DNA from: a virus
Lineage: Duplodnaviria; Caudoviricetes
Length of the DNA stretch: 62,462 bases
Direction: 5' to 3' (one strand)
IMG/VR virus record: IMGVR_UViG_3300032235_001256
Location: 1 to 62,462 of that record
Below, one piece after another: positions 1 to 62,462 of this stretch. Numbering within the stretch: the first letter of the stretch is position 1; the number at the start of each line of letters is the position of its first letter. A program made the position numbers and the translations under genes. The notes under the pieces were generated by a model. It did not search any database, was not told the origin of the DNA, and saw only the letters and a list, made by a program, of their open reading frames with translations.

Positions 1-1235
1 GTAATTCTGAAATCGTCAATGTAGCCGTTCAAGTATCTCAGCGCACTGCCAGACCGATACAGACCGACGTGGAAGGTTTGTGGAAGAGTTGAGATAACAG
101 ACGTCGCCGCTGACGCAGCAAGTACGCCATTGATAAATAGCCTTACCGTTGTGCCATCCGACGCGACAGCAACGTGCGTCCATGTGTTCAGTGACACCAG
201 TCCTGCCGACGAGGCCGCAACCCAGACCGGCGTAGCCGATCCACCAAATCCGGCCGCAGTCATGCCTCCGTTTGGAAGCACCGACAGTGCAACTCTGTTC
301 AAGTCCGAGGTGGTCGTGCCGTTGAAGAATATTCCGCTTCCATGTGTTGCAACGCCATATGAGTTAAGATAGAACCAAGTCTCAACGGTATAAGAGTTGC
401 TCAGCCTACATTGGCTGCTGCTTACCCGCAGGGCATCGTCGGTGCCATCAAAATACGCGCTCGACCCGCCGAATCTGTTTTGGGCCGTGCTAATTGCGGG
501 ACTGCCAAGTCTTGTGACGGCGAGGCTGTTTACGCTGCTATCTACAAAACTCGTGCTGCCATTTGTTCCATCCGCCTTCAGTAGTAGTGAGACGCTTGCA
601 AAAGACGGGTCCGTAGCGGCGGCAACCGACAGCGTAACTGTAGCTGCGGCAGAATCCGCCGTGCCATCATTAACCTTGAAAGTAAAGCTGTCTGAGCCGG
701 AATAGCCGCTGCTGGGAGTGTACGTCAGGTTCGGGGCCGTACCCGTCAGTGAGCCATTGACAGGATTCGTTACAACCGTGTACGTCAGTGCGCTGCCTTC
801 GACATCGCTGCCAGCTAGAGTTATCGCAGTTGCGGTGTTATGGTTCACCGATACGCTCTGGGCAGTGGCCGCAGGCGTGTCATTGACGGCAGTCACTGTT
901 ATTGAAACAGTGGCCACGGCCGAGTCTGCTGTGCCATCATTAGCCTTGAACGTAAAACTGTCCGAGCCGTTATAGTTCGCGCTGGGCGTATATGTCAGAT
1001 TTGGAGCCTCGCCACTTAGGGTACCATTGCTCGGGCCGTCAACCACCGCGTAGGTTAGTAGATCGCCATTGGCATCGCTGGCAGTGAGTACGATATTAAC
1101 CGCAGTATCCTCGGGCGTTGAAATGCTCTGACCCGCAGCCACAGGGGCCGCAGGGCTAGCGCCCGGTCTAACGAGATTCGAGGATTGAGAGACCGCTGAT
1201 ACGGCCGGATTTGATACACCAAAATGACGTGACAT
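1..1235 (-). CDS. Virion surface protein: 2 Ig-like (Big_9/cadherin-like) domains plus a LamG/concanavalin-like domain; truncated by the left edge
   Basis: Missing from the ORF track because it runs off the edge. Manual translation from CAT at 1233-1235 gives MSRHFGVSNPAVSAVSQSSNL..., LTYTP.A.Y.GSDSFTFK.NDG twice, then WTHVAV...LFING...NGYIDDFRIT. Paralogue of 1373-2707. Confidence 0.8.
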   Translation of the reverse strand, partial: MSRHFGVSNPAVSAVSQSSNLVRPGASPAAPVAAGQSISTPEDTAVNIVLTASDANGDLLTYAVVDGPSNGTLSGEAPNLTYTPSANYNGSDSFTFKANDGTADSAVATVSITVTAVNDTPAATAQSVSVNHNTATAITLAGSDVEGSALTYTVVTNPVNGSLTGTAPNLTYTPSSGYSGSDSFTFKVNDGTADSAAATVTLSVAAATDPSFASVSLLLKADGTNGSTSFVDSSVNSLAVTRLGSPAISTAQNRFGGSSAYFDGTDDALRVSSSQCRLSNSYTVETWFYLNSYGVATHGSGIFFNGTTTSDLNRVALSVLPNGGMTAAGFGGSATPVWVAASSAGLVSLNTWTHVAVASDGTTVRLFINGVLAASAATSVISTLPQTFHVGLYRSGSALRYLNGYIDDFRI

Positions 1236-1322
1236 AGACTCTCCGAAGATCACTGGCCTTGCGTAGGTTTTACTTGGCCATAATGCAATATATTTAGTAA
1301 CCGCTGCCCGGGGCGCCGCGCA

Positions 1323-1354
1323 ACAAAGAACCCGCTGCAAAGCGGGTTCTTTGT
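1323..1354. terminator. Bidirectional intrinsic terminator
   Basis: Perfect inverted repeat acaaagaacccgct-gcaa-agcgggttctttgt just downstream of the 1373-2707 stop. Confidence 0.8.
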
Positions 1355-1372
1355 ACCAGGAATTGCCTCCTA

Positions 1373-2707
1373 TCAGCTGCCCGAGGTCGGTAGTGAACCC
1401 GGGGGCGTGAAGTTCGCCGTGTATCGGGCAACACCCTTGGTGATGCGAACATCATCCAAGTAGCCGAATAGCGTACTAGTACCAACCCTGTTTGCGCCGA
1501 CAGCCAGCCCGAGATTTCCGGTCACGTTAGATGTGTCCGTGAAGCTGGTAAAGGGATACGTACCTGGGTTTACTCCATTATTTATGTTCTGCACTACTCC
1601 GTTGACGAAAAGTCTGCATACTCCACTGCTTCTCGTAAAGGCAAGGTGTACCCAGGTGTTTCTGTGTGCCGCCTGCGTCGCTGCAGCGCTCCATATATTG
1701 GCAGAATTGTCACCTTGTAAAGTTACCTGCAGCTTCCGCCCAAAGCCTGAATCTCCGTAGCGAATCTGTACTGTTTTTGCGGTACCCCAGGCTATAGAGG
1801 CAACTATCTGATAACCTGCGCTCTCGCTAGTCAGGTATACCCAGGACTCAAAGGAAAAGTCACCAGTGCCCAGTTGAAAGGCATTATTGGCTGCAACAGT
1901 CAAGTAGTCGCCGGTGCCGTCGAAAAAAGCACTGGATCCGCCGAACTTGCTCTGTGCGGTGCTAATCTTGGTATTGCCAAACCTTGAGATGGCAAAGTTA
2001 TTAGCACTGCTGTCGACAAAGCTTGTGCTATTATTTACACCATCTGCTTTTAATAGTAGCGAAACGCTTGCAAACGACGCATCCACCGCGGCGGCAACCG
2101 ACAGCGTAACCGTAGCTGCGGCAGAATCAACCGTTCCATCATTAACCTTGAAAGTAAAGCTGTCTGAACCGGAATAGCCGCTATTCGGAGTATACGTCAG
2201 ATTCGGCGCCGTACCCGTCAGCGAGCCGTTTGAAGGATTCGTCACAACCGTGTACATCAGCGCATTGCCATCGATATCGCTGCCGGCTAGAGTTATCGCA
2301 GTTGCGGTATTATGGCTCACCGCTACGCTCTGGGCGGTGGCCGCAGGCGTGTCATTGGCGGCAGTTACCGTTATAGAAACGGTGGCCAACTCTGAATCTG
2401 CTGTACCGTCGTTAGCCTTAAACGTAAAGCTGTCCGAGCCGCTATAGTTCGCGCTGGGCGTATACGTCAAGTTCGGGGCGGTGCCCGTCAGCACGCCATT
2501 ACTGGGGCCGTCAACTACCGCATAGCTCAACAAATCGCCATTAGCATCGCTGGCGGTGAGTACGATGTTCGCTGCAGTATCTTCTGAGGTCGAGATGCTC
2601 TGACCCGCAGCGACCGGTGCCACCTGGGGGTCGGCCGGCCTAGCGAGATTCGAGGCCTGAGATATTGCTGCTGCAGCTGGATTTGATATACCAAAATGAC
2701 GTGACAT
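1373..2707 (-). CDS. Virion surface protein: 2 Ig-like domains plus a LamG domain
   Basis: EDT...LTASDANGD...LTYTP...GSDSFTFK.NDG twice; SLLLKADG...FGGSS.FFDG.GD...WVHLA...GYLDDVRITKGVARY (LamG-like). Confidence 0.8.
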   Translation of the reverse strand: MSRHFGISNPAAAAISQASNLARPADPQVAPVAAGQSISTSEDTAANIVLTASDANGDLLSYAVVDGPSNGVLTGTAPNLTYTPSANYSGSDSFTFKANDGTADSELATVSITVTAANDTPAATAQSVAVSHNTATAITLAGSDIDGNALMYTVVTNPSNGSLTGTAPNLTYTPNSGYSGSDSFTFKVNDGTVDSAAATVTLSVAAAVDASFASVSLLLKADGVNNSTSFVDSSANNFAISRFGNTKISTAQSKFGGSSAFFDGTGDYLTVAANNAFQLGTGDFSFESWVYLTSESAGYQIVASIAWGTAKTVQIRYGDSGFGRKLQVTLQGDNSANIWSAAATQAAHRNTWVHLAFTRSSGVCRLFVNGVVQNINNGVNPGTYPFTSFTDTSNVTGNLGLAVGANRVGTSTLFGYLDDVRITKGVARYTANFTPPGSLPTSGS

Positions 2708-2856
2708 GAGCTCTCCGGAGATCGCTAGCCTTGCGTAGGTTTTGCTTGGCCATAATACAATATATTTAGTACCACTGGCCGCCCGGCTAGAGCATCACAG
2801 CTGCGAAACCTATTATTACGGGCGAATGGAGGTAGTGTCAAAAAACCGGGAGCCCC

Positions 2857-4908
2857 ATGAAATTTCCTCTGTTTAAAGTCGCCGGCATACTGAAGGCCTC
2901 AGAAAAAATGGTTAGCACGGTGACGACCGCTCTATCTGATCTGGCAGTCCAGTACTATGGAAACACCGTGCTCGCCCCACGACTCGACGACGCCGAGCTA
3001 ACAATAGCTTCTTTTTACTCAGAGGTAAGCGATGACGCGCCCGGGCTCTTGCCAGATCTATCGAACCTAGGCAAACTCCTTATGAACGAGGTACTGCAAG
3101 ATGCTCCAAAGGCAGACGGCAAAGCACGATGGAAAGAGCTACTGGCGTCCTTAAACGAGAAAAAGCTTGCATTAACGCCAACCGATGAAGAATCTGATTA
3201 CACGTCTCTTCGCGATACGGTCGAGCAGATAACGCTGCTTTCTGGCGCGAAAGCGTCTAAAGGGCTGATGATTCCGACCCCGACAGCCGAAGCCATTGTG
3301 CCAAAAGCGGGTCTCGAAGCCCTAGCCAGCGCATTGAGGCAGATGTCAAAATATCCTATATCTAACATAGACAAAGATCAGAAGGCAAAGAATAAAGCGG
3401 CCCGTGCAGAGCTCCTATCCCAGTTATCCGACTCTTTGCAGGATTCAGTGCAAATAGCATTCAAACCTAATCGTGGGGCGCGCACTCAGCTGCTCAGTGC
3501 CGACGAATACTACTCCAAGCTTCAAGATCTGCATAATCGAACTAAAGCGTCCCTGGCCGCCGCCCTGGATAAAATAGATACGATACGCAGCAACTTTGGC
3601 ATAAGCGCTGGAAAAGGCAGTCAAAAAACCTATGCCAAGAAGCTAAGTGTAGACGAGGCATGCGATGGCAAAGAACTTAATCTAGCAAAAGCCGCAGAGG
3701 TCGAGTCACTGATGGTTGTCGTCGGCGCCTCGGCAAAAACTAATTCCGCTGCGTATGTGCCCATTTCTGCGTCACAGAAGGCTTCATCCGATATACCTAT
3801 CTTTTTTAATGCTAATGTTATTGGAGAACTAGTTCACTCGGCCGTAACCCAACATGCCGTAGCCGATCCGCTAGAGCTAAAAGAAATTATTGCCGAAGGA
3901 TGGCGAGACATAGTCTCCCATGAGCTTGGACATGTAATCCAGGCCATGCATAGCCGTACCTCGGGCGGGGCGAGCCAGATGCGCGGCAAAATGCGTTATG
4001 ATGCTCTTGATGACAGCGGCATACTAAAAAAAGATCTAAGCGAAGTTGTCAAAAACAGAGTGCGTGATCTCGCCGGCAAGACCAAGGCTCTCCAGCCGAC
4101 AGACAAAGACTATCATGCAAAAATAACGGACTTGGATAAAAAGAGACAGGAGCTGAGCGACGCCCCCCCTCTAGTAAAGGAGTTTGAAAAGCTTAGAGCC
4201 TCGTACGAACGAACGGCTGCCAATAAAGACGCATTCCTGCCGCGAATGAATCAGATAGCCGAGCGCCTTGTGCAAATTGGCCTGTTCCCGCATGGAATAG
4301 ATACAGAGGCACTGCGAATAGAGCATGATAGCCAGGATGCAGAATTCTTTACCGAGCTTGGCAACGCAGCCGGCGAGCTTGATCAGTACATGGCCGCTTG
4401 GGTGCCAGATGGCGTCATTAGTGGCATGGTAAAGGTCTTTGCAGGGCAGCTTGAAAAGGCGCAGCTGAAGGCATCCATCTCTGAACTCAAGAGGCAGCTG
4501 AAGGATGCCAGCACGGCAGTTGCCAGTGCAGCCGGAGACGGCAGTACGAAGACTGCGCTGTCAGGCATTGCATTTTTTAAGAATAATAACTATTTTGGAA
4601 GCACTCAAATAGCCGATCATGTCCGTTCGTCCGCAGACTTTATAAATAAAATGACAAAACAGCCTGACGAGACCGGCACTGACCGCGCATTCAGACTCGA
4701 GCAGGAGCAACTGAATATAGCCCTTGATCAGTATGAAGGAGAGCTATCGCAGATACTAGAAGTGGACCATCATAAGTTCTTTGAACATCTTTATTCTAGG
4801 TATAAAAATTACCGCGACGAGGTAGCGCTTGCCAAGTGGCAGCGTGCCGTCTCAGAGCTATATACGCATGCTATCTCCGCTAGAGATGCCAGGTTCAGGG
4901 TCGAGTAG
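2857..4908 (+). CDS. Large helical protein with an HExxH zinc-metallopeptidase motif; FPLFKVA leader
   Basis: IVSHELGHVIQ; GGGAG RBS; otherwise unrecognised. Confidence 0.55.
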   Translation: MKFPLFKVAGILKASEKMVSTVTTALSDLAVQYYGNTVLAPRLDDAELTIASFYSEVSDDAPGLLPDLSNLGKLLMNEVLQDAPKADGKARWKELLASLNEKKLALTPTDEESDYTSLRDTVEQITLLSGAKASKGLMIPTPTAEAIVPKAGLEALASALRQMSKYPISNIDKDQKAKNKAARAELLSQLSDSLQDSVQIAFKPNRGARTQLLSADEYYSKLQDLHNRTKASLAAALDKIDTIRSNFGISAGKGSQKTYAKKLSVDEACDGKELNLAKAAEVESLMVVVGASAKTNSAAYVPISASQKASSDIPIFFNANVIGELVHSAVTQHAVADPLELKEIIAEGWRDIVSHELGHVIQAMHSRTSGGASQMRGKMRYDALDDSGILKKDLSEVVKNRVRDLAGKTKALQPTDKDYHAKITDLDKKRQELSDAPPLVKEFEKLRASYERTAANKDAFLPRMNQIAERLVQIGLFPHGIDTEALRIEHDSQDAEFFTELGNAAGELDQYMAAWVPDGVISGMVKVFAGQLEKAQLKASISELKRQLKDASTAVASAAGDGSTKTALSGIAFFKNNNYFGSTQIADHVRSSADFINKMTKQPDETGTDRAFRLEQEQLNIALDQYEGELSQILEVDHHKFFEHLYSRYKNYRDEVALAKWQRAVSELYTHAISARDARFRVE

Positions 4909-4915
4909 GAGCCGT

Positions 4916-7300
4916 ATGACTTTTTCGCTTTTTAAAACCGCAGAGCTGGGCAGCGCAAAGCGCAACTTCGGCACAGGCACTTATTCCTGGGATGCGATTC
5001 CAGCGATACGCGACGCTGTCTACGGGCAATTCTCGCTCGTAAATACCGAAAACCTACCGTGGCTAACCAATCTGCTCGGCATTGCCGTATTTGACTTGCT
5101 TGAGCGGATAGCCGCACCGCGTCAGTCCAGAGATGAAATTCTCGCCGCAATCCTGATAGATCCCGCATTCTCTGGCAAGGACGCATCATCCCCCGAAGTT
5201 CGCCAGGAGCTAGGCAATCGGATGCGGGCTCAGGCCGGACAAAAAACCGCATCTCCTGCTGAAGTGATAGCTTTTGCAAACTCCGACGCCGGGCGCTCAT
5301 CACTGCAGGCCGCCATGGCATCGGCCGGCCTTCCACTAGAGGAGCTGCACACCTATATAGAATTTGCCGCTGGAAGAAATCCACAGGACTTTTCCGACCA
5401 CATTAGCGCGTCAGCTTTTGCTAGGCGCGTTAACGAGCTGCGCGCAGAGGCAGCCCGGGCACAGCCACAAAGCACCATCGGTACCGCGGAGTCCCGTAAC
5501 GAAATAATGGACTATATTCGGCAGCACCCCAGCCTGGATGGCGGGTTAACGATTGAGGCTTTCGGAGCCACGCATCATACTCAGACCAATGCGGAAGCCG
5601 GCAAGGCGCTGGCCGAGCGCTGTCTTGCTGAACAGAACGAAGGCGGGGGCGTTTGCGTTCACTCCATTCACCTAAACAAAGTGCTAGGTGGCCTTTCACT
5701 GTTCGCTAGCGTAAGAGGACCCAAGCGCGAACATGTGGCCACTATAAAGTTTGAAGACGGACTGGTGTACGAAATAAAAGGCCATAATAACGGACTCGTC
5801 GCCAATCAGCTGCAGGCTTCAGAAGCTAAAAAGCAAACCATGCGGTCGGCGATCAAAAGCTATGTGTCGAAAATGCTGACCGATGGCGTAGTCGATGGAT
5901 TTAGCCCAGCTGGCGAGGCAGACTTTGCAAACTTGTTGCATCCGGAAGAGATAAGTAGCGCCCTCAGCGCCGGCATAGAGGATTATTCCGCCATCCTACC
6001 TAGCCACGAGTTGTCATCCGAACAAATTAGAACTATTTGGGACCGCATAAGCAGTGACAGGTCGCGTGCAAAAGAATTCGCCGCTATGGCCGGCAATAAA
6101 AATACTCCTTCAGAAATTCAGCGCGATCTACTCGCCATCGGAGATAAATCTGTCGACGCTGCCCTCGCACGAAATAAAAATCTAGATCCGGAAGTTCATG
6201 ATCAGCTGTCCATGCACGCTGACAGACTTGTTCGCCATCGCGCCCTGGCTCATCCGCTTGGCAAGAATAAAGAAATCGATCAAGAAGAAATTCTTAAAAT
6301 GTTGGGTAGCCGAGACTCCAAGGTAGTCGCCCGTGCCGCAGCTTCACCGCTTGCTCCGAAAGAAAAACTACTCGAGCTCGGCGCGAATCCGCTTACTGAT
6401 CCTAATATAAAAGCGAATCTCCTCATAAATCCAAACCTTAAGCTAGAGACAAAGCAGGCTATTTTCGACACACTGCATATATCGGCGCAGTTGTCTACCT
6501 TGAACTCTTCGACATATGGCGCAAACTCGGAAGACATAAGGCAACTTAAGTTGCCAAAGAGCGCCAGACCTGATGGGCTTGACGGCAAGCAGCTGATCGA
6601 ATTTACCAAGCATGTGCAGAGCTCCGACGGCCTGAAGCTTGCTCTGGACAGCGTAAATGCTGATGAATTCGTCCTCAGCTACGTGGCCCGCAACAAGGCC
6701 GCAACGCCCGAGATACTAAGTGCTATTCTGGAGGATCCGCGGCGCAAGAGGGATGCCCTCGCCGCCGTGGCCGGCAACGAGGCCGCAACGCCCGAGATAC
6801 TAAGTGCCATTCTGAAGGATACGCGGGCGGACGCCGCCGTTCTCGCCGCCGTGGCCGGCAACAAGGCCGCAACGCCCGAGATATTCTATGCTATTCTGAA
6901 TAATAGGGGTATTCTTTTTGAGGCGCGGCGCAAGAGGGATGCCCTCGCCGCCGTGGCCGGCAACGAGGCCGCAACGCCCGAGATACTAAGTGCTATTCTG
7001 AAGGATACGCGGGCGGACGACGACGTTCTCGCCCGCGTGGCCCGCAACAAGGCCGCAACGCCCGAGATACTAAGTGCCATTCTGAGGGATATACGGGCGG
7101 ACTACTATGCCCTCGCCGCCGTGGCCGTCAGCAAGGCTGCAACGCCCGAGATCCTCCGTGCTGTTGCCGAGCGCACACGCAGCACTGACGTTAAACTTCG
7201 CATACAGAAGCGTCTCGAGGAAATGGGGAAAATGGCGGGCGAGCGTGGCATGTTCCCGCTATTTAAGCGCAGCTCCAGGCAGTTCCGCCTCTTCCGCTAA
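4916..7300 (+). CDS. PcfJ-like domain plus LRV/HEAT-like helical repeat protein
   Basis: Start moved to ATG 4916 ([17 protein letters not shown]). CVH...SVR...HVATI...EIKG.NN resembles PcfJ-like domains; A.N..TP.EIL repeats follow. Confidence 0.6.
6683..7160 (+). repeat. Six near-identical ~84-bp coding repeats (AVAxNxAATPEIL)
   Basis: gcaacgcccgagat recurs six times with near-identical codons. Confidence 0.9.
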
Positions 7301-7344
7301 CCCGCGCCATACTTGCGCATAGCAGCCAAACTACGGGAATTCGC

Positions 7345-7762
7345 ATGAACTTTCGGCTTTTTAAACGCGCCAGTCCGGCACTAGCCGCCGGAGCCGCGAT
7401 AGTAGCCAGCAGCACCGGCAGAATACTGCTCCAACTGCGCGCACCTCATCTAAGCGCCGGTGGCACATGGAGCCTTGTAGGCGGTGGCGTCGAACCAGGC
7501 GAATCACCCGAACAAGCGCTGTTTCGCGAAATCACAGAAGAAACAGGCGCCGCACTAAGCGGCAAACCCCCAACACCTGTACACAAGTAATAAAAAACAC
7601 CTACAGTACCGCAGTTATCTGCTGCGCATCCCAGAAGAATTCGAACCAGTAAACAGCGAAGAATCTACCGAGCACCGGTGGGTAGATGCAACCGATCTGC
7701 CTCAACCACTGCACCCAGGGATGAAGCCGTTGATGCCAATCCTGCTGCGAGCACTAAAATAA
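7345..7762 (+). pseudogene. Nudix hydrolase split by a +1 frameshift at a C5 run (7567-7571)
   Basis: Nudix box [23 protein letters not shown]. The +1 frame continues [48 protein letters not shown] to TAA at 7760-7762. Confidence 0.8.
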
Positions 7763-7780
7763 ATGCAATTTAACCCGGCG

Positions 7781-7813
7781 GAGGCCCGCAGCCCGCTTGC
7801 GGGCTTCTTGTTG
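7781..7813 (+). terminator. Intrinsic terminator
   Basis: gaggcccgca...tgcgggcttc stem followed by ttgttg, just after the +1-frame Nudix stop. Confidence 0.6.
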
Positions 7814-7903
7814 CGCGCCCGGTAAAATACACCAGACCGCCGGCCATAAAATGTAATTCCATACGAGCTAGGTTGAAAATTTTATTAGCAGTCGAGGTGA
7901 TTT

Positions 7904-8338
7904 ATTTCTAAGTCAAGCAATTCACAGTATCTTTATCGCGAAGTCGTCGTTGATCCCGTTATCCTGTCTACCGTCTATCTCAGGAACGCCACCTATAACA
8001 TCAACGAAGTTGAGTTGATGGAGGAGCTGAAGGAGCTGCAGGATAGACTGATCGCTAAGATCAAAGAGGTCATTGATACGTGTCTAACTGAGCGACAGCG
8101 GGAGGTGATGATACGGACCTTCCTAGAGCAAAGGACGCAGATGGAGGTGGCTGACATGCTAGGGGTATGTCAAACGACTGTACATAAGATTATCTCTGGT
8201 AATATCGACTATTCCAATGGAGGGAGACGTTACGGCGGAGCACTGAAGAAGATAAAGAAGATCTGTGAAACCGACCCGGATGTCACCCAAATCCTCGCTC
8301 GTCTCGAGGAGATAAAGGGACTTCTCAGCGAAACCTGA
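7904..8338 (+). CDS. Sigma-70 region-4-like HTH protein (candidate transcription factor)
   Basis: LTERQREV...RTQMEVADMLGVCQTTVHK. The frame is open from 7901; GAGGTG RBS precedes ATT at 7904 (the ORF track starts at 8015). Confidence 0.7.
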   Translation: MSKSSNSQYLYREVVVDPVILSTVYLRNATYNINEVELMEELKELQDRLIAKIKEVIDTCLTERQREVMIRTFLEQRTQMEVADMLGVCQTTVHKIISGNIDYSNGGRRYGGALKKIKKICETDPDVTQILARLEEIKGLLSET

Positions 8339-8452
8339 CCTTCAACCTCTTCGTCTGGTTATATTTGGCTATCAAATATACACGTACAGACTGGCAGAGC
8401 TCGAGCCGTTCGAGCAAAACTGCTACAGTCCACAGAACGAAGAGGTTGATTT

Positions 8453-10228
8453 ATGATAGGTACAAAGATAGGTCACTTAACTGTCACGGCAGAGCTGCCA
8501 AGGGAAAACTACAAGGCATACTGGGAATGCACGTGCATCTGCGGTGCCAAGCGCCGCCTTCAGCAAAGCGCAATGCTCGCATCGGCCCGTGCAGGCGAAG
8601 ATATGTATTGCTCCTCTACGTGCAAGTCTGTTCAGCAAACCCTTGCCCGTGAAATGGGAAATGTTTACGGAAATATGACAGTCATCGGAGCTGAAGCTTC
8701 CACTGATAACCAGGGTGTGCTGGCAGTGTTGCGCTGTTCATGTGGTGCAATTTCTAAGCGGCGTTTTTCCAGGAAGGCTGATTGGGAGAGCTGCACGTCT
8801 GAGTGTGCGGCAGAAACAAAATACAAAAATCAGATCGGTGCAAGGCATTCCTCTTTGACCATTACTGGTGTTGCTCGTGATCACGAGGGGCAGTGGTGCT
8901 TCCAGGCTGACTGCGATTGCGGTCGGAAGACACTTACTCTGGCTCGCAAGGTTCTTGACGGCTCTACCCATGGCTGTGGTATTTGCCGCCATCAGCGCGT
9001 TGCGTCTCACCCAAAGCAGATAAAATCTGCGCAGGTTATTGCCGAAGCCGAGGATCTGACTGGCCGGGAATACCCAGCATACATGGTAATTGAGCGCACA
9101 AAGCATTTCCGTCGTGCTCGGCCTGCGTGGAATTGTCGCTGCCGATACTGCGATTCTGTTGTCGAGGGTCTGAGGCGCGAGGATATTGAGGCAGTTGAGA
9201 CGAACCCGCTTGTTCCAAGTGGCTGCTCGTCGTGCGCAAAAAAGCGAGCTTTTGTCGGCAAGATTGCAGGTCTTGTTGGTACAACTGTTGCCGGCATGAA
9301 GCTGGTTAGCTTTATCGGGACGGACAGTGGACATTCTGAGTGGAACTGTGAATGCCCTGGCTGTGGTGGGCAATCTCAGCAGCGCATGAACTACCTAAAG
9401 GAGGCAGAGAAAAAAGGTCGAAATGTTTACTGTTCTCTGTCCTGCTACCACCGTTCAACCGCAAGCGTTGATATCGGCAAAACATACGGCTCACTAACGG
9501 TCGAATCGCTCAACAAAGACGCTACTGACGCAAACAAGATCGTAATGGTAAACGCCTGGTGTGTTTGCGGGGATGTTCGGGTCGAGGCTCTTACAAAGCT
9601 GCGCATGAATAAAACTTCTGCCTGCAGTGATCGCTGCTCGGCAATTGCTCGCCGCAAGACTCAGCTTGTTGGAAAGCGCTTTGGCAAAGTGGTTGTCACT
9701 GGGATTGGAGTTGCGGCTCCGGGTGAAAAGTACGAAAATGAGATTGTTGCCCGAGTGGTATGCGACTGCGGCAAGACTCACTCTGCTACTCCGTATAAAC
9801 TAGAGAATGGCCTGGTGACAAGCTGTGGCTGCGCACTCACAGACTATCGTGCAGATTTTAGCGGGGAGAACAACCCGAATTGGCGCGATGGCTCAACCGA
9901 AGAGGTGCAGCGAGCTCGTACTAGCCAGGAGTATTTTGACTGGAGAAATGCAGTATTCGCTCGCGACAGCATGACTTGCCAGTGCTGTGGTCACGTTGGG
10001 CCGACTGGCGGAGCTGGCATGAATGCGCACCACAAGTATAATTTTTCAAAATACAAAGAGCTGCGTTACGATGTTGATAACGGCATTACGATGTGCCGTG
10101 GTTGTCACATTGGGTTTCACACTGACTACGGCAATCAGAATAATACCCCAGAGCAGCTTTCATCTTACCTCGCCAAATACGGAACCTTCCGCCAGAAACG
10201 TGAACTCCTGGCGGAAGGCGGTGCTTGA
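8453..10228 (+). CDS. HNH homing-endonuclease-like protein with seven tandem Cys-rich modules
   Basis: Repeated G..(F/Y)G.LTV...CxCxCG; GENNPNW; C-terminal CQCCG...AHHK...NGITMCRGCH..FH. Confidence 0.8.
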   Translation: MIGTKIGHLTVTAELPRENYKAYWECTCICGAKRRLQQSAMLASARAGEDMYCSSTCKSVQQTLAREMGNVYGNMTVIGAEASTDNQGVLAVLRCSCGAISKRRFSRKADWESCTSECAAETKYKNQIGARHSSLTITGVARDHEGQWCFQADCDCGRKTLTLARKVLDGSTHGCGICRHQRVASHPKQIKSAQVIAEAEDLTGREYPAYMVIERTKHFRRARPAWNCRCRYCDSVVEGLRREDIEAVETNPLVPSGCSSCAKKRAFVGKIAGLVGTTVAGMKLVSFIGTDSGHSEWNCECPGCGGQSQQRMNYLKEAEKKGRNVYCSLSCYHRSTASVDIGKTYGSLTVESLNKDATDANKIVMVNAWCVCGDVRVEALTKLRMNKTSACSDRCSAIARRKTQLVGKRFGKVVVTGIGVAAPGEKYENEIVARVVCDCGKTHSATPYKLENGLVTSCGCALTDYRADFSGENNPNWRDGSTEEVQRARTSQEYFDWRNAVFARDSMTCQCCGHVGPTGGAGMNAHHKYNFSKYKELRYDVDNGITMCRGCHIGFHTDYGNQNNTPEQLSSYLAKYGTFRQKRELLAEGGA

Positions 10229-10250
10229 TCAGATTATTTACTTAAGCAAT

Positions 10251-10284
10251 GAAACCGGGTTGTTGGCGCAACCCGGTTTTTCTT
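10251..10284 (+). terminator. Intrinsic terminator
   Basis: aaaccgggttg-ttggcg-caacccggttt followed by a T tract. Confidence 0.8.
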
Positions 10285-10321
10285 ACAGCCCGTGATCCGG
10301 TGAACGGTTGTCTGCAGACAC

Positions 10322-10354
10322 CAACAAAAAACCCGCTTCGCGGCGGGCCATTTG
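10322..10354 (-). terminator. Minus-strand terminator, copy 1 of a direct repeat
   Basis: caacaaaaaacccgcttcgcggcgggccatttg. Confidence 0.75.
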
Positions 10355-10356
10355 TT

Positions 10357-10914
10357 TCAGATTTTCTCGCCTGGAGGCATTTTGAAGTAATGTGGCTTAT
10401 CCTTATCGAGTCCTGATTTGGGCTGCAGGTGCATGACATAGTTTTTCATAGCCTGCGCATCCTCGCCCTCTAGCAGGCCGCTGCGGATGTCTTCATCTAT
10501 GATTTCTTTTAGGTGCTCAAGCGCCATGTTTGCCTCGAGCGACTTACGGCCCTTGTTGGTTGACGTGAGGCTTTTAATAGCGTCTAGGGTGCCCTGCAGT
10601 TCCTGAATGTGCTGTAGTGCGTCCTTGTTACGCTTGCCGGTGGTGCCGGTATCGGAGAAGACGGCTGGATCGATCCTTGATGCGCGCTCCTGCACCTTTC
10701 GGAGGTAGGCGCTCATTAGATTTAGATTTCTGTTGGTCGCTTCGATGTCGCCTTCGACAATCGCGGGATGCAGGCGGTCCGCGCGCTCCACATATTCCTC
10801 GGCAATCTTCTGAAACCGATCCCCGATATCCATGGCCAGGCGAGCCTTGCGAGCGTCGCCCTTCTGTAGGAATTTCTGCGCCAGGTCATACGCAGCAGCA
10901 GTCTTTTTAAACAT
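10357..10914 (-). CDS. Hypothetical helical protein (MFKKTAAA...)
   Basis: Probable start at 10914 with an AGAGAGGG RBS. The longer start in the ORF track reads through a terminator and the 12-bp repeat. Confidence 0.65.
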   Translation of the reverse strand: MFKKTAAAYDLAQKFLQKGDARKARLAMDIGDRFQKIAEEYVERADRLHPAIVEGDIEATNRNLNLMSAYLRKVQERASRIDPAVFSDTGTTGKRNKDALQHIQELQGTLDAIKSLTSTNKGRKSLEANMALEHLKEIIDEDIRSGLLEGEDAQAMKNYVMHLQPKSGLDKDKPHYFKMPPGEKI

Positions 10915-10925
10915 GGAGCCCTCTC

Positions 10926-10985
10926 TATGGGGCCCGGTATGGGGCCCGGTATGGGGCCCGGTATGGGGCCCGGTATGGGGCCCGG
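10926..10985. repeat. 5 x 12-bp perfect tandem repeat TATGGGGCCCGG
   Basis: Read directly from the sequence. Confidence 0.95.
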
Positions 10986-11023
10986 TTAAACTTTCATATT
11001 TCTTATTTACAGATTCATAGATG

Positions 11024-11057
11024 CAACAAAAAAGCCCGCTTCGCGGCGGGCCTTTTG
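11024..11057 (-). terminator. Minus-strand terminator, copy 2 of a direct repeat
   Basis: caacaaaaaagcccgcttcgcggcgggccttttg. Confidence 0.7.
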
Positions 11058-11196
11058 CCAAGGCCAGATCCCTCTTGAGGTGCCAAGAATTGGCGGGGCG
11101 GCCGGCGGGCGATGTCAATTATAGTGTAGTCGTGTCAAGCTACTTATTATTAAAACAGCCTTAAAGCCGAAAGCAGCTGCGCATTCCGGAGATCCA

Positions 11197-14100
11197 ATGA
11201 CTCTTAGACACTATGCCTGGAAAATTCGTCTCGGCAACACCGAGAACTTCCTTGATATTGATGATCTAACGGATGGATATCTGTTATGGCGAAATGGCTC
11301 CAAGGTGATGTCTACCTTGATTGACCAGGGCAAACTAAGCCTGAGCGCCCCGCAGAACCCGAATGACGCGGCGACCAAGCAGTACGTGGACGACAATCTA
11401 AATACTGACGAGTCGGCCCGTGTTGCAGTAGATACCCATCTACAGGCACAGATCGACGCGCTCATAGGTACTTCGCTGACCAGCGGCGATAAAGGTGATA
11501 TCACTATTGCGGTGGATGGCTATGCCTGGACAGTTGATACTGGCGCGGTTACGAACGCCAAACTCGCTGCTGTCGCCAGCGGTATTATAAAGGGGCGCTC
11601 ATCTGCTGGTACTGGCGCAGTCGAGGATCTGACTGGAGCTCAGGCTACCGCTCTGCTTGATGTATTTAGCGTGGAAGCCAAGGGCCTGGTCCCCGCTGCT
11701 GCCAGTGGCGGAACGACAAATTTCTTGCGAGCTGACGGTGTTTGGGCAGCTCCTCCTGCGGGCACCGTTACCGGAGTTTCTGTAGCTTCTGCCAATGGCT
11801 TGGCTGGCACGGTGGCTAATTCCGGTACGACTCCGGCAATTACGCTATCGACCAGCGTTACTGGTGTTCTTAAAGGCAACGGTACGGCCATAAGTGCAGC
11901 GGCGGCAGGCACCGATTACGCGCCGGCCACAAGCGGCTCTGCGATCCTAAAGGGTAACGGCGGTGGCGGATTCGCTAGCGCTGCCTCGGGCACTGACTAT
12001 GCCCCGGCTACAAGCGGGTCATCGATTTTGTCCGGCAACGGCAGCGGTGGTTTTGGCAGTGTAACCGTTGGAACCGGCCTTTCATTTGCTGCCGGAACCC
12101 TATCCAATAGCCAAGTGGGCCTTACTGATGGCGACAAGGGCGACATTACGGTTGCGTCTAGCGGCGCATCTTGGACTGTGGATGCAAATGCCATAAGCAA
12201 TACAAAGCTTGCTGATATGGCTACTGCTACCTTTAAGGGTCGGACTAGTGCCGGCAGTGGAGATCCAGAGGACCTCACAGCAACCCAGGCGACCGCTCTG
12301 CTGAACAATTTCACAAGCACCCTTAAGGGCTTGACTCCTGCTAGCGGCGGAGGTACTGCTAACTTCCTGCGTGCTGACGGCACCTGGGCCGCGCCGCTCG
12401 TTACTGACGGCGACAAAGGCGATATTGCGGTCGCTAGCAGCGGTACTTCATGGACGATTGATTCCGGGGCCGTTACCAATGCCAAGTTGGCAAATATTGC
12501 CACCGCTACTTTTAAGGGCAGGACTACTGCTGGCACCGGTGCTGTTGAGGATCTAACGGGCACCCAGGCTACAGCACTACTTGATGCATTTACGACCACT
12601 GCAAAGGGCCTTGTTCCTGCTGCTACAGGGGGAGGAACTACAAATTTCTTGCGTGCAGATGGAGCCTGGGCTGCGCCGCCCGCAGGTACTGTTACTAGTG
12701 TATCTGTGGTATCAGCAAATGGTATTGCCGGTACTGTTGCGAATGCGACAACTACTCCGGCCATTACGCTATCAACTAGCATAACGGGCCTTCTGCAGGG
12801 CAACGGCACCGCCATCAGTGCTGCCACGATTGGTACGGGCCTGTCATTTACTAGCGGCACGCTGTCAAATACCCAGATCGGTCTTACTGACGGCGACAAG
12901 GGCGACATCACTGTTGCCAGCAGTGGCACTTCATGGACTATTGACTCTGGAGCGGTTACGAATGCCAAGCTGGCAAACGTAGCAACTGCAACCTTCAAGG
13001 GCAGAACTACTGCCGGTACGGGCGCTGTCGAGGACTTGACTGCTACGCAGGCCACAGCCTTGTTGAATACATTTACTACCGCGGCTAAAGGCCTTGTTCC
13101 TGCTGCAACAGGCGGCGGCACTACAAACTTCCTACGTGCAGATGGCACCTGGGCAGCTCCACCAAATAGCGGTGGCACAGTTGCCAGTGTATCGGTAGTG
13201 TCCGCGAATGGTCTTGCTGGCACTGTTGCAAATGCTACAACAACCCCTGCAATAACCCTTTCAACGAGCGTCACCGGTCTGCTAAAAGGCAACGGCACTG
13301 CCATCTCTGCAGCTGTCTCAGGTGTAGATTATGCTCCTGCAGGTAATTATGTAACAATAGACACCGCCCAGACAATAACTGCAGCAAAAGCGATTGATGT
13401 TGCCGATGACGGTGCTCCTGCTCTGCGCATAACGCAGCGAGGTACGGGCGAGGCGCTGCGGGTTGAGGATGCTACCAATCCCGACTCAAGTCCATTTGTA
13501 ATCAACAAGGATGGAAGCGTTGGCATAGGAACGGCCGATCCTGGTGCAAAATTACACGTAGATAGTGGCAGCACTGGATGGGCTAAATGGGGAGCCTCTA
13601 TAGCAAGCGCATCTTACATGTCTTTTGTAAGAGGCGGAACATCAACAGAAGTCGGCTACATAGGGACTGATGGAGGTGGTATTTTAGCCGGTGGAACTGG
13701 CGACAACTTTGGCATCAGATCAGAGGGCGACCTTCTACTGATGGCTGGTTCTGCAGAGCGCGCAAGAATCACTGGGAGTGGCCGTGTTGGCATAGCAACA
13801 GCCTCCCCTGGCGCTATGCTTGATATAAATACCTCTGGTTCGACCTCTGTTACTCTGTATTCTGCGGAATTCCAGTCATCATCCGGTACGACAAACGCCG
13901 GCCGAGTTCTTTTCAGCCAAGGCAGTACATACGCGATGGCAATTGCTCCAACTGGAACTAGCGGAACCACCGGGCGAATCGACTTTCAATACATCACAAG
14001 GAGCACTGGCGCTGTGTCGACGACGCCCCTATCCATCCGTGGTGATGGTAACGTCGGCATTGGAACGACATCGCCAAGCAAGAGGCTGCATGTCAGCGGC

Positions 14101-15009
14101 AGCGGACTGCTGATCGATGGCGCCAGCTCGGTAGAGAGCGCTCCGCTTGCTGCGAGGCTAATAGTTGATAGTGGCGCTAGCACCGGCCATACCCTGGCCG
14201 ATCTGAGGAATAGCAATGGTTCGACACTATTCGTCAGCGGAACGAATGTCGGTATTGGCACTTCTTCTCCATCTGCCTCTAATCGACTTGCCATTGAGGC
14301 AGGCACTAATAACAATTTTGCCAGTGTAGCTATATCAAATACCTATATTAGCACTGGAACGTGGGAAATCTCAGTCCCCGGCACCGGTAAGACTCTGGTA
14401 TTCTCTTATAATGGAACTCAGAGAGGATTCCTGAGCAACGCTGTCAACGTATCCAACATCGACTTCACGGGCCAGCATCGGAGTGTCTCGAGTGAGCAGA
14501 CGCAGCTAACAAACGCTGATATAGGTTTGATTGTGGTATCTGATGGCTATTATCAGTCTATATCTGGTGCTAGAAATATCGGAATTAACGAGGCGCTGCC
14601 GAAAGTCAGGCTGAGTAACCAGCGCAGGCAGAAAAGCGTTTTTGGTGTCATATCGGAGAAGGAGGACGGTGACTCGCTAACCCGAGAGTACTGGGTGGGT
14701 AATTTTGTTAATGTTTACGACAAGGGGTCAGATGACAGCCGCCTTGTTATAAACTCTCTCGGGGAGGGCGCGATCTGGGTTTGCAACATAAACGGAAGCT
14801 TTGAAAATGGAGATTTCATCACATCCTGCGAAGTCCCTGGATATGGAATGCGACAGGACGATGATCTCATGCACAATTATACGGTCGCAAAGATAACGTG
14901 CGATTGTGACTTTGATCTAGCCAGCACTACCTACGTGTGCCAAGAGTTCGAGTTTAACGGGATAATGTACAGAAAAGCATTTGTCGGCTGCACGTATCAC
15001 TGCGGGTAG
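11197..15009 (+). CDS. Long fibre protein with a C-terminal intramolecular-chaperone-like domain
   Basis: N-terminal anchor shared with other fibres; DAATKQYVD; four GDKGDI...NFLRADG.WAAP units; VGIGT..P repeats; FTGQH...[10 protein letters not shown]...FVGCTYHCG terminus. Confidence 0.8.
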
Positions 15010-15171
15010 CCTTTCGACAGACATCATGCGCTGGTCCTGGCGTCATACACCGGTCGTCACTCAAGTGCGAGTGGCGGCCGGCGGCGGTATTTCGGCGCTG
15101 CTAATTATATTATATACTAGGCAAGAAATAGCAGACAGGCAAGCTAGTAAGCTAATTAACTTGGAGACACC

Positions 15172-18100
15172 ATGACTTTTAGGCCATATACTGGAAAAGT
15201 CCGTCTTGGTAATTCAGAGACTTTTCTAGATATCTCTGAACTTTCAGATGGATACGTACTTTCTCGCGAGGGAAATCAGATCGTTGCAACGCTCATCGAT
15301 CAGAGCAAGCTATCTCTCGACACCCCGTCAAGGGACGCTGATGCCGCTACAAAGGGCTATGTTGACTCAGAGCTCAGCTCAGAGGAATCTGCTCGCATCG
15401 CTGGTGATGCCGGCCTTCAGAGCAGCCTGACGTCAGAAGCGTCAGCTCGCGTAGCTGCCGATGCTGCTCTTCAGGTCGAGATTGATACTGAAGAATCTGC
15501 TCGCGCTGCCGGCGATGCATCTCTGTCAACCAGCCTGGGCAATGAGGCCTCTACTCGTGCCGCCGCAGTCGTCGCTCTCCAGGGCAGCGTTGCCGGTGAA
15601 GAGTCTGCTCGTATTGCCGGCGACAGCAATCTGCAGACGCAGATCAACAACCTGCTCTCAAACGTCACTCCCGAGTCACTTGACTCGCTGAGCGAGATTG
15701 TCTCTGCCTTCCAGGATGCCGACGGCTACCTCCTTGAAGTGGTTCAGAACCTCTCGACCGGCTCAAGCTCGGCACTTGGCATCGAGATATCCGCCCGTGC
15801 CGCTGGCGACGCGGCCCTGCAGGCTGAGATTGACACGGAAGAGTCTGCCCGTGCAGCCGGCGATGCCGCGCTCACGACCAGCCTCGGTGTTGAGACCTCG
15901 GCCCGTATTGCCGCTGATGCAGCTCTCCAGGTCGAGATTGACACGGAGGAGTCTGCCCGTGCTGCCGGTGATGCAGCTCTTTCTACCAGCCTCGGGAACG
16001 AGGCCTCGGCCCGTGCTGCTGCTGATGCAGCTCTCCAGGTCGAGATTGATGCTGAGGAGTCTGCTCGTGCCGCTGGTGACGCTGCTCTCTCCACCAGCCT
16101 AGGAAACGAGGCGTCGGCTCGAATTGCTGCCGATGCGGCCCTGCAGGTAGAGATTGATGCCGAGGAATCCGCCCGCGCTGCTGGCGATTCCGCTCTTACG
16201 ACCAGTCTAGGTGGCGAGACTTCGGCTCGCGTGGCAGCTGATGCTGCCCTCCAGGTCGAGGTCGACGCCGAGGAGTCGGCACGTGCTGCAGGCGATGCGG
16301 CGCTTTCAACCAGCCTTGGTCTCGAGACATCTGCTCGCGTTGCTCAAGATGGTTATCTGCACGATCTCATTGTTGACGAGGTCGAGCGCGCCTCGGGAGC
16401 CGAGGAGGCTCTGCAGGGCAATATCGATGCCGAGGCGTCAGTTCGTGCTGCTGCCGTTATCTCTCTCCAGGGTGAGATTGATACTGAGGAGTCCGTCCGT
16501 GCTGCCCAGGACACAGTCCTACAGGGCAATATTAACACCGAGGCTTCCGCTCGCGTCGCTGCGGATGGCGCCCTGGCTAGCGATCTGGACCTAGAGGAGT
16601 CCGCTCGTATCGCTCAGGATCAGAATCTTCAGAACAGCATTGGCTCCGAGGCGTCTGCTCGTGCGGCTGCTGATGCGGGTCTTGCTGGCGATCTTGATAT
16701 TGAGGAGTCTGCTCGTATTGCTGGCGACAGCAATCTGCAGACGCAGATCAACAACTTGCTCTCAAACGTTGATCCGGCGGCACTCGACTCGCTCAGCGAG
16801 ATTATCTCTGCATTCCAGGATGCCGATGGCTATCTGCTTGACGTGGTTCAGAACCTCTCAACCGGATCAAGCTCAGCCCTTGGCCTTGAGACCTCGGCCC
16901 GTATCGCTGCCGATGCAGCGCTTCAGGTCGAAGTTGACGCCGAAGAGTCTGCTCGTGCGGCAGGTGATGCGGCTCTCACGACCAGCCTAGGTGTTGAGGC
17001 CTCTGCCCGCATCGCTGCTGATGCAGCCTTGCAGGTCGAGATTGACGCCGAAGAGTCCGCCCGTGCTGCCGGCGACGCTGCTCTCAGCATCAGCCTCGGC
17101 AACGAGACGTCTGCCCGCATTGCTGCCGATGCAGCGCTGCAGATCGAGATCGACACCGAGGAATCCGCCCGCGCTGCTGGCGATGCTGCGCTGTCAACCA
17201 GTCTCAGTAATGAGACGTCTGCTCGCGTAGCTGCCGATGCAACGAAGTTGGCGCTCTCTGGCGGCACCATGACCGGCGCCATTGCCATGGGCAATAACAA
17301 GGTCACTGGCCTTGCAGCAGGTACCGATGCTAGCGATGCAGTTACGCTTTCGCAGCTGCAGTCCGCCATCACGGACATCGATCCTGCCGGTAGCACTGGT
17401 CAGATCCAGTTCAATGCCGATGGCTACGACTTCGGTGCTAGCGCCAACCTGGCATGGGACAATGCGCAGAGCTCACTGTTCGTGGGTGGCGCAGCCAAGG
17501 TAAATGGCGTAGTCTCGCTAGGCGAGGTCGCCGAGGTTCCGGCCGGTGAGGCGGGTTATGGCAAGCTGTTTGCCAAGAGCGACGATGGCCTGTACTTCGT
17601 TGACTCAGAGGGCGTGAATCACTACGTCCTCCTCGACGGCTACGTTCAGCTGTCTGGTACGTCTGTAGCGCTCGACGCCAGCCCATCGCTGCCGGTTTAC
17701 CGCAGCCTGAGCATGACCGACGCCACGACCTTTACCACGTCAAATCTTGGTGTTGGTCGCTCTGTCACCGTTCGCCTCGTTGCGGGGGCGGCTCAGCGTG
17801 CGGTAACCTTCCCAGCCGGATGGAGCTGGCTCGGCGGTGCAGTACCAGCTGCTATACCGGCCAACAAGGTTGCGCTACTCTCGTTCATTGCCTATGGTCC
17901 AGCCGACACTGATGTAATTGCTGCTTGGTCGTATAACGACTCTGAGGCGATCAGCGGCGGCGGCACGACTGGCCAGGTTGCTTTCTACGATGGCATCCGC
18001 TCAGTCTCCGGCGAAGCCAACCTGACATGGGACGCCGAAAACGACCGCCTTGTGGTCGGTACCGTTGCGTCACCAGCTGCCAATCTACACGTAGGCGGCA

Positions 18101-18597
18101 GCGCCCAGGTAGATGGTGCGGTCACGATGAATGGTGCAGTAACCATCGGCGATGGTTATGCTGATGTAGTTACCGTAAATGGTACCGCTACATTTAACCA
18201 GCCGGTTTCGATGGGCTCCAACAAGATCACAAATCTTGCCACCCCCTCGAGCGACAATGATGCTGTCAACCTCGCCTTCCTTGAGTCACGTCGTCTGCTG
18301 ACGATTCAGACCATTGCTGGCTCTGGTAGCGTCAATGCGACAACTGATGTCGTGTTTGTGACCGGTTCCGGCAGCTCCGTCATCCGTCTCCCCGAGGCGG
18401 TTGCTGGCAACGCTGGCAAGGTAATCGTTGTCAAGAAGCGCAACTCCGGCGCCGAAGATAACGTTGGTACCGCTTCGGGCTCTGGCCAGGCCATTGATGG
18501 CGCAGTCGCCGACTCGTCATCAAACCTCCAGGAGCTGATGCTTCTGAATGAGTCGCTGACCTTTATCAGCGACGGCAGCAACTGGTTCATCATCTGA
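15172..18597 (+). CDS. Coiled-coil fibre protein with 18-aa ExSARxAxDxxL repeats
   Basis: Long repeat shaft; KITNLA.P...DAV motifs; LP.A...G...KK...IDG...SNWFII C-terminus. Confidence 0.8.
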   Translation: MTFRPYTGKVRLGNSETFLDISELSDGYVLSREGNQIVATLIDQSKLSLDTPSRDADAATKGYVDSELSSEESARIAGDAGLQSSLTSEASARVAADAALQVEIDTEESARAAGDASLSTSLGNEASTRAAAVVALQGSVAGEESARIAGDSNLQTQINNLLSNVTPESLDSLSEIVSAFQDADGYLLEVVQNLSTGSSSALGIEISARAAGDAALQAEIDTEESARAAGDAALTTSLGVETSARIAADAALQVEIDTEESARAAGDAALSTSLGNEASARAAADAALQVEIDAEESARAAGDAALSTSLGNEASARIAADAALQVEIDAEESARAAGDSALTTSLGGETSARVAADAALQVEVDAEESARAAGDAALSTSLGLETSARVAQDGYLHDLIVDEVERASGAEEALQGNIDAEASVRAAAVISLQGEIDTEESVRAAQDTVLQGNINTEASARVAADGALASDLDLEESARIAQDQNLQNSIGSEASARAAADAGLAGDLDIEESARIAGDSNLQTQINNLLSNVDPAALDSLSEIISAFQDADGYLLDVVQNLSTGSSSALGLETSARIAADAALQVEVDAEESARAAGDAALTTSLGVEASARIAADAALQVEIDAEESARAAGDAALSISLGNETSARIAADAALQIEIDTEESARAAGDAALSTSLSNETSARVAADATKLALSGGTMTGAIAMGNNKVTGLAAGTDASDAVTLSQLQSAITDIDPAGSTGQIQFNADGYDFGASANLAWDNAQSSLFVGGAAKVNGVVSLGEVAEVPAGEAGYGKLFAKSDDGLYFVDSEGVNHYVLLDGYVQLSGTSVALDASPSLPVYRSLSMTDATTFTTSNLGVGRSVTVRLVAGAAQRAVTFPAGWSWLGGAVPAAIPANKVALLSFIAYGPADTDVIAAWSYNDSEAISGGGTTGQVAFYDGIRSVSGEANLTWDAENDRLVVGTVASPAANLHVGGSAQVDGAVTMNGAVTIGDGYADVVTVNGTATFNQPVSMGSNKITNLATPSSDNDAVNLAFLESRRLLTIQTIAGSGSVNATTDVVFVTGSGSSVIRLPEAVAGNAGKVIVVKKRNSGAEDNVGTASGSGQAIDGAVADSSSNLQELMLLNESLTFISDGSNWFII

Positions 18598-18617
18598 TGG
18601 CTAGAGACTGAAAAGAG

Positions 18618-18649
18618 ACCGGGCCCTGAAAAGGGCCCGGTTTTTATTT
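18618..18649. terminator. Intrinsic terminator between convergent genes
   Basis: accgggccct-gaaa-agggcccggt followed by a T tract. Confidence 0.85.
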
Positions 18650-18662
18650 GCACGAGGACGTT

Positions 18663-19013
18663 TCAGAATTCGGTTTTTGAGACTAGGTCCAATACTGCAT
18701 CGACTTTGTCAGCGGCATCACGCTGGCCAGCAGAATCAAGCGCAGCAGCTACCTTGACCAGCTCGCCCATGAGGGATGCCTTGCGGCTCTGACGAGCATT
18801 TAGGGCAAATTGAATCTGACCGAGCAGCTCGCGCTGAGCCTTGGTCAGCTTCTTGTCGCCCTCTGCCATCTCCTGCAGCTCTTTCTTTTTCTTCTTTAGA
18901 AGAGAGGTCGGAATCTTCTTGTCTTCCGGGATATTGAGCTTCTTGTGTAGCTCGCCCTTTTCCTCTAGGCTGACCGCTCCTTGCATCCACTTGTTGTCTT
19001 TTCCTTTTGCCAT
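18663..19013 (-). CDS. Small basic protein with the shared helix-turn-helix module
   Basis: KWMQGAV...KGELHKKLNIPEDKKIP; C-terminal LVKVAAALDSAGQRDAADKVD; GGAG RBS. Confidence 0.7.
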   Translation of the reverse strand: MAKGKDNKWMQGAVSLEEKGELHKKLNIPEDKKIPTSLLKKKKKELQEMAEGDKKLTKAQRELLGQIQFALNARQSRKASLMGELVKVAAALDSAGQRDAADKVDAVLDLVSKTEF

Positions 19014-19063
19014 TTTTACTCCGGATAGCTTGCTAGCTGATTATCGTTCGAGATATTTAGTAG

Positions 19064-19291
19064 TCATGAGTCTGATAGTACATCTATCTCTACGTGGAAT
19101 CCGCGACTATTAAATGCTGCTATGGCGGCCTCATCTACGGCAGAGGATCGTGGATAGGCGAACTCTACCCTGCTTTTTACTATATCCAGAGCCCTTATGT
19201 ATCCTATCTTTCTGTGACCAAGGTAAACCTGAATGCCCTCATTCTGACTTGTAATATGGCCAATTATAAGTGAATCTGCTTCGATATTCAT
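19064..19291 (-). CDS. Hypothetical protein
   Basis: 75-aa ORF filling the gap between genes. Confidence 0.45.
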   Translation of the reverse strand: MNIEADSLIIGHITSQNEGIQVYLGHRKIGYIRALDIVKSRVEFAYPRSSAVDEAAIAAFNSRGFHVEIDVLSDS

Positions 19292-19365
19292 CTTTGCCGA
19301 AAGTGTATTGAGCTTTTTAGGCAGACGTGTATTCTTTTGCGCTATTACTTATTGCCGCATTAAAC

Positions 19366-20115
19366 ATGGCAAATTTTCCACTGTTTAAGCGCGCCGGGCG
19401 AGAGCTGCGATCCGAAGCAGGTATTGTCGATTTCATAAAAGATCTTGGATCCAAGGCCATCGACCTACTGGGTCCTGATATTGCAAAAACCATAAAAGAC
19501 TTGCCCGAAACTTTTTTAACAGGTATTGCCGATAAGGGTAGCGATTTGCATAGCAGCAAGAATCCTTCGCCCGAGCAGGTGAAAAAATACATTCAAAAGG
19601 TGATTTCTGAGCGCGAGAGCACCAGGCCAAGTGGCAAGAAGATTACCGTTACAAAGCTGCATACCGTTCCTGGCCCTGCCGGATCCGATGACGCATTCTA
19701 CAACAAGATCTTAACTGGGATCGGGGCTCCTGCAACTCCGGAAAATAAAAGGTTCATGTACGCTTGGCGGGCAGCCGAGGGAGGACAGGCTGCCTTTAAT
19801 CCATTTAATACTACGCAGGGCGCTCCGGGTGCAACGAACTATAATACAGCTGGCGTCAAAAACTACACCGGTGAAGATCAGGGCGTAGCGGCAACCGTAA
19901 AAACTCTGTTAAATGGCAGGTATAGCGAGATCATATCTGCGCTTCGCGATGGAGGGCCTGGTGCCTCTGCGGCAGCTGCCCAGGCTCTTGCTCGCAGTCC
20001 GTGGGGGACTGGAGAGCTGGTACTTAGGGTCCTGAAGGGCAGAGGTCAGCGCAAGCCCATTTACCAGCTACCTGAAGCCGAAGAGGAAGGCGAAACTATT
20101 CATATGAATAGCTAA
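19366..20115 (+). CDS. Putative lysozyme-like peptidoglycan hydrolase with an FPLFKRA leader
   Basis: ATG at 19366 (MANFPLFKRAG); AWRAAEGG...FNPFNTT...GVKNY...G..AT..TL.NGRY resembles lysozyme-fold muramidases. Confidence 0.55.
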   Translation: MANFPLFKRAGRELRSEAGIVDFIKDLGSKAIDLLGPDIAKTIKDLPETFLTGIADKGSDLHSSKNPSPEQVKKYIQKVISERESTRPSGKKITVTKLHTVPGPAGSDDAFYNKILTGIGAPATPENKRFMYAWRAAEGGQAAFNPFNTTQGAPGATNYNTAGVKNYTGEDQGVAATVKTLLNGRYSEIISALRDGGPGASAAAAQALARSPWGTGELVLRVLKGRGQRKPIYQLPEAEEEGETIHMNS

Positions 20116-20200
20116 TTCCGATCTTTGCTTGTAAATATAACTATCAATCCGGAAGCTCTAATTTAAACGAGGTCCCGTAATTACCGGCACTTGGAGATAC

Positions 20201-20674
20201 ATGAAATCGGACATTGACTGGAAATCCCTTGAGCTAGCACTGAATCCGCCGACCGACAGGTCAATTGACTTTGCTTCAGCATCTGGTCAGTTTACGAAGG
20301 TCGCGTTTGATGTTTATAAGAAAATCGGAGAAGAGGGCCTGTGGGAGCTGCGCGAGGCTGAAGATGGCCGCAAAGTTCTTGTGGCTCTCTACGAGGAGGC
20401 TGCTGAAAACATTAAGACAGCCTCGGTTAACGAGTGGTCTGCTCACCCAGATTCCTCCAGCAAGTTTGTGACCCTTGCCTTCCGCGGCGCTCCGATTTAT
20501 AAATTCGCTGCTGCAGATTACGGATTTGACGAGGCGAGTGCCGGTCAATTTGCTAGCTTTGTTGTATCAAAGGCGCGTGATAGCTCATTCGTCGACCAGT
20601 TGGCCGATAGCCTAACTCCGGCCCGTCGCGCCCACCTGCTAGATCTTATCAGTGATCAGGGGAAAACCAAATGA
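20201..20674 (+). CDS. Hypothetical head-module protein
   Basis: GGAG RBS; FTKVA and IKTAS sites. Confidence 0.7.
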   Translation: MKSDIDWKSLELALNPPTDRSIDFASASGQFTKVAFDVYKKIGEEGLWELREAEDGRKVLVALYEEAAENIKTASVNEWSAHPDSSSKFVTLAFRGAPIYKFAAADYGFDEASAGQFASFVVSKARDSSFVDQLADSLTPARRAHLLDLISDQGKTK

Positions 20675-22170
20675 CCGATATTAAGCGTCAGCTCCAGGCT
20701 TTTCTAAAGGCTGCAAGTGCGGCCGTAGCCGAGGACTCAAAGGATTACTTTGTTTCCGATGTTCTTAATCGTATTGACGCAGCCTATGCCCGGACGCGTG
20801 ACGGCAGCCTTCACGCGCTACATAATGTCGTGGCCACCAAAGCTGATCAGGTCGTAATTAGCCGCGCAGATCTGCGCGACAGCTGGATGCGAGTTGCAAG
20901 CCTCGGTCGGGCCGATGTTGTGCGCGACGAAATCGGCGACTTGCTTGGCGATGCCGCCCCTTCGAGCGGCGTAGTGCGTAGCTCCGAGCAAACATCTATG
21001 AATGCCGGCAAGTCTGCAATCGATATTTCGGTAGATGATTCCGCTAAGTACGCTGCCCTATTTGGCGAGCACGTTGCCACCAACAGCATTCGCCTTGGCA
21101 TGGAAACTATCCAGGCCGAAATGAAAGATTACGGTCTTGACAGCAAGCTTACCCTCGCTGCGCAGGACTCGCGTTTTGCCGTGTTTGCAGCAGAACTCAC
21201 TGACGGCAAGCGCACTGCTAGCGCCCTGATCCCAACCGAAGTCCGCAATGGCGCGGTACTGCTGCCATCGGTTTTCTTTGGCGCAAACTTCTCCGAGTTC
21301 AACAAGGAAAATCTCGGCAGTTGGGCAAGCACCGGCAGCAAGACTACTGTCTCCGCCGTTGGCCTACTCGACAAGCTCAACAACCTTGCTGGCCCAGCCG
21401 TCATCAAGGCTGCTGCAGACGCCTGGGATGCGGACATCGGCGTTGCCGGTGGCACCGGCTTTGATCTTGGTTCGCTTGAGTCGCCCGTTCTCGCTCCAGC
21501 CGAGCTGCCAGCTGAGCTGAGCCCTGCTGCTAAGCAGATGGGTGGAGCTGATTTTGAGCAGGTGTTCAAAGAGGCTACCCTGAAGTGTGGTCCCGAGAAG
21601 CTTGCCTCTGCTCGCCAGATGCTCGCGAACCAGCTCCGTTTTGCCAATGTCCGTCACGACAAGATTGTCGTAGAAAGCGAAATTGATAATGGCCTGCGCC
21701 TAGGTACTCATGTTCGCAGTGCCTCCGGAAAGCAGTACATCACTGTCCCTGTTGAGTTCGACGGTGGCAACGTGCTCCTGCCGGGCTTCTTCCAGGCCGG
21801 AAATCGCGTATGCGAGTTCTCTGATTCTTCGCTGCAGCGCATTGCATCAGAGTCCGACTCCTCGTTCAATGCCGCTGCTTCTAGCTTTAAGAGCCTGAGC
21901 TTTAGCGACCTGTACAAGGTAGTGATCAAGAATGCCCAGTTTGGCAACCTAGCTGGTGCGGAAGAGGCGATGGCAGTAATTCTGCAGGAGCACGGCGAGG
22001 ATCTTCACCGCCAGGCTTTCCAGGATATGGTTTCTGTTATCCAGAAGAGCGCCACCATGGAGCGCAGCGACCTCGACAAGTATGCCGACGACCTCGCCGC
22101 TGGTGGTAGCGAAACTGCAAATTATGTTTCAAATCGTGTAAACGCGGCCATGTTCGGCCTACTGGATTGA
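20671..22170 (+). CDS. Hypothetical head-module protein with an internal duplication
   Basis: IPTEVRNGAVLLPSVF and VPVEFDGGNVLLPGFF; ATGA overlap with the previous gene. Confidence 0.75.
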   Translation: MTDIKRQLQAFLKAASAAVAEDSKDYFVSDVLNRIDAAYARTRDGSLHALHNVVATKADQVVISRADLRDSWMRVASLGRADVVRDEIGDLLGDAAPSSGVVRSSEQTSMNAGKSAIDISVDDSAKYAALFGEHVATNSIRLGMETIQAEMKDYGLDSKLTLAAQDSRFAVFAAELTDGKRTASALIPTEVRNGAVLLPSVFFGANFSEFNKENLGSWASTGSKTTVSAVGLLDKLNNLAGPAVIKAAADAWDADIGVAGGTGFDLGSLESPVLAPAELPAELSPAAKQMGGADFEQVFKEATLKCGPEKLASARQMLANQLRFANVRHDKIVVESEIDNGLRLGTHVRSASGKQYITVPVEFDGGNVLLPGFFQAGNRVCEFSDSSLQRIASESDSSFNAAASSFKSLSFSDLYKVVIKNAQFGNLAGAEEAMAVILQEHGEDLHRQAFQDMVSVIQKSATMERSDLDKYADDLAAGGSETANYVSNRVNAAMFGLLD

Positions 22171-22173
22171 CAT

Positions 22174-22704
22174 ATGCTGAAAATCGCAAAGCTTGAGCAA
22201 GAAATCAGCAACCTTGATAAGTCCGGCACGGACGAGGACACCCTTGCCGCTGCAGCCCTGGACTTCGCTGCCTACGACACAGACGATCTGCGCCGCGTCG
22301 CAAGCCTCGTAGCCGGATTTGCAGATGCCCTTGATGCCGATGGTCACCGCATAGCGGCTGATCGCCTGGATCGCGTACTGAGTAAGTTTGCATCGAATCC
22401 GGAGGCGTTCTGGGACCCACCAAAGCGCCGCAGCACAGAGATGTTGCCGCCCAATCGCTCTGCGCTTGGAGACATTGGCGCCAGCCTTAGCACCCGTCAC
22501 TCACCCGACTTGCCAGGGGTCCAGTTGGCTCGAGTATCGGATGGCGTTTATCGTGATCCGGTAACTGACAAGATTTATGATTTTAACAAGGGCTTTGTCC
22601 TAGATGACGGAACCAAGTATGTCGGAGGGTCGGTATCTGCACAAACACCGGCCGGCAGCGAAAGATTCCGGCCACTGCGACAACAAATCGAATTCGGCAA
22701 GTGA
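22174..22704 (+). CDS. Hypothetical protein with the shared helix-turn-helix module
   Basis: FADALDADGHRIAADRLD. Confidence 0.7.
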   Translation: MLKIAKLEQEISNLDKSGTDEDTLAAAALDFAAYDTDDLRRVASLVAGFADALDADGHRIAADRLDRVLSKFASNPEAFWDPPKRRSTEMLPPNRSALGDIGASLSTRHSPDLPGVQLARVSDGVYRDPVTDKIYDFNKGFVLDDGTKYVGGSVSAQTPAGSERFRPLRQQIEFGK

Positions 22705-22752
22705 TTTGTTACCGGGGCCCAGGCGGGCCCCGGGTCATTTGTAATATAAATC

Positions 22753-23457
22753 ATGGCAACAAAAAACAAAATCCTTGGACATATAGATCGTGACATTATC
22801 ATCAAAATGCTTTCTGATGGAGAAAGTCCTCAGAACGTAGCCGAGTTTCTTAAAAAGAAATATCCCGGCAAGCACAACGCACATTTGAATGTACACTGGC
22901 GCACAATACACGATTTTCGTGATCGCTTCATGCCCTCTGGCAAGCTGAGCAAGATCGCCATCCAGGAGAGCGAAGTTCCACGCTGGGCAAAGGAAAACGC
23001 TGAGATCAAAGCCGAGCTAATCAAGTCGTCCGCCTATCAGGAAGCTATTGCCAAGCTTGCGCAGGAAGAGATAAACGTAAAGAAGGAGCTTGTCCAGCTT
23101 CTTACGATAATCAAAGGCCGCATGGAATTCTACTACAACGAGCTGCATGCCAGCGGCAAGATGGACGAGCGCAATGAGAAGGTGCTCCTAGAGCAAATGA
23201 AGCTGCTACTATCTATCTTGCAGCAGCAAGACAAGGCCGATACGGCCGCATCGGTCCAGTCAGCGGAAGTAAGCGTGAATATAAATATTGTTCGCGACCA
23301 TGCAACGGTTATCCGTGACGCAGTACGAGATACGCTCGATAGCGTAGATCCAAACTTAGCGATTGAATTCATGGAGCGTCTGAACCTGAAGATGAAGGAG
23401 CTCGAGTACACGGAGACCACCGGCCTTATCCCTCTTGGTGGGAGGATCAATGTTTAA
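22753..23457 (+). CDS. HTH protein, candidate terminase small subunit
   Basis: N-terminal HTH-like region, long helices, beta-like VSVNINI segment; lies upstream of TerL. The function is inferred. Confidence 0.4.
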   Translation: MATKNKILGHIDRDIIIKMLSDGESPQNVAEFLKKKYPGKHNAHLNVHWRTIHDFRDRFMPSGKLSKIAIQESEVPRWAKENAEIKAELIKSSAYQEAIAKLAQEEINVKKELVQLLTIIKGRMEFYYNELHASGKMDERNEKVLLEQMKLLLSILQQQDKADTAASVQSAEVSVNINIVRDHATVIRDAVRDTLDSVDPNLAIEFMERLNLKMKELEYTETTGLIPLGGRINV

Positions 23458-24832
23458 TTTCAACGAAGACAAACTTGACAATGAGATGCTGGAGTGCTTG
23501 AAAAGCATTTCTGCTAAAGCGGACAGGTGCGGAGTTGATCAACAGGATCTGGTGAAGTTCCTCTTCCTAGATAGAGTTTTAACAGATGCCCTCAGACATC
23601 TAAATGCAAAGCTATCAGAGTCAGACTACGAAGATCTCCTAGGCCACTTTGTCAGGTCAGAGGTCAGTACGCTAAAAGAAATAGCGAAAGAACTAGTGTC
23701 TGTTTTAGGCAAGAGCAAAGATCCTAATGAGACCCTGTCCTTCTCTCTTGGTAAAGAATTAAAGAAGGAAGCTTACCCTATGCGGGTAGATACAGCTGTA
23801 TATACGGGTATAAAAAGGATTTTCCCCTCTCTGGCGTCTCGGGCGGCAAGCCTTATATCCTCAGGCGTTTTAGAGGCAGACGCGATTCGTAGGGTGATTT
23901 CTGATCTGGACATGGATGACCGCTTGGCCTTCCTCTCCTGGTATGGATTAAAGTACAAGTCCGGTAGGAATTTAGGCTACCTGAGTGCCCAGGAGGACGT
24001 TTTGATTAAAAAGGTTGCATACGGCCCCGAGGGCCCAGATAGCGCATTCGTCTACCAGTTCATGAGCAAGCAGCCTGCCCAGGCAGCCCCTGTTGCGCAG
24101 CCGGCGCGCGACCACCAGGCGGATCCTATGTCTGCAGAAGAGTTTAAGAAGATGCGCGACAAGATGGTCGGCCGGACTTTTGCTATTGACAAGCTGCTAG
24201 AAAAATATCGTCACCTGCTTAAGGAAGAGCAGTTCGATGCAGTCGAGGATAGCCTCAATGTTCTTCGCAAGAGCATTCGCAAGCTCAAAGTTGCCACTCT
24301 TCAGGATGTTATCGAGAAGGTGGCCTTTACTGCGGAGCAAAATGATTGGTTCGAGGGCGCCGACGTAATTCGCAAGATAGCTGCTCCGGATGAAGCGTTC
24401 GTAAAGGTTGCTGGCTCTATTTCCCGCCCAGATGACCTAGAGGCTGTCCTAAAGTCGCTTGAGGAGATCTCAGCGTTCCTCCGCCAGCGCGCGATCATCA
24501 GGGAGCTGTCGGCCAGGGATATTGATATTTTTAATCTTGGCTTCGGCCATATGCCTGAGATCGGCGACGCCGCCGCAAAGCTAATGGAAGCCTTCAACGG
24601 CTCCGCGAACAAGATCGATGATCTCGTCGGCAAGCTCCGCGCAGAGCTCCAGCAGCAGACCGCTCCAAAGATGGCTCCTGCTGTCGTTAAAACGGTCGTC
24701 AAGCCGCAGGATCTTCCGCTCGTCAAGGCACTCGAGCCACCACCTCCGGAAGCATCTGAGGGCACTACAGAATTAGCTGCGCCAGATGCACTGCCGCTCG
24801 CACCACCACCTGTGTTGCCGCCCAAGGTTTAA
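23450..24832 (+). CDS. Hypothetical helical head-module protein with a Pro-rich tail
   Basis: GGAGG RBS before ATG 23450; several KxA sites. Confidence 0.7.
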   Translation: MFNFNEDKLDNEMLECLKSISAKADRCGVDQQDLVKFLFLDRVLTDALRHLNAKLSESDYEDLLGHFVRSEVSTLKEIAKELVSVLGKSKDPNETLSFSLGKELKKEAYPMRVDTAVYTGIKRIFPSLASRAASLISSGVLEADAIRRVISDLDMDDRLAFLSWYGLKYKSGRNLGYLSAQEDVLIKKVAYGPEGPDSAFVYQFMSKQPAQAAPVAQPARDHQADPMSAEEFKKMRDKMVGRTFAIDKLLEKYRHLLKEEQFDAVEDSLNVLRKSIRKLKVATLQDVIEKVAFTAEQNDWFEGADVIRKIAAPDEAFVKVAGSISRPDDLEAVLKSLEEISAFLRQRAIIRELSARDIDIFNLGFGHMPEIGDAAAKLMEAFNGSANKIDDLVGKLRAELQQQTAPKMAPAVVKTVVKPQDLPLVKALEPPPPEASEGTTELAAPDALPLAPPPVLPPKV

Positions 24833-24834
24833 GA

Positions 24835-25542
24835 ATGGAAACCGTTGCCTCTATAATGAAGCAGGTAGCATCATTGGCAGCAGCCAATGGTTTACCTAGG
24901 CCATTTATAGTTGGCGGTGCAGTCAGAAATATGATAATTGGAGCTGATCCGGTAGACTACGACATTACCTGTGGCAGCCCAGATAATCTTATTCTGGCAG
25001 ATCTGGTTGCGGAGTACTTTGGCGTGCCGATTTACGAAACAGGCAGCGGCTCCAAGAAGATGGTTGTGGATGGCATAGAGCTGGATTTCAGTCCGCACAT
25101 GCTCTACACAGAGCACAAGGATGGGCCATTCGCGTCCGAACTATACAGCCGGGACTTTACGATCAATACGATGATGATCGCCTGCGACGATGGCCACTTT
25201 GTTGATGTTTGCGGTGGGCTGGAAGATCTAAAAAGCAAAACTTTACGCTGTCCACTGAGCCCCGAGGTCACGTTTCGCGATCCGGTCAGGCTCCTGAGGG
25301 CGATAAAGTACATCGCAGAAGGAATGCAGCCAGAGCAGCAGCTTGAAGACGAGCTGATCAAGCAGTTCCATAAAATTGAAAAGATCAATCACAGACATGC
25401 TGGCAGGATTATAAACGATGCGATTCGAAAAAATCCTGAAATAGTCAGCTGGCTGTACGAGCACGATCTTATCAAGCACATACCAGTTACCAAGCTCGTA
25501 ATGAGGGAGCTGGCCCGCCAGAGGATGCTGCACCATGTCTGA
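24835..25542 (+). CDS. CCA-adding/poly(A) polymerase family nucleotidyltransferase (short)
   Basis: IVGGAVR, DYDI, RDFTIN and DPVRLLRA motifs. Confidence 0.85.
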   Translation: METVASIMKQVASLAAANGLPRPFIVGGAVRNMIIGADPVDYDITCGSPDNLILADLVAEYFGVPIYETGSGSKKMVVDGIELDFSPHMLYTEHKDGPFASELYSRDFTINTMMIACDDGHFVDVCGGLEDLKSKTLRCPLSPEVTFRDPVRLLRAIKYIAEGMQPEQQLEDELIKQFHKIEKINHRHAGRIINDAIRKNPEIVSWLYEHDLIKHIPVTKLVMRELARQRMLHHV

Positions 25543-25927
25543 TTTAAAGCGCTGGAAGCAAAACATTATAAACGAAGCTCTTGCCCTGCACAGGGATCAC
25601 GGGCCTGACGCTGGATGCATTATTCTGGCAACTTCCGGCTGGTCAGAAGACCATCCGCTGACGGGCGATGATGCTCGCGTTCCGCCGTTTTTTAGGCAAA
25701 ACTATGACTACGGCTCGGGCGAGGGCCTCCAAGGCCAGCTGGATGAGTATCGCAAAAGAGCCGCCAAGTCGCTGAAAAAGCGGGTGTACGAGGCCTATGC
25801 GCTTGATTCCGCAATCCCAACAGAGGCTTATTGTGGGAAAGAAAGAAATCGCAAGTACTGGAAGTCTGCTGGTTCCAGCAAGGCAGTAAGAGATTTCTTG
25901 AAGTATATAGAACAGGTGTCATGTTGA
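25535..25927 (+). CDS. Hypothetical protein
   Basis: Overlap-coupled ORF in the operon. Confidence 0.6.
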   Translation: MSDLKRWKQNIINEALALHRDHGPDAGCIILATSGWSEDHPLTGDDARVPPFFRQNYDYGSGEGLQGQLDEYRKRAAKSLKKRVYEAYALDSAIPTEAYCGKERNRKYWKSAGSSKAVRDFLKYIEQVSC

Positions 25928-26466
25928 AAAAGCTAGCTGTCATCCGGACTCCAGATGGAATAAATCGCTGCCCATTTGGCCTTGGTATTCAGGTGGCCTG
26001 TCGCAATGCCGGCGATTCTGTCCTGCGGATGGAGGCCCTGGCGAATGTCGACCCAGAATCCAGGGACGTGCAAAAGCAGCACAATGTTGCTGTTTACGCC
26101 ATGTACGGTCAGGGCCGGTGTGTGTTTGCCGACAAGCTTGCTGAGAACGGCAAGGTAGTACACTGCGACTATGGCGAACCGGGAGCTGGCATATCCGACT
26201 CGGCCATGGATCCCATACAGGTATATCCCCGCATGTTTGGAGCTATGGGCATTCATGGTTACTATAGCTATCCACTAGCCAGTTACTGGGATAATCCCGG
26301 GAATGCAAACCTGTTCGACGGCATCTATGGCTATGCCAGCCAGGATGAAGCCGGGCTAATAATAAATGCAAATTCTACGGAAAACACAGAATTAGTAGGC
26401 CCTGATCTGGAAAAAACACAGCAGGTCCTAGATGATTTGTTCGCTGATGAGGAAAACAATGAATGA
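25921..26466 (+). CDS. Cys-containing hypothetical protein
   Basis: ATG at 25921 (AGGTG RBS); CPFGL.I..AC...C...C. Confidence 0.65.
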   Translation: MLKKLAVIRTPDGINRCPFGLGIQVACRNAGDSVLRMEALANVDPESRDVQKQHNVAVYAMYGQGRCVFADKLAENGKVVHCDYGEPGAGISDSAMDPIQVYPRMFGAMGIHGYYSYPLASYWDNPGNANLFDGIYGYASQDEAGLIINANSTENTELVGPDLEKTQQVLDDLFADEENNE

Positions 26467-27334
26467 CGATCTTCTTGACATTATCAATGACGACATCCTA
26501 CTTGGTGAAGGGGATGATGGCTCTGTATTCGAAGTAGACATTCTTCCTGGCTCGGACAAGTCGCTGGACCGCAACAAGGACAGCGATGAGGACGAAGAGA
26601 CCGACTGGGAGCACCACGGCGATCACGGAAAGTTTCTCGCCTACCTGGCTCAGAAGATGGACGCGATCCCGCGTCACAAGGGGCATACTACGGTTGGTTG
26701 CGAGCGCGCCATTGCATATCTAAAGCGTCTCGACGCCGAGATCAGCAAGGCTATTCGCTCGGACGAAAAGAATATTATTGACGAGGAAGAGGCCGAGGGT
26801 ATTCGCGACAAGATTTATGATTATGTTGCCCGGTTGGAGGAGGCGCTCGAAGGCCTGGCCTCCAAGAAGTCGCGCCGCAAGACTGCAGCCTTCAAGCTAT
26901 CCTCGTCCGTATTTACGCGTATTGGCGCCGACGGCGACCCGGCTTACTACATTCGAGCCGAAACTGACGGTCAGGAGACCCTGTTGCCGGTAAACCTCGA
27001 AGAGCCATCGGACATCCAGGTTCGCGCCTATATGGAGTGGGAGTCAGGTCAGTTCAAGAAAGAGGCCTCGTCAGCCCGTATCGTGCTCATGGCAGACCCT
27101 TTCCTCCATGAGATCACGAATATTATAATTCGCTCACATGTGACCTATGGTCGCAACATTGAAACAGTCTATCGCGATCTGGCCAAGAAGTACGACTTCA
27201 CTGATCGAGACCACCTGTCAGTCCACTCCCTGCTACGTGAGAAGGGCATGTTGATTGACCGCGATTTTAGCCGGATCGGAGAGGAAGTCAACATCGGCAC
27301 CCAGAGTGTGGGCAACAAGTCCTATCCGGCCTGA
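26459..27334 (+). CDS. Hypothetical head-module protein
   Basis: ATG at 26459 (GAGG RBS); acidic N-terminus. Confidence 0.7.
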   Translation: MNDDLLDIINDDILLGEGDDGSVFEVDILPGSDKSLDRNKDSDEDEETDWEHHGDHGKFLAYLAQKMDAIPRHKGHTTVGCERAIAYLKRLDAEISKAIRSDEKNIIDEEEAEGIRDKIYDYVARLEEALEGLASKKSRRKTAAFKLSSSVFTRIGADGDPAYYIRAETDGQETLLPVNLEEPSDIQVRAYMEWESGQFKKEASSARIVLMADPFLHEITNIIIRSHVTYGRNIETVYRDLAKKYDFTDRDHLSVHSLLREKGMLIDRDFSRIGEEVNIGTQSVGNKSYPA

Positions 27335-27341
27335 GGCAAAT

Positions 27342-27851
27342 ATGACCATTTGGGACGAACTTTATAAGGATCTTGTTAAAAGCGAGCTAAAGCAGGACGG
27401 CCTTAGTGCCGAGTCTGGCGAGCATTTCAAGACCGTTGAGGCCAAAGTAGACGAGCTGCGCGCCAGGGTTTGCCTTGACTCCGCCTCGCACCTGACCAAG
27501 CAAGCCTCTCTTAAGAAGCAGGCCTCTGCCAGCTTCAAGCTTGTTATCGCAGGAGATGTCGAGCACGATCTCGCTGAGATCAAGTCCTATATTGCAGGCC
27601 TAGTAGATCTACGCCGGTCAGGCATAGACGGGCTGCAGGTAATGGATGATATCAAGAATAAGTTTGCTCATAAAGCAGAGCTTGTACGCGAGCACAAGGC
27701 TGAACTAAGGGATTTTATCGAAAAGCTGCTGTCCAAGTACAAGCTCGAGATGCCCCCTCCTACTCCAGTTCTATATAACAAGCCAGAAGGCAGCGCTTCA
27801 AAAGAAGATAACGAGACTTTCGAAAACATATCAGACAAGCTAAAGCACTGA
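27342..27851 (+). CDS. Hypothetical protein
   Basis: ATG at 27342 (GAGG RBS); LTKQASLKKQAS. Confidence 0.65.
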   Translation: MTIWDELYKDLVKSELKQDGLSAESGEHFKTVEAKVDELRARVCLDSASHLTKQASLKKQASASFKLVIAGDVEHDLAEIKSYIAGLVDLRRSGIDGLQVMDDIKNKFAHKAELVREHKAELRDFIEKLLSKYKLEMPPPTPVLYNKPEGSASKEDNETFENISDKLKH

Positions 27852-27915
27852 ATGTGGCATCAGATTGCAATAAGTCCGGCTTCAATAGCCGGATTTATGT
27901 TTATGGAGAAAGCAG

Positions 27916-30846
27916 ATGGTAAGCCCTAAGAAAGTCAAGGCATTAACGTCAAAAGACATCTTCAATGAAATCAAGAGAGATATCTCGATCATTGATCCCG
28001 TTAGCTTTGCAGAAAATAACCTGACCATAGACGGAAAACCATTCGACCTATCCGGGTCAGGATGGAAGTACATGGCAGAAATATACCGGGCAGTATCCGC
28101 TCAGGTAGAAAATAAAGAGGCCAAACCGATAGTTCTGCTAAAAGGCCGTCAGGTCGGCGCCACTATCATGGCCGGAGTGCTGAGCCTGCACATGGCCAGC
28201 TCTGGACTATACAGCACGGAATCAGGCAAGCCACCCATTCGAGTGATGCACGTTTTCCCAGATCTCAAGCGATGCGGCGTCTATGCAAAAGATATTCTTG
28301 CAAATCTAATAAGCGGCGCCAAGGATAACTACGTTGGCAAACGAGCTCTAAAGGTTACTAGGACGGTAGATCTAGAAGATACACAGACACAGAAAAACTT
28401 TATCGGAATGAGCAAGATTCGCGTCGACTCGATAGGCAAGTCCGGCGACCGTATTCGTGGTAGCACGCAGGATGTTTTGCTTTACGACGAGTGTTTCGTA
28501 GGTAACACATTCATCAAGACGGAAACTGGCAAGATAAAGATAAGCAAAATATACGACATGTTTGCTGCAGGAAAAGAGCTGCCTATCGTCAAGACGATAA
28601 ATGAGCAGACAATGGAGTTTGAGCACAAGAGGGTAGTCCACGCATGGAGGCGCGAACCCAAGCCTGTATTTGAGCTAAGATGCGGCAAGTACAGGGCGAA
28701 ATGCACTAAAGATCACAAGTTTTTGACCGAAGAGGGGTGGGTAGAGGCCCAGAATCTTAAGGTTGGAGATTTTGTAATTGGAGATCCCGGCAATAAATCA
28801 CAGTACCTTCGTGCTATAAATGATGACCAGCTCCAGATCGTACTAGGCTCGTTCCTGGGAGATGGAAATCTTCAAGAATACGCCAATAACTCCTATCGAC
28901 TTCGCGTCATGCATGGTTCTCGCCAGGAAAACTATGCAAAATGGAAGGCTGAGATGTTTGGGGTAGAATGTGTATTTGTTCCAGAACAGGGCAAGTACAA
29001 GAAGCCGGGATGGTGGTTCGCGACAAAGGGTTTCGGAATTCCGAACTGTTCTTTCCCGAAGAATCAGAAAAACAGCTGTCCACAGTGGGTTATCGACAAG
29101 ATAGACTGGAGAGGCGTCGCTATATGGTTCATGGATGACGGAAGTAACAATGCCAAAACTAAGCGCCACATAACCCTGCACACAAATTCTTTTGATGAAG
29201 ATTCGGTAGATAGGCTGGTTGCCAAGTTAATAAGCATGGGAGTCGCGTGCAAAAAAGCCATGGTATCTGGCAAGTATTTTGTCATAAAGATAAACAAGGA
29301 AGGGTCGGATGTTTTCCTTAATAAGGTTGCGCCATACCTACACTCAGATCTGCACTACAAGACTGATATTGTATGTGACACCGGCGATCTGCATTCTTGG
29401 GATTCGCAGTTTAAACCATATTCGTACAACGTAGTATCGGCCTTCAAGGATCTAAACCGCGAGGAAGCTGTTTACGATATAGAGGTCAAAGATAATCACA
29501 ACTTTATCGTTACGGGTCGCAATAGTAGCCAACTGCAAGACGGAGGTATTCAGGCCAAGAACTGCCAGGACATGACCCGCAGCGCTATAGAAAATACGCT
29601 AAAGGTTCTAACTGCAACCCCATACGGTGCTCCTACCAAGGGCGTACAGGTATTTTTCGGCACTCCCAAGCACTCCGGGTCTTTCTTCTGGACAATGTGG
29701 GAGGACTCAGACCAGCGCTTTTATCAGTTGCGATGCAAGCACTGCGATCACTACTTTTTCCTGTATAATCTAGAAAATGATGACTGGAATGAGATATGGA
29801 TCAAAGAAAACCTAATCAAGTGCCCATCATGCCTTAAGACGCAGGACAAGCGCGAAGCGGTCGACCTGGGCCGCTGGATATCGACCCGTCCAACTAATGC
29901 GAAGGGCGATCCGCAGAAGTATATAGGCTATCACTTCAATATGATGCTCAGCCCGCTGTTCACAAAAGAAAACGTTCTCGAGTACTGGCCGCAGCACAAC
30001 AAGAATGCATCGGAGCGAGCATGGCGAAACGAGACAAAAGGGCAGTTCTATTCGGCTAGCGAGGTTCCAATTACCCTTGAGGAGCTGTATGCTACTGCCC
30101 TGGACGAGTCCAGGGGCGTAGCAAAAAGTATAACAAACCCAGCAGGAAAGAATTTTTTTCTTGGCATGGACTGGGGCGAGAAGGTAGAGTCGGATGCAGA
30201 TCTAGAGGTAAAGCGCGGCAAGTCTTTCACCTGTGCGGTTATAATGTCGGTTGATCATACGGGTGTGTTGACCGTAGAAAATGCCGTAAGGCTAAAGAAG
30301 AACGACCCAGACTACAAAATGAATGTTGTTCGCAAGCTAATAGCTGATTTTCACATAGACCAGTCAGCAGCCGACTTCTACTATGGCAACGATTTTGTTC
30401 GGCTAGTGCAGCACAATGAAGGACTTAAAGATAAATTCCTTGGCTGCACAAACCTGAGCAACTCCAAGCGTGCCTTCTCGTATGACGAAAAAGACCTAAT
30501 GGTAGGCGTGAACAAGGATCAGGTGCTTGACGAGATATTTGCGCTATTTAAACGCGGTCGAATCAAGATCCCGGCAAAGGGAGACAGCCTTGAGCTACTG
30601 GGCTGGCTTGTTGATCACATCACTTCAATGGAAACCCATACGAAGACGAAAGATGGCATAGTACTTAAGACGTACAAAAAGGGGGTCATCCAGAACGACG
30701 GACTAATGGCACTGATGTATGCTTATACAGCTTACAAGTTCATGGTAACTCGCAAATTTACTGAGCAGAGTACCGAGGGTGTAAACAAAAAGAAGCAGGA
30801 TGACGTAGTCGTTCCCATCGTTGGCTATATCCCAAGAATGCGCTGA
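27916..30846 (+). CDS. terL: Terminase large subunit (GpA-like, with a Zn finger) containing an intein
   Basis: Walker A KGRQVGAT; Walker B VLLYDE; FGTP; CKHC/CPSC; nuclease LGMDWG; adjacent to the portal. Confidence 0.92.
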   Translation: MVSPKKVKALTSKDIFNEIKRDISIIDPVSFAENNLTIDGKPFDLSGSGWKYMAEIYRAVSAQVENKEAKPIVLLKGRQVGATIMAGVLSLHMASSGLYSTESGKPPIRVMHVFPDLKRCGVYAKDILANLISGAKDNYVGKRALKVTRTVDLEDTQTQKNFIGMSKIRVDSIGKSGDRIRGSTQDVLLYDECFVGNTFIKTETGKIKISKIYDMFAAGKELPIVKTINEQTMEFEHKRVVHAWRREPKPVFELRCGKYRAKCTKDHKFLTEEGWVEAQNLKVGDFVIGDPGNKSQYLRAINDDQLQIVLGSFLGDGNLQEYANNSYRLRVMHGSRQENYAKWKAEMFGVECVFVPEQGKYKKPGWWFATKGFGIPNCSFPKNQKNSCPQWVIDKIDWRGVAIWFMDDGSNNAKTKRHITLHTNSFDEDSVDRLVAKLISMGVACKKAMVSGKYFVIKINKEGSDVFLNKVAPYLHSDLHYKTDIVCDTGDLHSWDSQFKPYSYNVVSAFKDLNREEAVYDIEVKDNHNFIVTGRNSSQLQDGGIQAKNCQDMTRSAIENTLKVLTATPYGAPTKGVQVFFGTPKHSGSFFWTMWEDSDQRFYQLRCKHCDHYFFLYNLENDDWNEIWIKENLIKCPSCLKTQDKREAVDLGRWISTRPTNAKGDPQKYIGYHFNMMLSPLFTKENVLEYWPQHNKNASERAWRNETKGQFYSASEVPITLEELYATALDESRGVAKSITNPAGKNFFLGMDWGEKVESDADLEVKRGKSFTCAVIMSVDHTGVLTVENAVRLKKNDPDYKMNVVRKLIADFHIDQSAADFYYGNDFVRLVQHNEGLKDKFLGCTNLSNSKRAFSYDEKDLMVGVNKDQVLDEIFALFKRGRIKIPAKGDSLELLGWLVDHITSMETHTKTKDGIVLKTYKKGVIQNDGLMALMYAYTAYKFMVTRKFTEQSTEGVNKKKQDDVVVPIVGYIPRMR
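28492..29562 (+). mobile_element. 357-aa intein with a LAGLIDADG homing endonuclease
   Basis: DE|CFVGNT start; TKDH block B; LGSFLGDG and IWFMDDG; VYDIEV..NHNF block F; AKN|C end. Confidence 0.92.
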
Positions 30847-30854
30847 GGTAGAAT

Positions 30855-32708
30855 ATGGTAGATAATCACAACAAATGGGGAACTGTTGATTGGCAAGCTC
30901 CTCCCGAGCCGCTCGCTCTTGCATCGCGACCAGATGGCAAGACGCCCTATCGACCACCGGCTTATTCCAATGTATCTGTACCAGAGCGTACCCGCGAAGC
31001 CGCGATTAGCGAAGCGGCGCTGCGTTCCCTCGGACCTGAGCGCCGCGCTCAGGTTGAGGAAGAGATCCTGAAAAAGAGCGCTGTTGGCGGCGATTCCCGT
31101 ATAGCACTTGGAACTGCTGTCGCAGCGGGCAAGCAGAGCCTTATCAAGACCGCCGCCGCCTCAGAGCTAGGCGGCCAGCTGCACATTGCAGGTCGTGGCA
31201 ACACGACCAATATGATGCCAAATCTGTACTCGCCGCTATTCCTGACGGCAAACCTACAGCTGCCGCGTGACCGTATTACTGCAAATGCATGGAATCGTGC
31301 GTTTTACGAAACTAATCCCCTAGTTCGCAACGCTATAAATTTACACGCAACTTATCCGATCAGCAAGATGACCATCAAGTGCAAGGATAAGAAGATCGAG
31401 AGAAAGTATCTCGAGATGGCAAAGCGTGTTGATCTATTTAACGTAGTACAACAGGTGGCGCTAGAGTACTGGATGATTGGCGAGGTCTTTCCATACGCCG
31501 AGTATGACGAGACTCGCAATATGTGGTCAAAAGTATACTGCCACAATCCTGATTATGTAGTCGTCAAGCGCACGCCAGTGCCTGGTGAATCCATCATTGC
31601 ACTCAAGCCAGACCCCAAGCTGCTGCAGATTGTCCAATCAAACGACCCTGTTCACCGCGCCTATCGCGACAAAATGGATCCGGGCCTGCTAGACGCAATT
31701 GCCCGCAATGAGTACATTCCGCTGGACAACTTTAACATCAGCCACCTGAAGAACGAGTCAACTGCGTACAATACGCACGGCTCTTCTGTCATCGTTTCGG
31801 TATGGAAGGATCTTGTTCTATGGGATCTTTTCCGCGAGAATAAGTTTATCCAGGCCGACGCGATGGTAAATCCGATGACTTTGGTAAAGGTTGGCGCATC
31901 GAATGCTGATGGTCACTATCCGCGCCAGGAAGAGCTAGCAGCCATGCGAGATGTGTTTGAGCATGCTCAGTATGACAAGGATTTCAAGGTATTTACTCAT
32001 CCGGATGTCACGATTGAGCGAGTTGGCTTCAATGGCGGCATTCTTGATATTTCTGCCGACTTGAACTTTATTCTGGATAACATCTTCATCGGTCTAATGG
32101 TACCCAAGGCAGTTATTACGCAGGAGGGCGCCTCATACGCGTCGGCCTCTGTAGCGCTAGACGTCATTCGACAGAGGTATAACAACTTCCGTACGAAGAT
32201 GACCAACTGGCTCGTAAACAAGATCTTTGCTCCGATGGCAGAGGCCAATGATTTTTATGAGACAATCGACGGCCAGAAGCACCTGGTACTACCCGATGTA
32301 GAGTGGAATCAGATGACCCTGTATGATGTCGACACATACATCGGGCACCTGCTCAATCTTATAGAGAAGACTCCTCCAACTGCTCCTGTGGGAGTTAGTC
32401 GCGGTACCGTGTATCGCAGCCTTGGCCTAGACTTCCAGGATGAACTAGCCAATCAGCGCAAGGAGGCCATCCAGATGGCGATTCTTGCAAAAGAAATGGC
32501 AGCGATTGCAAAGATGTCTCTCTCAGAACTGCGTACGCTTGATCCCGATGCACCTATCATAGAGAAGGACGAGGCACCTCTCCCGGGGGTAGGGGCAGAG
32601 GCTGCACCAGAGGGCGGAATGCCTCCCGACATGGGAGGTGGGATGCCTCCTGATATGGGCGCCGGGCCTCCGCCGGGTGGCGCAGAGCCACCGCTGCCAC
32701 CGATGTAG
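30855..32708 (+). CDS. Portal protein
   Basis: Follows TerL; FY.TNPLVRNAI, EYW..GEVFPY, HLK...HGSS, I..GL.VP...EG.SYAS; Pro/Gly-rich C-terminus. Confidence 0.85.
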   Translation: MVDNHNKWGTVDWQAPPEPLALASRPDGKTPYRPPAYSNVSVPERTREAAISEAALRSLGPERRAQVEEEILKKSAVGGDSRIALGTAVAAGKQSLIKTAAASELGGQLHIAGRGNTTNMMPNLYSPLFLTANLQLPRDRITANAWNRAFYETNPLVRNAINLHATYPISKMTIKCKDKKIERKYLEMAKRVDLFNVVQQVALEYWMIGEVFPYAEYDETRNMWSKVYCHNPDYVVVKRTPVPGESIIALKPDPKLLQIVQSNDPVHRAYRDKMDPGLLDAIARNEYIPLDNFNISHLKNESTAYNTHGSSVIVSVWKDLVLWDLFRENKFIQADAMVNPMTLVKVGASNADGHYPRQEELAAMRDVFEHAQYDKDFKVFTHPDVTIERVGFNGGILDISADLNFILDNIFIGLMVPKAVITQEGASYASASVALDVIRQRYNNFRTKMTNWLVNKIFAPMAEANDFYETIDGQKHLVLPDVEWNQMTLYDVDTYIGHLLNLIEKTPPTAPVGVSRGTVYRSLGLDFQDELANQRKEAIQMAILAKEMAAIAKMSLSELRTLDPDAPIIEKDEAPLPGVGAEAAPEGGMPPDMGGGMPPDMGAGPPPGGAEPPLPPM

Positions 32709-32711
32709 TGC

Positions 32712-33131
32712 ATGAATATCAAATCCGATATAGCTGCATACAGAAAAGGGGATCGAGCCGCAGAAATGCGGCTTGCCGCTTTTGTCCGTCAATGCGAATC
32801 TCGCCAGGATGCTGCCGGGCTAGATATCCTGGTCGATGCCGGAGGTAGAGTTGGGGACCTGGCGCGGCGTGCGACTACCATCGTGCAAGTGGCATTAGAT
32901 GGCAACAAAAAAACTTCTGCGGTCAAGCGCAAGTTGCGCGATTATCTGGCACAGATCGACAGGCTAGGCTTTAATACCGATGTCGCCAAAGAAGATCGCA
33001 GATGGGTGCCGCTATTGCGCGAAGCGGCTCAGCTCAGGTGGTCGATAAAGCCGGATCAAGAAATGTATAATATTGATCTAGAGATAAGGAATAAGATACG
33101 CAGAGCCGCGCAACTTGGTGTTAAAATATGA
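32712..33131 (+). CDS. Hypothetical protein
   Basis: Operonic ORF. Confidence 0.6.
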   Translation: MNIKSDIAAYRKGDRAAEMRLAAFVRQCESRQDAAGLDILVDAGGRVGDLARRATTIVQVALDGNKKTSAVKRKLRDYLAQIDRLGFNTDVAKEDRRWVPLLREAAQLRWSIKPDQEMYNIDLEIRNKIRRAAQLGVKI

Positions 33132-33730
33132 AGACTCAGGTTCAAAAAGTAAAAGAGCGACTTGAGAAGTGGCGCGCGCCGATTGCGCGTCGCATGGAGC
33201 AGGCCGTGTCAGAGACAACTCTTCCTGACATACACGACGAGGACCATGGTCATGGCGATGAGCCAGCAGATGCCGCCAAGAGCCTACCGGCCGGTGCTCG
33301 GCCTCCTCGGGTAACATCTGGATTCGGCACGAGAGTTAGCCCTATTGACGGGGTTAGGCGCATGCACTATGGCGTCGATATTGGGGCGGGCAAGGGTCCC
33401 ACGTACGCAGCCGTAGATGGATACATTCTGCACGCAGGGCCAGCCGGCACTGCAGGAAATATGGTAGTGATCTATCGCAAAGGCAGCGACGGGAATGGCC
33501 ACCAGTACAAGTATATGCACCTTGACTCGATATCAGTGACACAGGGTCAGAGAGTGAAGAAAGGGGATCTTATAGGCACTATGGGTGAGACGGGCCGCGC
33601 CAAAGGTGTACATCTGCACTTGGAGCACCTGATGCTGGTACCGGCGGGGGATAAGTTTCAAAAACTGCACATCCCTCCTACGGCAGAGGAGATAAGCACG
33701 GCAGTACCAGGAGCAATCAAGGGCAAGTAG
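33128..33730 (+). CDS. M23 family metallopeptidase
   Basis: HYGVD, YMHL, GQRVKKGDLIG, HLH. Confidence 0.92.
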   Translation: MKTQVQKVKERLEKWRAPIARRMEQAVSETTLPDIHDEDHGHGDEPADAAKSLPAGARPPRVTSGFGTRVSPIDGVRRMHYGVDIGAGKGPTYAAVDGYILHAGPAGTAGNMVVIYRKGSDGNGHQYKYMHLDSISVTQGQRVKKGDLIGTMGETGRAKGVHLHLEHLMLVPAGDKFQKLHIPPTAEEISTAVPGAIKGK

Positions 33731-33802
33731 GTCGCCGCCCAATGCAAACATAAGAATAAACTAGTACGATATTGGGCCGATTTTGAGTCAAATAGGAGCG
33801 CT

Positions 33803-34696
33803 ATGCCCAAGTATCTGAGCAAGGCACAGGAAAAAACCTGGAGGAAGGCAAAGAAAGCCTTCAAATCCCAGTCCGGTCGCAAGCCGGGCAAGAAGGATTG
33901 GCCATTGGTCATGCATATTTTCAAGAACATGAACAAAACTGCCGCGAATATAGTGATCGAGCCTTACGAAAAATACGTTCAGGATGGAATTGAGCTTGCA
34001 GAAAAGGTCATGGGCTCCGGCTATTTCTCAGGAATTAAGAAAATAGTCGTGCAGACGGGCCAGACACATCATTACGGGCAGGTCTTATCTGATGATCCAG
34101 GGACAATATATATATCTGCAGACAGGATAGAGCGCGAATTTGCGTCAATTCCGCTGGAGCGGGCTTTTCAAATGGCCTCAACCCTTTGCCATGAGACCGC
34201 CCACATAAAATCGAAGTTCCAGGGCGGGGAAAACCCTGCCCTTGCCGAGGAGCAGAAATTTGCTCACCTGTTTGGAGAGAAGATAAAGGCAAATCCAAAG
34301 GATTTTGAGAAATTTACAAAGGCAGCCTCCCGCTCAGCCGACATAGTACGCATGGCGCACATGGCAGATGCTAGCGGCCACTATGCAGCAGCAGCTTTTC
34401 TGGATACGGCGCTAATGAAAAGTGCTGCCGACCAGATTGATGCCGAGCAAATAATCAACGGCGTTGGCGCCCTGATCGGCTACATGGTCAGCAGAGTGTC
34501 TCCTGAGAAGCGGGTTAGCTTCAAGCAGAGCATAATTCGTAAAATCAGTCAGGTAGGTACCGATCTTGCTCAAAAGAGAAAGAATCCGTCCGCTGGTATC
34601 GGGGCGGTATTTGGCCTACTAAAGAACCTGCTATCAGGCCTAGATGCATCCCAGATTTCCTATATTATGGGACAGATACTGTCGAGGTACTCATGA
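33803..34696 (+). CDS. Three-module protein: basic N-domain, HExxH domain, shared helix-turn-helix module
   Basis: EKTWRKAK...WPLVMHIFKNM; LCHETAH; MAHMADASGHYAAAAFLD; modules separated by KTA/KAA/KSA. Confidence 0.65.
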   Translation: MPKYLSKAQEKTWRKAKKAFKSQSGRKPGKKDWPLVMHIFKNMNKTAANIVIEPYEKYVQDGIELAEKVMGSGYFSGIKKIVVQTGQTHHYGQVLSDDPGTIYISADRIEREFASIPLERAFQMASTLCHETAHIKSKFQGGENPALAEEQKFAHLFGEKIKANPKDFEKFTKAASRSADIVRMAHMADASGHYAAAAFLDTALMKSAADQIDAEQIINGVGALIGYMVSRVSPEKRVSFKQSIIRKISQVGTDLAQKRKNPSAGIGAVFGLLKNLLSGLDASQISYIMGQILSRYS

Positions 34697-35391
34697 TAAA
34701 AAACGCAGGACCGGAGCCCACCGGAATAACGGATCCATCTACTGGTAAGAAGGTTTACGTCTCGACCACGGCTCGGATTACTTTTCGCAAGCTGCACCCC
34801 GAGTGGGTAAAGGCAAAGGTAAAGAATTCAGCCCTAAATGATGAGATTGCCAAGCAATTTGCCGCAGCTCCTGTCCTAGAGATATTTCTTTCAAAGAAGA
34901 ACAAGAGCGAGGCCGGCGACGTCCGAGGAACCGAGTCTAGCAAGTTCGTGTGCATACATCGTAATTCCTATGTTCTCGTTATTGCCGCAAAAGGTGCCCA
35001 CAATCTGCCTGCTCCACCAGCTCCAAAAGAGCTGCCTGCATCCATTAAGCTTGCAGAGCAAAATACAAGAGTAGCGGAGGGTCGAGATGATTTCTTGCGC
35101 GCCCACCGAGGATGGCTAGCAGACCATTACTTTAGTCTTTTTATTGGCCAGGCTGCTCTTGACGAGAAGGGCGCTCAGATGCTGCGTGAATATGCCGAAA
35201 AGAATGGCGGCTTCAAGGCTATCAAGAATATGACTGCCGACCAGGCCAAACAGATTGTCAGCAATCAGGCCAGTGCAATGGCGCGAACCATGCTTTCCGA
35301 GGATCAGCGTGGGCAGCTTACGCGGGAGCCGGGCCTCCTGAATGATCGTCCGGGTAATCTGGCAGTGCCTTTTGCATTTCCTCTTGAGTGA
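34693..35391 (+). CDS. Hypothetical protein
   Basis: ATGA-coupled ORF. Confidence 0.65.
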   Translation: MIKNAGPEPTGITDPSTGKKVYVSTTARITFRKLHPEWVKAKVKNSALNDEIAKQFAAAPVLEIFLSKKNKSEAGDVRGTESSKFVCIHRNSYVLVIAAKGAHNLPAPPAPKELPASIKLAEQNTRVAEGRDDFLRAHRGWLADHYFSLFIGQAALDEKGAQMLREYAEKNGGFKAIKNMTADQAKQIVSNQASAMARTMLSEDQRGQLTREPGLLNDRPGNLAVPFAFPLE

Positions 35392-35403
35392 GTGGTGAGC
35401 AGC

Positions 35404-35955
35404 ATGCGTAAAAACTCAAATGTGGAATTTTCCGTTCCGGTTTCAGAAGGCGAGAAGGCTCGCGCAACAGATCTCAGAGATAGGATCAAGGACTTTTGCG
35501 AGCATATCGAGAAGTTCAATGAGTTTTCCGAAGTCCTAACCGAATCGCTGGACCAGATAACATCTGGAGACCAGCTTATTCCGATTGGTGCGCTTTTCAA
35601 GAAGTACCAGTACAAGTTGCGGGCACATTTCAATAACTGCGTGAAGTCTTTCTCCCTTGTTCTAGTGTCATATGGCAAGCTATATTCTGAGTCAAGAACC
35701 GACCAGATACGAGATGTAATACTCAGTACATTCTCAGAGGCCCGCACCGAATTTATAAATCTAATGAGCATAATGGATGATTTTGATGCAGAGAGCTTTG
35801 TCGCGGACGCAAAAGCATCTCAGCAACAAATCAATAATTATCTGGAAAAAGTACTGGTTAGCGCCCGCGATGAGTGGATCTCGCACATAGACAAGAATAT
35901 ACTTGGAAAACTAAAGCTGGCATCCGATTTCTCGCTCGTAAAGGTAACAAAATGA
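35404..35955 (+). CDS. Hypothetical helical protein
   Basis: Operonic ORF. Confidence 0.65.
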   Translation: MRKNSNVEFSVPVSEGEKARATDLRDRIKDFCEHIEKFNEFSEVLTESLDQITSGDQLIPIGALFKKYQYKLRAHFNNCVKSFSLVLVSYGKLYSESRTDQIRDVILSTFSEARTEFINLMSIMDDFDAESFVADAKASQQQINNYLEKVLVSARDEWISHIDKNILGKLKLASDFSLVKVTK

Positions 35956-36104
35956 TAATCAAATACGGAACATCTGACCCCGCCACCCTTGTAGACACGA
36001 AGAATATTCCTTCGTGGCTAAGCGATGAAACGGTGCCGGTAGCCACTGGCACTGACGAGTCAGAGTCCCCTTCCGACCAGGAAGGCAGCGCGGAGGAAGA
36101 ATGA
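35952..36104 (+). CDS. Small acidic protein
   Basis: ATG at 35952 with AAGG RBS; ATGA overlaps at both ends. Confidence 0.6.
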   Translation: MIIKYGTSDPATLVDTKNIPSWLSDETVPVATGTDESESPSDQEGSAEEE

Positions 36105-39100
36105 GCATTATCAAGAGTGGTTTTATTGCCGGCAACTCTCTGGGAATAGTCAGCAATGCAAAGCTGAATGATGACCCGGCGGTGCACGCTCGCTTTGCTG
36201 CCGTGACCGACACTCTGCGAGCGGAGCAGAAGAAGCGGGGCGCCACCGAGCTGTCGCCATATGTTGACGATTTTCTTTATGCTAGCTGCATCATGATGCA
36301 TGCTGCCGAATCAGCTCTTATCAACCAGGAGACCGGAGAGGTCATTAAGACCGCTGATGGCAAGCCTGTCGCGGGTTGGTTTGAACGCTATGACGCATCA
36401 GACGGTCGTGAGACTGCTCGCTGGGTTAGTCCCGATGGCGTTCGCCCAACTAAGAATAACAATGGAGACATCTTTCCAGAGTCAGAGCTGCTAAAAGCTT
36501 ATAAAAACTGGATTGGTAAGCCGCTGTGCAAGGATCATGTTTCAAGCTCAGTCGATGGCATCCGTGGCGTAATAGTTGATACTTTTTATGACCCAAAGTT
36601 CAAGCGTGTTCATGCGCTCTTTGCGCTTGACAAGAAGAACTATCCAGACCTCGCCCGCAAGGTAGAGGCCGGATACGCCACAAACGTCTCAATGGGAACC
36701 GCCGTCGGTCGCTCGATCTGTAGCGAGTGCCAGAATGTGGCCACCGTAGCTTCTGAATTTTGCGGTCACGTAAAGGCGCGAACCCATTACGGCGAAATAA
36801 ATCTTGATCTGAATCCAATCGAGCTCAGCATTGTGGTTACAGGAGCAGATCCTCGTGCCAAGATTCGTAAAATTGTTGCAAGTCTCGATGAATATCGCGC
36901 GCAGGCAGATGCGCTGCGCAAGATTAAGGGCGTGCCGCTCGAGGTGCTTGCTGCCGTTGATAGCGAGATTGGCAGCCTACAGGAAGATGTCACAAGAGGC
37001 ATCCCGCCCGGGGACGTATCGCTTGATCGCTTGTTTGAACTGATTGGCCTTGTAGAGGCTAACGATGAAAAAACCGGCGCTCTAGGAATGGCGGCGTCGA
37101 AACTTTTCGAGTACATGAACGAGGTTGGTCTGAGCGCTATCCATTTGGCTCTCCTTACCTCAGGTGACGATAAGAGCGAAGAACTCTTCAAGGCCTTGTC
37201 AAGGATAAAGAATCTTTCTGACTCCGAGGATATGGTCAAGGAGGCATCCAAGGCAATCGGCAGGCTCACCGAACTTGCGCTTGGTGTATCTGACAGTGTC
37301 ACTAGTACGACCCCTTCTTCCGCGACCGGATCGTCTCCGCTGGGCGATGACGCCCGGTCCGGAACAGGGACCAGAGGGCCCATGACTGGCGATCCGACCG
37401 GCACAGCCAGCTCAGGCACAGGGATTGATCCGTTTGGGCGGAACAGTACGTCTGGTGGACACGGATCTCCTCCAGAGGGCGATTTGTTTGGGCTAGCATC
37501 CGTATATAGGGACGTTCCGTTGAAAAAAGGTGCAGCCGAGTACAAAAAAGATTCTGATGCCATTTCTGAAAGAATAACATCTATTAAAAACAGTTTGGAT
37601 AGTTTGAAATCATGTCTCCCGACCCAGAAGGCGGGAGTGGGAACAGGAGATATTATGACGTTTGATGAACTACGGAAGCGTGCTAATCTGCGTAAGAAAG
37701 CTTACATGCAGGGCACAGAAGAGCCAAAGGCCTATGCCCCCATGGGCGATCCAGATCTACGCGAGGGCGATCACCACCTCCACGGCGAGGAGCTCGACAC
37801 TTCCGTAGCCAATCCAGACCAGAAGGTTAAAGAGATGCTTCACCGCGCATCTTTGGATGAGCGCCGCGCCGCCCGCGCAGAGAAGCTCAAGGCCATCGCC
37901 GAGACAGCAGTTGTTGTCAAAGATCCGTCTGGGAAGCCAGCCGGCGTTATCGCCGACAAGAAGTTCGTTCCAGCGGCTAAGGCTGACGACGGCCATGCGG
38001 AAGACGACGCACAGGCTTATGATCAGGACGCGGATGATCTCGTCAAGGCTGAAGCCGCACTCCTGCGCCGCCTAGAGATCCTCAAGGAAGCTGCCAAGAA
38101 GAAGGGCAAGAAGGCCGAGAAGAAGGACTCGGAAGATGAGAAGAAGGAGCCCAAGGCAACAAAGGGCATGAAAGGCATGAAGGAAGAGCATGATGCCAAG
38201 GCCGCAAAAGGCGCGAAGCCCATGAAGAAGAAGGCATATCCCCAGGGCACCGAAGAGCCAAAGGCTTACGCCCCCATGGGCGACCCGGATCTCCGCGACG
38301 GCGATCACCACCTCGGCGGCAAGGAGCTTGATACCAAGGTTGGCAATCCAGACCAGAAGGTCAAGGAGCTCATTCAGCGCGCAGGCCTCAAGGCCCGCCT
38401 GACGAAGTCTGCCAATGTTGAGCGCTCACGCTGGTCGGTGCTTGCAGGCGACAAGGAAGTCTTCACTGTCACTGCTGGCGACGCATACAATGTTCACCTC
38501 AATAAGCAGAGCGACGTTGCCGGCAAGACCTGGGGAGAGCTATTTGTATCGCCAGAGTACGGCAAGCAGCTCATGGCTCAGATTCGCGCAGGCAATATTT
38601 CCAAGCTCGCGGCCGAGCTCGATGCAGCCAAGGAGTCAGCTGCCGATGCTCCGATGCCAGCTCCGCCGGCTGATGCTGGCATGGCTGCGCTCCCAGCTCC
38701 AGCTCCAATGGTTGAGCCAGCTCCAGAGCCTGCTCCTGGCAACGAAGCCGATGACATGAAGGATCGCGTCATGGGCGCTCTTGAGAAGCTCGAAGGCTGC
38801 GTTGCTGACCTCAAGGCCGCAGTCCTTGGCGATGATGCCGGCGTTAGCGATGTGGACGTAGAGGCGCCAATGGCCGCCACTGCCTCTCTGCAGCGCGGTA
38901 TGTTCGAGGCTCACGCTTCGCTAAACTCACTCGCCAGCGAACTTCGCTTTCTCGCCCGCGATGCCGACCTGGCTGATCCAAGCGTTCGCCTCGCCGCTCG
39001 CGCTGCGATTCGCGACAGCCACCTGGCCGTAATCGAGGCAAATGAGCGCATTGCTGCGTATCAAGATGCCTGCGCCGAGGACGACGCTATGGCTCTTGAT

Positions 39101-40021
39101 GACGAGGAGCTTGATCAGGTAGCCGAAGAGGTTGAGAGCGCCATCGATGAGCACATCGAAGGCGACCCATCTCACGATGACCTGGAACAGGCCCTAAACG
39201 ACCTTCGCGAAGAGCTCAAGGCGCTCGAGGACAAGGTCGAGGACGTCGCAGAGCTGGTAGAGGAGAAGGACGAGAAGGACGAGGACGAGGAGAAGGAGGC
39301 TGATGCCATGGATGATATGTCCAAGCGCGCCGCCATGCGTCAGCAGCTCGTTGCTCGCGCCGCGAAGATGGACATGGTCAGCTCCGACCCGATGCTCAAC
39401 GTTCACGGCAAGGGCGAGGGCAAGCTCGACTTCGGCATGAAGACGACCGGCGATGCCGACTCAGACGTCCAGAGCGTATTTGAGGCTCAGGAGATGGCGA
39501 TGAAGACCATGGAAGGTGTCAAGAAGGCTGCAGCCGGAATTGCTACCGCCGTACGCCAGGGCACGATCAAGGAGTCACAGCTCGACGCCCTCGTAGCCGT
39601 GGCTGCCGTTGACGCCGAAGCGGTTAAGTACTACCGCGAGTACTTCGGCAAGACCGACAGCGAGTTCGCCAAGGGTCTTGTTTCTGAGTTCAAGAAGTCA
39701 GCTAGCTCGAACGAGGACATCGGCTTCCGCTACAAGCGCGCTTACGCGGTCGCTATCGACGCCCAGGCCCGCGGCCTCATCAGCCAGGGTCGCGCCGCTC
39801 TCGACGAGTGCGCGGAGACCCTTGCTACCGGCAGCGATACTAACTTTGACAGCTTCAAGCGCATGGTTGGCAACGTCAAGCCACAGGCCCGCACCGCCGG
39901 CATCGTCCCACAGATGGGCGTAGTCGACGGCGCCGAGTCCAACACCCGCACCGCCTCGGATAAGGGCAGTGTAGATGTCCGCGACTGGCGCAGCCTCGGC
40001 AAAGCTCTGTTCGACATCTGA
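36101..40021 (+). CDS. Prohead maturation protease fused to a scaffold protein
   Basis: NNNGDIF, KDH (putative catalytic His), VSMG (putative catalytic Ser), CSEC..FC.H, ELSIV..GADP; charged helical C-terminal region; lies between portal and capsid genes. Confidence 0.8.
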   Translation: MSIIKSGFIAGNSLGIVSNAKLNDDPAVHARFAAVTDTLRAEQKKRGATELSPYVDDFLYASCIMMHAAESALINQETGEVIKTADGKPVAGWFERYDASDGRETARWVSPDGVRPTKNNNGDIFPESELLKAYKNWIGKPLCKDHVSSSVDGIRGVIVDTFYDPKFKRVHALFALDKKNYPDLARKVEAGYATNVSMGTAVGRSICSECQNVATVASEFCGHVKARTHYGEINLDLNPIELSIVVTGADPRAKIRKIVASLDEYRAQADALRKIKGVPLEVLAAVDSEIGSLQEDVTRGIPPGDVSLDRLFELIGLVEANDEKTGALGMAASKLFEYMNEVGLSAIHLALLTSGDDKSEELFKALSRIKNLSDSEDMVKEASKAIGRLTELALGVSDSVTSTTPSSATGSSPLGDDARSGTGTRGPMTGDPTGTASSGTGIDPFGRNSTSGGHGSPPEGDLFGLASVYRDVPLKKGAAEYKKDSDAISERITSIKNSLDSLKSCLPTQKAGVGTGDIMTFDELRKRANLRKKAYMQGTEEPKAYAPMGDPDLREGDHHLHGEELDTSVANPDQKVKEMLHRASLDERRAARAEKLKAIAETAVVVKDPSGKPAGVIADKKFVPAAKADDGHAEDDAQAYDQDADDLVKAEAALLRRLEILKEAAKKKGKKAEKKDSEDEKKEPKATKGMKGMKEEHDAKAAKGAKPMKKKAYPQGTEEPKAYAPMGDPDLRDGDHHLGGKELDTKVGNPDQKVKELIQRAGLKARLTKSANVERSRWSVLAGDKEVFTVTAGDAYNVHLNKQSDVAGKTWGELFVSPEYGKQLMAQIRAGNISKLAAELDAAKESAADAPMPAPPADAGMAALPAPAPMVEPAPEPAPGNEADDMKDRVMGALEKLEGCVADLKAAVLGDDAGVSDVDVEAPMAATASLQRGMFEAHASLNSLASELRFLARDADLADPSVRLAARAAIRDSHLAVIEANERIAAYQDACAEDDAMALDDEELDQVAEEVESAIDEHIEGDPSHDDLEQALNDLREELKALEDKVEDVAELVEEKDEKDEDEEKEADAMDDMSKRAAMRQQLVARAAKMDMVSSDPMLNVHGKGEGKLDFGMKTTGDADSDVQSVFEAQEMAMKTMEGVKKAAAGIATAVRQGTIKESQLDALVAVAAVDAEAVKYYREYFGKTDSEFAKGLVSEFKKSASSNEDIGFRYKRAYAVAIDAQARGLISQGRAALDECAETLATGSDTNFDSFKRMVGNVKPQARTAGIVPQMGVVDGAESNTRTASDKGSVDVRDWRSLGKALFDI
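37581..37657 (+). promoter_or_regulatory. Internal promoter-like motif and RBS for a nested scaffold gene
   Basis: CTATTAAA at 37581 in an AT-rich patch; AGGAGA before in-frame ATG 37655. Confidence 0.55.
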
Positions 40022-40039
40022 GCGAGAGCCGAAGCCAAA

Positions 40040-40075
40040 GAAAACCCCGCCGCACCCGGCGGGGTTTTCCGTTTT
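40040..40075 (+). terminator. Intrinsic terminator
   Basis: gaaaaccccgccg-cacc-cggcggggttttc. Confidence 0.85.
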
Positions 40076-40181
40076 CGTTATTTTCTCGACGCAGATCAAT
40101 AAATGTAAATAATGGTATCCGCCCCGCGGATGTCCGGTACCAGCAAGGCAAGGAACATCGATCAGCCGAAAAGAGGCGCTC

Positions 40182-40325
40182 ATGTTTGACTTTAGCCAGT
40201 TTGAGATTCAGTCAGAGATACGCGAACTAAGGGAGTTGGGTCTAGATTCTGAAGAAATAGACGGATATATATGCTTCTTTTGGGATTTCCCTATAGAAAG
40301 TGAGGAAGGTTATGGCAACAATTGA
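40182..40325 (+). CDS. 47-aa acidic protein below the ORF-track cutoff
   Basis: AGAGG RBS; MFDFSQFEIQSEIRELRELGLDSEEIDGYICFFWDFPIESEEGYGNN; overlaps the next start. Confidence 0.55.
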   Translation: MFDFSQFEIQSEIRELRELGLDSEEIDGYICFFWDFPIESEEGYGNN

Positions 40326-40521
40326 TATTGCAGACGAAATTGCAGCCGGCATGCAGCAGGCGATCAAAGAGAACTCACCAGCACCAGAAGCCGGCTATTT
40401 CTCTGGCATTGCGCAGCAGCTCGCCGGCACTGCGAGCGAGCTTGATCAGGCCGGCAGCCCGCTCGCTGGGAATGTTGATGCGCTGCTCAACAAAATGGTA
40501 AGCGTGCTAGGAGAAGACTGA
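40312..40521 (+). CDS. Small protein carrying the shared helix-turn-helix module
   Basis: ATG at 40312; TASELDQAGSPLAGNVDALL. Confidence 0.65.
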   Translation: MATIDIADEIAAGMQQAIKENSPAPEAGYFSGIAQQLAGTASELDQAGSPLAGNVDALLNKMVSVLGED

Positions 40522-41228
40522 TGCTTAGGCCAATTCATGTTGGTAGAAACTGGCCGACTCAGCGGCCTCTTGATCCAAATGCCACCTTTTTGCCTGGCAT
40601 GATTGGCCAACATAAGCTCGTTGGTAACGAAATCGTACTAGGCGTCAGCGACGGTATTGCTCCATTCGGTATAATTGAAGACGTCAGGGAAGTTGCCCAT
40701 GTGCGTCCGGTGATTGATGAAATTGTTCTTGTCACTCCCTCTGAGTCAGAGATTGACCTAAGCACCGGGGTGCCGCTACTTGCTGTTGACAAGATTGCAT
40801 TCCTCAAAAATGCGAATATTCTGCAGTATAGTTTCGCCTCTGACATAGCAGGGGTAGAGCTAATTGCAGTGAATGGAGCAGTGAACATCGTCGCTGGAAC
40901 CGCACTGAATGCGCGCATCAGCCCCATATCTACGACTAATGACAGCGTAATGGTACGTGCTAGGTATTCTTATTATGTGCCAAATCGGCCGGGGGATGAT
41001 TCCACGCTGGGCAGCAACAAGGTAACTGTTTGGCCAAACCCAAGCGGCTGCATTTTTGCTACTGACCAATACGAGACCGCCGTTCCTTACCCACTTAATG
41101 CTGCTCTTTATGTCAGCTCCGGTGGCCGGCTTACGAGCGAGCAGCTAATGGATTCCCAGCCAGCGGTGGCCATGGTGTGTGTGCCTCCTACGAGTGTAAA
41201 CCCCATGCTTGAATTCATGTGGTTGTGA
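40521..41228 (+). CDS. Capsid decoration/cement-like protein, paralogue 1
   Basis: Beta-rich; STLGSNKVTVW...FATDQYE resembles TATASGKVTLW in 47169. Confidence 0.55.
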   Translation: MLRPIHVGRNWPTQRPLDPNATFLPGMIGQHKLVGNEIVLGVSDGIAPFGIIEDVREVAHVRPVIDEIVLVTPSESEIDLSTGVPLLAVDKIAFLKNANILQYSFASDIAGVELIAVNGAVNIVAGTALNARISPISTTNDSVMVRARYSYYVPNRPGDDSTLGSNKVTVWPNPSGCIFATDQYETAVPYPLNAALYVSSGGRLTSEQLMDSQPAVAMVCVPPTSVNPMLEFMWL

Positions 41229-41235
41229 GGTTGAT

Positions 41236-41838
41236 ATGAATAAGAAATTGTCCCTGTTTGCAAGCATGTTTGAGGCCGATACGGGTATGGATGTTCGTGA
41301 CGAGTTTGTATCCGCCTGGGCAGATGCACTCACGCAAAAGAATAACCAGCGCAACCGCAAATTTGTTGCAACGGATGTGGATAACTGGCTCAAGACCATG
41401 CACGAGGAAATTGCCGAGTGCGATGAGTCGGCGACCGTGCGCGTGTGGCTCGATGAGCTAAATGATCTTTTTTGTGTTTCGGTTGTTGATGCGTCGGGCT
41501 GCTCCGAGTTCTGCGTTGCCTCGCCCCGCAACCCCAAGACGGAGACAGAGGAGCTCATTCTAGCCGTAATCAATGGTGGTCCGGAGGCGCAAGAGGCTTT
41601 CCGTGGCGCAGTGTTGAAGCTAAAGGGCGACAGCCCAGCGGAGACCGTTTCAGACAAGAGAGAAGAGCGACTAGCTGACTCTGTTGTCGTGGACGATGAC
41701 GATATGAGCGATGACGAGCTGGATGAGCTAGCGGACAAGCTGGATAAAACCGCCTCGCTGCTAGCTAATAATCAATCTGCAGCGTATATGGTCGAATTAG
41801 CAGCCTCTCGTCTTCGAGAGATCAAAGCAGGTGAGTGA
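41236..41838 (+). CDS. Hypothetical acidic protein
   Basis: GAGGT RBS before ATG 41236. Confidence 0.65.
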   Translation: MNKKLSLFASMFEADTGMDVRDEFVSAWADALTQKNNQRNRKFVATDVDNWLKTMHEEIAECDESATVRVWLDELNDLFCVSVVDASGCSEFCVASPRNPKTETEELILAVINGGPEAQEAFRGAVLKLKGDSPAETVSDKREERLADSVVVDDDDMSDDELDELADKLDKTASLLANNQSAAYMVELAASRLREIKAGE

Positions 41839-42227
41839 TGTCTAAGTTTGTAGATGTAGACGGTATACTGGCAGAAGTGCAAAAGAAGATGGCTGGGCAG
41901 ACCACTATGCCGAAGAGCGTTTTCCGACAGGAAGAGGCCCGCGCAGATGTGGATGTTCAGTCAGAGCTAAACAAGCGAGCTGAGGCATACTTTAGCGACA
42001 TGCTTGATGATGTTCACAAGAAGTCAGTAAAGCTCGATGGTATTGACGCAACGGTGATGACCGCCCAGGATCGCCAGGCCGTAGCCATGAAAATGCTTGA
42101 TGCAGGCAAGCGCAAGAAGCTTGCTGCGGTTGCCGATCAGCTGCGAGTGGTGGCCGACCAGGCCGACGCTTCAGGACTTTTTAAGCAGGCTGCCTCGCTC
42201 CGCGAAGCTGCTGCAAAGCTTTCTTGA
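41838..42227 (+). CDS. Hypothetical protein with the C-terminal shared helix-turn-helix module
   Basis: VADQADASGLFKQAASL. Confidence 0.65.
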   Translation: MSKFVDVDGILAEVQKKMAGQTTMPKSVFRQEEARADVDVQSELNKRAEAYFSDMLDDVHKKSVKLDGIDATVMTAQDRQAVAMKMLDAGKRKKLAAVADQLRVVADQADASGLFKQAASLREAAAKLS

Positions 42228-42240
42228 TTAGGAGTTTGCC

Positions 42241-42993
42241 ATGAGCATCAGGAAAAAGAAGGCCGAAGCTATTATCGGCGGACTCATGGTGGACCTGGCC
42301 GCCAGCGGGGCTTTTGACGCCCTTGCCATCGTACGCCATGCTAGCAGGCGTACCGGCACCGGGTCCACAGCTTTTGTTGTTGCGCCAGATGACCCCGCAT
42401 GGGCCGATCTTTTTCGCGAGCTGAGCGTTGTCAAGAACACAGTTCCGACCCTGTCAGGAGCCGCAGAAAGAAATGCAATCAGGCATCTTGAGTACGCAAT
42501 TAAAAACCGCACCGCTGCTGTTCCCGCCCTGATAGAAGATCTTGACCGGGCTATAGACGGAAACATTGCCAACTACGATGACATTCGAGTGGCTAAGGAC
42601 GCCATGGCCAAGATGAAAAATGCCACCAAGAGTATTGGCGGCCCGGCAATGTCGCAGGAGGGCGGCGCTGCTGGCGCGACAGAAAAGGCATTTAATGACT
42701 ACATAGTGGGGGGCGCCAAAGAGCTTGAGGCCTTCTTTGCCAAGTACCAGATAGAAGACAATCCTAAGAGTGAATACTGGAGTGAGCCACACTTCAATAT
42801 CGCCAAGAGCCTTCTGCTAGACGATAAAAATGTTCAAAGGCTGGTGTCGCATTATAACAAGAAAGATGATGCCAAGGCCAAGCTTATGGCCCGCCCAGAC
42901 TTTCCACAGGGAGCTTTTGAGCTGTACAAGTATGTCTCTGCCCAGATAAAAAAAGCTTCATCCGAATTAGACAAGCTCCCCTCGCGCATATAA
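42241..42993 (+). CDS. Hypothetical helical protein
   Basis: AGGAG RBS. Confidence 0.65.
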   Translation: MSIRKKKAEAIIGGLMVDLAASGAFDALAIVRHASRRTGTGSTAFVVAPDDPAWADLFRELSVVKNTVPTLSGAAERNAIRHLEYAIKNRTAAVPALIEDLDRAIDGNIANYDDIRVAKDAMAKMKNATKSIGGPAMSQEGGAAGATEKAFNDYIVGGAKELEAFFAKYQIEDNPKSEYWSEPHFNIAKSLLLDDKNVQRLVSHYNKKDDAKAKLMARPDFPQGAFELYKYVSAQIKKASSELDKLPSRI

Positions 42994-43002
42994 GGAGATG
43001 GC

Positions 43003-44163
43003 ATGACGCTCAGCTTAACTTCTATTCCAACAGCTCCTGATGCCTCTCCAAAGGGCCTCTCCGCTTCTCCTGGCGCCGGCCGGAAGGGGCTCGGTGCTGA
43101 CTATGTCGTTGCCCTCCAAAAGGCTCTAAGGAGCAATGATCCCACGATTGATCTCGGGAAAACAGGGCCCCTGAAAGATGGAGTAGACGGCCGCTACGGC
43201 AACAAGACTCGCGATGCTGTCAAGGCAGTCGCAAATAAGCTTGGAATCAAGGATCCTCTTGACAATTCCGGCCGCCCCAGCGCAGAAATGAACGCGAAGC
43301 TTGGCCTAGCAAATCCGCCGCCCAGGCCCTCCGCACCAGGCGCTCCGGCAACACCTACGCCTCCTACCGACAAAGGAGCAAAGGCTCCCGCTTCCGAAAA
43401 CGAAGACAAGGATGTTCTAAATCAATTCACGCTATCAGACGGCACAGTGTTCCTGATGGTCCCCTTTTTGCGCGGCTTCCCAAGAGGAGGCCTAACCCTA
43501 GAGGACGAGCCTTGGGCTGCCGTTCAGGCTTTGCGCCAGATGCAGTATGCCCTTGAATCAGGCGGTCTAAAGGTAGATAATAAGTTGCCGAAAAGCTTCC
43601 AAGGCATATCCACCATTGAGGAATATGATAACTACATGGACCAGGTCCGCGCGACTGTCCTAGAGATACAGACAAAATGCAGACTTGTTGCAGATTCTTT
43701 TATAGCCGCAGTCAATCGCAGACGAAAGGAGCTTGGACTGCCGCCAGCAAGCAAACCAGCCACCAAGGGGAGCAAAGACGAGGTCTACGGCTTCGAATTA
43801 GCCTACTGGAACGGCGCTCTAGCTGGGGTTAGCATTGCCACTAGTGCTCAGGCGATACTGAGCACTAAACTCCTGCAGTTTATCAGGGGAACGAGAAGGC
43901 CACTGTTGACGCTTCTCAAAGAATCTGTGGATGTGAACCCGCTCTTTAAAGACTCGAAACTAAATGATGCTGCCGCCAAGGAGATCGGCAGCATAATTGC
44001 TGAGACCCAAACTGAGCTAGCCAGGCAAATAGACCCAGCTGACTCTGCATATTACTTCACATTCAACAAAGACCCTCCGGAGATGAAAAGCAGGCTGCAA
44101 AAGGTGCTGACAGATAGCGCCACAGTGCAGGAAATTAGGCAAGCTATTATCGATCAGGCCTAG
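43003..44163 (+). CDS. Peptidoglycan-binding-domain protein
   Basis: VVALQKAL...GVDGRYGNKTRDAVK (PG_binding_1-like); Pro-rich linker. Confidence 0.7.
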   Translation: MTLSLTSIPTAPDASPKGLSASPGAGRKGLGADYVVALQKALRSNDPTIDLGKTGPLKDGVDGRYGNKTRDAVKAVANKLGIKDPLDNSGRPSAEMNAKLGLANPPPRPSAPGAPATPTPPTDKGAKAPASENEDKDVLNQFTLSDGTVFLMVPFLRGFPRGGLTLEDEPWAAVQALRQMQYALESGGLKVDNKLPKSFQGISTIEEYDNYMDQVRATVLEIQTKCRLVADSFIAAVNRRRKELGLPPASKPATKGSKDEVYGFELAYWNGALAGVSIATSAQAILSTKLLQFIRGTRRPLLTLLKESVDVNPLFKDSKLNDAAAKEIGSIIAETQTELARQIDPADSAYYFTFNKDPPEMKSRLQKVLTDSATVQEIRQAIIDQA

Positions 44164-44203
44164 TCCTAGGGCCTAATTTTACTTGCAGCTTGGTAGAGGA
44201 AAG

Positions 44204-45298
44204 ATGAACATCATAAAGACTTGGGAAGAATATAAAAAATCAGACCACAGGGTGCCAGAGTTCGACCGAGCTCTGGCAGGCTTTGCAGATGCTCTTGGTA
44301 TCGACAAGGATCGTGCCATAGATGCCATTTCCAAGCTCGTAAGCCAAGATCCATCTCTCGCCCGCACATCTTCGTCTGCATTTCCCCTGATCAAGTCTGC
44401 GAACTCCGCTGCTACTGATGCAGTGAATGATATCCTTGGATTCCTTAAAGCGCTAGAAGGAACAGATGATGACGCCATTCAGGCTGCCAGGGCGCAAGTA
44501 GACGGAATACTGGCCGGAGACGATCTGAATCGTAAAAAGGCTCTGCATGAGGCCATAGGTATACATAAGACGATTTATCCAAAACCGGGTTTTGCGCAAA
44601 AACTAAGTACGTCATCGCTCAGGCCTCTTACCGACCTTCTTTCAAAGGGGCCCGAGAGCCTCTCCGACCTTAAATACATCAAGGGGATGTGGAAGACTGA
44701 GGGCCATCTTCAAAGTGTGATAAAAAAGCTTCTTGATGCAGCTGCCGATGGCGATCAGGATGCAATAGATGATTTCGTAGAGATGTCTAAGACAGGCAAG
44801 GGGAAGGAGTATCTGGCGGGCGTGGATAAAAATACTCTCGCCGAAAAGATCACAAGCATATCCCGTCGTGCTCCAGGCAGGATAAATACAAGGGATATAA
44901 TGAAGGCCCACGAAGTCGTTGGTCGCAGTCTTGCCTCCGCTGCCGCCCGTGCAGCGGACCCTAATCGCCTCTGGAATATACTGGGCGACACCTTTGGCAG
45001 GCACAGAACCGTCATGGATCGTCTTCGCGCGGTATGGCGTGCGACAAAATTCTTGCCAGGTATACTTAAGTTCGTAGTTGTTCCAGGGGCTCTCATTGGC
45101 GGAGCAGCGTACGGCGTCAACAAGGCCTACGAGGGCATTAGGGAATTTTTCGGCGACACTGGCACAGACGCCTCTGCGCCCCCGGGCGCAAGTGGTCCCG
45201 GAGGAACCTCTGCAGCCCCTGGCTCCCCTGCCGCTGGTAGCGGTACTGTCGCAGATCGAGTTCGCGGAGAGCTGCAAAAAATCTACTCAAAAGAGTAA
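44204..45298 (+). CDS. Helical protein with a C-proximal hydrophobic segment
   Basis: ATG at 44204; ILKFVVVPGALIGGAAYGV. Confidence 0.65.
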   Translation: MNIIKTWEEYKKSDHRVPEFDRALAGFADALGIDKDRAIDAISKLVSQDPSLARTSSSAFPLIKSANSAATDAVNDILGFLKALEGTDDDAIQAARAQVDGILAGDDLNRKKALHEAIGIHKTIYPKPGFAQKLSTSSLRPLTDLLSKGPESLSDLKYIKGMWKTEGHLQSVIKKLLDAAADGDQDAIDDFVEMSKTGKGKEYLAGVDKNTLAEKITSISRRAPGRINTRDIMKAHEVVGRSLASAAARAADPNRLWNILGDTFGRHRTVMDRLRAVWRATKFLPGILKFVVVPGALIGGAAYGVNKAYEGIREFFGDTGTDASAPPGASGPGGTSAAPGSPAAGSGTVADRVRGELQKIYSKE

Positions 45299-45333
45299 AG
45301 ATATACTCTACAAAGGCTAGTGAAGAGGTACAA

Positions 45334-47043
45334 ATGACGATTGCCGATGAAATTGCAAAAGAGTTTGCCAAAAATCTGGCAGATAAACGAGCCGCAGCGC
45401 GCCAGCAGCTCGTTGCCGCTGCCGCCGACACAGAGAAGGCAATCCGCGAAAAGCGCCCGCGCAAAAGCGATGAAAAATCAATCATAGAGGAAGCTCACCC
45501 GGGCGAGGTTTTCGTTGCAGAGTCCGACGGCCTAGGGGGCATGGTTGGAAATCCAGAGCAGGTTCATGAGCAGATTCTTAATGCCCTGAACCGCCGTCCG
45601 TCCGCCTTCCCCTATCAGGGTCTTGTTGCAAATGCAATGCTGGACTTCGAGAAGACTGCCGAGACGCTCGAGTCACATGACCTACATGACGAAGCCGATG
45701 CTGTGCGAAAAATCGCGCAGGATTTGCTTGCGGTGTTGCAAAGGCGAGCGCAACTAGGCTCCACGACTCCGGGAGGAGTTGCAGATCCCGAGATTCTTGA
45801 TCCAGATCCCGATCAGACGCAGTCATCGAAGATACACAGGGCACCTGATATACAGGAAGCCGAATTAGTATCGGGGGAGGGTCGGACGACAAGTCAAACG
45901 CCCACCGAAACCAGGCCTCGCGACAATAGCGGCGTCGTATCCAAAAGTATCGAACAAACATCAAAAAATGCAAAAAAAGCGGGCGGCGCCCTTAGCAAGA
46001 TAAAGGGATTTGGAGGAAAAATTCTGGGCCCAATAGGACTGGTGATATCTGCGTGGGACATCATAGACTCCGCCAGGAGTGGTGACTGGGCCTCCATCTG
46101 GACCACTGCCGGTGGCGCAGCAATTGGTGCGGCTGCGGCTGCGGCGGGCGTAACTGCGGCACCGGCACTAATTGCCGCCGGCGTAGGCACTGCCGTGGCA
46201 AATGGGATTAGCGCAGCCTTGACTGCCACTGCTCAGGATGGGATAGACGTAGATCTAGCCGAGCTTGCAGCGGACATTGAATCAGAAGTTGCCGATGATT
46301 CTTACGACCCTGCCGCTTACACAGATCCGGTTAAAAAGGAGAAGGCAGAAGCTGCTCGCAAGGCTCTAGAGGCCATGCGCGAGCGGATAAACAGCATATT
46401 GCTAGCCAGGAAGACATTGGAGCGCGAGGCCGGAAAGGGAGAGCAGATGGATCCCGGCACTGTAGGAGTTGCTATCGCCAGTATCGCCGAGAACAACAGG
46501 GCACTGGGAGAGGCATTTGCGCAATTCGAGAAGGCGGGCAGCGAACTTGACCTAACTTTCCTTCGTGACACACTTGGCTTTGGATTTCCGAAGATCAAGA
46601 ATCGCATTTCAGATGTTAATGAATCAGTTTCAGAGTTTGAAAATGCGATGGAGGAGCTCTACACCAAGATCAAACCTCAGGTCGATACTATTCGCAGCCA
46701 GCTAGAGGACCAGGAAGGGCGCGCATCACAGTTGATGAAGGATATTTCATCTGGAGCTGCCACTGGGTACGGGGTAAGGACCTCGCTCGGTCTTCCTACA
46801 AAGCTAAAGAGTGACGTAGACAATCCTGATCACGTAAAGGAAGTCCAGGGCTTTCTGGGAGTGCGAGAGACCGGTGAGTGGGATGAGCCGACGATGGACA
46901 AGATTCGCAAGATACGCAATCGCTGGATCGGCTTTCACATCGATATGGCCAAACACGTCACGGAGGACATCTTGAAGGCTTCCACCAGGGAAGAGCTGGA
47001 TGATCTTGAACAGCTCTGGCAAAACAGACTCGCAGGCAACTGA
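45334..47043 (+). CDS. Candidate ejection protein: Gly/Ala hydrophobic helices, coiled coil, PG-binding-like C-terminus
   Basis: GGAAIGAAAAAAGVTAAPALIAAGVGTAV; VKEVQGFLGVRETGEWDEPT. Confidence 0.6.
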   Translation: MTIADEIAKEFAKNLADKRAAARQQLVAAAADTEKAIREKRPRKSDEKSIIEEAHPGEVFVAESDGLGGMVGNPEQVHEQILNALNRRPSAFPYQGLVANAMLDFEKTAETLESHDLHDEADAVRKIAQDLLAVLQRRAQLGSTTPGGVADPEILDPDPDQTQSSKIHRAPDIQEAELVSGEGRTTSQTPTETRPRDNSGVVSKSIEQTSKNAKKAGGALSKIKGFGGKILGPIGLVISAWDIIDSARSGDWASIWTTAGGAAIGAAAAAAGVTAAPALIAAGVGTAVANGISAALTATAQDGIDVDLAELAADIESEVADDSYDPAAYTDPVKKEKAEAARKALEAMRERINSILLARKTLEREAGKGEQMDPGTVGVAIASIAENNRALGEAFAQFEKAGSELDLTFLRDTLGFGFPKIKNRISDVNESVSEFENAMEELYTKIKPQVDTIRSQLEDQEGRASQLMKDISSGAATGYGVRTSLGLPTKLKSDVDNPDHVKEVQGFLGVRETGEWDEPTMDKIRKIRNRWIGFHIDMAKHVTEDILKASTREELDDLEQLWQNRLAGN

Positions 47044-47168
47044 GGGATTATCGAGAGAGCTGGCATCACATTTTTGCAGCCAACAACTAATAAAGGGTGT
47101 AATATGTGATGTTTTAGGGGTCAAGACGCAGTCTGGCCACTCCAAACTAAATAAGTGAGGTAATTACA

Positions 47169-47843
47169 ATGGCTCTATATCCTGTTCAGCCCGGCATTCA
47201 GCCGCTTGGCCTTTTTGATGTTCTTGACACCGAGCTCGCCGCCCTAAAGGGTGGTGAGGTCATGACCCTCGGCACCGCTCCCGTGGTCAACACCAGCACC
47301 GAGACCGCCGTTCCCGACGTTCTCGACGGCTACCACCTTAACGCGGCAGCCACCCGCCCCGTTGCGCAGCTCGCTGCGTCCGGCGCGGCGTTCGTTGCCC
47401 TTGCCGATGAGGGCACTGGTCCCGACTACTTCACCATGCTCGGCACGGTCGTCGGCGGCAAGGCCGGCCTCGTTGTCAGCGCTGGCGCCGTACTCGGCCC
47501 GCACACCGCTACCGCTTCGGGCAAGGTCACCCTTTGGGACAAGCCCGGTCTCTACGAGGTCACTCTCGACTCGATGGCCGGCGACTTCGTCAGCACGCTG
47601 ACCAGCAGCGGCCTCACCCCCGGCGTTGTTGTCGGTTTTGGCAGCGGCGTGGACAAGGGCAAGCTTGCCCACAACGGCTGCGCGAACAAGGTTGCCAGCT
47701 CAGGCTGTGCGATCTTTGTCGAGTTCGCTCACTCGCAGAGCCTCGTCACCACCCCCGCCTACCTGACCGGCGCGACCCAGACGTTTGATCGCGTCAAGGT
47801 CATGTTCCTCGGTTCAGCTGGCGCCGGCAAGGCCCTGACCTGA
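47169..47843 (+). CDS. Capsid decoration/cement protein
   Basis: Immediately upstream of the MCP; strongly biased codons like the MCP; own terminator. Confidence 0.7.
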   Translation: MALYPVQPGIQPLGLFDVLDTELAALKGGEVMTLGTAPVVNTSTETAVPDVLDGYHLNAAATRPVAQLAASGAAFVALADEGTGPDYFTMLGTVVGGKAGLVVSAGAVLGPHTATASGKVTLWDKPGLYEVTLDSMAGDFVSTLTSSGLTPGVVVGFGSGVDKGKLAHNGCANKVASSGCAIFVEFAHSQSLVTTPAYLTGATQTFDRVKVMFLGSAGAGKALT

Positions 47844-47863
47844 TAGCGACCTGGGAGTTGCTT

Positions 47864-47895
47864 GAAGAGACCGCTTCGGCGGTCTTTTCTTTTTT
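47864..47895 (+). terminator. Intrinsic terminator (UUCG loop)
   Basis: agaccgc-ttcg-gcggtct followed by a long T tract. Confidence 0.9.
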
Positions 47896-47898
47896 GCA

Positions 47899-47943
47899 CT
47901 ATTAATTCTGCTAGCCCTTATCGTACGCAGCCTATTAATTCTG
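47899..47943 (+). promoter_or_regulatory. Tandem putative late promoters of the capsid gene
   Basis: CTATTAATTCTG twice (47899 and 47932) between a terminator and the MCP. Confidence 0.6.
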
Positions 47944-48027
47944 TAGGTGTTTAGCGTAATTAATTTTGGTGACTACGTGTCCCCAAAGTGCAAGTAAGAG
48001 TAAGTTAAGTTCACTTCGGAGAAAACA

Positions 48028-49032
48028 ATGTCAAATCTTTTTGATAACTCAGGCGAGCTCGGTGGTCTTACCACCCGCGACGCGCTGAAGAGCCTCGTTC
48101 GCATTGCCAAGGTCCTCGAGGAGGGCATGCCATCCAACGCCGTTGCCGCCGGCCGTCCTTCGACCACCGAGTCGCAGCGCGACGAGCTCGTTCGCCAGGC
48201 CATCCTCGACCAGGGCGGCAAGGTCGCTCTTGCTCAGGCCATGGCGCTCCCAATCCGCCGCAACCTTGATTACTCGGGCGTTGCTCGCCGCGGCCTCGTT
48301 GTTGACGAGCTCGCCACCGGCGTCCTTCCCCTCTATGAGCGCGACATCGACGTTGCCGCTTTCGTAATCTCGGCGAACGGCGCCGTTCCAGAGAGCCCCG
48401 TCCGTGGCGACCGCGTATTCGTCCCAGAGTTCGACATCGCCTGCCACCCACTCGTCCGCATCCGCGAGGCCCGTCAGCGCCGCTTCAATGTCATCGAGCG
48501 TACGGTCCAGAAGGCCAAGCAGGAGATCGCTGCCACCGAGGACGCGAACTTCTTCGCCGCCCTCGACTTCGCCAGCGACGCCGCCCTCGGCGGTGAGAAC
48601 ACCGCTCAGGTTCTCGGCGCCCGCATCTCGCGCGCTGATATGGTCGAGATCAAGTCAGAAGTTGATCAGTGGGACCTGCTCACCAGCAAGTTCTTCATGA
48701 ACATCCGCGACTTCCAGGACCTCCTCCTCTGGACGTCACAGGGTGGTACCTCGGCTGCTGAAGTCGACCCCGTCACGCACCGCGAGATCCTCCAGACCGG
48801 CCTCTACGCCAAGCTCTTCACCGCCGACATCATCGTCAGCAAGCTTGTTCCGTTCGGCAGCGTCTTCGGTTGCGCTGAGCCCGACATGGTCGGCGTCATG
48901 CCAATCCGCCAGAACGTCGAAGTCGTGCCAAACGACAAGATGGATCGCCTCAGCCTCGGCTGGACGGTATTCGAGACCATCGGTATCGGCATCGTCAACG
49001 CCCGCGGCGTCGCCGTCGGCCGCAAGTCCTGA
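48028..49032 (+). CDS. Major capsid protein (HK97 fold)
   Basis: LAQAMALPIRRNLDY...P.YERD...VPEFDI...RRFNVI.R...EDANFF...FETIGIGIVN.RGV; strongly biased codons; gene order. Confidence 0.85.
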   Translation: MSNLFDNSGELGGLTTRDALKSLVRIAKVLEEGMPSNAVAAGRPSTTESQRDELVRQAILDQGGKVALAQAMALPIRRNLDYSGVARRGLVVDELATGVLPLYERDIDVAAFVISANGAVPESPVRGDRVFVPEFDIACHPLVRIREARQRRFNVIERTVQKAKQEIAATEDANFFAALDFASDAALGGENTAQVLGARISRADMVEIKSEVDQWDLLTSKFFMNIRDFQDLLLWTSQGGTSAAEVDPVTHREILQTGLYAKLFTADIIVSKLVPFGSVFGCAEPDMVGVMPIRQNVEVVPNDKMDRLSLGWTVFETIGIGIVNARGVAVGRKS

Positions 49033-49048
49033 GCTTAGCTCTGGTCTG

Positions 49049-49084
49049 AAAGAGGGGTCGCCGCAGGGCGACCTCTTTTTTATT
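49049..49084 (+). terminator. Intrinsic terminator
   Basis: ggtcgcc-gcag-ggcgacc followed by a T tract. Confidence 0.85.
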
Positions 49085-49195
49085 GCGCCGTCTGATGCTG
49101 TTGACTACGAGCATCGACCGAATGAAGCAGAGCATATGGCTTTGTTTGGCAAGATGTTGCGCAGGCAGCAAGTAGTGTGATCAGGCAGGTGAGAC

Positions 49196-49552
49196 GTGAG
49201 CTTATTCGACTTATTATTTCGCAAGAGCTGTGCAGTGGAGTCTCACCCTGCCGATGGGTACCTGGCACAGCCGCCAGGGCACGACACCATTGTGCGCCCA
49301 GGCACATATCGTTTTAATAATCGCCAGGTAGATATTCTCGGTTTTCTGCCCAATGGCAAAATGAGCGCTACTCTATTCCTATGTCATGCGGGCTCGGGAA
49401 GCTGCTCAGAGTGGGGCACCTACGAGTTTTCTAGGGTATCGTACGACAAATCCCAAGAGATATGGGAAGCTATTGTTGGCAAGTCAGGCATAGTTATTCA
49501 TGTGACAAAACACCACGGCGAAGTAGCGCTGAAAATAGAGGTTGACAGATGA
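49196..49552 (+). CDS. Hypothetical protein
   Basis: GTG start with AGGTG RBS; ATGA-coupled to thyA. Confidence 0.55.
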   Translation: MSLFDLLFRKSCAVESHPADGYLAQPPGHDTIVRPGTYRFNNRQVDILGFLPNGKMSATLFLCHAGSGSCSEWGTYEFSRVSYDKSQEIWEAIVGKSGIVIHVTKHHGEVALKIEVDR

Positions 49553-50406
49553 CTGAAGCTTCCTATCTAAATATAATGCGTCAGATTCTTGATGAAGGGG
49601 TTGACGTAGAAAATGATCGCACAGGAGTTGGAACCCGAGGCATCTTTGGCGCTCAGATGGCATTTGACATGGATGACGGGTTTCCCCTACTGACCACTCG
49701 TCGCATTGCGTTTCGCATTGCATTCGAAGAGATGATGTGGTTTATCAGGGGGCAGACAGATTCCAAGATCCTTGAGCAGAAAAAAATCAACATTTGGAGG
49801 GGTAACACTACACGTGAATTCCTGGATGCAAAAGGACTGGCTCATCTCCCGGAAGGTGACGCAGGAAAGAACTACAGCTGGCAGCTACGCAACTTCAACG
49901 GCAGCCATGTGGGCTCCGGCTACGATCAGTTGGCCGCAATTGTATCTGGAATAAAGACAGATCCATCCAGTCGCCGCCATTTTGTTAGCTACTGGAATCC
50001 GCAGCAGGTGCTGACAGAGGCAGCTCTGCCGCCCTGCCATGTAAGCTGGGCAGTGCAGATTGCCGGAGGCAGGCTAAATCTATCCTTCCAGATGCGGTCT
50101 AATGATTTCTATCTAGGAAATCCGACAAATATCGCAGGATACGGGTTCCTGCTGCACGCCCTCGCCAATTTGGCCGGCTATCGTCCCGGCCGACTTGTGT
50201 TCCAGGGATCTGATGTGCATCTGTATAAGAATCAGTTAGATAACGCAATGATACAAGTCACTCGCGAGCCGCTGCCGTTGCCAGGATTTCGCATAAACAA
50301 ACATCTGTCTACTTTAGATGACCTGCTTGCTCTGCAGTATTCTGATGTAGAGGTAGTGGGGTATGCGCACCACCCAGATTTGCCAAAGGTTGAGATGGCG
50401 ATATGA
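49549..50406 (+). CDS. thyA: Thymidylate synthase
   Basis: DRTGVGT, GFPLLTT, ALPPCH, MRSND..LG.P.N, DVHLY.N. Confidence 0.95.
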   Translation: MTEASYLNIMRQILDEGVDVENDRTGVGTRGIFGAQMAFDMDDGFPLLTTRRIAFRIAFEEMMWFIRGQTDSKILEQKKINIWRGNTTREFLDAKGLAHLPEGDAGKNYSWQLRNFNGSHVGSGYDQLAAIVSGIKTDPSSRRHFVSYWNPQQVLTEAALPPCHVSWAVQIAGGRLNLSFQMRSNDFYLGNPTNIAGYGFLLHALANLAGYRPGRLVFQGSDVHLYKNQLDNAMIQVTREPLPLPGFRINKHLSTLDDLLALQYSDVEVVGYAHHPDLPKVEMAI

Positions 50407-50855
50407 GTAAATTGATCGGGATAGCTGCAGTATCGGAGAATGGCGTAATTGGTCGTGGCAACTCCCTGCCGTGGCACCTGCCAGAGGACTTGGCCTGGTT
50501 CAAATTCGTAACCCTGGGCCATACGCTTGTGATGGGTCGCGCCACCTATAATTCCATAGGCCGCCCACTTCCTGGCAGAAAAACGTATATTCTCACGAGA
50601 TCGCCATCCATCCCCTCGGAGATCAGCAGCCTGGCCGAAGCGCACTCGGACTCAGGCTTCATCTTCTTGTGCGGCGGCTCAGAGGTATATGCACAGTTTT
50701 TATTTGACTGTGACGAGTTGCTGATTACTCATGTAAAGCAAGAGGTTGACGGCGACAAGTATTTTCCTTATTTTCAACACATGTTCCATGCGACAGAAAC
50801 ACTCCGGTCAAACGATGAGTATGATATTATCAGATATGCGAGGAATCCACGATGA
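50403..50855 (+). CDS. folA: Dihydrofolate reductase
   Basis: NGVIG...LPWHLPEDL..FK, VMGR.T..SI.RPLPGR, GG..VY, GD.YFP. Confidence 0.95.
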   Translation: MSKLIGIAAVSENGVIGRGNSLPWHLPEDLAWFKFVTLGHTLVMGRATYNSIGRPLPGRKTYILTRSPSIPSEISSLAEAHSDSGFIFLCGGSEVYAQFLFDCDELLITHVKQEVDGDKYFPYFQHMFHATETLRSNDEYDIIRYARNPR

Positions 50856-51229
50856 AGCATTCTAGTGCCGCCTGGCGTTGGGGTTCTGCGGAGCATCGGG
50901 CAGAAGTCATAGCGTCCGCACTCCATTGTTTTTTTAATAAGAGCGCCTACGAGCCGGATTTGCGCGGCCTAACCAGCCGAGTGGCCGTGATCGCCGACAG
51001 CGACTTTGATGACGAGTGCATTATAATTGGAAATCTTGCAGGCTTCATTTCTTTTGAGATAAATGCAGCAAGCCCTTATGTCGGTGGTGGTGAATTCATG
51101 GATTGGGCCATGAGCAGTGCTGCCAGACTCGAAGGTCTCGCCTCTCTCGATCTTTCTCTAAAGATAACGGGACGCAACTGCGTCCCGCTAGCGATCTGCC
51201 TTATGCGCAAGAAGGGATCAGGCCTCTAG
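50852..51229 (+). CDS. Hypothetical protein
   Basis: ATGA-coupled to DHFR. Confidence 0.5.
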   Translation: MKHSSAAWRWGSAEHRAEVIASALHCFFNKSAYEPDLRGLTSRVAVIADSDFDDECIIIGNLAGFISFEINAASPYVGGGEFMDWAMSSAARLEGLASLDLSLKITGRNCVPLAICLMRKKGSGL

Positions 51230-51565
51230 TCCGCCCTCGAATGACTCAACAACGCCGGCTCCGTGTTCACGCTTAAGCTCTTCGATTTTGCTAGCGGCCG
51301 CACTGCGAGCCGCTTTTACGTTTTTGCCAATAAACCTGATCGCCGGACCCATCGGGTTCGGATTCTCCAGTTCGTGGACGGTTATTTCGCAAGCGACCAT
51401 GCCCTTCTCCCGCTTAAATGTGACATGAACCGACTTTTTTACTTCCTGTTCGGCGAGGATTAGCAGGTTAGCGGCCGCATCCATATGAGCTGCAGCGCGG
51501 AACATGCCGGCTTGGTCTAGCTGGTTGGCGAGCGCGTAGATGTTCTTTATAATAGTTTTGTTCAT
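51218..51565 (-). CDS. Small protein with the N-terminal shared helix-turn-helix module
   Basis: Start at 51565 (GGAG RBS); LANQLDQAGMFRAAAHMD; CTATTACT upstream on the minus strand. Confidence 0.65.
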   Translation of the reverse strand: MNKTIIKNIYALANQLDQAGMFRAAAHMDAAANLLILAEQEVKKSVHVTFKREKGMVACEITVHELENPNPMGPAIRFIGKNVKAARSAAASKIEELKREHGAGVVESFEGGLEA

Positions 51566-51702
51566 TTTGACTCCATGTTCTTTTACGCTGATTGTCATAA
51601 AAGTTTGCATGAATCAATTAAAGTAGTAATAGGTAGTAGGCCGTACAAGTACCCTCGCGCAGGGTTTTTTCGGCTGCGCGTGCAAGGCCCGGAGGAAGCT
51701 TG

Positions 51703-52347
51703 ATGTCAAGGATAGAGCCGGTTGTACCAAAATTCTTGGTAAAGAACATCAGCCGTAGCGACCTACTGGTACTAGATGTCATCCCAATCCGCCCCGGCCA
51801 GACTATCGATGTCTATAGGGCTGCAGAATACCACTCCGATTCCAGGGAAGTTACAAATAGAATCTTGCGCGACCTAGAGATGCCATCTGGCGATCTTTAC
51901 GTAAAGTGGAAGGTAAAGCGCAAGATCGAGATCCTAGAATTTCAGAATCCGATTTACCAGGGCAGCGGCCTGAATGCGGGCAAACTTCAAACCGCGAACA
52001 CAGGCTTTAATGGAGGGGTACTCGGCTTTGTCTCTGGCAAGATGACATGGATTAGTCCGGCGACGTCCACTAAGTCGATACGCTTTACCGATCAGGATAC
52101 AGCAATCGACTTGATCAACGACTTCACAATTCTAATCGACGCTTCTGCAGGACAGAGAATCGTGCAGGTCCCTACGCCGGATGTTAACGGCCATACTTTT
52201 AATCTAAAGAAGGTAGATGCGAGTACCAATAAAGTGGTGCTGGTTCCTGTTACAGGCTCGATTGATGGCGATGCGTCAAAGAGTCTTATTGTGGAGTGGC
52301 ACTCCATCACAATACAGAGCTGGAACGGCAACTGGTACATAGTTTGA
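51703..52347 (+). CDS. Short virion protein with the fibre-type C-terminal domain
   Basis: LKKVD...V...IDG...SITIQS.NGNWYIV. Confidence 0.65.
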   Translation: MSRIEPVVPKFLVKNISRSDLLVLDVIPIRPGQTIDVYRAAEYHSDSREVTNRILRDLEMPSGDLYVKWKVKRKIEILEFQNPIYQGSGLNAGKLQTANTGFNGGVLGFVSGKMTWISPATSTKSIRFTDQDTAIDLINDFTILIDASAGQRIVQVPTPDVNGHTFNLKKVDASTNKVVLVPVTGSIDGDASKSLIVEWHSITIQSWNGNWYIV

Positions 52348-52434
52348 TGCGTTTTGGCGTCAGCTAATAATACTATATAAATCGCAAGTCAATCAAGATA
52401 GGTAAGCAAGCAAGATTTTAACACAGGAGTCACA

Positions 52435-54912
52435 ATGACTTTTAGACCATATGCCCGTAAGGTTAGGCTTGGTGATACCGAGACCTTCCTTGATATTTCA
52501 AATCTTCCAGACGGTTACGTCCTCAGCCGCAAGGGCTCAGAGATCGTAGCTGAGCTCATCGGCCAGGACAAGCTCGGTCTTGCCTCGCCCGTAAACACCA
52601 ATGACGCGGCCACGAAGGGTTACGTTGATGGCGAGATGGCCTCCGAGGTCTCCTCCCGTATTGCTGGCGACGCCGGCGTTCAGGCCAACCTGACGTCAGA
52701 GATCTCATCCCGCGTTGCGGGCGATGCCGCTCTCCAGGTTGAGATCGACACTGAAGAGTCTGCCCGTGCTGCCGGCGACGCCGCGCTCAGCACCAGCCTC
52801 GGCAATGAGACCTCGTCCCGCGTTGCTGGCGACGCAGCCCTCGCGACCAGCCTCGGTAACGAAGCCTCGTCACGCGTTGCTGGCGATGCCACCGTACAGA
52901 CCAACCTTGACAGCGAGACCTCATCCCGCATTGCTGGTGATGGCAACCTGCAGGGTCAGATCAACAACCTACTCTCGAACGTCACCCCTGAGTCACTTGA
53001 CTCCCTCAGCGAGATCGTCTCCGCGTTCCAGGACGCTGATGGCTATCTGCTTGATGTGGTCCAGAACCTCTCGACCGGTTCGAGCTCAGCTCTTGGTCTC
53101 GAGACCTCTGCCCGCATTGCCGCTGATGGCGTTCTCCAGGGCAACGTTGACAGCGAAGCCTCGGCTCGCGCCGCCGGTGATGCCGCCCTGACCACCAGCC
53201 TCGGTGTCGAGACCTCTGCCCGTATCGCTGCTGACGCGGCCCTACAGGTCGAGATTGATACCGAAGAGTCCGCTCGTGCTGCTGGCGATGCCGCCCTCAG
53301 CACCAGCCTCGGCAACGAAGCCTCGGCCCGCGCTGCTGCCGATGCAGCCCTTCAGGTTGAGATCGACACTGAAGAGTCTGCTCGTGCTGCCGGCGATGCC
53401 GCGCTCAGCACCAGCCTTGGCAACGAGACCTCAGCCCGTGTAGCTGCCGATGCCGCTCTCCAGGTCGAGATCGACACGGAAGAGTCTGCCCGCGCTGCTG
53501 GCGACGCTGCTCTCACGACCAGCCTCGGCAATGAGACCTCGGCCCGTGTAGCTGCCGACGCAGCTCTCCAGGTTGAAGTTGACACCGAGGAGTCTGCTCG
53601 TGCCGCTGGCGATGCCGCCCTCCAGGTCGAGATCGACACTGAGGAGTCGGCCCGCGCTGCTGCCGACGCTGCTCTGCAGGTCGAGATTGATACCGAAGAG
53701 TCAGCTCGCGCTGCGGGTGATGCTGCCCTCAGCACCAGCCTCGGCAACGAGACATCGGCCCGTGTAGCTGCTGACGCCGCTCTCCAGGTCGAAATCGACA
53801 CCGAAGAGTCGGCCCGCGCTGCGGGTGACGCTGCTCTCACGACCAGCCTCGGCAACGAGACCTCGGCTCGTGTGGCTGCCGATGGCGTTCTCCAGGGCAA
53901 CGTTGACAGCGAGGCCTCATCCCGCATTGCTGGCGACAGCAACCTGCAGGGTCAGATCAACAACCTGCTCTCGAACGTTGATCCGGCGTCCCTCGACTCG
54001 CTCAGCGAGATTGTCTCCGCGTTCCAGGACGCTGATGGCTATCTACTTGACGTAGTCCAGAACCTCTCAACCGGCTCAAGCTCGGCTCTTGGTCTCGAGA
54101 CCTCGGCCCGCATTGCCGCTGATGGCGTTCTCCAAGGCAACGTTGACAGCGAAGTCTCGGCTCGCATTGCCGGTGACGCTGCTCTCACGACCAGCCTTGG
54201 CGGTGAGACCTCCGCCCGTATCGCCGCTGACGCGGCCCTACAGGTCGAGATTGATGCCGAAGAGTCAGCTCGCGCTGCAGGTGATGCTGCTCTCAGCACC
54301 AGCCTCGGTAACGAGACATCGGCCCGTGTAGCTGCGGATGCTGCTCTGCAGGTTGAGATTGACACGGAAGAGTCTGCCCGTGCTGCCGGCGATGCCGCGC
54401 TCACGACCAGCCTCGGTGTCGAGACCTCGGCTCGCGTAGCTGCTGATGGCGTCCTCCAGGGCAACATCGACAGCGAAGTCTCGGCTCGCATTGCCGGTGA
54501 CGCTGCTCTCACGACCAGCCTCGGTACCGAAGCTTCGGCCCGCGCTGCTGCCGATGTCACTCTCACGAACAACCTGAACAGTGAGATCTCGGCTCGCATT
54601 GCTGGTGATATCGCCACCCGTCTCCTGGCGGTTCGCGAAGTCACTGCGAGCGGCGCGATCAACGCCAGCGATGACCTCGTGCTCATCAACGGCACCGGCA
54701 GCACGGTCGTTACCCTGCCAACCGCAGTCGGTAACTCCGGCAAGAAGATTATCGTCAAGAAGATCGATAACGCTGTCAGTGGGCCAAATGATGCGGACAC
54801 TGTCGCTGCCGCCAGCGGCGAGCAGATTGATGGTGGCTCAGAAGTCAAGATCTATCTGCAGTACGAAGCGGTTACGCTCGTTTCGAACGGCGCCAAGTGG
54901 CTGATCGTCTGA
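52435..54912 (+). CDS. Coiled-coil fibre protein, paralogue of 15172
   Basis: Same N-terminal anchor, 18-aa repeats and C-terminal domain. Confidence 0.8.
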   Translation: MTFRPYARKVRLGDTETFLDISNLPDGYVLSRKGSEIVAELIGQDKLGLASPVNTNDAATKGYVDGEMASEVSSRIAGDAGVQANLTSEISSRVAGDAALQVEIDTEESARAAGDAALSTSLGNETSSRVAGDAALATSLGNEASSRVAGDATVQTNLDSETSSRIAGDGNLQGQINNLLSNVTPESLDSLSEIVSAFQDADGYLLDVVQNLSTGSSSALGLETSARIAADGVLQGNVDSEASARAAGDAALTTSLGVETSARIAADAALQVEIDTEESARAAGDAALSTSLGNEASARAAADAALQVEIDTEESARAAGDAALSTSLGNETSARVAADAALQVEIDTEESARAAGDAALTTSLGNETSARVAADAALQVEVDTEESARAAGDAALQVEIDTEESARAAADAALQVEIDTEESARAAGDAALSTSLGNETSARVAADAALQVEIDTEESARAAGDAALTTSLGNETSARVAADGVLQGNVDSEASSRIAGDSNLQGQINNLLSNVDPASLDSLSEIVSAFQDADGYLLDVVQNLSTGSSSALGLETSARIAADGVLQGNVDSEVSARIAGDAALTTSLGGETSARIAADAALQVEIDAEESARAAGDAALSTSLGNETSARVAADAALQVEIDTEESARAAGDAALTTSLGVETSARVAADGVLQGNIDSEVSARIAGDAALTTSLGTEASARAAADVTLTNNLNSEISARIAGDIATRLLAVREVTASGAINASDDLVLINGTGSTVVTLPTAVGNSGKKIIVKKIDNAVSGPNDADTVAAASGEQIDGGSEVKIYLQYEAVTLVSNGAKWLIV

Positions 54913-54932
54913 TCTAGTTTAGATGCCTACGG

Positions 54933-54966
54933 AGACCGCCTGGTGACCCCGGGCGGTTTTTGTTTT
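54933..54966 (+). terminator. Intrinsic terminator
   Basis: accgcctgg-tgacc-ccgggcggt followed by a T tract. Confidence 0.8.
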
Positions 54967-55074
54967 GTCGAATAACTAGATGTAACAAGCAGCTAAATGA
55001 TTCAATAATCAAGAAGTTTGTGCTGGTCCGCCTCAGGCTGTGCGGCGATTATATCAAGAGACAGGGGTTTCTGC

Positions 55075-55905
55075 ATGACATTTTACCCGTTTGCCCTAAA
55101 GCTTAAAGCTAATGACAGCGAAGAACTTCTAGAGCTCACCGCGCTGAAGAATGACGAGATGCTAGTCAAGATAGGCGACTCGATTACATCTTCACTTATT
55201 TCAGCTGATCAGATAAACAATATAAACTTTCCATCTCCAATAATCCCGACGCAGATTGCAAACAAGCAGTACGTTGATGACGCGGCAGCCAGTGTTCTTG
55301 CCAGTGTATCGCTCGATGACCAGGCTTTTCTAAGACTAGACGGCTCCCGCCCTATGCTTGGCAATCTGTCGATGGATGGCTATTCCGTAACAGGCCTAAG
55401 AGAGCCCTCCGCTCTCGCAGATGCAGCTACCAAGAATTATGTAGACTCTACCCTATCTGCTGTTATAGATGGCCTGTCTTTTGCCGATCTCGGCTTCTTC
55501 ATGACTGACGGCTCTAGGCCGATGTCAGGGCATATTGATGCCGATGGCTATCTGATAACAAATCTCCAAAGCCCGATCAATGCTCGGGACGCTGCGACCA
55601 AGGAGTACGTCGATTCGCTATCTAGGTTGGCGGTTGTGACCACTACAACTAACTACGAGATAAAGCTATCAGACAGAATTGTGCTCGGAGATGCCTCGGC
55701 CCAGCCCGTGTTCCTTGATCTGCCGTCTGCAGCCGGTCAGGCCGGCTTGCTGTTCAATATAAAGCGAATTTCTCCAGGCGATAATGATCTTTTTGTTCGC
55801 GCCGCGCCCGGTGAGACTCTGGATGGCGAGAGCGTTATTTCGCTGCTGCTTCAATGGGAGTCGATGACGGTCGTATCCAACGGAGCGAATTGGTACATAA
55901 TGTAA
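55075..55905 (+). CDS. Short fibre protein
   Basis: ATG at 55075 (MTFYPF); DGSRPM.G...DAATK.YVD twice; shared C-terminal domain. Confidence 0.75.
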   Translation: MTFYPFALKLKANDSEELLELTALKNDEMLVKIGDSITSSLISADQINNINFPSPIIPTQIANKQYVDDAAASVLASVSLDDQAFLRLDGSRPMLGNLSMDGYSVTGLREPSALADAATKNYVDSTLSAVIDGLSFADLGFFMTDGSRPMSGHIDADGYLITNLQSPINARDAATKEYVDSLSRLAVVTTTTNYEIKLSDRIVLGDASAQPVFLDLPSAAGQAGLLFNIKRISPGDNDLFVRAAPGETLDGESVISLLLQWESMTVVSNGANWYIM

Positions 55906-55913
55906 AAAAGAAT

Positions 55914-55939
55914 TAAAACCGCTGCAGCTAGCGGTTTTA
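55914..55939. terminator. Bidirectional terminator
   Basis: taaaaccgct-gcagct-agcggtttta. Confidence 0.75.
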
Positions 55940-55992
55940 TATCTATTGCGATGTAGTTCTTAGCAGCGCTATTCCTGCCAGAGGTGCGTAGG

Positions 55993-56799
55993 ATGAAGAG
56001 AGTTAACGTGGCACTTGCTGGCTCCGGTCAACTTTACCCTGCCTTTGTTGGCGCTCTAATATGCCTAAAAGAAAGAGGCATCGAGATAGTAGAAATAAGT
56101 GGAACATCTGGTGGCGCCATCATTGCTGCCGCGATATCCGCTGGTCTCGACCCCAAGGTCGACATTGCCGCCCTCGTCAAAGCAACCTTGCCTGTCAAGA
56201 GTAAGCTTTTTGATTTTTCTCTGCGCTCTATTCTGTGTAGGTGGGGCCTTATTCGCGGCAATAAAATAGAGAATAAGTTTAACCAATATCTTCATAAGAC
56301 ACTGGGAGAGTCCAGGATTCCGCTCCACATCACTGCCTCTAATATATCAGCTCGAAAGCTCAGGATATTCAGCTCTGCTTCCGATCCAGGTTTTAGCACT
56401 GCAAGGGCTATAAGGGCGTCGATATCGTTGCCGTTTATATTTGAGCCGGTTGTTATAGATGGCGATCTCTATGTGGATGGTGGCTGGATGAAGAATATGC
56501 CATCAGATGTGTTCTCTAACGGTCTTCCTGTCCTAGCTTTTAAGACAACTCCGCATTCCGGCATTGTAACAGGCATAACTGCGCTAAAGAACTATCTTGT
56601 TGCCCTTTTTGAGTCAGTCATAGATGGCGACAGAGCACATCGGCACCAGGAGTACATCTACAAAATACATATCCCAACGCGCTTCAATCCTCTGAATTTC
56701 AATGTAAATGAGGTCGAAGTAGATTTTATGATCCAAGAGGGTTATCGGGCTGCGTCCGAGTGGTTGGAAATGAATGAAGAAAAAATCTTCACAATGTGA
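55993..56799 (+). CDS. Patatin-like phospholipase
   Basis: LAGSG, GTSGG, AS.S.P..F.P, DGG. Confidence 0.9.
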   Translation: MKRVNVALAGSGQLYPAFVGALICLKERGIEIVEISGTSGGAIIAAAISAGLDPKVDIAALVKATLPVKSKLFDFSLRSILCRWGLIRGNKIENKFNQYLHKTLGESRIPLHITASNISARKLRIFSSASDPGFSTARAIRASISLPFIFEPVVIDGDLYVDGGWMKNMPSDVFSNGLPVLAFKTTPHSGIVTGITALKNYLVALFESVIDGDRAHRHQEYIYKIHIPTRFNPLNFNVNEVEVDFMIQEGYRAASEWLEMNEEKIFTM

Positions 56800-57061
56800 G
56801 ATCTGCGGAACAACGGAGAAGGCCGCCCTTCATGTGCACCATATAGTCCCCAGATGTGACCCAAGGTGTACTAACTCAAATGAAAACTTGGTTACAGTCT
56901 GTGCAAGCTGCCATCAGCTGATACACAAATCCGCCATAGTATGCGAGGGCTGGTTTGCGACTTCTGCAGGTCGGAAATTCTTCTGGCACAGGAGCGGCGA
57001 AGCACATGTTATTCGCGAGGGGATTATATTCCTAGAGGATGGCAAGGTCGAAATCAGGTGA
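56774..57061 (+). CDS. Small HNH endonuclease
   Basis: CEIC...HVHHI...N...NL..VC.SCH..IH. Confidence 0.85.
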   Translation: MKKKSSQCEICGTTEKAALHVHHIVPRCDPRCTNSNENLVTVCASCHQLIHKSAIVCEGWFATSAGRKFFWHRSGEAHVIREGIIFLEDGKVEIR

Positions 57062-57196
57062 CATCGCTGGGCGATAAAGCACAGCGAGGCAGATAAAATA
57101 GCAATAGTAAAGGTGTAATTGCAAGCCGTCACCTGTAGTGGCTACACCTTCATGCTAACTCAGTGACGTCGAACAACAGAAAGAGAGAGGAAGAAA

Positions 57197-57484
57197 ATGG
57201 AAGACAATACCAAAAATCTAGTTGAGCGGTTTCTTGAGCGTGCTGATCGAGATGTGGCTGAGAACAGTGTCGCAGCGCGCTTGGTAAACGGCAAGCAGCA
57301 GCTTGATGAGGCCTCTGCTGCGCTGCAGCGCCTACGAGAAGAGCATCAGAAGCTGGAGCAGCGATTCGTTGGTCTCTCGCACCAGGTCAAGGCCATGGTT
57401 GATCTAGCGACTGAACTCCAGGCCCGCCATGAGGAGACCTCTGGTCGCAGCGCTGCGATGCCCGCCTCACCAGAGCCGGGTTGA
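57197..57484 (+). CDS. Coiled-coil hypothetical protein
   Basis: Strong GAGG RBS. Confidence 0.65.
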   Translation: MEDNTKNLVERFLERADRDVAENSVAARLVNGKQQLDEASAALQRLREEHQKLEQRFVGLSHQVKAMVDLATELQARHEETSGRSAAMPASPEPG

Positions 57485-57517
57485 TTTAATTCTAATTCAT
57501 TAAGACTGGGTGAGTAA

Positions 57518-57781
57518 ATGAAGTACACCGGAGAAGTTGTCAAGTTCAAGGATAGACAGGGCAGCTTCGGTTTCATCAGAACGGATGGGCCGAGTCCCAC
57601 TGACATATTCTTTTACTATAAGTATCTGCTAATGCCGGGCTACAAGACGGTTTCTCCGGGTACTCGTGTGGAATTCGAACTCGGCGAGAATCATCGCGGC
57701 AAGATGGCGATCAAAATTCGCATCGTCAGCCTGCCCGATGGTTCGATTCCCGAGTATAGCCTGCAAGAAGATTCTGAATAA
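57518..57781 (+). CDS. Cold-shock domain protein
   Basis: GEVVKF...FGFI...DIFF.Y...GYKT...G.RVEFE. Confidence 0.9.
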   Translation: MKYTGEVVKFKDRQGSFGFIRTDGPSPTDIFFYYKYLLMPGYKTVSPGTRVEFELGENHRGKMAIKIRIVSLPDGSIPEYSLQEDSE

Positions 57782-57782
57782 G

Positions 57783-58235
57783 ATGACCACTCATGCACCG
57801 CGGCTGAACAGGCCCGTATTCCTCTATAACCCTACCCCAAAGCCTGTTCACGTCAAAGACCTTGACCTCAAGGTAAAGCCAGGCGAGACGGTTGATGCGT
57901 TTGCGTATAGCAAACACATGACAGAAGCTCGCCTGCTGCTTTCTGCTGAGCGCGGCAATCTAAAGGAGGCCCTATCTTCGGGCCTTCTGATTCTGACCGA
58001 CTCAAACAACAAAAGCACGCCTCCTGCTGTGAGATTTACAGAGTCCCGCCGTCCGATTTCGCGCCGACAGTTGCTTGCCCCACTTTCAAAAGAGAGCTCT
58101 TCTAATTTTATTGACAGGCTCCAGCAAGACTTCGGAGACCGGGTGTTGACCGCCCCCGAACAAGAGATTGCAAAAAACACTGAGAAATTAATCAACTCCG
58201 TGGACTTCGACGGGTTTGACGACCCACTGGAATAA
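57783..58235 (+). CDS. Hypothetical protein
   Basis: ATG at 57783; ...KVKPGETVD resembles IRPGQTID in 51703. Confidence 0.6.
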   Translation: MTTHAPRLNRPVFLYNPTPKPVHVKDLDLKVKPGETVDAFAYSKHMTEARLLLSAERGNLKEALSSGLLILTDSNNKSTPPAVRFTESRRPISRRQLLAPLSKESSSNFIDRLQQDFGDRVLTAPEQEIAKNTEKLINSVDFDGFDDPLE

Positions 58236-58291
58236 TTCACTATTATTTGGTAAGCATAGGTTAGCTAGCTAATCGAATAATTGGTGACGTC

Positions 58292-59179
58292 TTGAGTCAA
58301 ATCTTTTACAAGAGAGCAGCCATCCCTCCGGGCGGAGTGATTCGGCTGGAGGTCCAGTTTCGCGACTCTGCTGGTTTGGCTCGCGATACCGACCAGTTTC
58401 CGCAGATAGAGATTGCCAATAGCGATGGCGTCATTGTCCATCCGGCCTCTAGTTATGGTGTTCGCCGGCTGGCCGAGGGGCGATACAGGCTGCAATATAC
58501 TGTTCCAGATGGCTATGCTGATGGCGTGTGGCGAGACACTTGGTCTGCTACCCTCGACGGTTTTGCTAATATAGCAAATTTCGACTTCAATGTGCTTAGT
58601 CAGGGCACGATCACTGCCACGGGCGACACGGTCACGACCCCAGAGATGAAGATCGGGGATGTGCCCAAGATCAACTTTACCCAACAGGAGATCTATGGCA
58701 TCAACATTCTGATGCAAAAGCTGCGCTTTCGTCTCAGGAATACTCAGCGCAAGCCAGACGGATCACGTTGCGACATCTTGTCCATAGATGACATGGAGTC
58801 GTTCATATGGCTTGCTCTTAGTGAGTTTAATGCGACGCCGACCTTCACGTCCTATACGACTGCAGACCCATCGATTTATACGATATTTTCGGATCTTATC
58901 GTAGAAGGCGCATATTTAAAAGCGCTACCCAGCCTTATCCCAGCCGAAGCTGGTCGTGAATGGGTTGTAACAGACGATGGTATCTCTGTGACGCCTGCAT
59001 CTGTAAGCTCTGCTCTATCAAACATAATGTCAGCCCTGTATTCCGAGTATCGAGCGAAGCTTAAAGAAGCAAAGAGAAATCACCGTCCTGCTCCGCTCGG
59101 CATGGGTGCTGGCCAGCTTGCGGTCGCTCACCCGACATTTAGGCGCCTGCGCAACATTCGTTATACCGGTCAGTTCTAG
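58292..59179 (+). CDS. Head-tail adaptor/neck protein with an N-terminal Ig-like domain
   Basis: GRY...YTVP...G.W.D.W; ALSEFN.TP..T; ..TDDGIS..P; position after the MCP. Confidence 0.65.
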   Translation: MSQIFYKRAAIPPGGVIRLEVQFRDSAGLARDTDQFPQIEIANSDGVIVHPASSYGVRRLAEGRYRLQYTVPDGYADGVWRDTWSATLDGFANIANFDFNVLSQGTITATGDTVTTPEMKIGDVPKINFTQQEIYGINILMQKLRFRLRNTQRKPDGSRCDILSIDDMESFIWLALSEFNATPTFTSYTTADPSIYTIFSDLIVEGAYLKALPSLIPAEAGREWVVTDDGISVTPASVSSALSNIMSALYSEYRAKLKEAKRNHRPAPLGMGAGQLAVAHPTFRRLRNIRYTGQF

Positions 59180-59188
59180 GAGTTAAAA

Positions 59189-59458
59189 ATGGCAATTGTA
59201 CAAACAGGAGATCTAAATCACCAGCATTTTTCTGCATCCGCAGGGGACACAGTGGTTTTTACGAGGCCAATTGTTAATGTGATCATCAACGTACCAACGG
59301 GTGCAGCAGTTACGGTAGACTTTGACGGCTCTGCCGAGCTTGCAGGCGCGCTTCCGATGGATCTGGCAGTGGGCACGCATCAGTTTATTAATATTTTGGT
59401 AAAGAAGATAGTGGTCGCAGGTAGCGGTAGCATAACTGGTGTTGGAGTTTGTACCTAA
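59189..59458 (+). CDS. Small beta-rich virion protein
   Basis: GGAG RBS; amino-acid composition. Confidence 0.55.
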   Translation: MAIVQTGDLNHQHFSASAGDTVVFTRPIVNVIINVPTGAAVTVDFDGSAELAGALPMDLAVGTHQFINILVKKIVVAGSGSITGVGVCT

Positions 59459-59934
59459 TGAGCCTAGATCCCGGTGCAATAGTAACAAGCCTGCTCTCTG
59501 TAGAGAACGGAATTCTGGCCGGCGGCTGGGTTCTGGCAGGCTATTTGCTATTTAAGCTTTTCTCTAAAAAGGAGGCGCAGGAAACTGCGCTAGAAGCTGC
59601 GCAACGGGAACATGCCATAGAGCTCAGGACAGTGCGCGAGTCGCACGCCGAGGAGCTAAAACAAATGCGTCTGGCACATGCCGAAGAAATCAAAAGTATG
59701 CGCGATGCGCATGACAAGCGCATGGCAGAAACCGAAGATGAACTCGGCGAGCAGCTGCGCGAGGCTACTACACATATAGCAGACCTACATTCGGCACACG
59801 TTCAGGTTATAACCCAGATGGCGGACAAGCGCATCGAAGACCTGAAATCCGTGACCGAAGACTATAATGCCATGGTAGAATCCGTTAGACTAGCTCTTGA
59901 GAAAATCGCCCTGGGCTTAGGCCGAAAGCGATAA
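59458..59934 (+). CDS. Single-TM coiled-coil protein (holin-like or membrane protein)
   Basis: GILAGGWVLAGYLLFKLF followed by 11-aa H..E repeats. Confidence 0.55.
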   Translation: MSLDPGAIVTSLLSVENGILAGGWVLAGYLLFKLFSKKEAQETALEAAQREHAIELRTVRESHAEELKQMRLAHAEEIKSMRDAHDKRMAETEDELGEQLREATTHIADLHSAHVQVITQMADKRIEDLKSVTEDYNAMVESVRLALEKIALGLGRKR

Positions 59935-59947
59935 GCGAGGATTGTTT

Positions 59948-60157
59948 ATGGCCGATAACGAAGTCGAAAATCCGCGCAAATCGCGCAGAGACAGGTTGGC
60001 AAAGCTACGCGAGCAGATTGCGGCCATGGGCGAATGCGAGGCTTCGGGTGACCAAGAAATAGGAGAGCCCTGTTGCCTAGCAGAAGAACTTCAGAAGATT
60101 AAAGACCACATTAGAAAGAGGAATAATGAAGCTGTTCTTGCGACGCGCACAGAGTGA
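59948..60157 (+). CDS. Hypothetical protein
   Basis: GAGG RBS. Confidence 0.55.
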   Translation: MADNEVENPRKSRRDRLAKLREQIAAMGECEASGDQEIGEPCCLAEELQKIKDHIRKRNNEAVLATRTE

Positions 60158-60623
60158 TGCAGTAAGCTCTCTTCTGGAAAAAATACTCGACTTTTTGGCC
60201 GATTCTGAAGCGGTCAAGGGCATGTTTGGCAGGTACGGAGTTCCGCTAGAGCGGCTCCGTGATGTCGATATTCGCTTTGCAGACATTCCTGTTAGCGCCA
60301 AGACCAAGGACAAGATTATATTTATCAACAGGAAGTTCCTTGAGGATGGCGATTTCTCAAAGGAAATGCACTACATAGTTCACGAACTGTGCCACTGGCT
60401 GCAACAGGTATGCGACGATCCGTATGACATGATTCCTCCTCCCGGTACTGACTATCTCGATATGCCCTCTGAACTAGAGGCATTTATGTACCAGGCCCAC
60501 TTCATGCGCGAGTTCTACGGGGACGACGAAGCAGAGCAGTACGTTGACGATCTGCTGGATTTTCACGAAATAAGCGGCAAGGAGCGTGACAAAAAGCGCA
60601 CTGCGCTGCTCCTAGAAACCTAA
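60126..60623 (+). CDS. HExxH zinc-metallopeptidase-like protein
   Basis: IVHELCHWLQ...YLD.PSELEAF. Confidence 0.7.
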   Translation: MKLFLRRAQSDAVSSLLEKILDFLADSEAVKGMFGRYGVPLERLRDVDIRFADIPVSAKTKDKIIFINRKFLEDGDFSKEMHYIVHELCHWLQQVCDDPYDMIPPPGTDYLDMPSELEAFMYQAHFMREFYGDDEAEQYVDDLLDFHEISGKERDKKRTALLLET

Positions 60624-60666
60624 TAATTTGTCAGATATAGGCTAACAAAGCTATATCTGAGGAAAA

Positions 60667-62462
60667 ATGACCCCAACCGCACCGGCATGGCTAGACCCTA
60701 GAAAACCAGGTCTGCGATCAGCAAAGCAAAACATTGCTGATGGTAGCGTGCTGCTGCAGGTTACCGAGGCCATTCCCAGTACCTCGTCCTTGCAGGTAGT
60801 TTATCTTATTTATGCGGGAGAGACTGCAGTTCCTGCCCGGCCGACGTTCATATCTCCAGATGTGCCCGTCCTAATTCCCGCTGCTTTTGCCGGAGGAGAT
60901 TGGCATTTTAAAGTTACGGCTACAAACGGCGCGGGACTGCTGGATTCGCCAGGTCTTTCTGAAGTGGTAGCGAGCCTCTATGCTTTTCCAGATACAGTTG
61001 CGCTTGCAGCCGATTTTGATTTAAGCGATACCACGTTTTCTCTCACAGATAGCGCCGGATACCCTGTTGATGGCTATCTAGTGATCGGAGAGGAGATCAT
61101 TCAATATGCGTCGCTTGTCAGCGGTAGTGGCACTGTAGTTGCGCGCGGATTGTTTGGATCGACAGCGGTGCCGCACTCAGCCGCGGACGAAGTTGCCCTT
61201 TGGGTTGGCGTAGAGGCGGCTTCCGCCGAGCTCGTGAGCATACCTTCATGTGGTCTAACCAGGCCCAAGTGGTTTGATCCGCGAAAGGTCGGGCTGGAAC
61301 AGGCGATTGATTTTGGAGATGGCAGTACAGTTGGCTTGCGGTGGGATTATGCGACAGTTCCTGCTGGCTTCAGTACCACTTACTACCAGATATATAAATC
61401 AAACAATCTGAAAACCATCTACGACCGCCCTCTGTTTATTACGACTGCTAACGAGGCAACCCTGACCGGGATAACTCCAAAGGAAGGCTTTTATTACGGT
61501 GTTCGTGCAGCGTATTTTCTCGCGGATTTTACGACCTCTGGCATGATAGAGCACTCGCCGGGACTATTTCAAGTACCAGAGCCAACTGAGTTGCTAGACA
61601 ATCTTATACAAGGGGCCCTCGGCCCTGTGCAGGTAGCATCTACCGCAGGATTCCCCTCCTCGGGACTGCTGCGGATTGGTCACGAGATAATGAAGTACAG
61701 CTCTCTGACAGCTACTTCATTTATGATATCGGCTCGTGATGTTTTTGCCCTGGCATGGACCGAGGATTTGCCGGCTGGCTCGTCGGTAGAGATGTTCCGT
61801 GGCGTAGATGACGCTACTGATTATTTCTGGCGCCTGAATACATCATGGGACGGATATGGCTTAGCAGCGCTGCCGCTTGAGCCCGGCGATGGATATTGGG
61901 GATTCGGCTACCTACAGGATCCAGACGGCTATAGGAATTTTCCAGTGGCGCCTCAGAATGAGGATCACTCGATACAGGATGAGGACGCAGAGAGCGCCGA
62001 GCCGTTCGACTACTGCGGCTTGCGTTCAAATGACCAATCACAGGTACTTAGCGGTGACTTCTGCGGGCCTAAAACTCCTCATGGCAGCGGTACATATCAC
62101 GGCAATTCCATGCTGGGCCAAGCAGGTGGCATTGATGTCTACGAGGGTAATCTTCAGCGTCAGGAGATGCTGCTGGGGATAACTGGTGAGCCGTTTGTTC
62201 TGCTGCGCAGAAAATGGACTGGCAAGGTTTGTCCGCGCATTTCGCATAGGACGGAGCACCCAGAGGCGCGTTGTAGCCTCTGCTACGGCACCTCCTTCGA
62301 AGGTGGATATCAGCGCTACATCAATACTCGTCTTCTGCGCCCGGCCGAAGAGAACCCGAACGGCTTCATTAATCTGAGGATAGGGCCGTATCAGGATGAA
62401 CTCGATCTAGTTGATTCTCGAGGCTTCTCTACTGAAAAGACAGACCTAAGCGGCTGGACTAC
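60667..62462 (+). CDS. Neck/head-completion protein with duplicated FN3-like N-terminal modules; truncated by the right edge
   Basis: Manually translated, open from ATG 60667 to the edge. W.DPRK.GL twice; GYP/GFP..G...IG.EI twice; TGEP..L.RRKWTG..C...CSLCYGTSFEGGY. Confidence 0.7.
   Translation, partial: MTPTAPAWLDPRKPGLRSAKQNIADGSVLLQVTEAIPSTSSLQVVYLIYAGETAVPARPTFISPDVPVLIPAAFAGGDWHFKVTATNGAGLLDSPGLSEVVASLYAFPDTVALAADFDLSDTTFSLTDSAGYPVDGYLVIGEEIIQYASLVSGSGTVVARGLFGSTAVPHSAADEVALWVGVEAASAELVSIPSCGLTRPKWFDPRKVGLEQAIDFGDGSTVGLRWDYATVPAGFSTTYYQIYKSNNLKTIYDRPLFITTANEATLTGITPKEGFYYGVRAAYFLADFTTSGMIEHSPGLFQVPEPTELLDNLIQGALGPVQVASTAGFPSSGLLRIGHEIMKYSSLTATSFMISARDVFALAWTEDLPAGSSVEMFRGVDDATDYFWRLNTSWDGYGLAALPLEPGDGYWGFGYLQDPDGYRNFPVAPQNEDHSIQDEDAESAEPFDYCGLRSNDQSQVLSGDFCGPKTPHGSGTYHGNSMLGQAGGIDVYEGNLQRQEMLLGITGEPFVLLRRKWTGKVCPRISHRTEHPEARCSLCYGTSFEGGYQRYINTRLLRPAEENPNGFINLRIGPYQDELDLVDSRGFSTEKTDLSGWT

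Follow-up and report, generated by a model that had tools for sequence, protein, structure and literature searches.

The window analysed here, a 62,462-nt stretch of DNA corresponding to about one sixth of a huge phage genome of ~370 kb, carries a series of genes on the + strand whose products contain the tripeptide Asp-Gly-Tyr (DGY). Three of these genes encode paralogous fibres, namely a 1270-aa fibre-like protein (11197–15009) with three DGY (nt 11272, 11515 and 14542), a 1141-aa trimeric-adhesin-like coiled-coil fibre (15172–18597) with seven (nt 15247, 15721, 16348, 16825, 17419, 17635 and 18151), and an 825-aa coiled-coil fibre (52435–54912) with three (nt 52510, 53038 and 54034). In the 11197 fibre, a sibling repeat carries other residues at the DGY position, and the module SLSEIVSAFQDA-DGY-LL of the 52435 fibre has DSD, DGD or DSN instead in other phages. 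The 15172 fibre passes the Pfam YadA_stalk cutoff (PF05662; 31.7 bits against 28.4) and matches Adhesin A (BadA; PDB 3d9x, E 0.002) over a neck-like ...KVTGL....DAV..SQL segment; as an initial annotation of this DNA had stated, 7 of its 16 tyrosines sit in DGY. A short fibre (55075–55905, with an ORF callable from 55018) contains two further copies (nt 55375 and 55543) in the context of a neck-like module, DGSRPM..(DGY)..TGL, and at the homologous place the 15172 fibre reads IAM-GNN-KVTGL. All four contrasts between sibling repeats that had been quoted earlier are present in the sequence.

The remaining copies lie in proteins of other kinds. Directly upstream of the MCP gene, a 224-aa core protein (47169–47843) has DGY at residues 53-55 (nt 47325), which is kept in all five clade genomes and is invariant in the 120 of 120 homologues listed (41–96% identity, the best 120 of 747 matches); judged by these sequence matches, its family would comprise at least 747 library proteins. 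The AF2 model of this protein (pLDDT 80.9) places DGY in a loop, and its best Foldseek matches, which are weak (E 0.06–1, TM 0.35–0.57), are decoration or cement chains of BB1, T1, Pam3 and TW1. At the far end of the window, a tail-module protein with an N-terminal FN3-like array (60667–62460, truncated by the contig end from a full length of ~667 aa) has four DGY (nt 61069, 61849, 61888 and 61924). Its AF2 model is confident for residues 1-390 (pLDDT ~85) and of low confidence for the C-terminal 270 residues, and Foldseek matched it to the FN3 tandems of fibronectin, titin and contactin (probability 0.9-1.0). Single copies occur in a 295-aa protein of unknown family (58292–59179; nt 58508), where DGY is kept in the orthologue of the complete clade genome G001, in a 118-aa ORF (49196–49552; nt 49253), whose G001 orthologue is 43% identical and also keeps DGY, and in a 47-aa ORF of uncertain gene status (40182–40325; nt 40260). 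The DGY of an M23 peptidase outside the tail module (33128–33730; nt 33416) is probably a background occurrence, since DGY is at chance level outside the modules. Among the window ORFs, TerL (27916), the portal (30855), the 36101 protease-like protein and the MCP (48028) contain no DGY, which bears out the absence claimed for TerL, portal, protease-scaffold and MCP.

In a greedy set of window ORFs of at least 70 aa (19,752 residues), 23 in-frame DGY were found against 2.42 expected from per-protein composition (Poisson P 2.5e-15). The initial annotation had counted 24 and anticipated about two or three by chance; the 24th is that of the 47-aa ORF. Its assignment of 21 copies to seven outer proteins likewise agrees with our set, where 21 of the 23 lie in these proteins and the other two in 33128 and 49196. 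A first-order Markov model raised the expectation to 5.7, and 5000 within-protein shuffles gave a mean of 2.44 and a maximum of 10. Near-variants in the window stayed low (DGF, 4 observed vs 3.2 expected; NGY, 1 vs 1.5; DAY, 1 vs 3.5).

Many of these sites are held by paralogous fibres and one spelling, GATGGCTAT, is common to 9 of the 23, as might be found if DGY reflected chance, a paralogy artefact or a signal at the DNA level. However, when sites with at least 30% identity over 20 flanking residues were merged, 16 contexts remained (P 7e-9, or 5e-5 corrected for 8000 tripeptides), and DGY led all other tripeptides in the window by four orders of magnitude. Merging three tandem sites of 60667 as well still left 14 (P 2.9e-7, corrected in the same way 2e-3), close to the ~15 independent contexts estimated before. 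With paralogues collapsed, as the proposed check requires, the enrichment stays (P 3e-7 to 7e-9). Ten codon spellings are in use, and 23 of the 25 + strand matches to GAYGGNTAY fall in the gene frame, with 4 matches on the - strand. This supports the earlier conclusion, drawn from varied codons, that selection is on protein and not on DNA. The enrichment also recurs in genomes with a GC content of 33%, 41%, 46% and 53%. The DGY enrichment is thereby confirmed, and its explanation by chance, paralogy or a DNA signal, to which we assign next to no probability, is already refuted.

DGY enrichment extends to all five clade records that hold the tail/fibre module, which span GC 33–53% and portal identities down to ~50%, and within each record it is either the top tripeptide or second behind only a repeat or start-codon artefact. 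In the complete genome G001 (371,675 bp), 56 DGY were observed against 16.5 expected; it is the top tripeptide in G006 (GC 41%; 56 vs 6.4), G007 (GC 46.5%; 24 vs 5.9) and G008 (GC 33%; 59 vs 8.7). With module boundaries drawn when the DGY positions were already known, the copies concentrate inside the tail/fibre modules (window, 22 observed vs 0.9 expected; G001, 46 vs 5.0; G006, 52 vs 2.0; G007, 22 vs 1.3; G008, 56 vs 5.0) and are near expectation outside them (1 vs 1.5, 10 vs 11.5, 4 vs 4.4, 2 vs 4.6 and 3 vs 3.8, respectively). Pooled over the five records, there are 198 DGY inside the modules against 14 expected, and 20 outside against 25.8, which is no clear depletion in the remaining proteome. 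Three clade fragments without the tail/fibre module showed no DGY enrichment, and four outgroups (phage G, Tunturi_5, Rctr197k and LR745208) no DGY-specific enrichment. The searches turned up no cultured representative of the clade.

All three positions of the motif are strict. In four pooled genomes (253,060 aa), DGY occurs 195 times against 37.5 expected (5.2x), whereas one-position variants remain close to expectation (NGY 0.85x, EGY 0.89x, DGF 1.07x, DGW 1.15x and DAY 0.88x). This strictness bears on the idea that DGY is a direct binding hot spot acting without an enzyme, either in multivalent weak adhesion to host glycans or in the docking of a clade-specific partner or of neighbouring fibres. 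Carbohydrate-binding sites typically combine Tyr with Asp, the loops concerned are exposed on FN3-like domains and fibres, their positions turn over while copy number is maintained, and Tyr is favoured over Phe, all of which would suit binding. Yet generic adhesion would accept NGY, EGY, DGW or DGF, none of which is enriched. The clade spans GC 33–53% and therefore probably different hosts, over which the same exact tripeptide recurs, and a host-receptor role is less natural on the capsid-decoration-like protein with its invariant DGY (120 of 120 listed homologues). We regard direct binding as possible, if on the whole rather unlikely.

Comparison with other phages shows that DGY is not a property of the fold, because the best fibre homologues mostly lack it and homologous modules carry other residues. 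Among 5019 library homologues of the 15172 fibre, 122 of the 150 best are without DGY. The SLTEIVSAFQxA-XXX module was found in 156 instances, with DSD (35), DGD (18) or DSN (15) in others and DGY in only five, all from close relatives, and none of 431 E.sAR.A.-XXX-L repeats of other phages has DGY. These findings argue against a structural or folding device, in which an Asp-Gly turn and a strand-starting Tyr would staple hairpins or trimer interfaces, or in which chaperones of the phage itself would recognise DGY as a signal. Such a device would fit the sites at loop-to-strand boundaries, the invariance of some sites, and the trigger-factor-like and DnaJ proteins encoded by the clade (in G001 also a Lon protease). 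Nevertheless, the modules of other phages fold with DSD or DAA instead, beta-rich proteins encoded elsewhere in these genomes show no enrichment, and NG turns, Phe or Trp, which would do equally well, are not enriched either. In addition, lost sites become polar residues rather than aromatics, and we consider the structural explanation unlikely.

In the confident part of the 60667 model, DGY columns are loops or loop-to-strand starts, and from the models the sites look solvent-exposed. Fifteen orthologues of this protein have three to six DGY each, distributed over 13 alignment columns; a single column (447) is invariant and three accept Phe. Sites are gained and lost among orthologues while copy number stays high, although the corresponding variable-column measure in this alignment is modest (9 columns vs at most 2.9) and two other tripeptides have similar ratios. 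Where DGY is lost, it becomes DGS, DGT, NGQ, SGQ, DND and similar, and the Tyr changed to Phe in 3 of 50 substitutions, compared with 133 of 528 for other Tyr in the same alignments (Fisher P 0.0014).

We also compared a flank profile of 135 sites, in which A, S, T, V or P predominate at position -1, with two known motifs. The tyrosine corner has the consensus L-x-P-G-x-Y, in which Pro occupies Y-3 and Gly Y-2, while the Tyr itself is buried and either conserved or swapped with an aromatic. It was rejected, as DGY has Gly at Y-1, no fixed Pro and a Tyr replaced upon loss by polar or small residues. EF-hand or DxDxDG calcium loops have Asp or Asn at two alternate positions upstream of D-G, and were rejected on finding Asp at -2 in 10 of the 135 sites, which is no preference, and none listed at -4. 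Some modules, for example QDADGY, do fit the DxDxDG loop.

Strict residues, site turnover at high copy number and absence from the homologous fibres of other phages suggest that a clade-specific macromolecule reads DGY. One group of candidates is a chemistry other than glycosylation, such as Tyr sulfation, phosphorylation, nucleotidylation or oxidative cross-linking, or a timer based on Asp-Gly isomerisation. The motif is strict, the hydroxyl seems important, and no other sequence forms isoaspartate as readily as Asp-Gly; however, no candidate enzyme was present among the Pfam-scanned ORFs (36 of 474 in G001 and 20 of 123 in G006), and we hold this to be quite improbable.

Candidate glycosyltransferases, by comparison, are encoded by the clade. 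G001, G006 and G007 share a conserved GT4 and GT2-like pair, and G008 has a GT2 next to a GT4. The GT4 genes G001_313990 and G008_159423, whose products are 31% identical, lie directly downstream of syntenic structural genes, and G006 and G007 contain a ~19-kb glycan locus with at least seven glycosyltransferases and nucleotide-sugar enzymes. The best phage matches of the GT4 are glycosyltransferases of Streptomyces phages (21–24% identity), and phmmer found no match to nine clade glycosyltransferases in phage G, Tunturi_5, Rctr197k or LR745208. Genes of GT4/GT2 type are thus found in four of four large clade records and none of four outgroups, a single phylogenetic contrast that links them only weakly to DGY. 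Around this pair, G001 has helicase, AAA and ligase genes, a neighbourhood that would also fit DNA modification. The initial annotation had proposed a phage-wide sequon: 'phage-wide' is unsupported as stated for a 62-kb fragment of ~370 kb, while the sequon gains circumstantial support from the glycosyltransferases of the relatives.

Building on the observed enrichment and its specificity, the distribution over the clade, the position in loops, site turnover and glycosyltransferase presence, we tentatively favour, with a little less than even confidence, the view that a clade-specific factor reads DGY as a tag, which would most plausibly be a Tyr glycosylation sequon. It would be a short protein-level motif, present in many copies on exposed turns of virion-exterior proteins, the carriers being coiled-coil fibres, the FN3-array tail protein and the capsid-decoration-like protein. 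The best candidate for the clade-specific reader would be the clade's own set of GT4 and GT2-type glycosyltransferases, which may join a sugar to the Tyr hydroxyl and so coat fibres, tail tip and head surface. We infer from these data that an enzyme reads the motif, that this enzyme belongs to the glycosyltransferases and that its acceptor is Tyr. The fuller proposal, in which sugars made by the clade's own enzymes would be attached in the cytoplasm to the DGY Tyr and cover fibres, tail tip and capsid, with site number held by selection, is possible but somewhat doubtful. Invariant sites (47169, 120 of 120; 60667, column 447) and the Phe-accepting columns would be compatible with a structural or binding role as well and count against a sequon. 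To our knowledge, Tyr O-glycosylation is rare in bacteria, and we know of no case in phages.

DGY looks like an undescribed surface tag on outer fibre, tail and head-decoration proteins. Were it to act as a code for modification or for docking, it would be the first known case of a short sequence tag on the exterior of phage particles. Such a code would offer a simple sequence rule for finding exterior proteins of uncultured huge phages, and a testable enzyme-substrate pair, GT4/GT2 and DGY loops, that could be expressed without phage culture. Should the glycosylation reading be true, it would constitute a new protein-glycosylation code in viruses of bacteria, and a sugar coat made by the phage would have consequences for host recognition, particle stability and how immune systems view the particles. 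Even without an enzyme, a strict tripeptide selected ~14-fold on virion surfaces over GC 33–53% needs explaining.

Several known systems share features with the one proposed here. The 15172 fibre resembles the stalks of YadA/BadA trimeric autotransporters in the YadA_stalk and 3d9x matches, but it is a phage fibre and lacks a membrane anchor; DGY is not a habit of the adhesin family, and the modules in other phages are without DGY. The jumbo phage XacN1 is of similar size, also has direct terminal repeats and is reported to encode two glycosyltransferases and to have at least two virion glycoproteins, with no sequon reported (PMC5852040). XacN1 is not a close relative, being absent among the top portal and MCP matches listed. 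Mycobacteriophage virions are reportedly glycosylated by phage-encoded glycosyltransferases; there, too, these genes adjoin structural genes, and the proteins presumed to be modified are those of the virion exterior. We know of no tripeptide sequon on Tyr described for that system, whereas ours concerns unrelated huge phages, known from sequence alone, with fibres, an FN3 array and a decoration-like protein as carriers.

Among bacterial glycosylation sequons, D-(S/T)-(A/I/L/V/M/T) of Bacteroidota and D/E-X-N-X-S/T of Campylobacter similarly comprise three to five residues, of which an acidic one closely precedes the acceptor, and lie at exposed sites of surface proteins. They differ in using Ser, Thr or Asn acceptors and periplasmic transfer from a lipid carrier, in contrast to the presumed Tyr acceptor and cytoplasmic virion assembly here. 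Tyr O-glycosylation occurs in S-layer proteins of Paenibacillus and Thermoanaerobacter and in glycogenin. In the S-layer case a sugar sits on the Tyr hydroxyl of a surface protein, as proposed for DGY, but both systems involve other enzyme families and are non-viral, and we know of no DGY consensus in either. Virus-encoded glycosylation is also a feature of Mimivirus fibrils. For chlorovirus PBCV-1, glycosylation of the major capsid protein is virus-encoded, according to work cited in PMC5852040. Both are eukaryotic viruses with other attachment sites, but as large viruses with their own nucleotide-sugar and glycosyltransferase genes they parallel the ~19-kb locus of G006 and G007. Finally, in the glycan-shield sequons of enveloped viruses the number of sites is kept by selection, as it would be for DGY.

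In ORFs of at least 70 aa (19,752 residues), the tripeptide Asp-Gly-Tyr (DGY) occurs 23 times in the window against 2.42 expected from per-protein composition, and a 24th copy sits in a 47-aa ORF. Composition-matched shuffling within proteins, repeated 5000 times, gave a mean of 2.44 and a maximum of 10. Our recount reproduced the per-protein distribution described in the initial annotation, which had proposed that DGY is enriched on outer virion proteins, with no copies in TerL, the portal, the protein encoded from 36101 or the MCP. The four fibres of the window are paralogues of one another, and several sites are paralogous copies (an N-terminal site three times, the SLSEIVSAFQDADGYLL site four times and a DGSRPM...DGY site twice). 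Merging all sites with at least 30% identical flanks left 16 contexts (P = 7e-9), and a stricter version that also merged the tandem trio of 60667, an FN3-array tail protein, left 14 (P = 2.9e-7). Paralogy as the sole cause was therefore rejected. Once paralogues are collapsed, no other tripeptide in the window comes close to the enrichment of DGY, and SAR falls away. Before collapse SAR had ranked first (64 vs 9.4; 15172-18597 and 52435-54912), originating from ETSAR(V/I)AADAAL-type coiled-coil units that repeat with a spacing of often 36 residues.

Selection on protein rather than DNA, as originally suggested, was also borne out: 23 of the 25 plus-strand matches to GAYGGNTAY lie in the gene frame, with only 4 matches on the opposite strand, and DGY is spelled in ten codon combinations in the window. 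Given this frame specificity, the varied spelling and an equal enrichment across GC contents of 33-53%, a DNA-level motif was rejected.

The window is an entire database record of 62,462 bases, yet only part of a genome. The portal shares 91% identity with its counterpart in G001, a 371,675-bp viral contig with direct terminal repeats and a completeness rating of 100%, and the window is syntenic with positions 202-263 kb of that contig. The gene content comprises TerL, portal, a protease-like 1306-aa protein, MCP, ThyA, DHFR and several fibre genes. Bacillus phage G is the closest isolated phage (29% identity in the portal, 44% in the MCP), and megablast with 24 kb of the window against the phage collection turned up no relative at the nucleotide level. 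Searches of Pfam and PHROGs returned no match for 47169 or 58292, nor did a PDB sequence search with 60667. TerL (27916-30846) is 976 aa long compared to 629 aa in G001, and likely carries an intein-type insert, since the extra segment matches a LAGLIDADG homing endonuclease (residues 302-477). ThyA (thymidylate synthase) and dihydrofolate reductase are encoded at 49549-50855, between the MCP gene and the fibre genes, and the 591-aa product of 8453-10228, which contains an HNH endonuclease domain, has no counterpart in G001 or in the more distant relative G006. A patatin-like phospholipase encoded within the fibre module (55984-56799) is kept in G001, G006 and the related record G007, and may be a virion-associated lipase; the Pfam match (5.4e-25) was obtained on the G001 orthologue. 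On the minus strand, 3-2707 encodes two tandem paralogues of ~445 aa, each matching the 800-aa protein G001_202936, which has DGY at two positions where both window paralogues carry DTA and DGT. The fibre genes 11197 and 15172 (11197-18597) fall between orthologues of G001_206655 and G001_207331; because G001 lacks fibre genes there, such genes have moved or been inserted between these closely related genomes. Further genes of G001 (L048 at 17857-19203, L042 and L039) code for a tubulin/TubZ-like protein, DnaJ, a trigger-factor-like protein, Lon protease, RecA, a Pol III alpha subunit and an SbcC/Rad50-like ATPase.

DGY enrichment is a trait of a whole clade. Across G001, DGY is found 56 times against 16.5 expected, outranked only by MKL, a start-codon artefact. 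A fibre homologue with 15 DGY (P0069) led to G006 (125,545 bp, GC 41%, portal ~50% identical, 49-53%), and a portal-profile search gave 51 loci, from which five records representing more distant relatives were taken. DGY ranks first among tripeptides in G006 (56 vs 6.4), G007 (GC 46.5%; 24 vs 5.9) and G008 (GC 33%; 59 vs 8.7), while three clade fragments with little or nothing downstream of the portal, G009, G010 and G011, showed no enrichment (7 vs 3.9, 3 vs 4.4 and 3 vs 3.0). By position, 198 DGY fall inside the tail/fibre modules (14.2 expected) and 20 elsewhere (25.8 expected), with boundaries set after seeing the data. In the pooled genomes of G001, G006, G007 and G008 (253,060 aa), DGY reached 195 against 37.5, whereas its single-position variants stayed near 1x, DGT (2.4x) and DGH (2.1x) being the highest. 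Near-variants are equally ordinary in the window (DGF 4 vs 3.2, NGY 1 vs 1.5, DAY 1 vs 3.5), and a general Asp-Gly-aromatic or turn preference was accordingly rejected. The G006 MCP gene (L075, 97350-99355) appears as separate 169-aa and 115-aa ORFs on either side of one of 270 aa, and may be interrupted by an intron, intein or mobile element.

Such sites might have been equally common in homologues from unrelated phages, a possibility raised in the initial annotation. The representative library contains 5019 homologues of the YadA-stalk-like fibre 15172, and 122 of the best 150 are without DGY; ten of these 150 carry at least two copies, and for seven of the ten the best match is a clade protein, at 50% identity or more. 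Among 156 instances of the module SLTEIVSAFQxA-XXX-L, DSD (35), DGD (18) and DSN (15) occupy the variable positions in other phages, and DGY appears in five, every one in close relatives. The coiled-coil repeat E.sAR.A.-XXX-L of other phages has DGY in none of 431 copies. DGY is thus rare in the homologous fibre modules of unrelated phages, and was rejected as a general property of the fibre family. DGY-specific enrichment was absent from four outgroup phages, with counts of 33 vs 21 in phage G (where DGF is 35 vs 21), 17 vs 11.5 in Tunturi_5, 5 vs 5.9 in Rctr197k and 22 vs 18.3 in LR745208. A cluster of big proteins in phage G has DGY 14 vs 2.9 and DGF 9 vs 2.2; at 326-343 kb (L179-L180), four large proteins have a common ...DGYWYVRG... 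repeat, seven copies in all, which accounts for much of this local excess. Since most of its DGY are copies of one repeat and DGF is raised equally, phage G was rejected as a carrier of the tag.

We also examined where the sites fall and how they change. Fifteen orthologues of 60667 (48-99% identity) carry 3-6 DGY each, where 0.13-0.25 would be expected; the copies fall in 13 alignment columns, a single one of them invariant. In a variable-column test, DGY was held by a minority of sequences at nine columns against at most 2.9 expected when the 15 sequences are taken as independent; two other tripeptides gave similar ratios, so this modest measure is supportive rather than decisive. In the AF2 model of a full-length orthologue, residues 1-390 form confidently predicted tandem FN3-like domains with the DGY columns in loops, hairpin inserts and loop-to-strand starts, but the C-terminal 270 residues, with three DGY, have a pLDDT below 50 and are uninformative. 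In 47169, whose gene immediately precedes that of the MCP, DGY lies within a loop of a confident model and is invariant in all 120 homologues listed (747 matches overall); its best structural matches, which are weak, are capsid decoration or cement proteins. The sites do not fit a Tyrosine corner or EF-hand-like loops, and both were rejected. Lost sites in clade genomes align with DGS, DGT, DGL, NGQ, SGQ, DND, DTA and others, and Tyr changed to Phe in 3 of 50 substitutions at DGY compared to 133 of 528 at other tyrosines (P = 0.0014; same alignments, pairs non-independent).

Several features argue for DGY being a tag recognised by a specific macromolecule, rather than a generic turn or sticky patch: each of its three positions is strict, it is confined to exterior proteins of a single clade, its sites lie in loops, Phe seldom replaces the Tyr, and the copy number is kept up. 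A literature search yielded no account of a DGY tag, including in tail fibres or as a "DGY motif", and among papers on tyrosine glycosylation and bacteriophage, judged by title or abstract, none concerned phage virions. Direct docking or adhesion by DGY ranks second among the explanations and is rather doubtful, a structural or chaperone role is unlikely, and other chemistry on DGY, ranked fourth, is less probable still. A Tyr glycosylation sequon is the leading, if tentative, candidate.

Consistent with the initial annotation, the window encodes no candidate enzyme; the genomes of its relatives do. In G001, the GT4-type G001_128004 (Pfam above cutoff) adjoins the GT2-like G001_129088, and both have orthologues in G006 and G007. 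Pfam scans covered 36 of 474 ORFs in G001 and 20 of 123 in G006. As the G001 pair is surrounded by replication-type genes, its putative target may instead be DNA. Another GT4, G001_313990, shares 31% identity with G008_159423, and each directly follows three syntenic large structural genes, with a GT2 next in G008. In G006 the orthologous pair lies within a ~19-kb locus (L071-L072, 2.4-21.3 kb), mostly shared with G007 and unusually large for a phage, encoding at least seven glycosyltransferases, a GDP-mannose 4,6-dehydratase, a UDP-GlcNAc 2-epimerase, a UDP-Glc/GDP-Man dehydrogenase, a HAD-nucleotidyltransferase fusion, methyltransferases (one C-methyltransferase-type) and several epimerases or reductases. 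Nine clade glycosyltransferases had no phmmer match in the four outgroups. The co-occurrence of such enzymes with DGY is weak evidence, because it amounts to one clade-against-outgroup contrast. Glycosylation leads among the readings because these glycosyltransferases are conserved in the clade and because virion glycoproteins are reported in another jumbo phage, XacN1 (PMC5852040).

Follow-up and report, generated by a model that had tools for sequence, protein, structure and literature searches.

A portable helix-turn-helix hairpin on unrelated proteins of huge phages, with capsid loading as a candidate function

Encapsulin cargo-loading peptides, which are extended, C-terminal, about 10 residues long and encoded in cellular operons, load diverse cargo, classically ferritin-like, into an HK97-fold shell. 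Polymorphic toxin and effector families join a constant N-terminal trafficking domain to variable C-terminal payloads in arrays, the constant domain routing them to secretion systems. In the scaffold of phage P22 the binding residues of the hairpin are basic. This C-terminal helix-turn-helix is described as essential for coat binding (bioRxiv 10.1101/2022.12.13.520362). The internal proteins of phage T4, in the account of PMC9026906, share nothing but an N-terminal propeptide of 10-19 residues, which directs them to the core of the prohead and is cleaved off afterwards. Encapsulation peptides of bacterial microcompartments (BMCs), as outlined in PMC12339742 and PMC7221423, direct cargo to a proteinaceous shell and also promote co-aggregation.

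The window, by which we mean the whole stretch of 62,462 nucleotides analysed here, is a 62-kb part of a phage-G-like huge phage and encodes a terminase, a portal, a protease fusion and a capsid protein. An initial annotation of this DNA had described a short helix-turn-helix module on about eight unrelated proteins, at N-terminal, internal or C-terminal positions, and had proposed that it is a head-packaging address. All nine of the peptide strings it quoted are present in the six-frame translation, and the observation itself is confirmed and is larger than that annotation saw. This motif forms the central part of a helix-Gly-helix hairpin of ∼32 residues (consensus MLKxLhKLANxLDxxGLxKEADxLDxhIxKxA), in which helix 1 spans L-A-N-x-L-D, Gly lies at the turn and helix 2 spans K-E-A-D-x-L-D-x-h-I. 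AF2 predictions for two carriers put the Gly in a three-residue turn joining two helices, a helix-turn-helix fold of the P22 type (pLDDT about 70; the second prediction is of low confidence). The nearest PDB sequence match, a loop in a designed helical-repeat protein, agrees with this shape. The hairpin is strongly charged, and its surface charges are conserved along with an initiator Met-Leu/Ile-Lys, invariant small residues at Ala9 and Ala21 and further hydrophobic positions on both helices. Conservation ends past position 32, beyond which the sequence is E/D-rich and unconserved. Thirteen motif segments gave no significant match in Pfam-A (best DUF7273, E 0.003, 18.1 bits against a cut-off of 31 bits) or PHROGs v4 (best E 0.0038), and among 144 new representatives listed from a profile search only sub-cut-off matches (Phage_T7_Capsid, KIF21A_4th) overlap the motif stretches.

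The hairpin resembles each of the systems above in part. It has in common with the capsid targeting sequence (CTS) of the T4 proteins IPI, IPII, IPIII and Alt that it is a short and usually N-terminal leader on divergent proteins with variable, fast-evolving payloads, and the propeptides at both ends of Alt recall the many two-copy carriers found here (PMC9026906). However, the CTS as reported there has 10-19 residues, whereas the hairpin has ∼32, a predicted fold, internal and C-terminal occurrences and no likeness to it in sequence; it is therefore not a short N-terminal propeptide of the T4 type, although it is N-terminal in 103 of the 144 representatives listed. The BMC peptides, in the descriptions of PMC12339742 and PMC7221423, are short helical elements at either terminus of unrelated cargo, attached through a disordered linker; the hairpin, too, is often terminal and is followed by unconserved E/D-rich sequence, which may be comparable, but those peptides are single amphipathic helices from bacterial metabolic loci, whereas the present element has two charged helices and comes from phages. 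The P22 scaffold, in its bioRxiv description, uses a helix-turn-helix in prohead assembly but bears it only once, at the C terminus of a protein devoted to scaffolding, and has no sequence similarity to the hairpin, which in contrast occurs on eight proteins of the window and 14-18 of the related complete genome G001, mostly N-terminally, and is missing from the protease fusion. Its conserved charges, mainly Asp/Glu, are moreover opposite to those of the P22 hairpin. The likeness to encapsulin peptides lies in the short cargo tag and in two representatives that join the hairpin to ferritin-like or rubrerythrin domains, with no likeness in sequence. Arrays of hairpin genes resemble the layout of polymorphic toxins, but no secretion system is involved here.

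Single pairs of window instances hardly exceed shuffled sequence (best 21-mer score 53 versus 43-49 in six shuffles); as a set, the instances link into groups of five and four, and shuffles reach at most two. Leave-one-out HMMs regained all seven ungapped instances at 9.2-20.3 bits, with the top non-member among the 64 proteins at no more than 5.1 bits and the best score in 20 shuffled proteomes per model at no more than 8.5 bits. When G001 was scanned with a model of the seven window instances, 13 of 515 ORFs reached at least 8 bits, against none of the reversed decoys, and the matches include non-orthologous N-terminal copies. A canonical model was built from 17 unrelated metagenomic proteins, none of them from the window or G001; it scored seven of the eight window sites at 2.5-28.8 bits, missing that in ORF 23435-24832, with a reversed-decoy maximum of −0.2. 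Six of the instances first listed are solid, being matched by this independent model, and the two in ORFs 23435-24832 and 45334-47043 are either a divergent subtype or marginal. Similarity searches among carriers with the motif masked found none except between window-G001 ortholog pairs, so that the portability of the module on unrelated proteins is upheld. The DNA of the copies has a mean nucleotide identity of 42%, and at identical residues only 34% share the third base; the copies are thus old, and the motif has been kept by protein-level selection rather than by recent duplication.

The positions given initially were ORF boundaries; the motifs themselves lie as follows. A Lys-rich 116-residue ORF (18663-19013) ends C-terminally in a hairpin at 18681-18806(−) (core 18699-18761), which scored 20.3 bits in the leave-one-out test and 28.8 bits with the canonical model and is retained by the G001 ortholog. 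Residues ∼37-72 of the 176-residue ORF 22174-22704 form the copy at 22264-22389(+) (core 22309-22371; 16.4 and 21.4 bits, respectively). The G001 ortholog of this ORF is 50-59% identical across 54 residues to syntenic proteins of G006 and G007, and the G006 counterpart bears the hairpin. In the 297-residue ORF 33803-34696, whose residues 130-134 form an HExxH motif invariant in four of four homologs, the hairpin occupies residues ∼172-207 (34298-34423(+), core 34343-34405; 10.7 bits, and 5.4 bits in the right place); AF2 predicts helices at 178-189 and 193-205 separated by a turn, at low confidence (pLDDT 43-52). The copy at 40375-40500(+) (core 40420-40479), in the 73-residue ORF 40300-40521, has a one-residue deletion in helix 2, and ungapped leave-one-out models give it only 2.6-5.1 bits; the canonical model gives 11.2 bits, the G001 ortholog keeps the hairpin and a look-alike string occurs in L007. 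At the C-terminal end of the 130-residue ORF 41835-42227, the hairpin at 42096-42221(+) (core 42141-42203; 20.2 and 7.9 bits) is retained by the orthologs of L001-L008. The last solid copy, at 51461-51586(−) (core 51479-51541; 16.4 and 16.0 bits), belongs to ORF 51218-51610, whose true start is probably Met16 (51565), the position at which two of five homologs begin; the hairpin would therefore be N-terminal. AF2 (pLDDT 74) predicts helices at 9-33 and 37-55 around a turn at 34-36 (A-G-M), followed by a small beta-rich domain. As for the two marginal stretches, that at 24266-24391(+) (core 24311-24373), in the 465-residue ORF 23435-24832, has E/N/R in place of D/G/D, and its leave-one-out score of 11.6 bits is raised by likeness to the other. 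This second stretch, at 45601-45726(+) (core 45646-45708; 9.2 bits, and 2.5 bits in the right place), lies in the 569-residue ORF 45334-47043, whose product in addition contains a hydrophobic stretch rich in Gly and Ala, with hydropathy peaking at 1.77 at residue 262.

Beyond the window, when 1.84 billion representative proteins were searched with the profile, 447 matched at E≤0.001. The hairpin is borne by 143 of the 144 new representatives listed, C-terminally in 33, and 92 of the 144 have more than one copy, often one per end, two to three being frequent. Matches number 11 in G006, 15 in G007, 23 in G008, 7 in G009 and 8 in G010, and in these related records small genes follow one another in arrays, with the hairpin leader as their only common part. 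In a viral collection the hairpin was found at 13 loci on contigs of 13.7-372 kb (eight of these 109-372 kb), and in 185,579 prokaryote genomes the canonical form was found at only three loci, all on MAG contigs of 3-7 kb. The hairpin is phage-specific, and in one huge-phage lineage it is joined to dozens of proteins that are unrelated in other respects. Payload annotation is sparse (Pfam above cut-off in 6 of 144 representatives, PHROGs in 4 of 81); the domains seen include ArdC-N anti-restriction, PilZ, zinc ribbons and AP2, and three carrier families, with a fourth borderline, have Gly-zipper or hydrophobic segments. The K-x-A site initially said to lie often beside the module proved moderately frequent after it (K in 38% and A in 41% of about 225-230 copies).

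Within the window the head block begins with genes for the large terminase, which has an intein, and the portal at 27916-32708(+) (phrog_675, phrog_16240; Pfam Intein_splicing, LAGLIDADG_2). A 1306-residue protein at 36101-40021(+), head-maturation-protease-like in its N-terminal region (phrog_18299 at 4.4e-12, residues 119-227), is a non-carrier: the partial match reported near the scaffold C terminus (39740-39781(+)) has no model support, the protein's top score being 3.8 bits, elsewhere, at residues 830-843. The major capsid protein at 48028-49032(+) (phrog_2522 at 7e-62; 43.8% identity to Bacillus phage G gp27) has an N-terminal helix, kept throughout the clade, that resembles helix 1 of the hairpin but has one residue fewer ahead of the Gly, and the canonical-model HMM does not support it as a copy. 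The initial annotation had also divided inside from outside proteins by a DGY motif; indeed none of the eight carriers has DGY, but this is weightless since just 9 of the 64 proteins have it.

That the hairpin is a portable docking or address module common to unrelated proteins is well supported. Capsid loading is a plausible, if tentative, candidate function, on the grounds of head-module enrichment in two genomes and the T4-CTS-like architecture. In G001, 7 of 17 carriers lie inside a head-gene span making up 9.4% of the genome (p=5e-4, with the span picked post hoc) and four lie between TerL and MCP (p=0.018), while in G002 all seven matches fall at 1.7-19.3 kb, a stretch that surrounds the capsid gene (11.8 kb), and a 1039-residue protein of this head region has two copies. 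Payloads with HExxH, Gly-zipper or hydrophobic, ArdC-N, PilZ and ferritin-like features would fit delivered proteins. In such a mechanism, modelled on the T4 capsid targeting sequence, whose structural element differs from the larger one here, the hairpin would be a shared docking address gathering varied payloads at one common site, which we judge likeliest to be the prohead during its assembly. Carriers with several copies, or encoded in the head module, would form hubs resembling a scaffold or core, and N-terminal carriers with one copy would be clients that become enclosed and are subsequently delivered together with the DNA; past the hairpin, the K-x-A/acidic stretch could serve as a prohead-protease release point. 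Several observations argue against capsid loading. The main arrays of G006, G007 and G009 are ∼90-120 kb away from the capsid gene, nine N-terminal G001 carriers sit amid non-structural genes (small ORFs, RNA ligases, HNH endonucleases, RIIA), placement and copy number are more variable than for the T4 leader, and most payloads are without annotation. A GroEL-like gene co-occurs with the hairpin, suggesting a different partner. Moreover, the hairpin was not found in the complete relatives G003, G004 and G005, similar in size and kind, or in phage G, where there is one weak, off-motif match only, despite equally similar capsid proteins; a conserved, capsid-like partner is thus not obviously implied.

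This wholesale presence or absence across equally related genomes would be expected if no separate receptor were needed, that is, if hairpins paired with one another like velcro into a four-helix bundle, proteins with two or three copies forming a network that single-copy clients join. The 92 multi-copy representatives among the 144 listed, Ala9, Ala21 and the hydrophobic positions, which suit bundle packing, and the reported capacity of BMC encapsulation peptides both to target cargo and to drive aggregation or condensation (PMC12339742, PMC7221423) are in line with such self-association, but the highly charged surface (K/E/D) may favour a soluble, monomeric hairpin, and we consider it unlikely. 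The resulting assembly or condensate may be a non-capsid one, for example a replication or assembly factory. Self-association and capsid loading are compatible readings, neither excluding the other.

Alternatively, the hairpin could dock on some other shared partner, whether a host protein (for example a protease, a membrane complex or a polymerase) or another hub of the phage, the arrays being cytoplasmic batteries for host takeover or anti-defence. Non-structural regions with arrays of small, rapidly evolving genes, together with the ArdC-N, PilZ, zinc-ribbon and AP2 payloads, point this way; we nevertheless regard it as quite unlikely, since it leaves the head-module concentration in G002 and G001 unexplained and no candidate partner came out of the analysis.

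The phage's own GroEL-like chaperonin, on which the hairpin would dock its carrier as a client or adaptor tag, is a further candidate partner. A Cpn60/GroEL-like gene is present in six of seven motif-bearing records (G001, G002, G010 and, in two copies each, G006, G007 and G009), the exception, G008, being a 67%-complete fragment, and in none of four motif-free genomes (G003, G004, G005 and phage G). G006, G007 and G010 are syntenic in having two or three hairpin genes 2-5 kb downstream of one of their GroEL copies, and the coordinates in G009 give the same layout. In an unbiased profile the chaperonin was one of three non-carrier G001 proteins found in three of three positives and none of the two negatives examined; a PP-loop/TilS-like gene and a glycosyltransferase, however, show its presence profile too. 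In the capsid-protein tree the motif-bearing genomes lie to the same side of a branch with support 64/99, the backbone being unresolved, so that single shared ancestry could explain the co-occurrence. Given further that the chaperonin is distant from all carriers in G001 and G002, and that recognition of a folded, charged tag is not known to us for any chaperonin, such docking appears very unlikely.

Finally, it is highly improbable that the hairpin has no shared function and reflects an idealised, generic pattern of helix-Gly-helix capping that recurs in helical, Ala/Asp/Lys-rich phage proteins: the sequences nearest to it in the PDB, from the designed helical-repeat loop and from a helix pair in superoxide dismutase, do show that part of it is a general helix C-cap/N-cap signature, and single window pairs hardly rise above shuffles, but reversed decoys gave no matches in each genome tested, G001 has its 14-18 copies where G003, G004 and G005 have none and phage G, likewise similar in size and kind, has just the weak off-motif match, the surface charges and initiator Met-Leu/Ile-Lys are conserved and the copies are set out in arrays.

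Returning to capsid loading, its boldest form, which we consider doubtful, is that a single folded hairpin acts as a universal 'postcode' that loads dozens of interchangeable payloads into the capsid for co-injection, with the arrays as arsenals of injected effectors and multi-hairpin proteins as an internal hub. If this were true, the payloads would include anti-restriction, membrane-active, peptidase and nucleotide-signal-binding proteins and many of no assigned function, and the arrays would be analogous to the polymorphic effector loci of secretion systems.

The initial annotation had described a portable helix-turn-helix module on about eight unrelated proteins of the window, and all of its quoted peptides are indeed encoded there (9 of 9 strings found), at coordinates that are correct as ORF boundaries, the motifs themselves lying inside these ORFs. 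The eight carriers, called by a simple longest-ORF rule, are ORFs 18663-19013(-), 22174-22704, 23435-24832, 33803-34696, 40300-40521, 41835-42227, 45334-47043 and 51218-51610(-). Leave-one-out hidden Markov models (HMMs) recovered 7 of the 7 ungapped copies at 9.2-20.3 bits, against at most 5.1 bits for non-members and 8.5 bits for shuffled proteomes (20 per model). Pairwise scores of single window copies were just above those of shuffles, and connected groups of copies were never seen in shuffles. When the motif was masked, the only similarity remaining among carriers was between ortholog pairs of the window and the related complete genome G001, in agreement with the claim that the module sits on unrelated proteins. 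Because the copies had been picked by eye, we sought independent support outside the window. The seven-copy model found 13 of 515 G001 ORFs at 8 bits or more (reversed decoys, 0), 7 of them non-orthologs of window carriers, and the iterated model found 25 proteins at 9 bits or more (8 window, 17 G001; decoy maximum 6.4). A canonical model, trained on 17 unrelated metagenomic proteins with the window and G001 excluded, recovered six window copies (5.4-28.8 bits; decoy maximum -0.2). Six of the proposed instances stand by this model and two are marginal, the copy of ORF 45334 scoring 2.5 bits and that of ORF 23435 being missed. In both of these, E, N/D and R replace D, G and D, and each is the other's closest match; judged by sequence they are at best a divergent subtype. 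The partial match proposed near the C terminus of the 1306-aa protein (36101-40021) found no support.

It had also been claimed that tagged proteins lack a DGY motif and that the two motifs partition inside from outside; the absence is true, though uninformative for such a split. The DGY motif is probably the stretch K-[IV]-R-L-G-x-[ST]-E-x-F-L-D-I-x-x-L-x-D-G-Y, a likely common attachment domain, which the fibre-like proteins at 11197-15009, 15172-18597 and 52435-54912 have in common in their first ~30 residues (21-mer scores 78-82). The latter two proteins also have in common long near-identical repeat arrays, such as a recurring ...EIDTEESARAAGDAAL... unit, and show weak YadA-stalk and adhesin-type family matches.

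The module is a hairpin of ~32 residues with the consensus M-L/I-K-x-L-h-K-L-A-N-x-L-D-x-K-G-L-x-K-E-A-D-x-h-D-x-h-I-x-K-x-A, derived from 25 copies (alignment A1) and then from 230 copies in 143 representative proteins. Ala9 and Gly16 are invariant in 20 of 20 copies in alignment A6; in the 230-copy alignment, which was anchored on them, both are 100% by construction. Leu12 (95%), Asp13 (99%), Ala21 (98%) and Asp25 (92%) are strongly conserved among the 230, Lys30 (38%) and Ala32 (41%) more weakly, and beyond position 32 there is no conservation and Glu and Asp predominate. AlphaFold2 models, built from shallow alignments (4 and 6 sequences), place the glycine within a three-residue turn joining two helices, which span residues 9-33 and 37-55 of a 130-aa carrier (mean pLDDT 74); a 297-aa carrier has a like helix-turn-helix arrangement at low confidence. 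Foldseek comparison of the 130-aa model with the PDB gave nothing at E<=0.001, PDB sequence searches with two carriers gave nothing below E 0.4, and an ESM Atlas search with the HExxH carrier was uninformative (top score 0.79). The closest PDB sequence match to the motif was a designed helical-repeat protein, at its inter-helix loop (E 0.017), suggesting that the motif is in part a general helix-capping signature. At the DNA level the copies have a mean identity of only 42% and the third codon base in common at 34% of identical residues, which is consistent with old copies maintained by selection on the protein. Two of five homologs of ORF 51218-51610 begin at its internal Met16, so its module would be N-terminal, as in most relatives.

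A HMMER scan of 1.84 billion representative proteins returned 447 matches at E<=0.001, 16 of them at <=1e-10. Among the 150 matches listed, 144 were new; the module was confirmed in 143 of these 144, occurred in more than one copy in 92, began within the first 12 residues in 103 and ended 12 or fewer residues from the C terminus in 33. Among the representatives are two-hairpin mini-proteins, for instance of 67 and 95 aa. Ten representatives whose source was looked up were all metagenomic, two with MAG labels. A pattern scan of the viral collection gave 13 loci, of which 8 lie on contigs 109-372 kb long, and the same pattern in 185,579 prokaryote genomes gave 3, each on a MAG contig of 3-7 kb. 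Whole-record profile matches numbered 18 in G001 and, in other related huge-phage records, 7 in G002, 11 in G006, 15 in G007, 23 in G008, 7 in G009 and 8 in G010. The canonical model had 0 matches in G003, G004 and G005; the window-trained model matched G003 and G005 weakly, once each. A loose pattern found 0 matches in 16 further capsid-centred loci, and a word-indexed homolog search with a 25-row profile returned training-set orthologs only. The profile search of phage G gave a single weak match, off the motif; as phage G lacks the motif, its particle proteomics cannot test the tag. With no significant family match to the motif in Pfam (Pfam-A) or PHROGs, the module merits a family model of its own.

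Encoded in the window are a large terminase (27916-30846), into which an intein bearing a LAGLIDADG homing endonuclease is inserted (Pfam Intein_splicing, LAGLIDADG_2), a portal, an M23 peptidase, the 1306-aa protein with its head-maturation-protease-like region (the protease fusion), the major capsid protein (48028-49032), thymidylate synthase and DHFR directly after the capsid gene (49549-50855), several fibre-like proteins, a tRNA nucleotidyltransferase-like protein (24835-25542) and a patatin-like phospholipase (55984-56799). The M23 peptidase (33128-33730) lies directly after the portal, and a head-block protein at 43003-44163 weakly matches a peptidoglycan-binding family (E 0.002, below cut-off); both hint that the head genes include some for wall-degrading proteins. 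Bacillus phage G gp27 shares 43.8% identity with the capsid protein, whose counterpart in G001, a terminally redundant viral contig of 371,675 bp, is 99% identical to it. Given this identity and the co-linearity of G001 204-261 kb with the window (74-91% nucleotide identity), we take the window to be part of a huge phage genome about 370 kb long. The distance from G001 is much the same for all five fully compared genomes (52-86 proteins in common, capsid identity 54-59%). In the capsid tree a poorly supported branch (64/99) has the motif-bearing genomes all on one side, and a single origin for them is possible.

Of the eight window carriers, three are upstream of the terminase, one follows the portal-M23 pair, three occupy the interval from the protease fusion to the capsid gene, and one is downstream of the latter. 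The equivalent region of G001, 9.4% of the genome, contains 7 of its 17 carriers (p=5e-4; span chosen post hoc), and the TerL-to-capsid interval 4 of 17 (p=0.018). All seven G002 matches are confined to 1.7-19.3 kb, a stretch that includes the capsid gene (at 11.8 kb), and among them is a 1039-aa protein with two copies. Within the protease fusion-to-capsid interval only a 235-aa protein (40521-41228), a 224-aa protein (47169-47843) and the capsid protein are conserved clade-wide, and the carriers there are fast-evolving. Neighbours of the G001 N-terminal carriers are small unknown ORFs, RNA ligases, HNH endonucleases and RIIA, and the hairpin arrays of G006, G007 and G009 lie about 90-120 kb from the capsid gene. 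Upstream of G001 carriers, 7-mer enrichment returned mainly ribosome-binding-site words. The word CTATGAAT, found 24-33 nt upstream of carriers 61508-61888(-), 64865-65695 and 265859-267142 and of one other gene, was rejected as a carrier promoter, having been picked post hoc and seen 11 times against about 10 expected genome-wide.

Many carriers of G006, G007 and G008 stand in rows of small genes (44-582 aa, median 188), in each of which the module comes first and unrelated sequence follows. Carriers account for 12 ORFs out of 292 in G006 and for 15 out of 371 in G007 (decoys zero). The module is N-terminal in 28 of 35 distinct carriers from nine loci. Few payloads could be annotated. Pfam domains above cut-off were found in 6 of 144 representatives (ferritin-like, rubrerythrin, AP2, T4SS, DUF6671 and RCC1, the last probably a false positive) and, for array carriers, in 2 of 35 (PilZ; ArdC N-terminal domain), and PHROGs families in 4 of 81 representatives. 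Among window and G001 carriers, one has an invariant HExxH, three families and a borderline fourth have Gly/Ala-rich hydrophobic segments, and several are highly basic outside the acidic tag; DUF7178 and DUF5661 occur in one G001 carrier each. In the representatives P0080 and P0183, one or three hairpins are joined to ferritin-like or rubrerythrin domains; encapsulin shells classically carry ferritin-like proteins as cargo. Residues 8-108 of the two-hairpin protein P0076 gave a sub-threshold match to the Pfam T7 capsid assembly (scaffold) family (E 1e-4, 23.2 bits, cut-off 27.1). In observations on L087:15283-16221 (G008) and L090:11086-12420, a complete ArdC-like anti-restriction protein, with ArdC-N and a zincin peptidase, adjoins a hairpin-gene array, and a separate hairpin carrier has ArdC-N as well.

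The leader is constant and folded, the spacer after it acidic and unconserved, and the payload variable; together with gene arrays and several copies on some proteins, this marks the hairpin as probably an address or docking module. As to where it leads, the prohead ranks first, tentatively, on the strength of head-module enrichment in two lineages, hints of delivered-type payloads and the T4 precedent; the hairpin would then be an address that brings varied payloads to the assembling prohead. The G001 N-terminal carriers and the distant arrays of G006, G007 and G009 argue against a simple head-module link. Complex prediction for the capsid protein with two hairpin peptides, run without controls, scored 0.04 and 0.03 (mark 0.32), which speaks neither for nor against such binding. 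The capsid N-terminal helix (48028-48130, residues ~15-33), alike by eye, was discarded as a module copy since the HMM gives it no score; it is clade-conserved, absent from annotated phage G gp27 and resembles hairpin helix 1 minus one residue before the Gly.

The many multi-copy proteins and the all-or-none distribution of the module would also fit homotypic association of hairpins in a hub-and-client assembly, which we consider unlikely, and docking to another common partner is somewhat more doubtful. That the partner is a phage chaperonin seems improbable. This lead arose from an unbiased presence/absence profile: eight G001 proteins occur in two or more of G002, G006 and G007 and are absent from both G003 and G005, two of them carriers and one a 582-aa GroEL-like protein (139026-140774, L171:1027-2772; Pfam Cpn60_TCP1 at 2.6e-64, PDB GroEL at 1e-111). 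GroEL-like chaperonins are likewise encoded at G002:244000-245511 and G010:50228-51733, and in pairs at G006:65172-66773 and 126038-127675, G007:116808-118409 and 64668-66314, and G009:71318-72847 and 121554-123062. Six of the 7 motif-bearing records contain Cpn60, against none of the 4 motif-free genomes, and hairpin genes lie 2-5 kb downstream of a chaperonin gene in conserved synteny in G006, G007 and G010, and by coordinates in G009. However, shared ancestry may account for this co-occurrence, and two further genes follow the same presence/absence profile, one for a glycosyltransferase and one for a TilS-like protein. The latter, a PP-loop ATPase of the tRNA lysidine synthase family (G001:18507-19139, L048), sits within the cluster of N-terminal carriers in G001. 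The large proteins beside the GroEL-linked hairpin genes were considered as candidates for the protease fusion and rejected, having no similarity to it. A purely structural coincidence is very improbable in view of zero decoy matches and lineage-specific abundance.

For an address to the prohead, T4 provides the precedent: its internal proteins have in common a 10-19-residue propeptide alone, which directs them to the core before being cleaved off, and in Alt both termini carry a propeptide (PMC9026906). The module's mode of working would be most like that of the T4 capsid targeting sequence and of microcompartment encapsulation peptides, but its length, fold and sequence place it outside both classes. 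With the coat-binding domain of the P22 scaffold it has the helix-turn-helix shape in common; unlike that domain it is not tied to a scaffold protein, and the charges it conserves are acidic.

Hardly any huge phages have been cultivated, and the greater part of their genes lack annotation. A tag that can be recognised on 7-23 genes per genome, and that marks them as one functional class, offers a handle on this dark matter. If the tag were a self-association or chaperonin tag, it would represent a new organising principle of phage proteomes. If it is a capsid address, the repertoire of injected proteins would be readable from sequence alone, the filling of large heads with many accessory proteins would be explained, and a ready-made peptide would be at hand for loading foreign proteins into large phage capsids.
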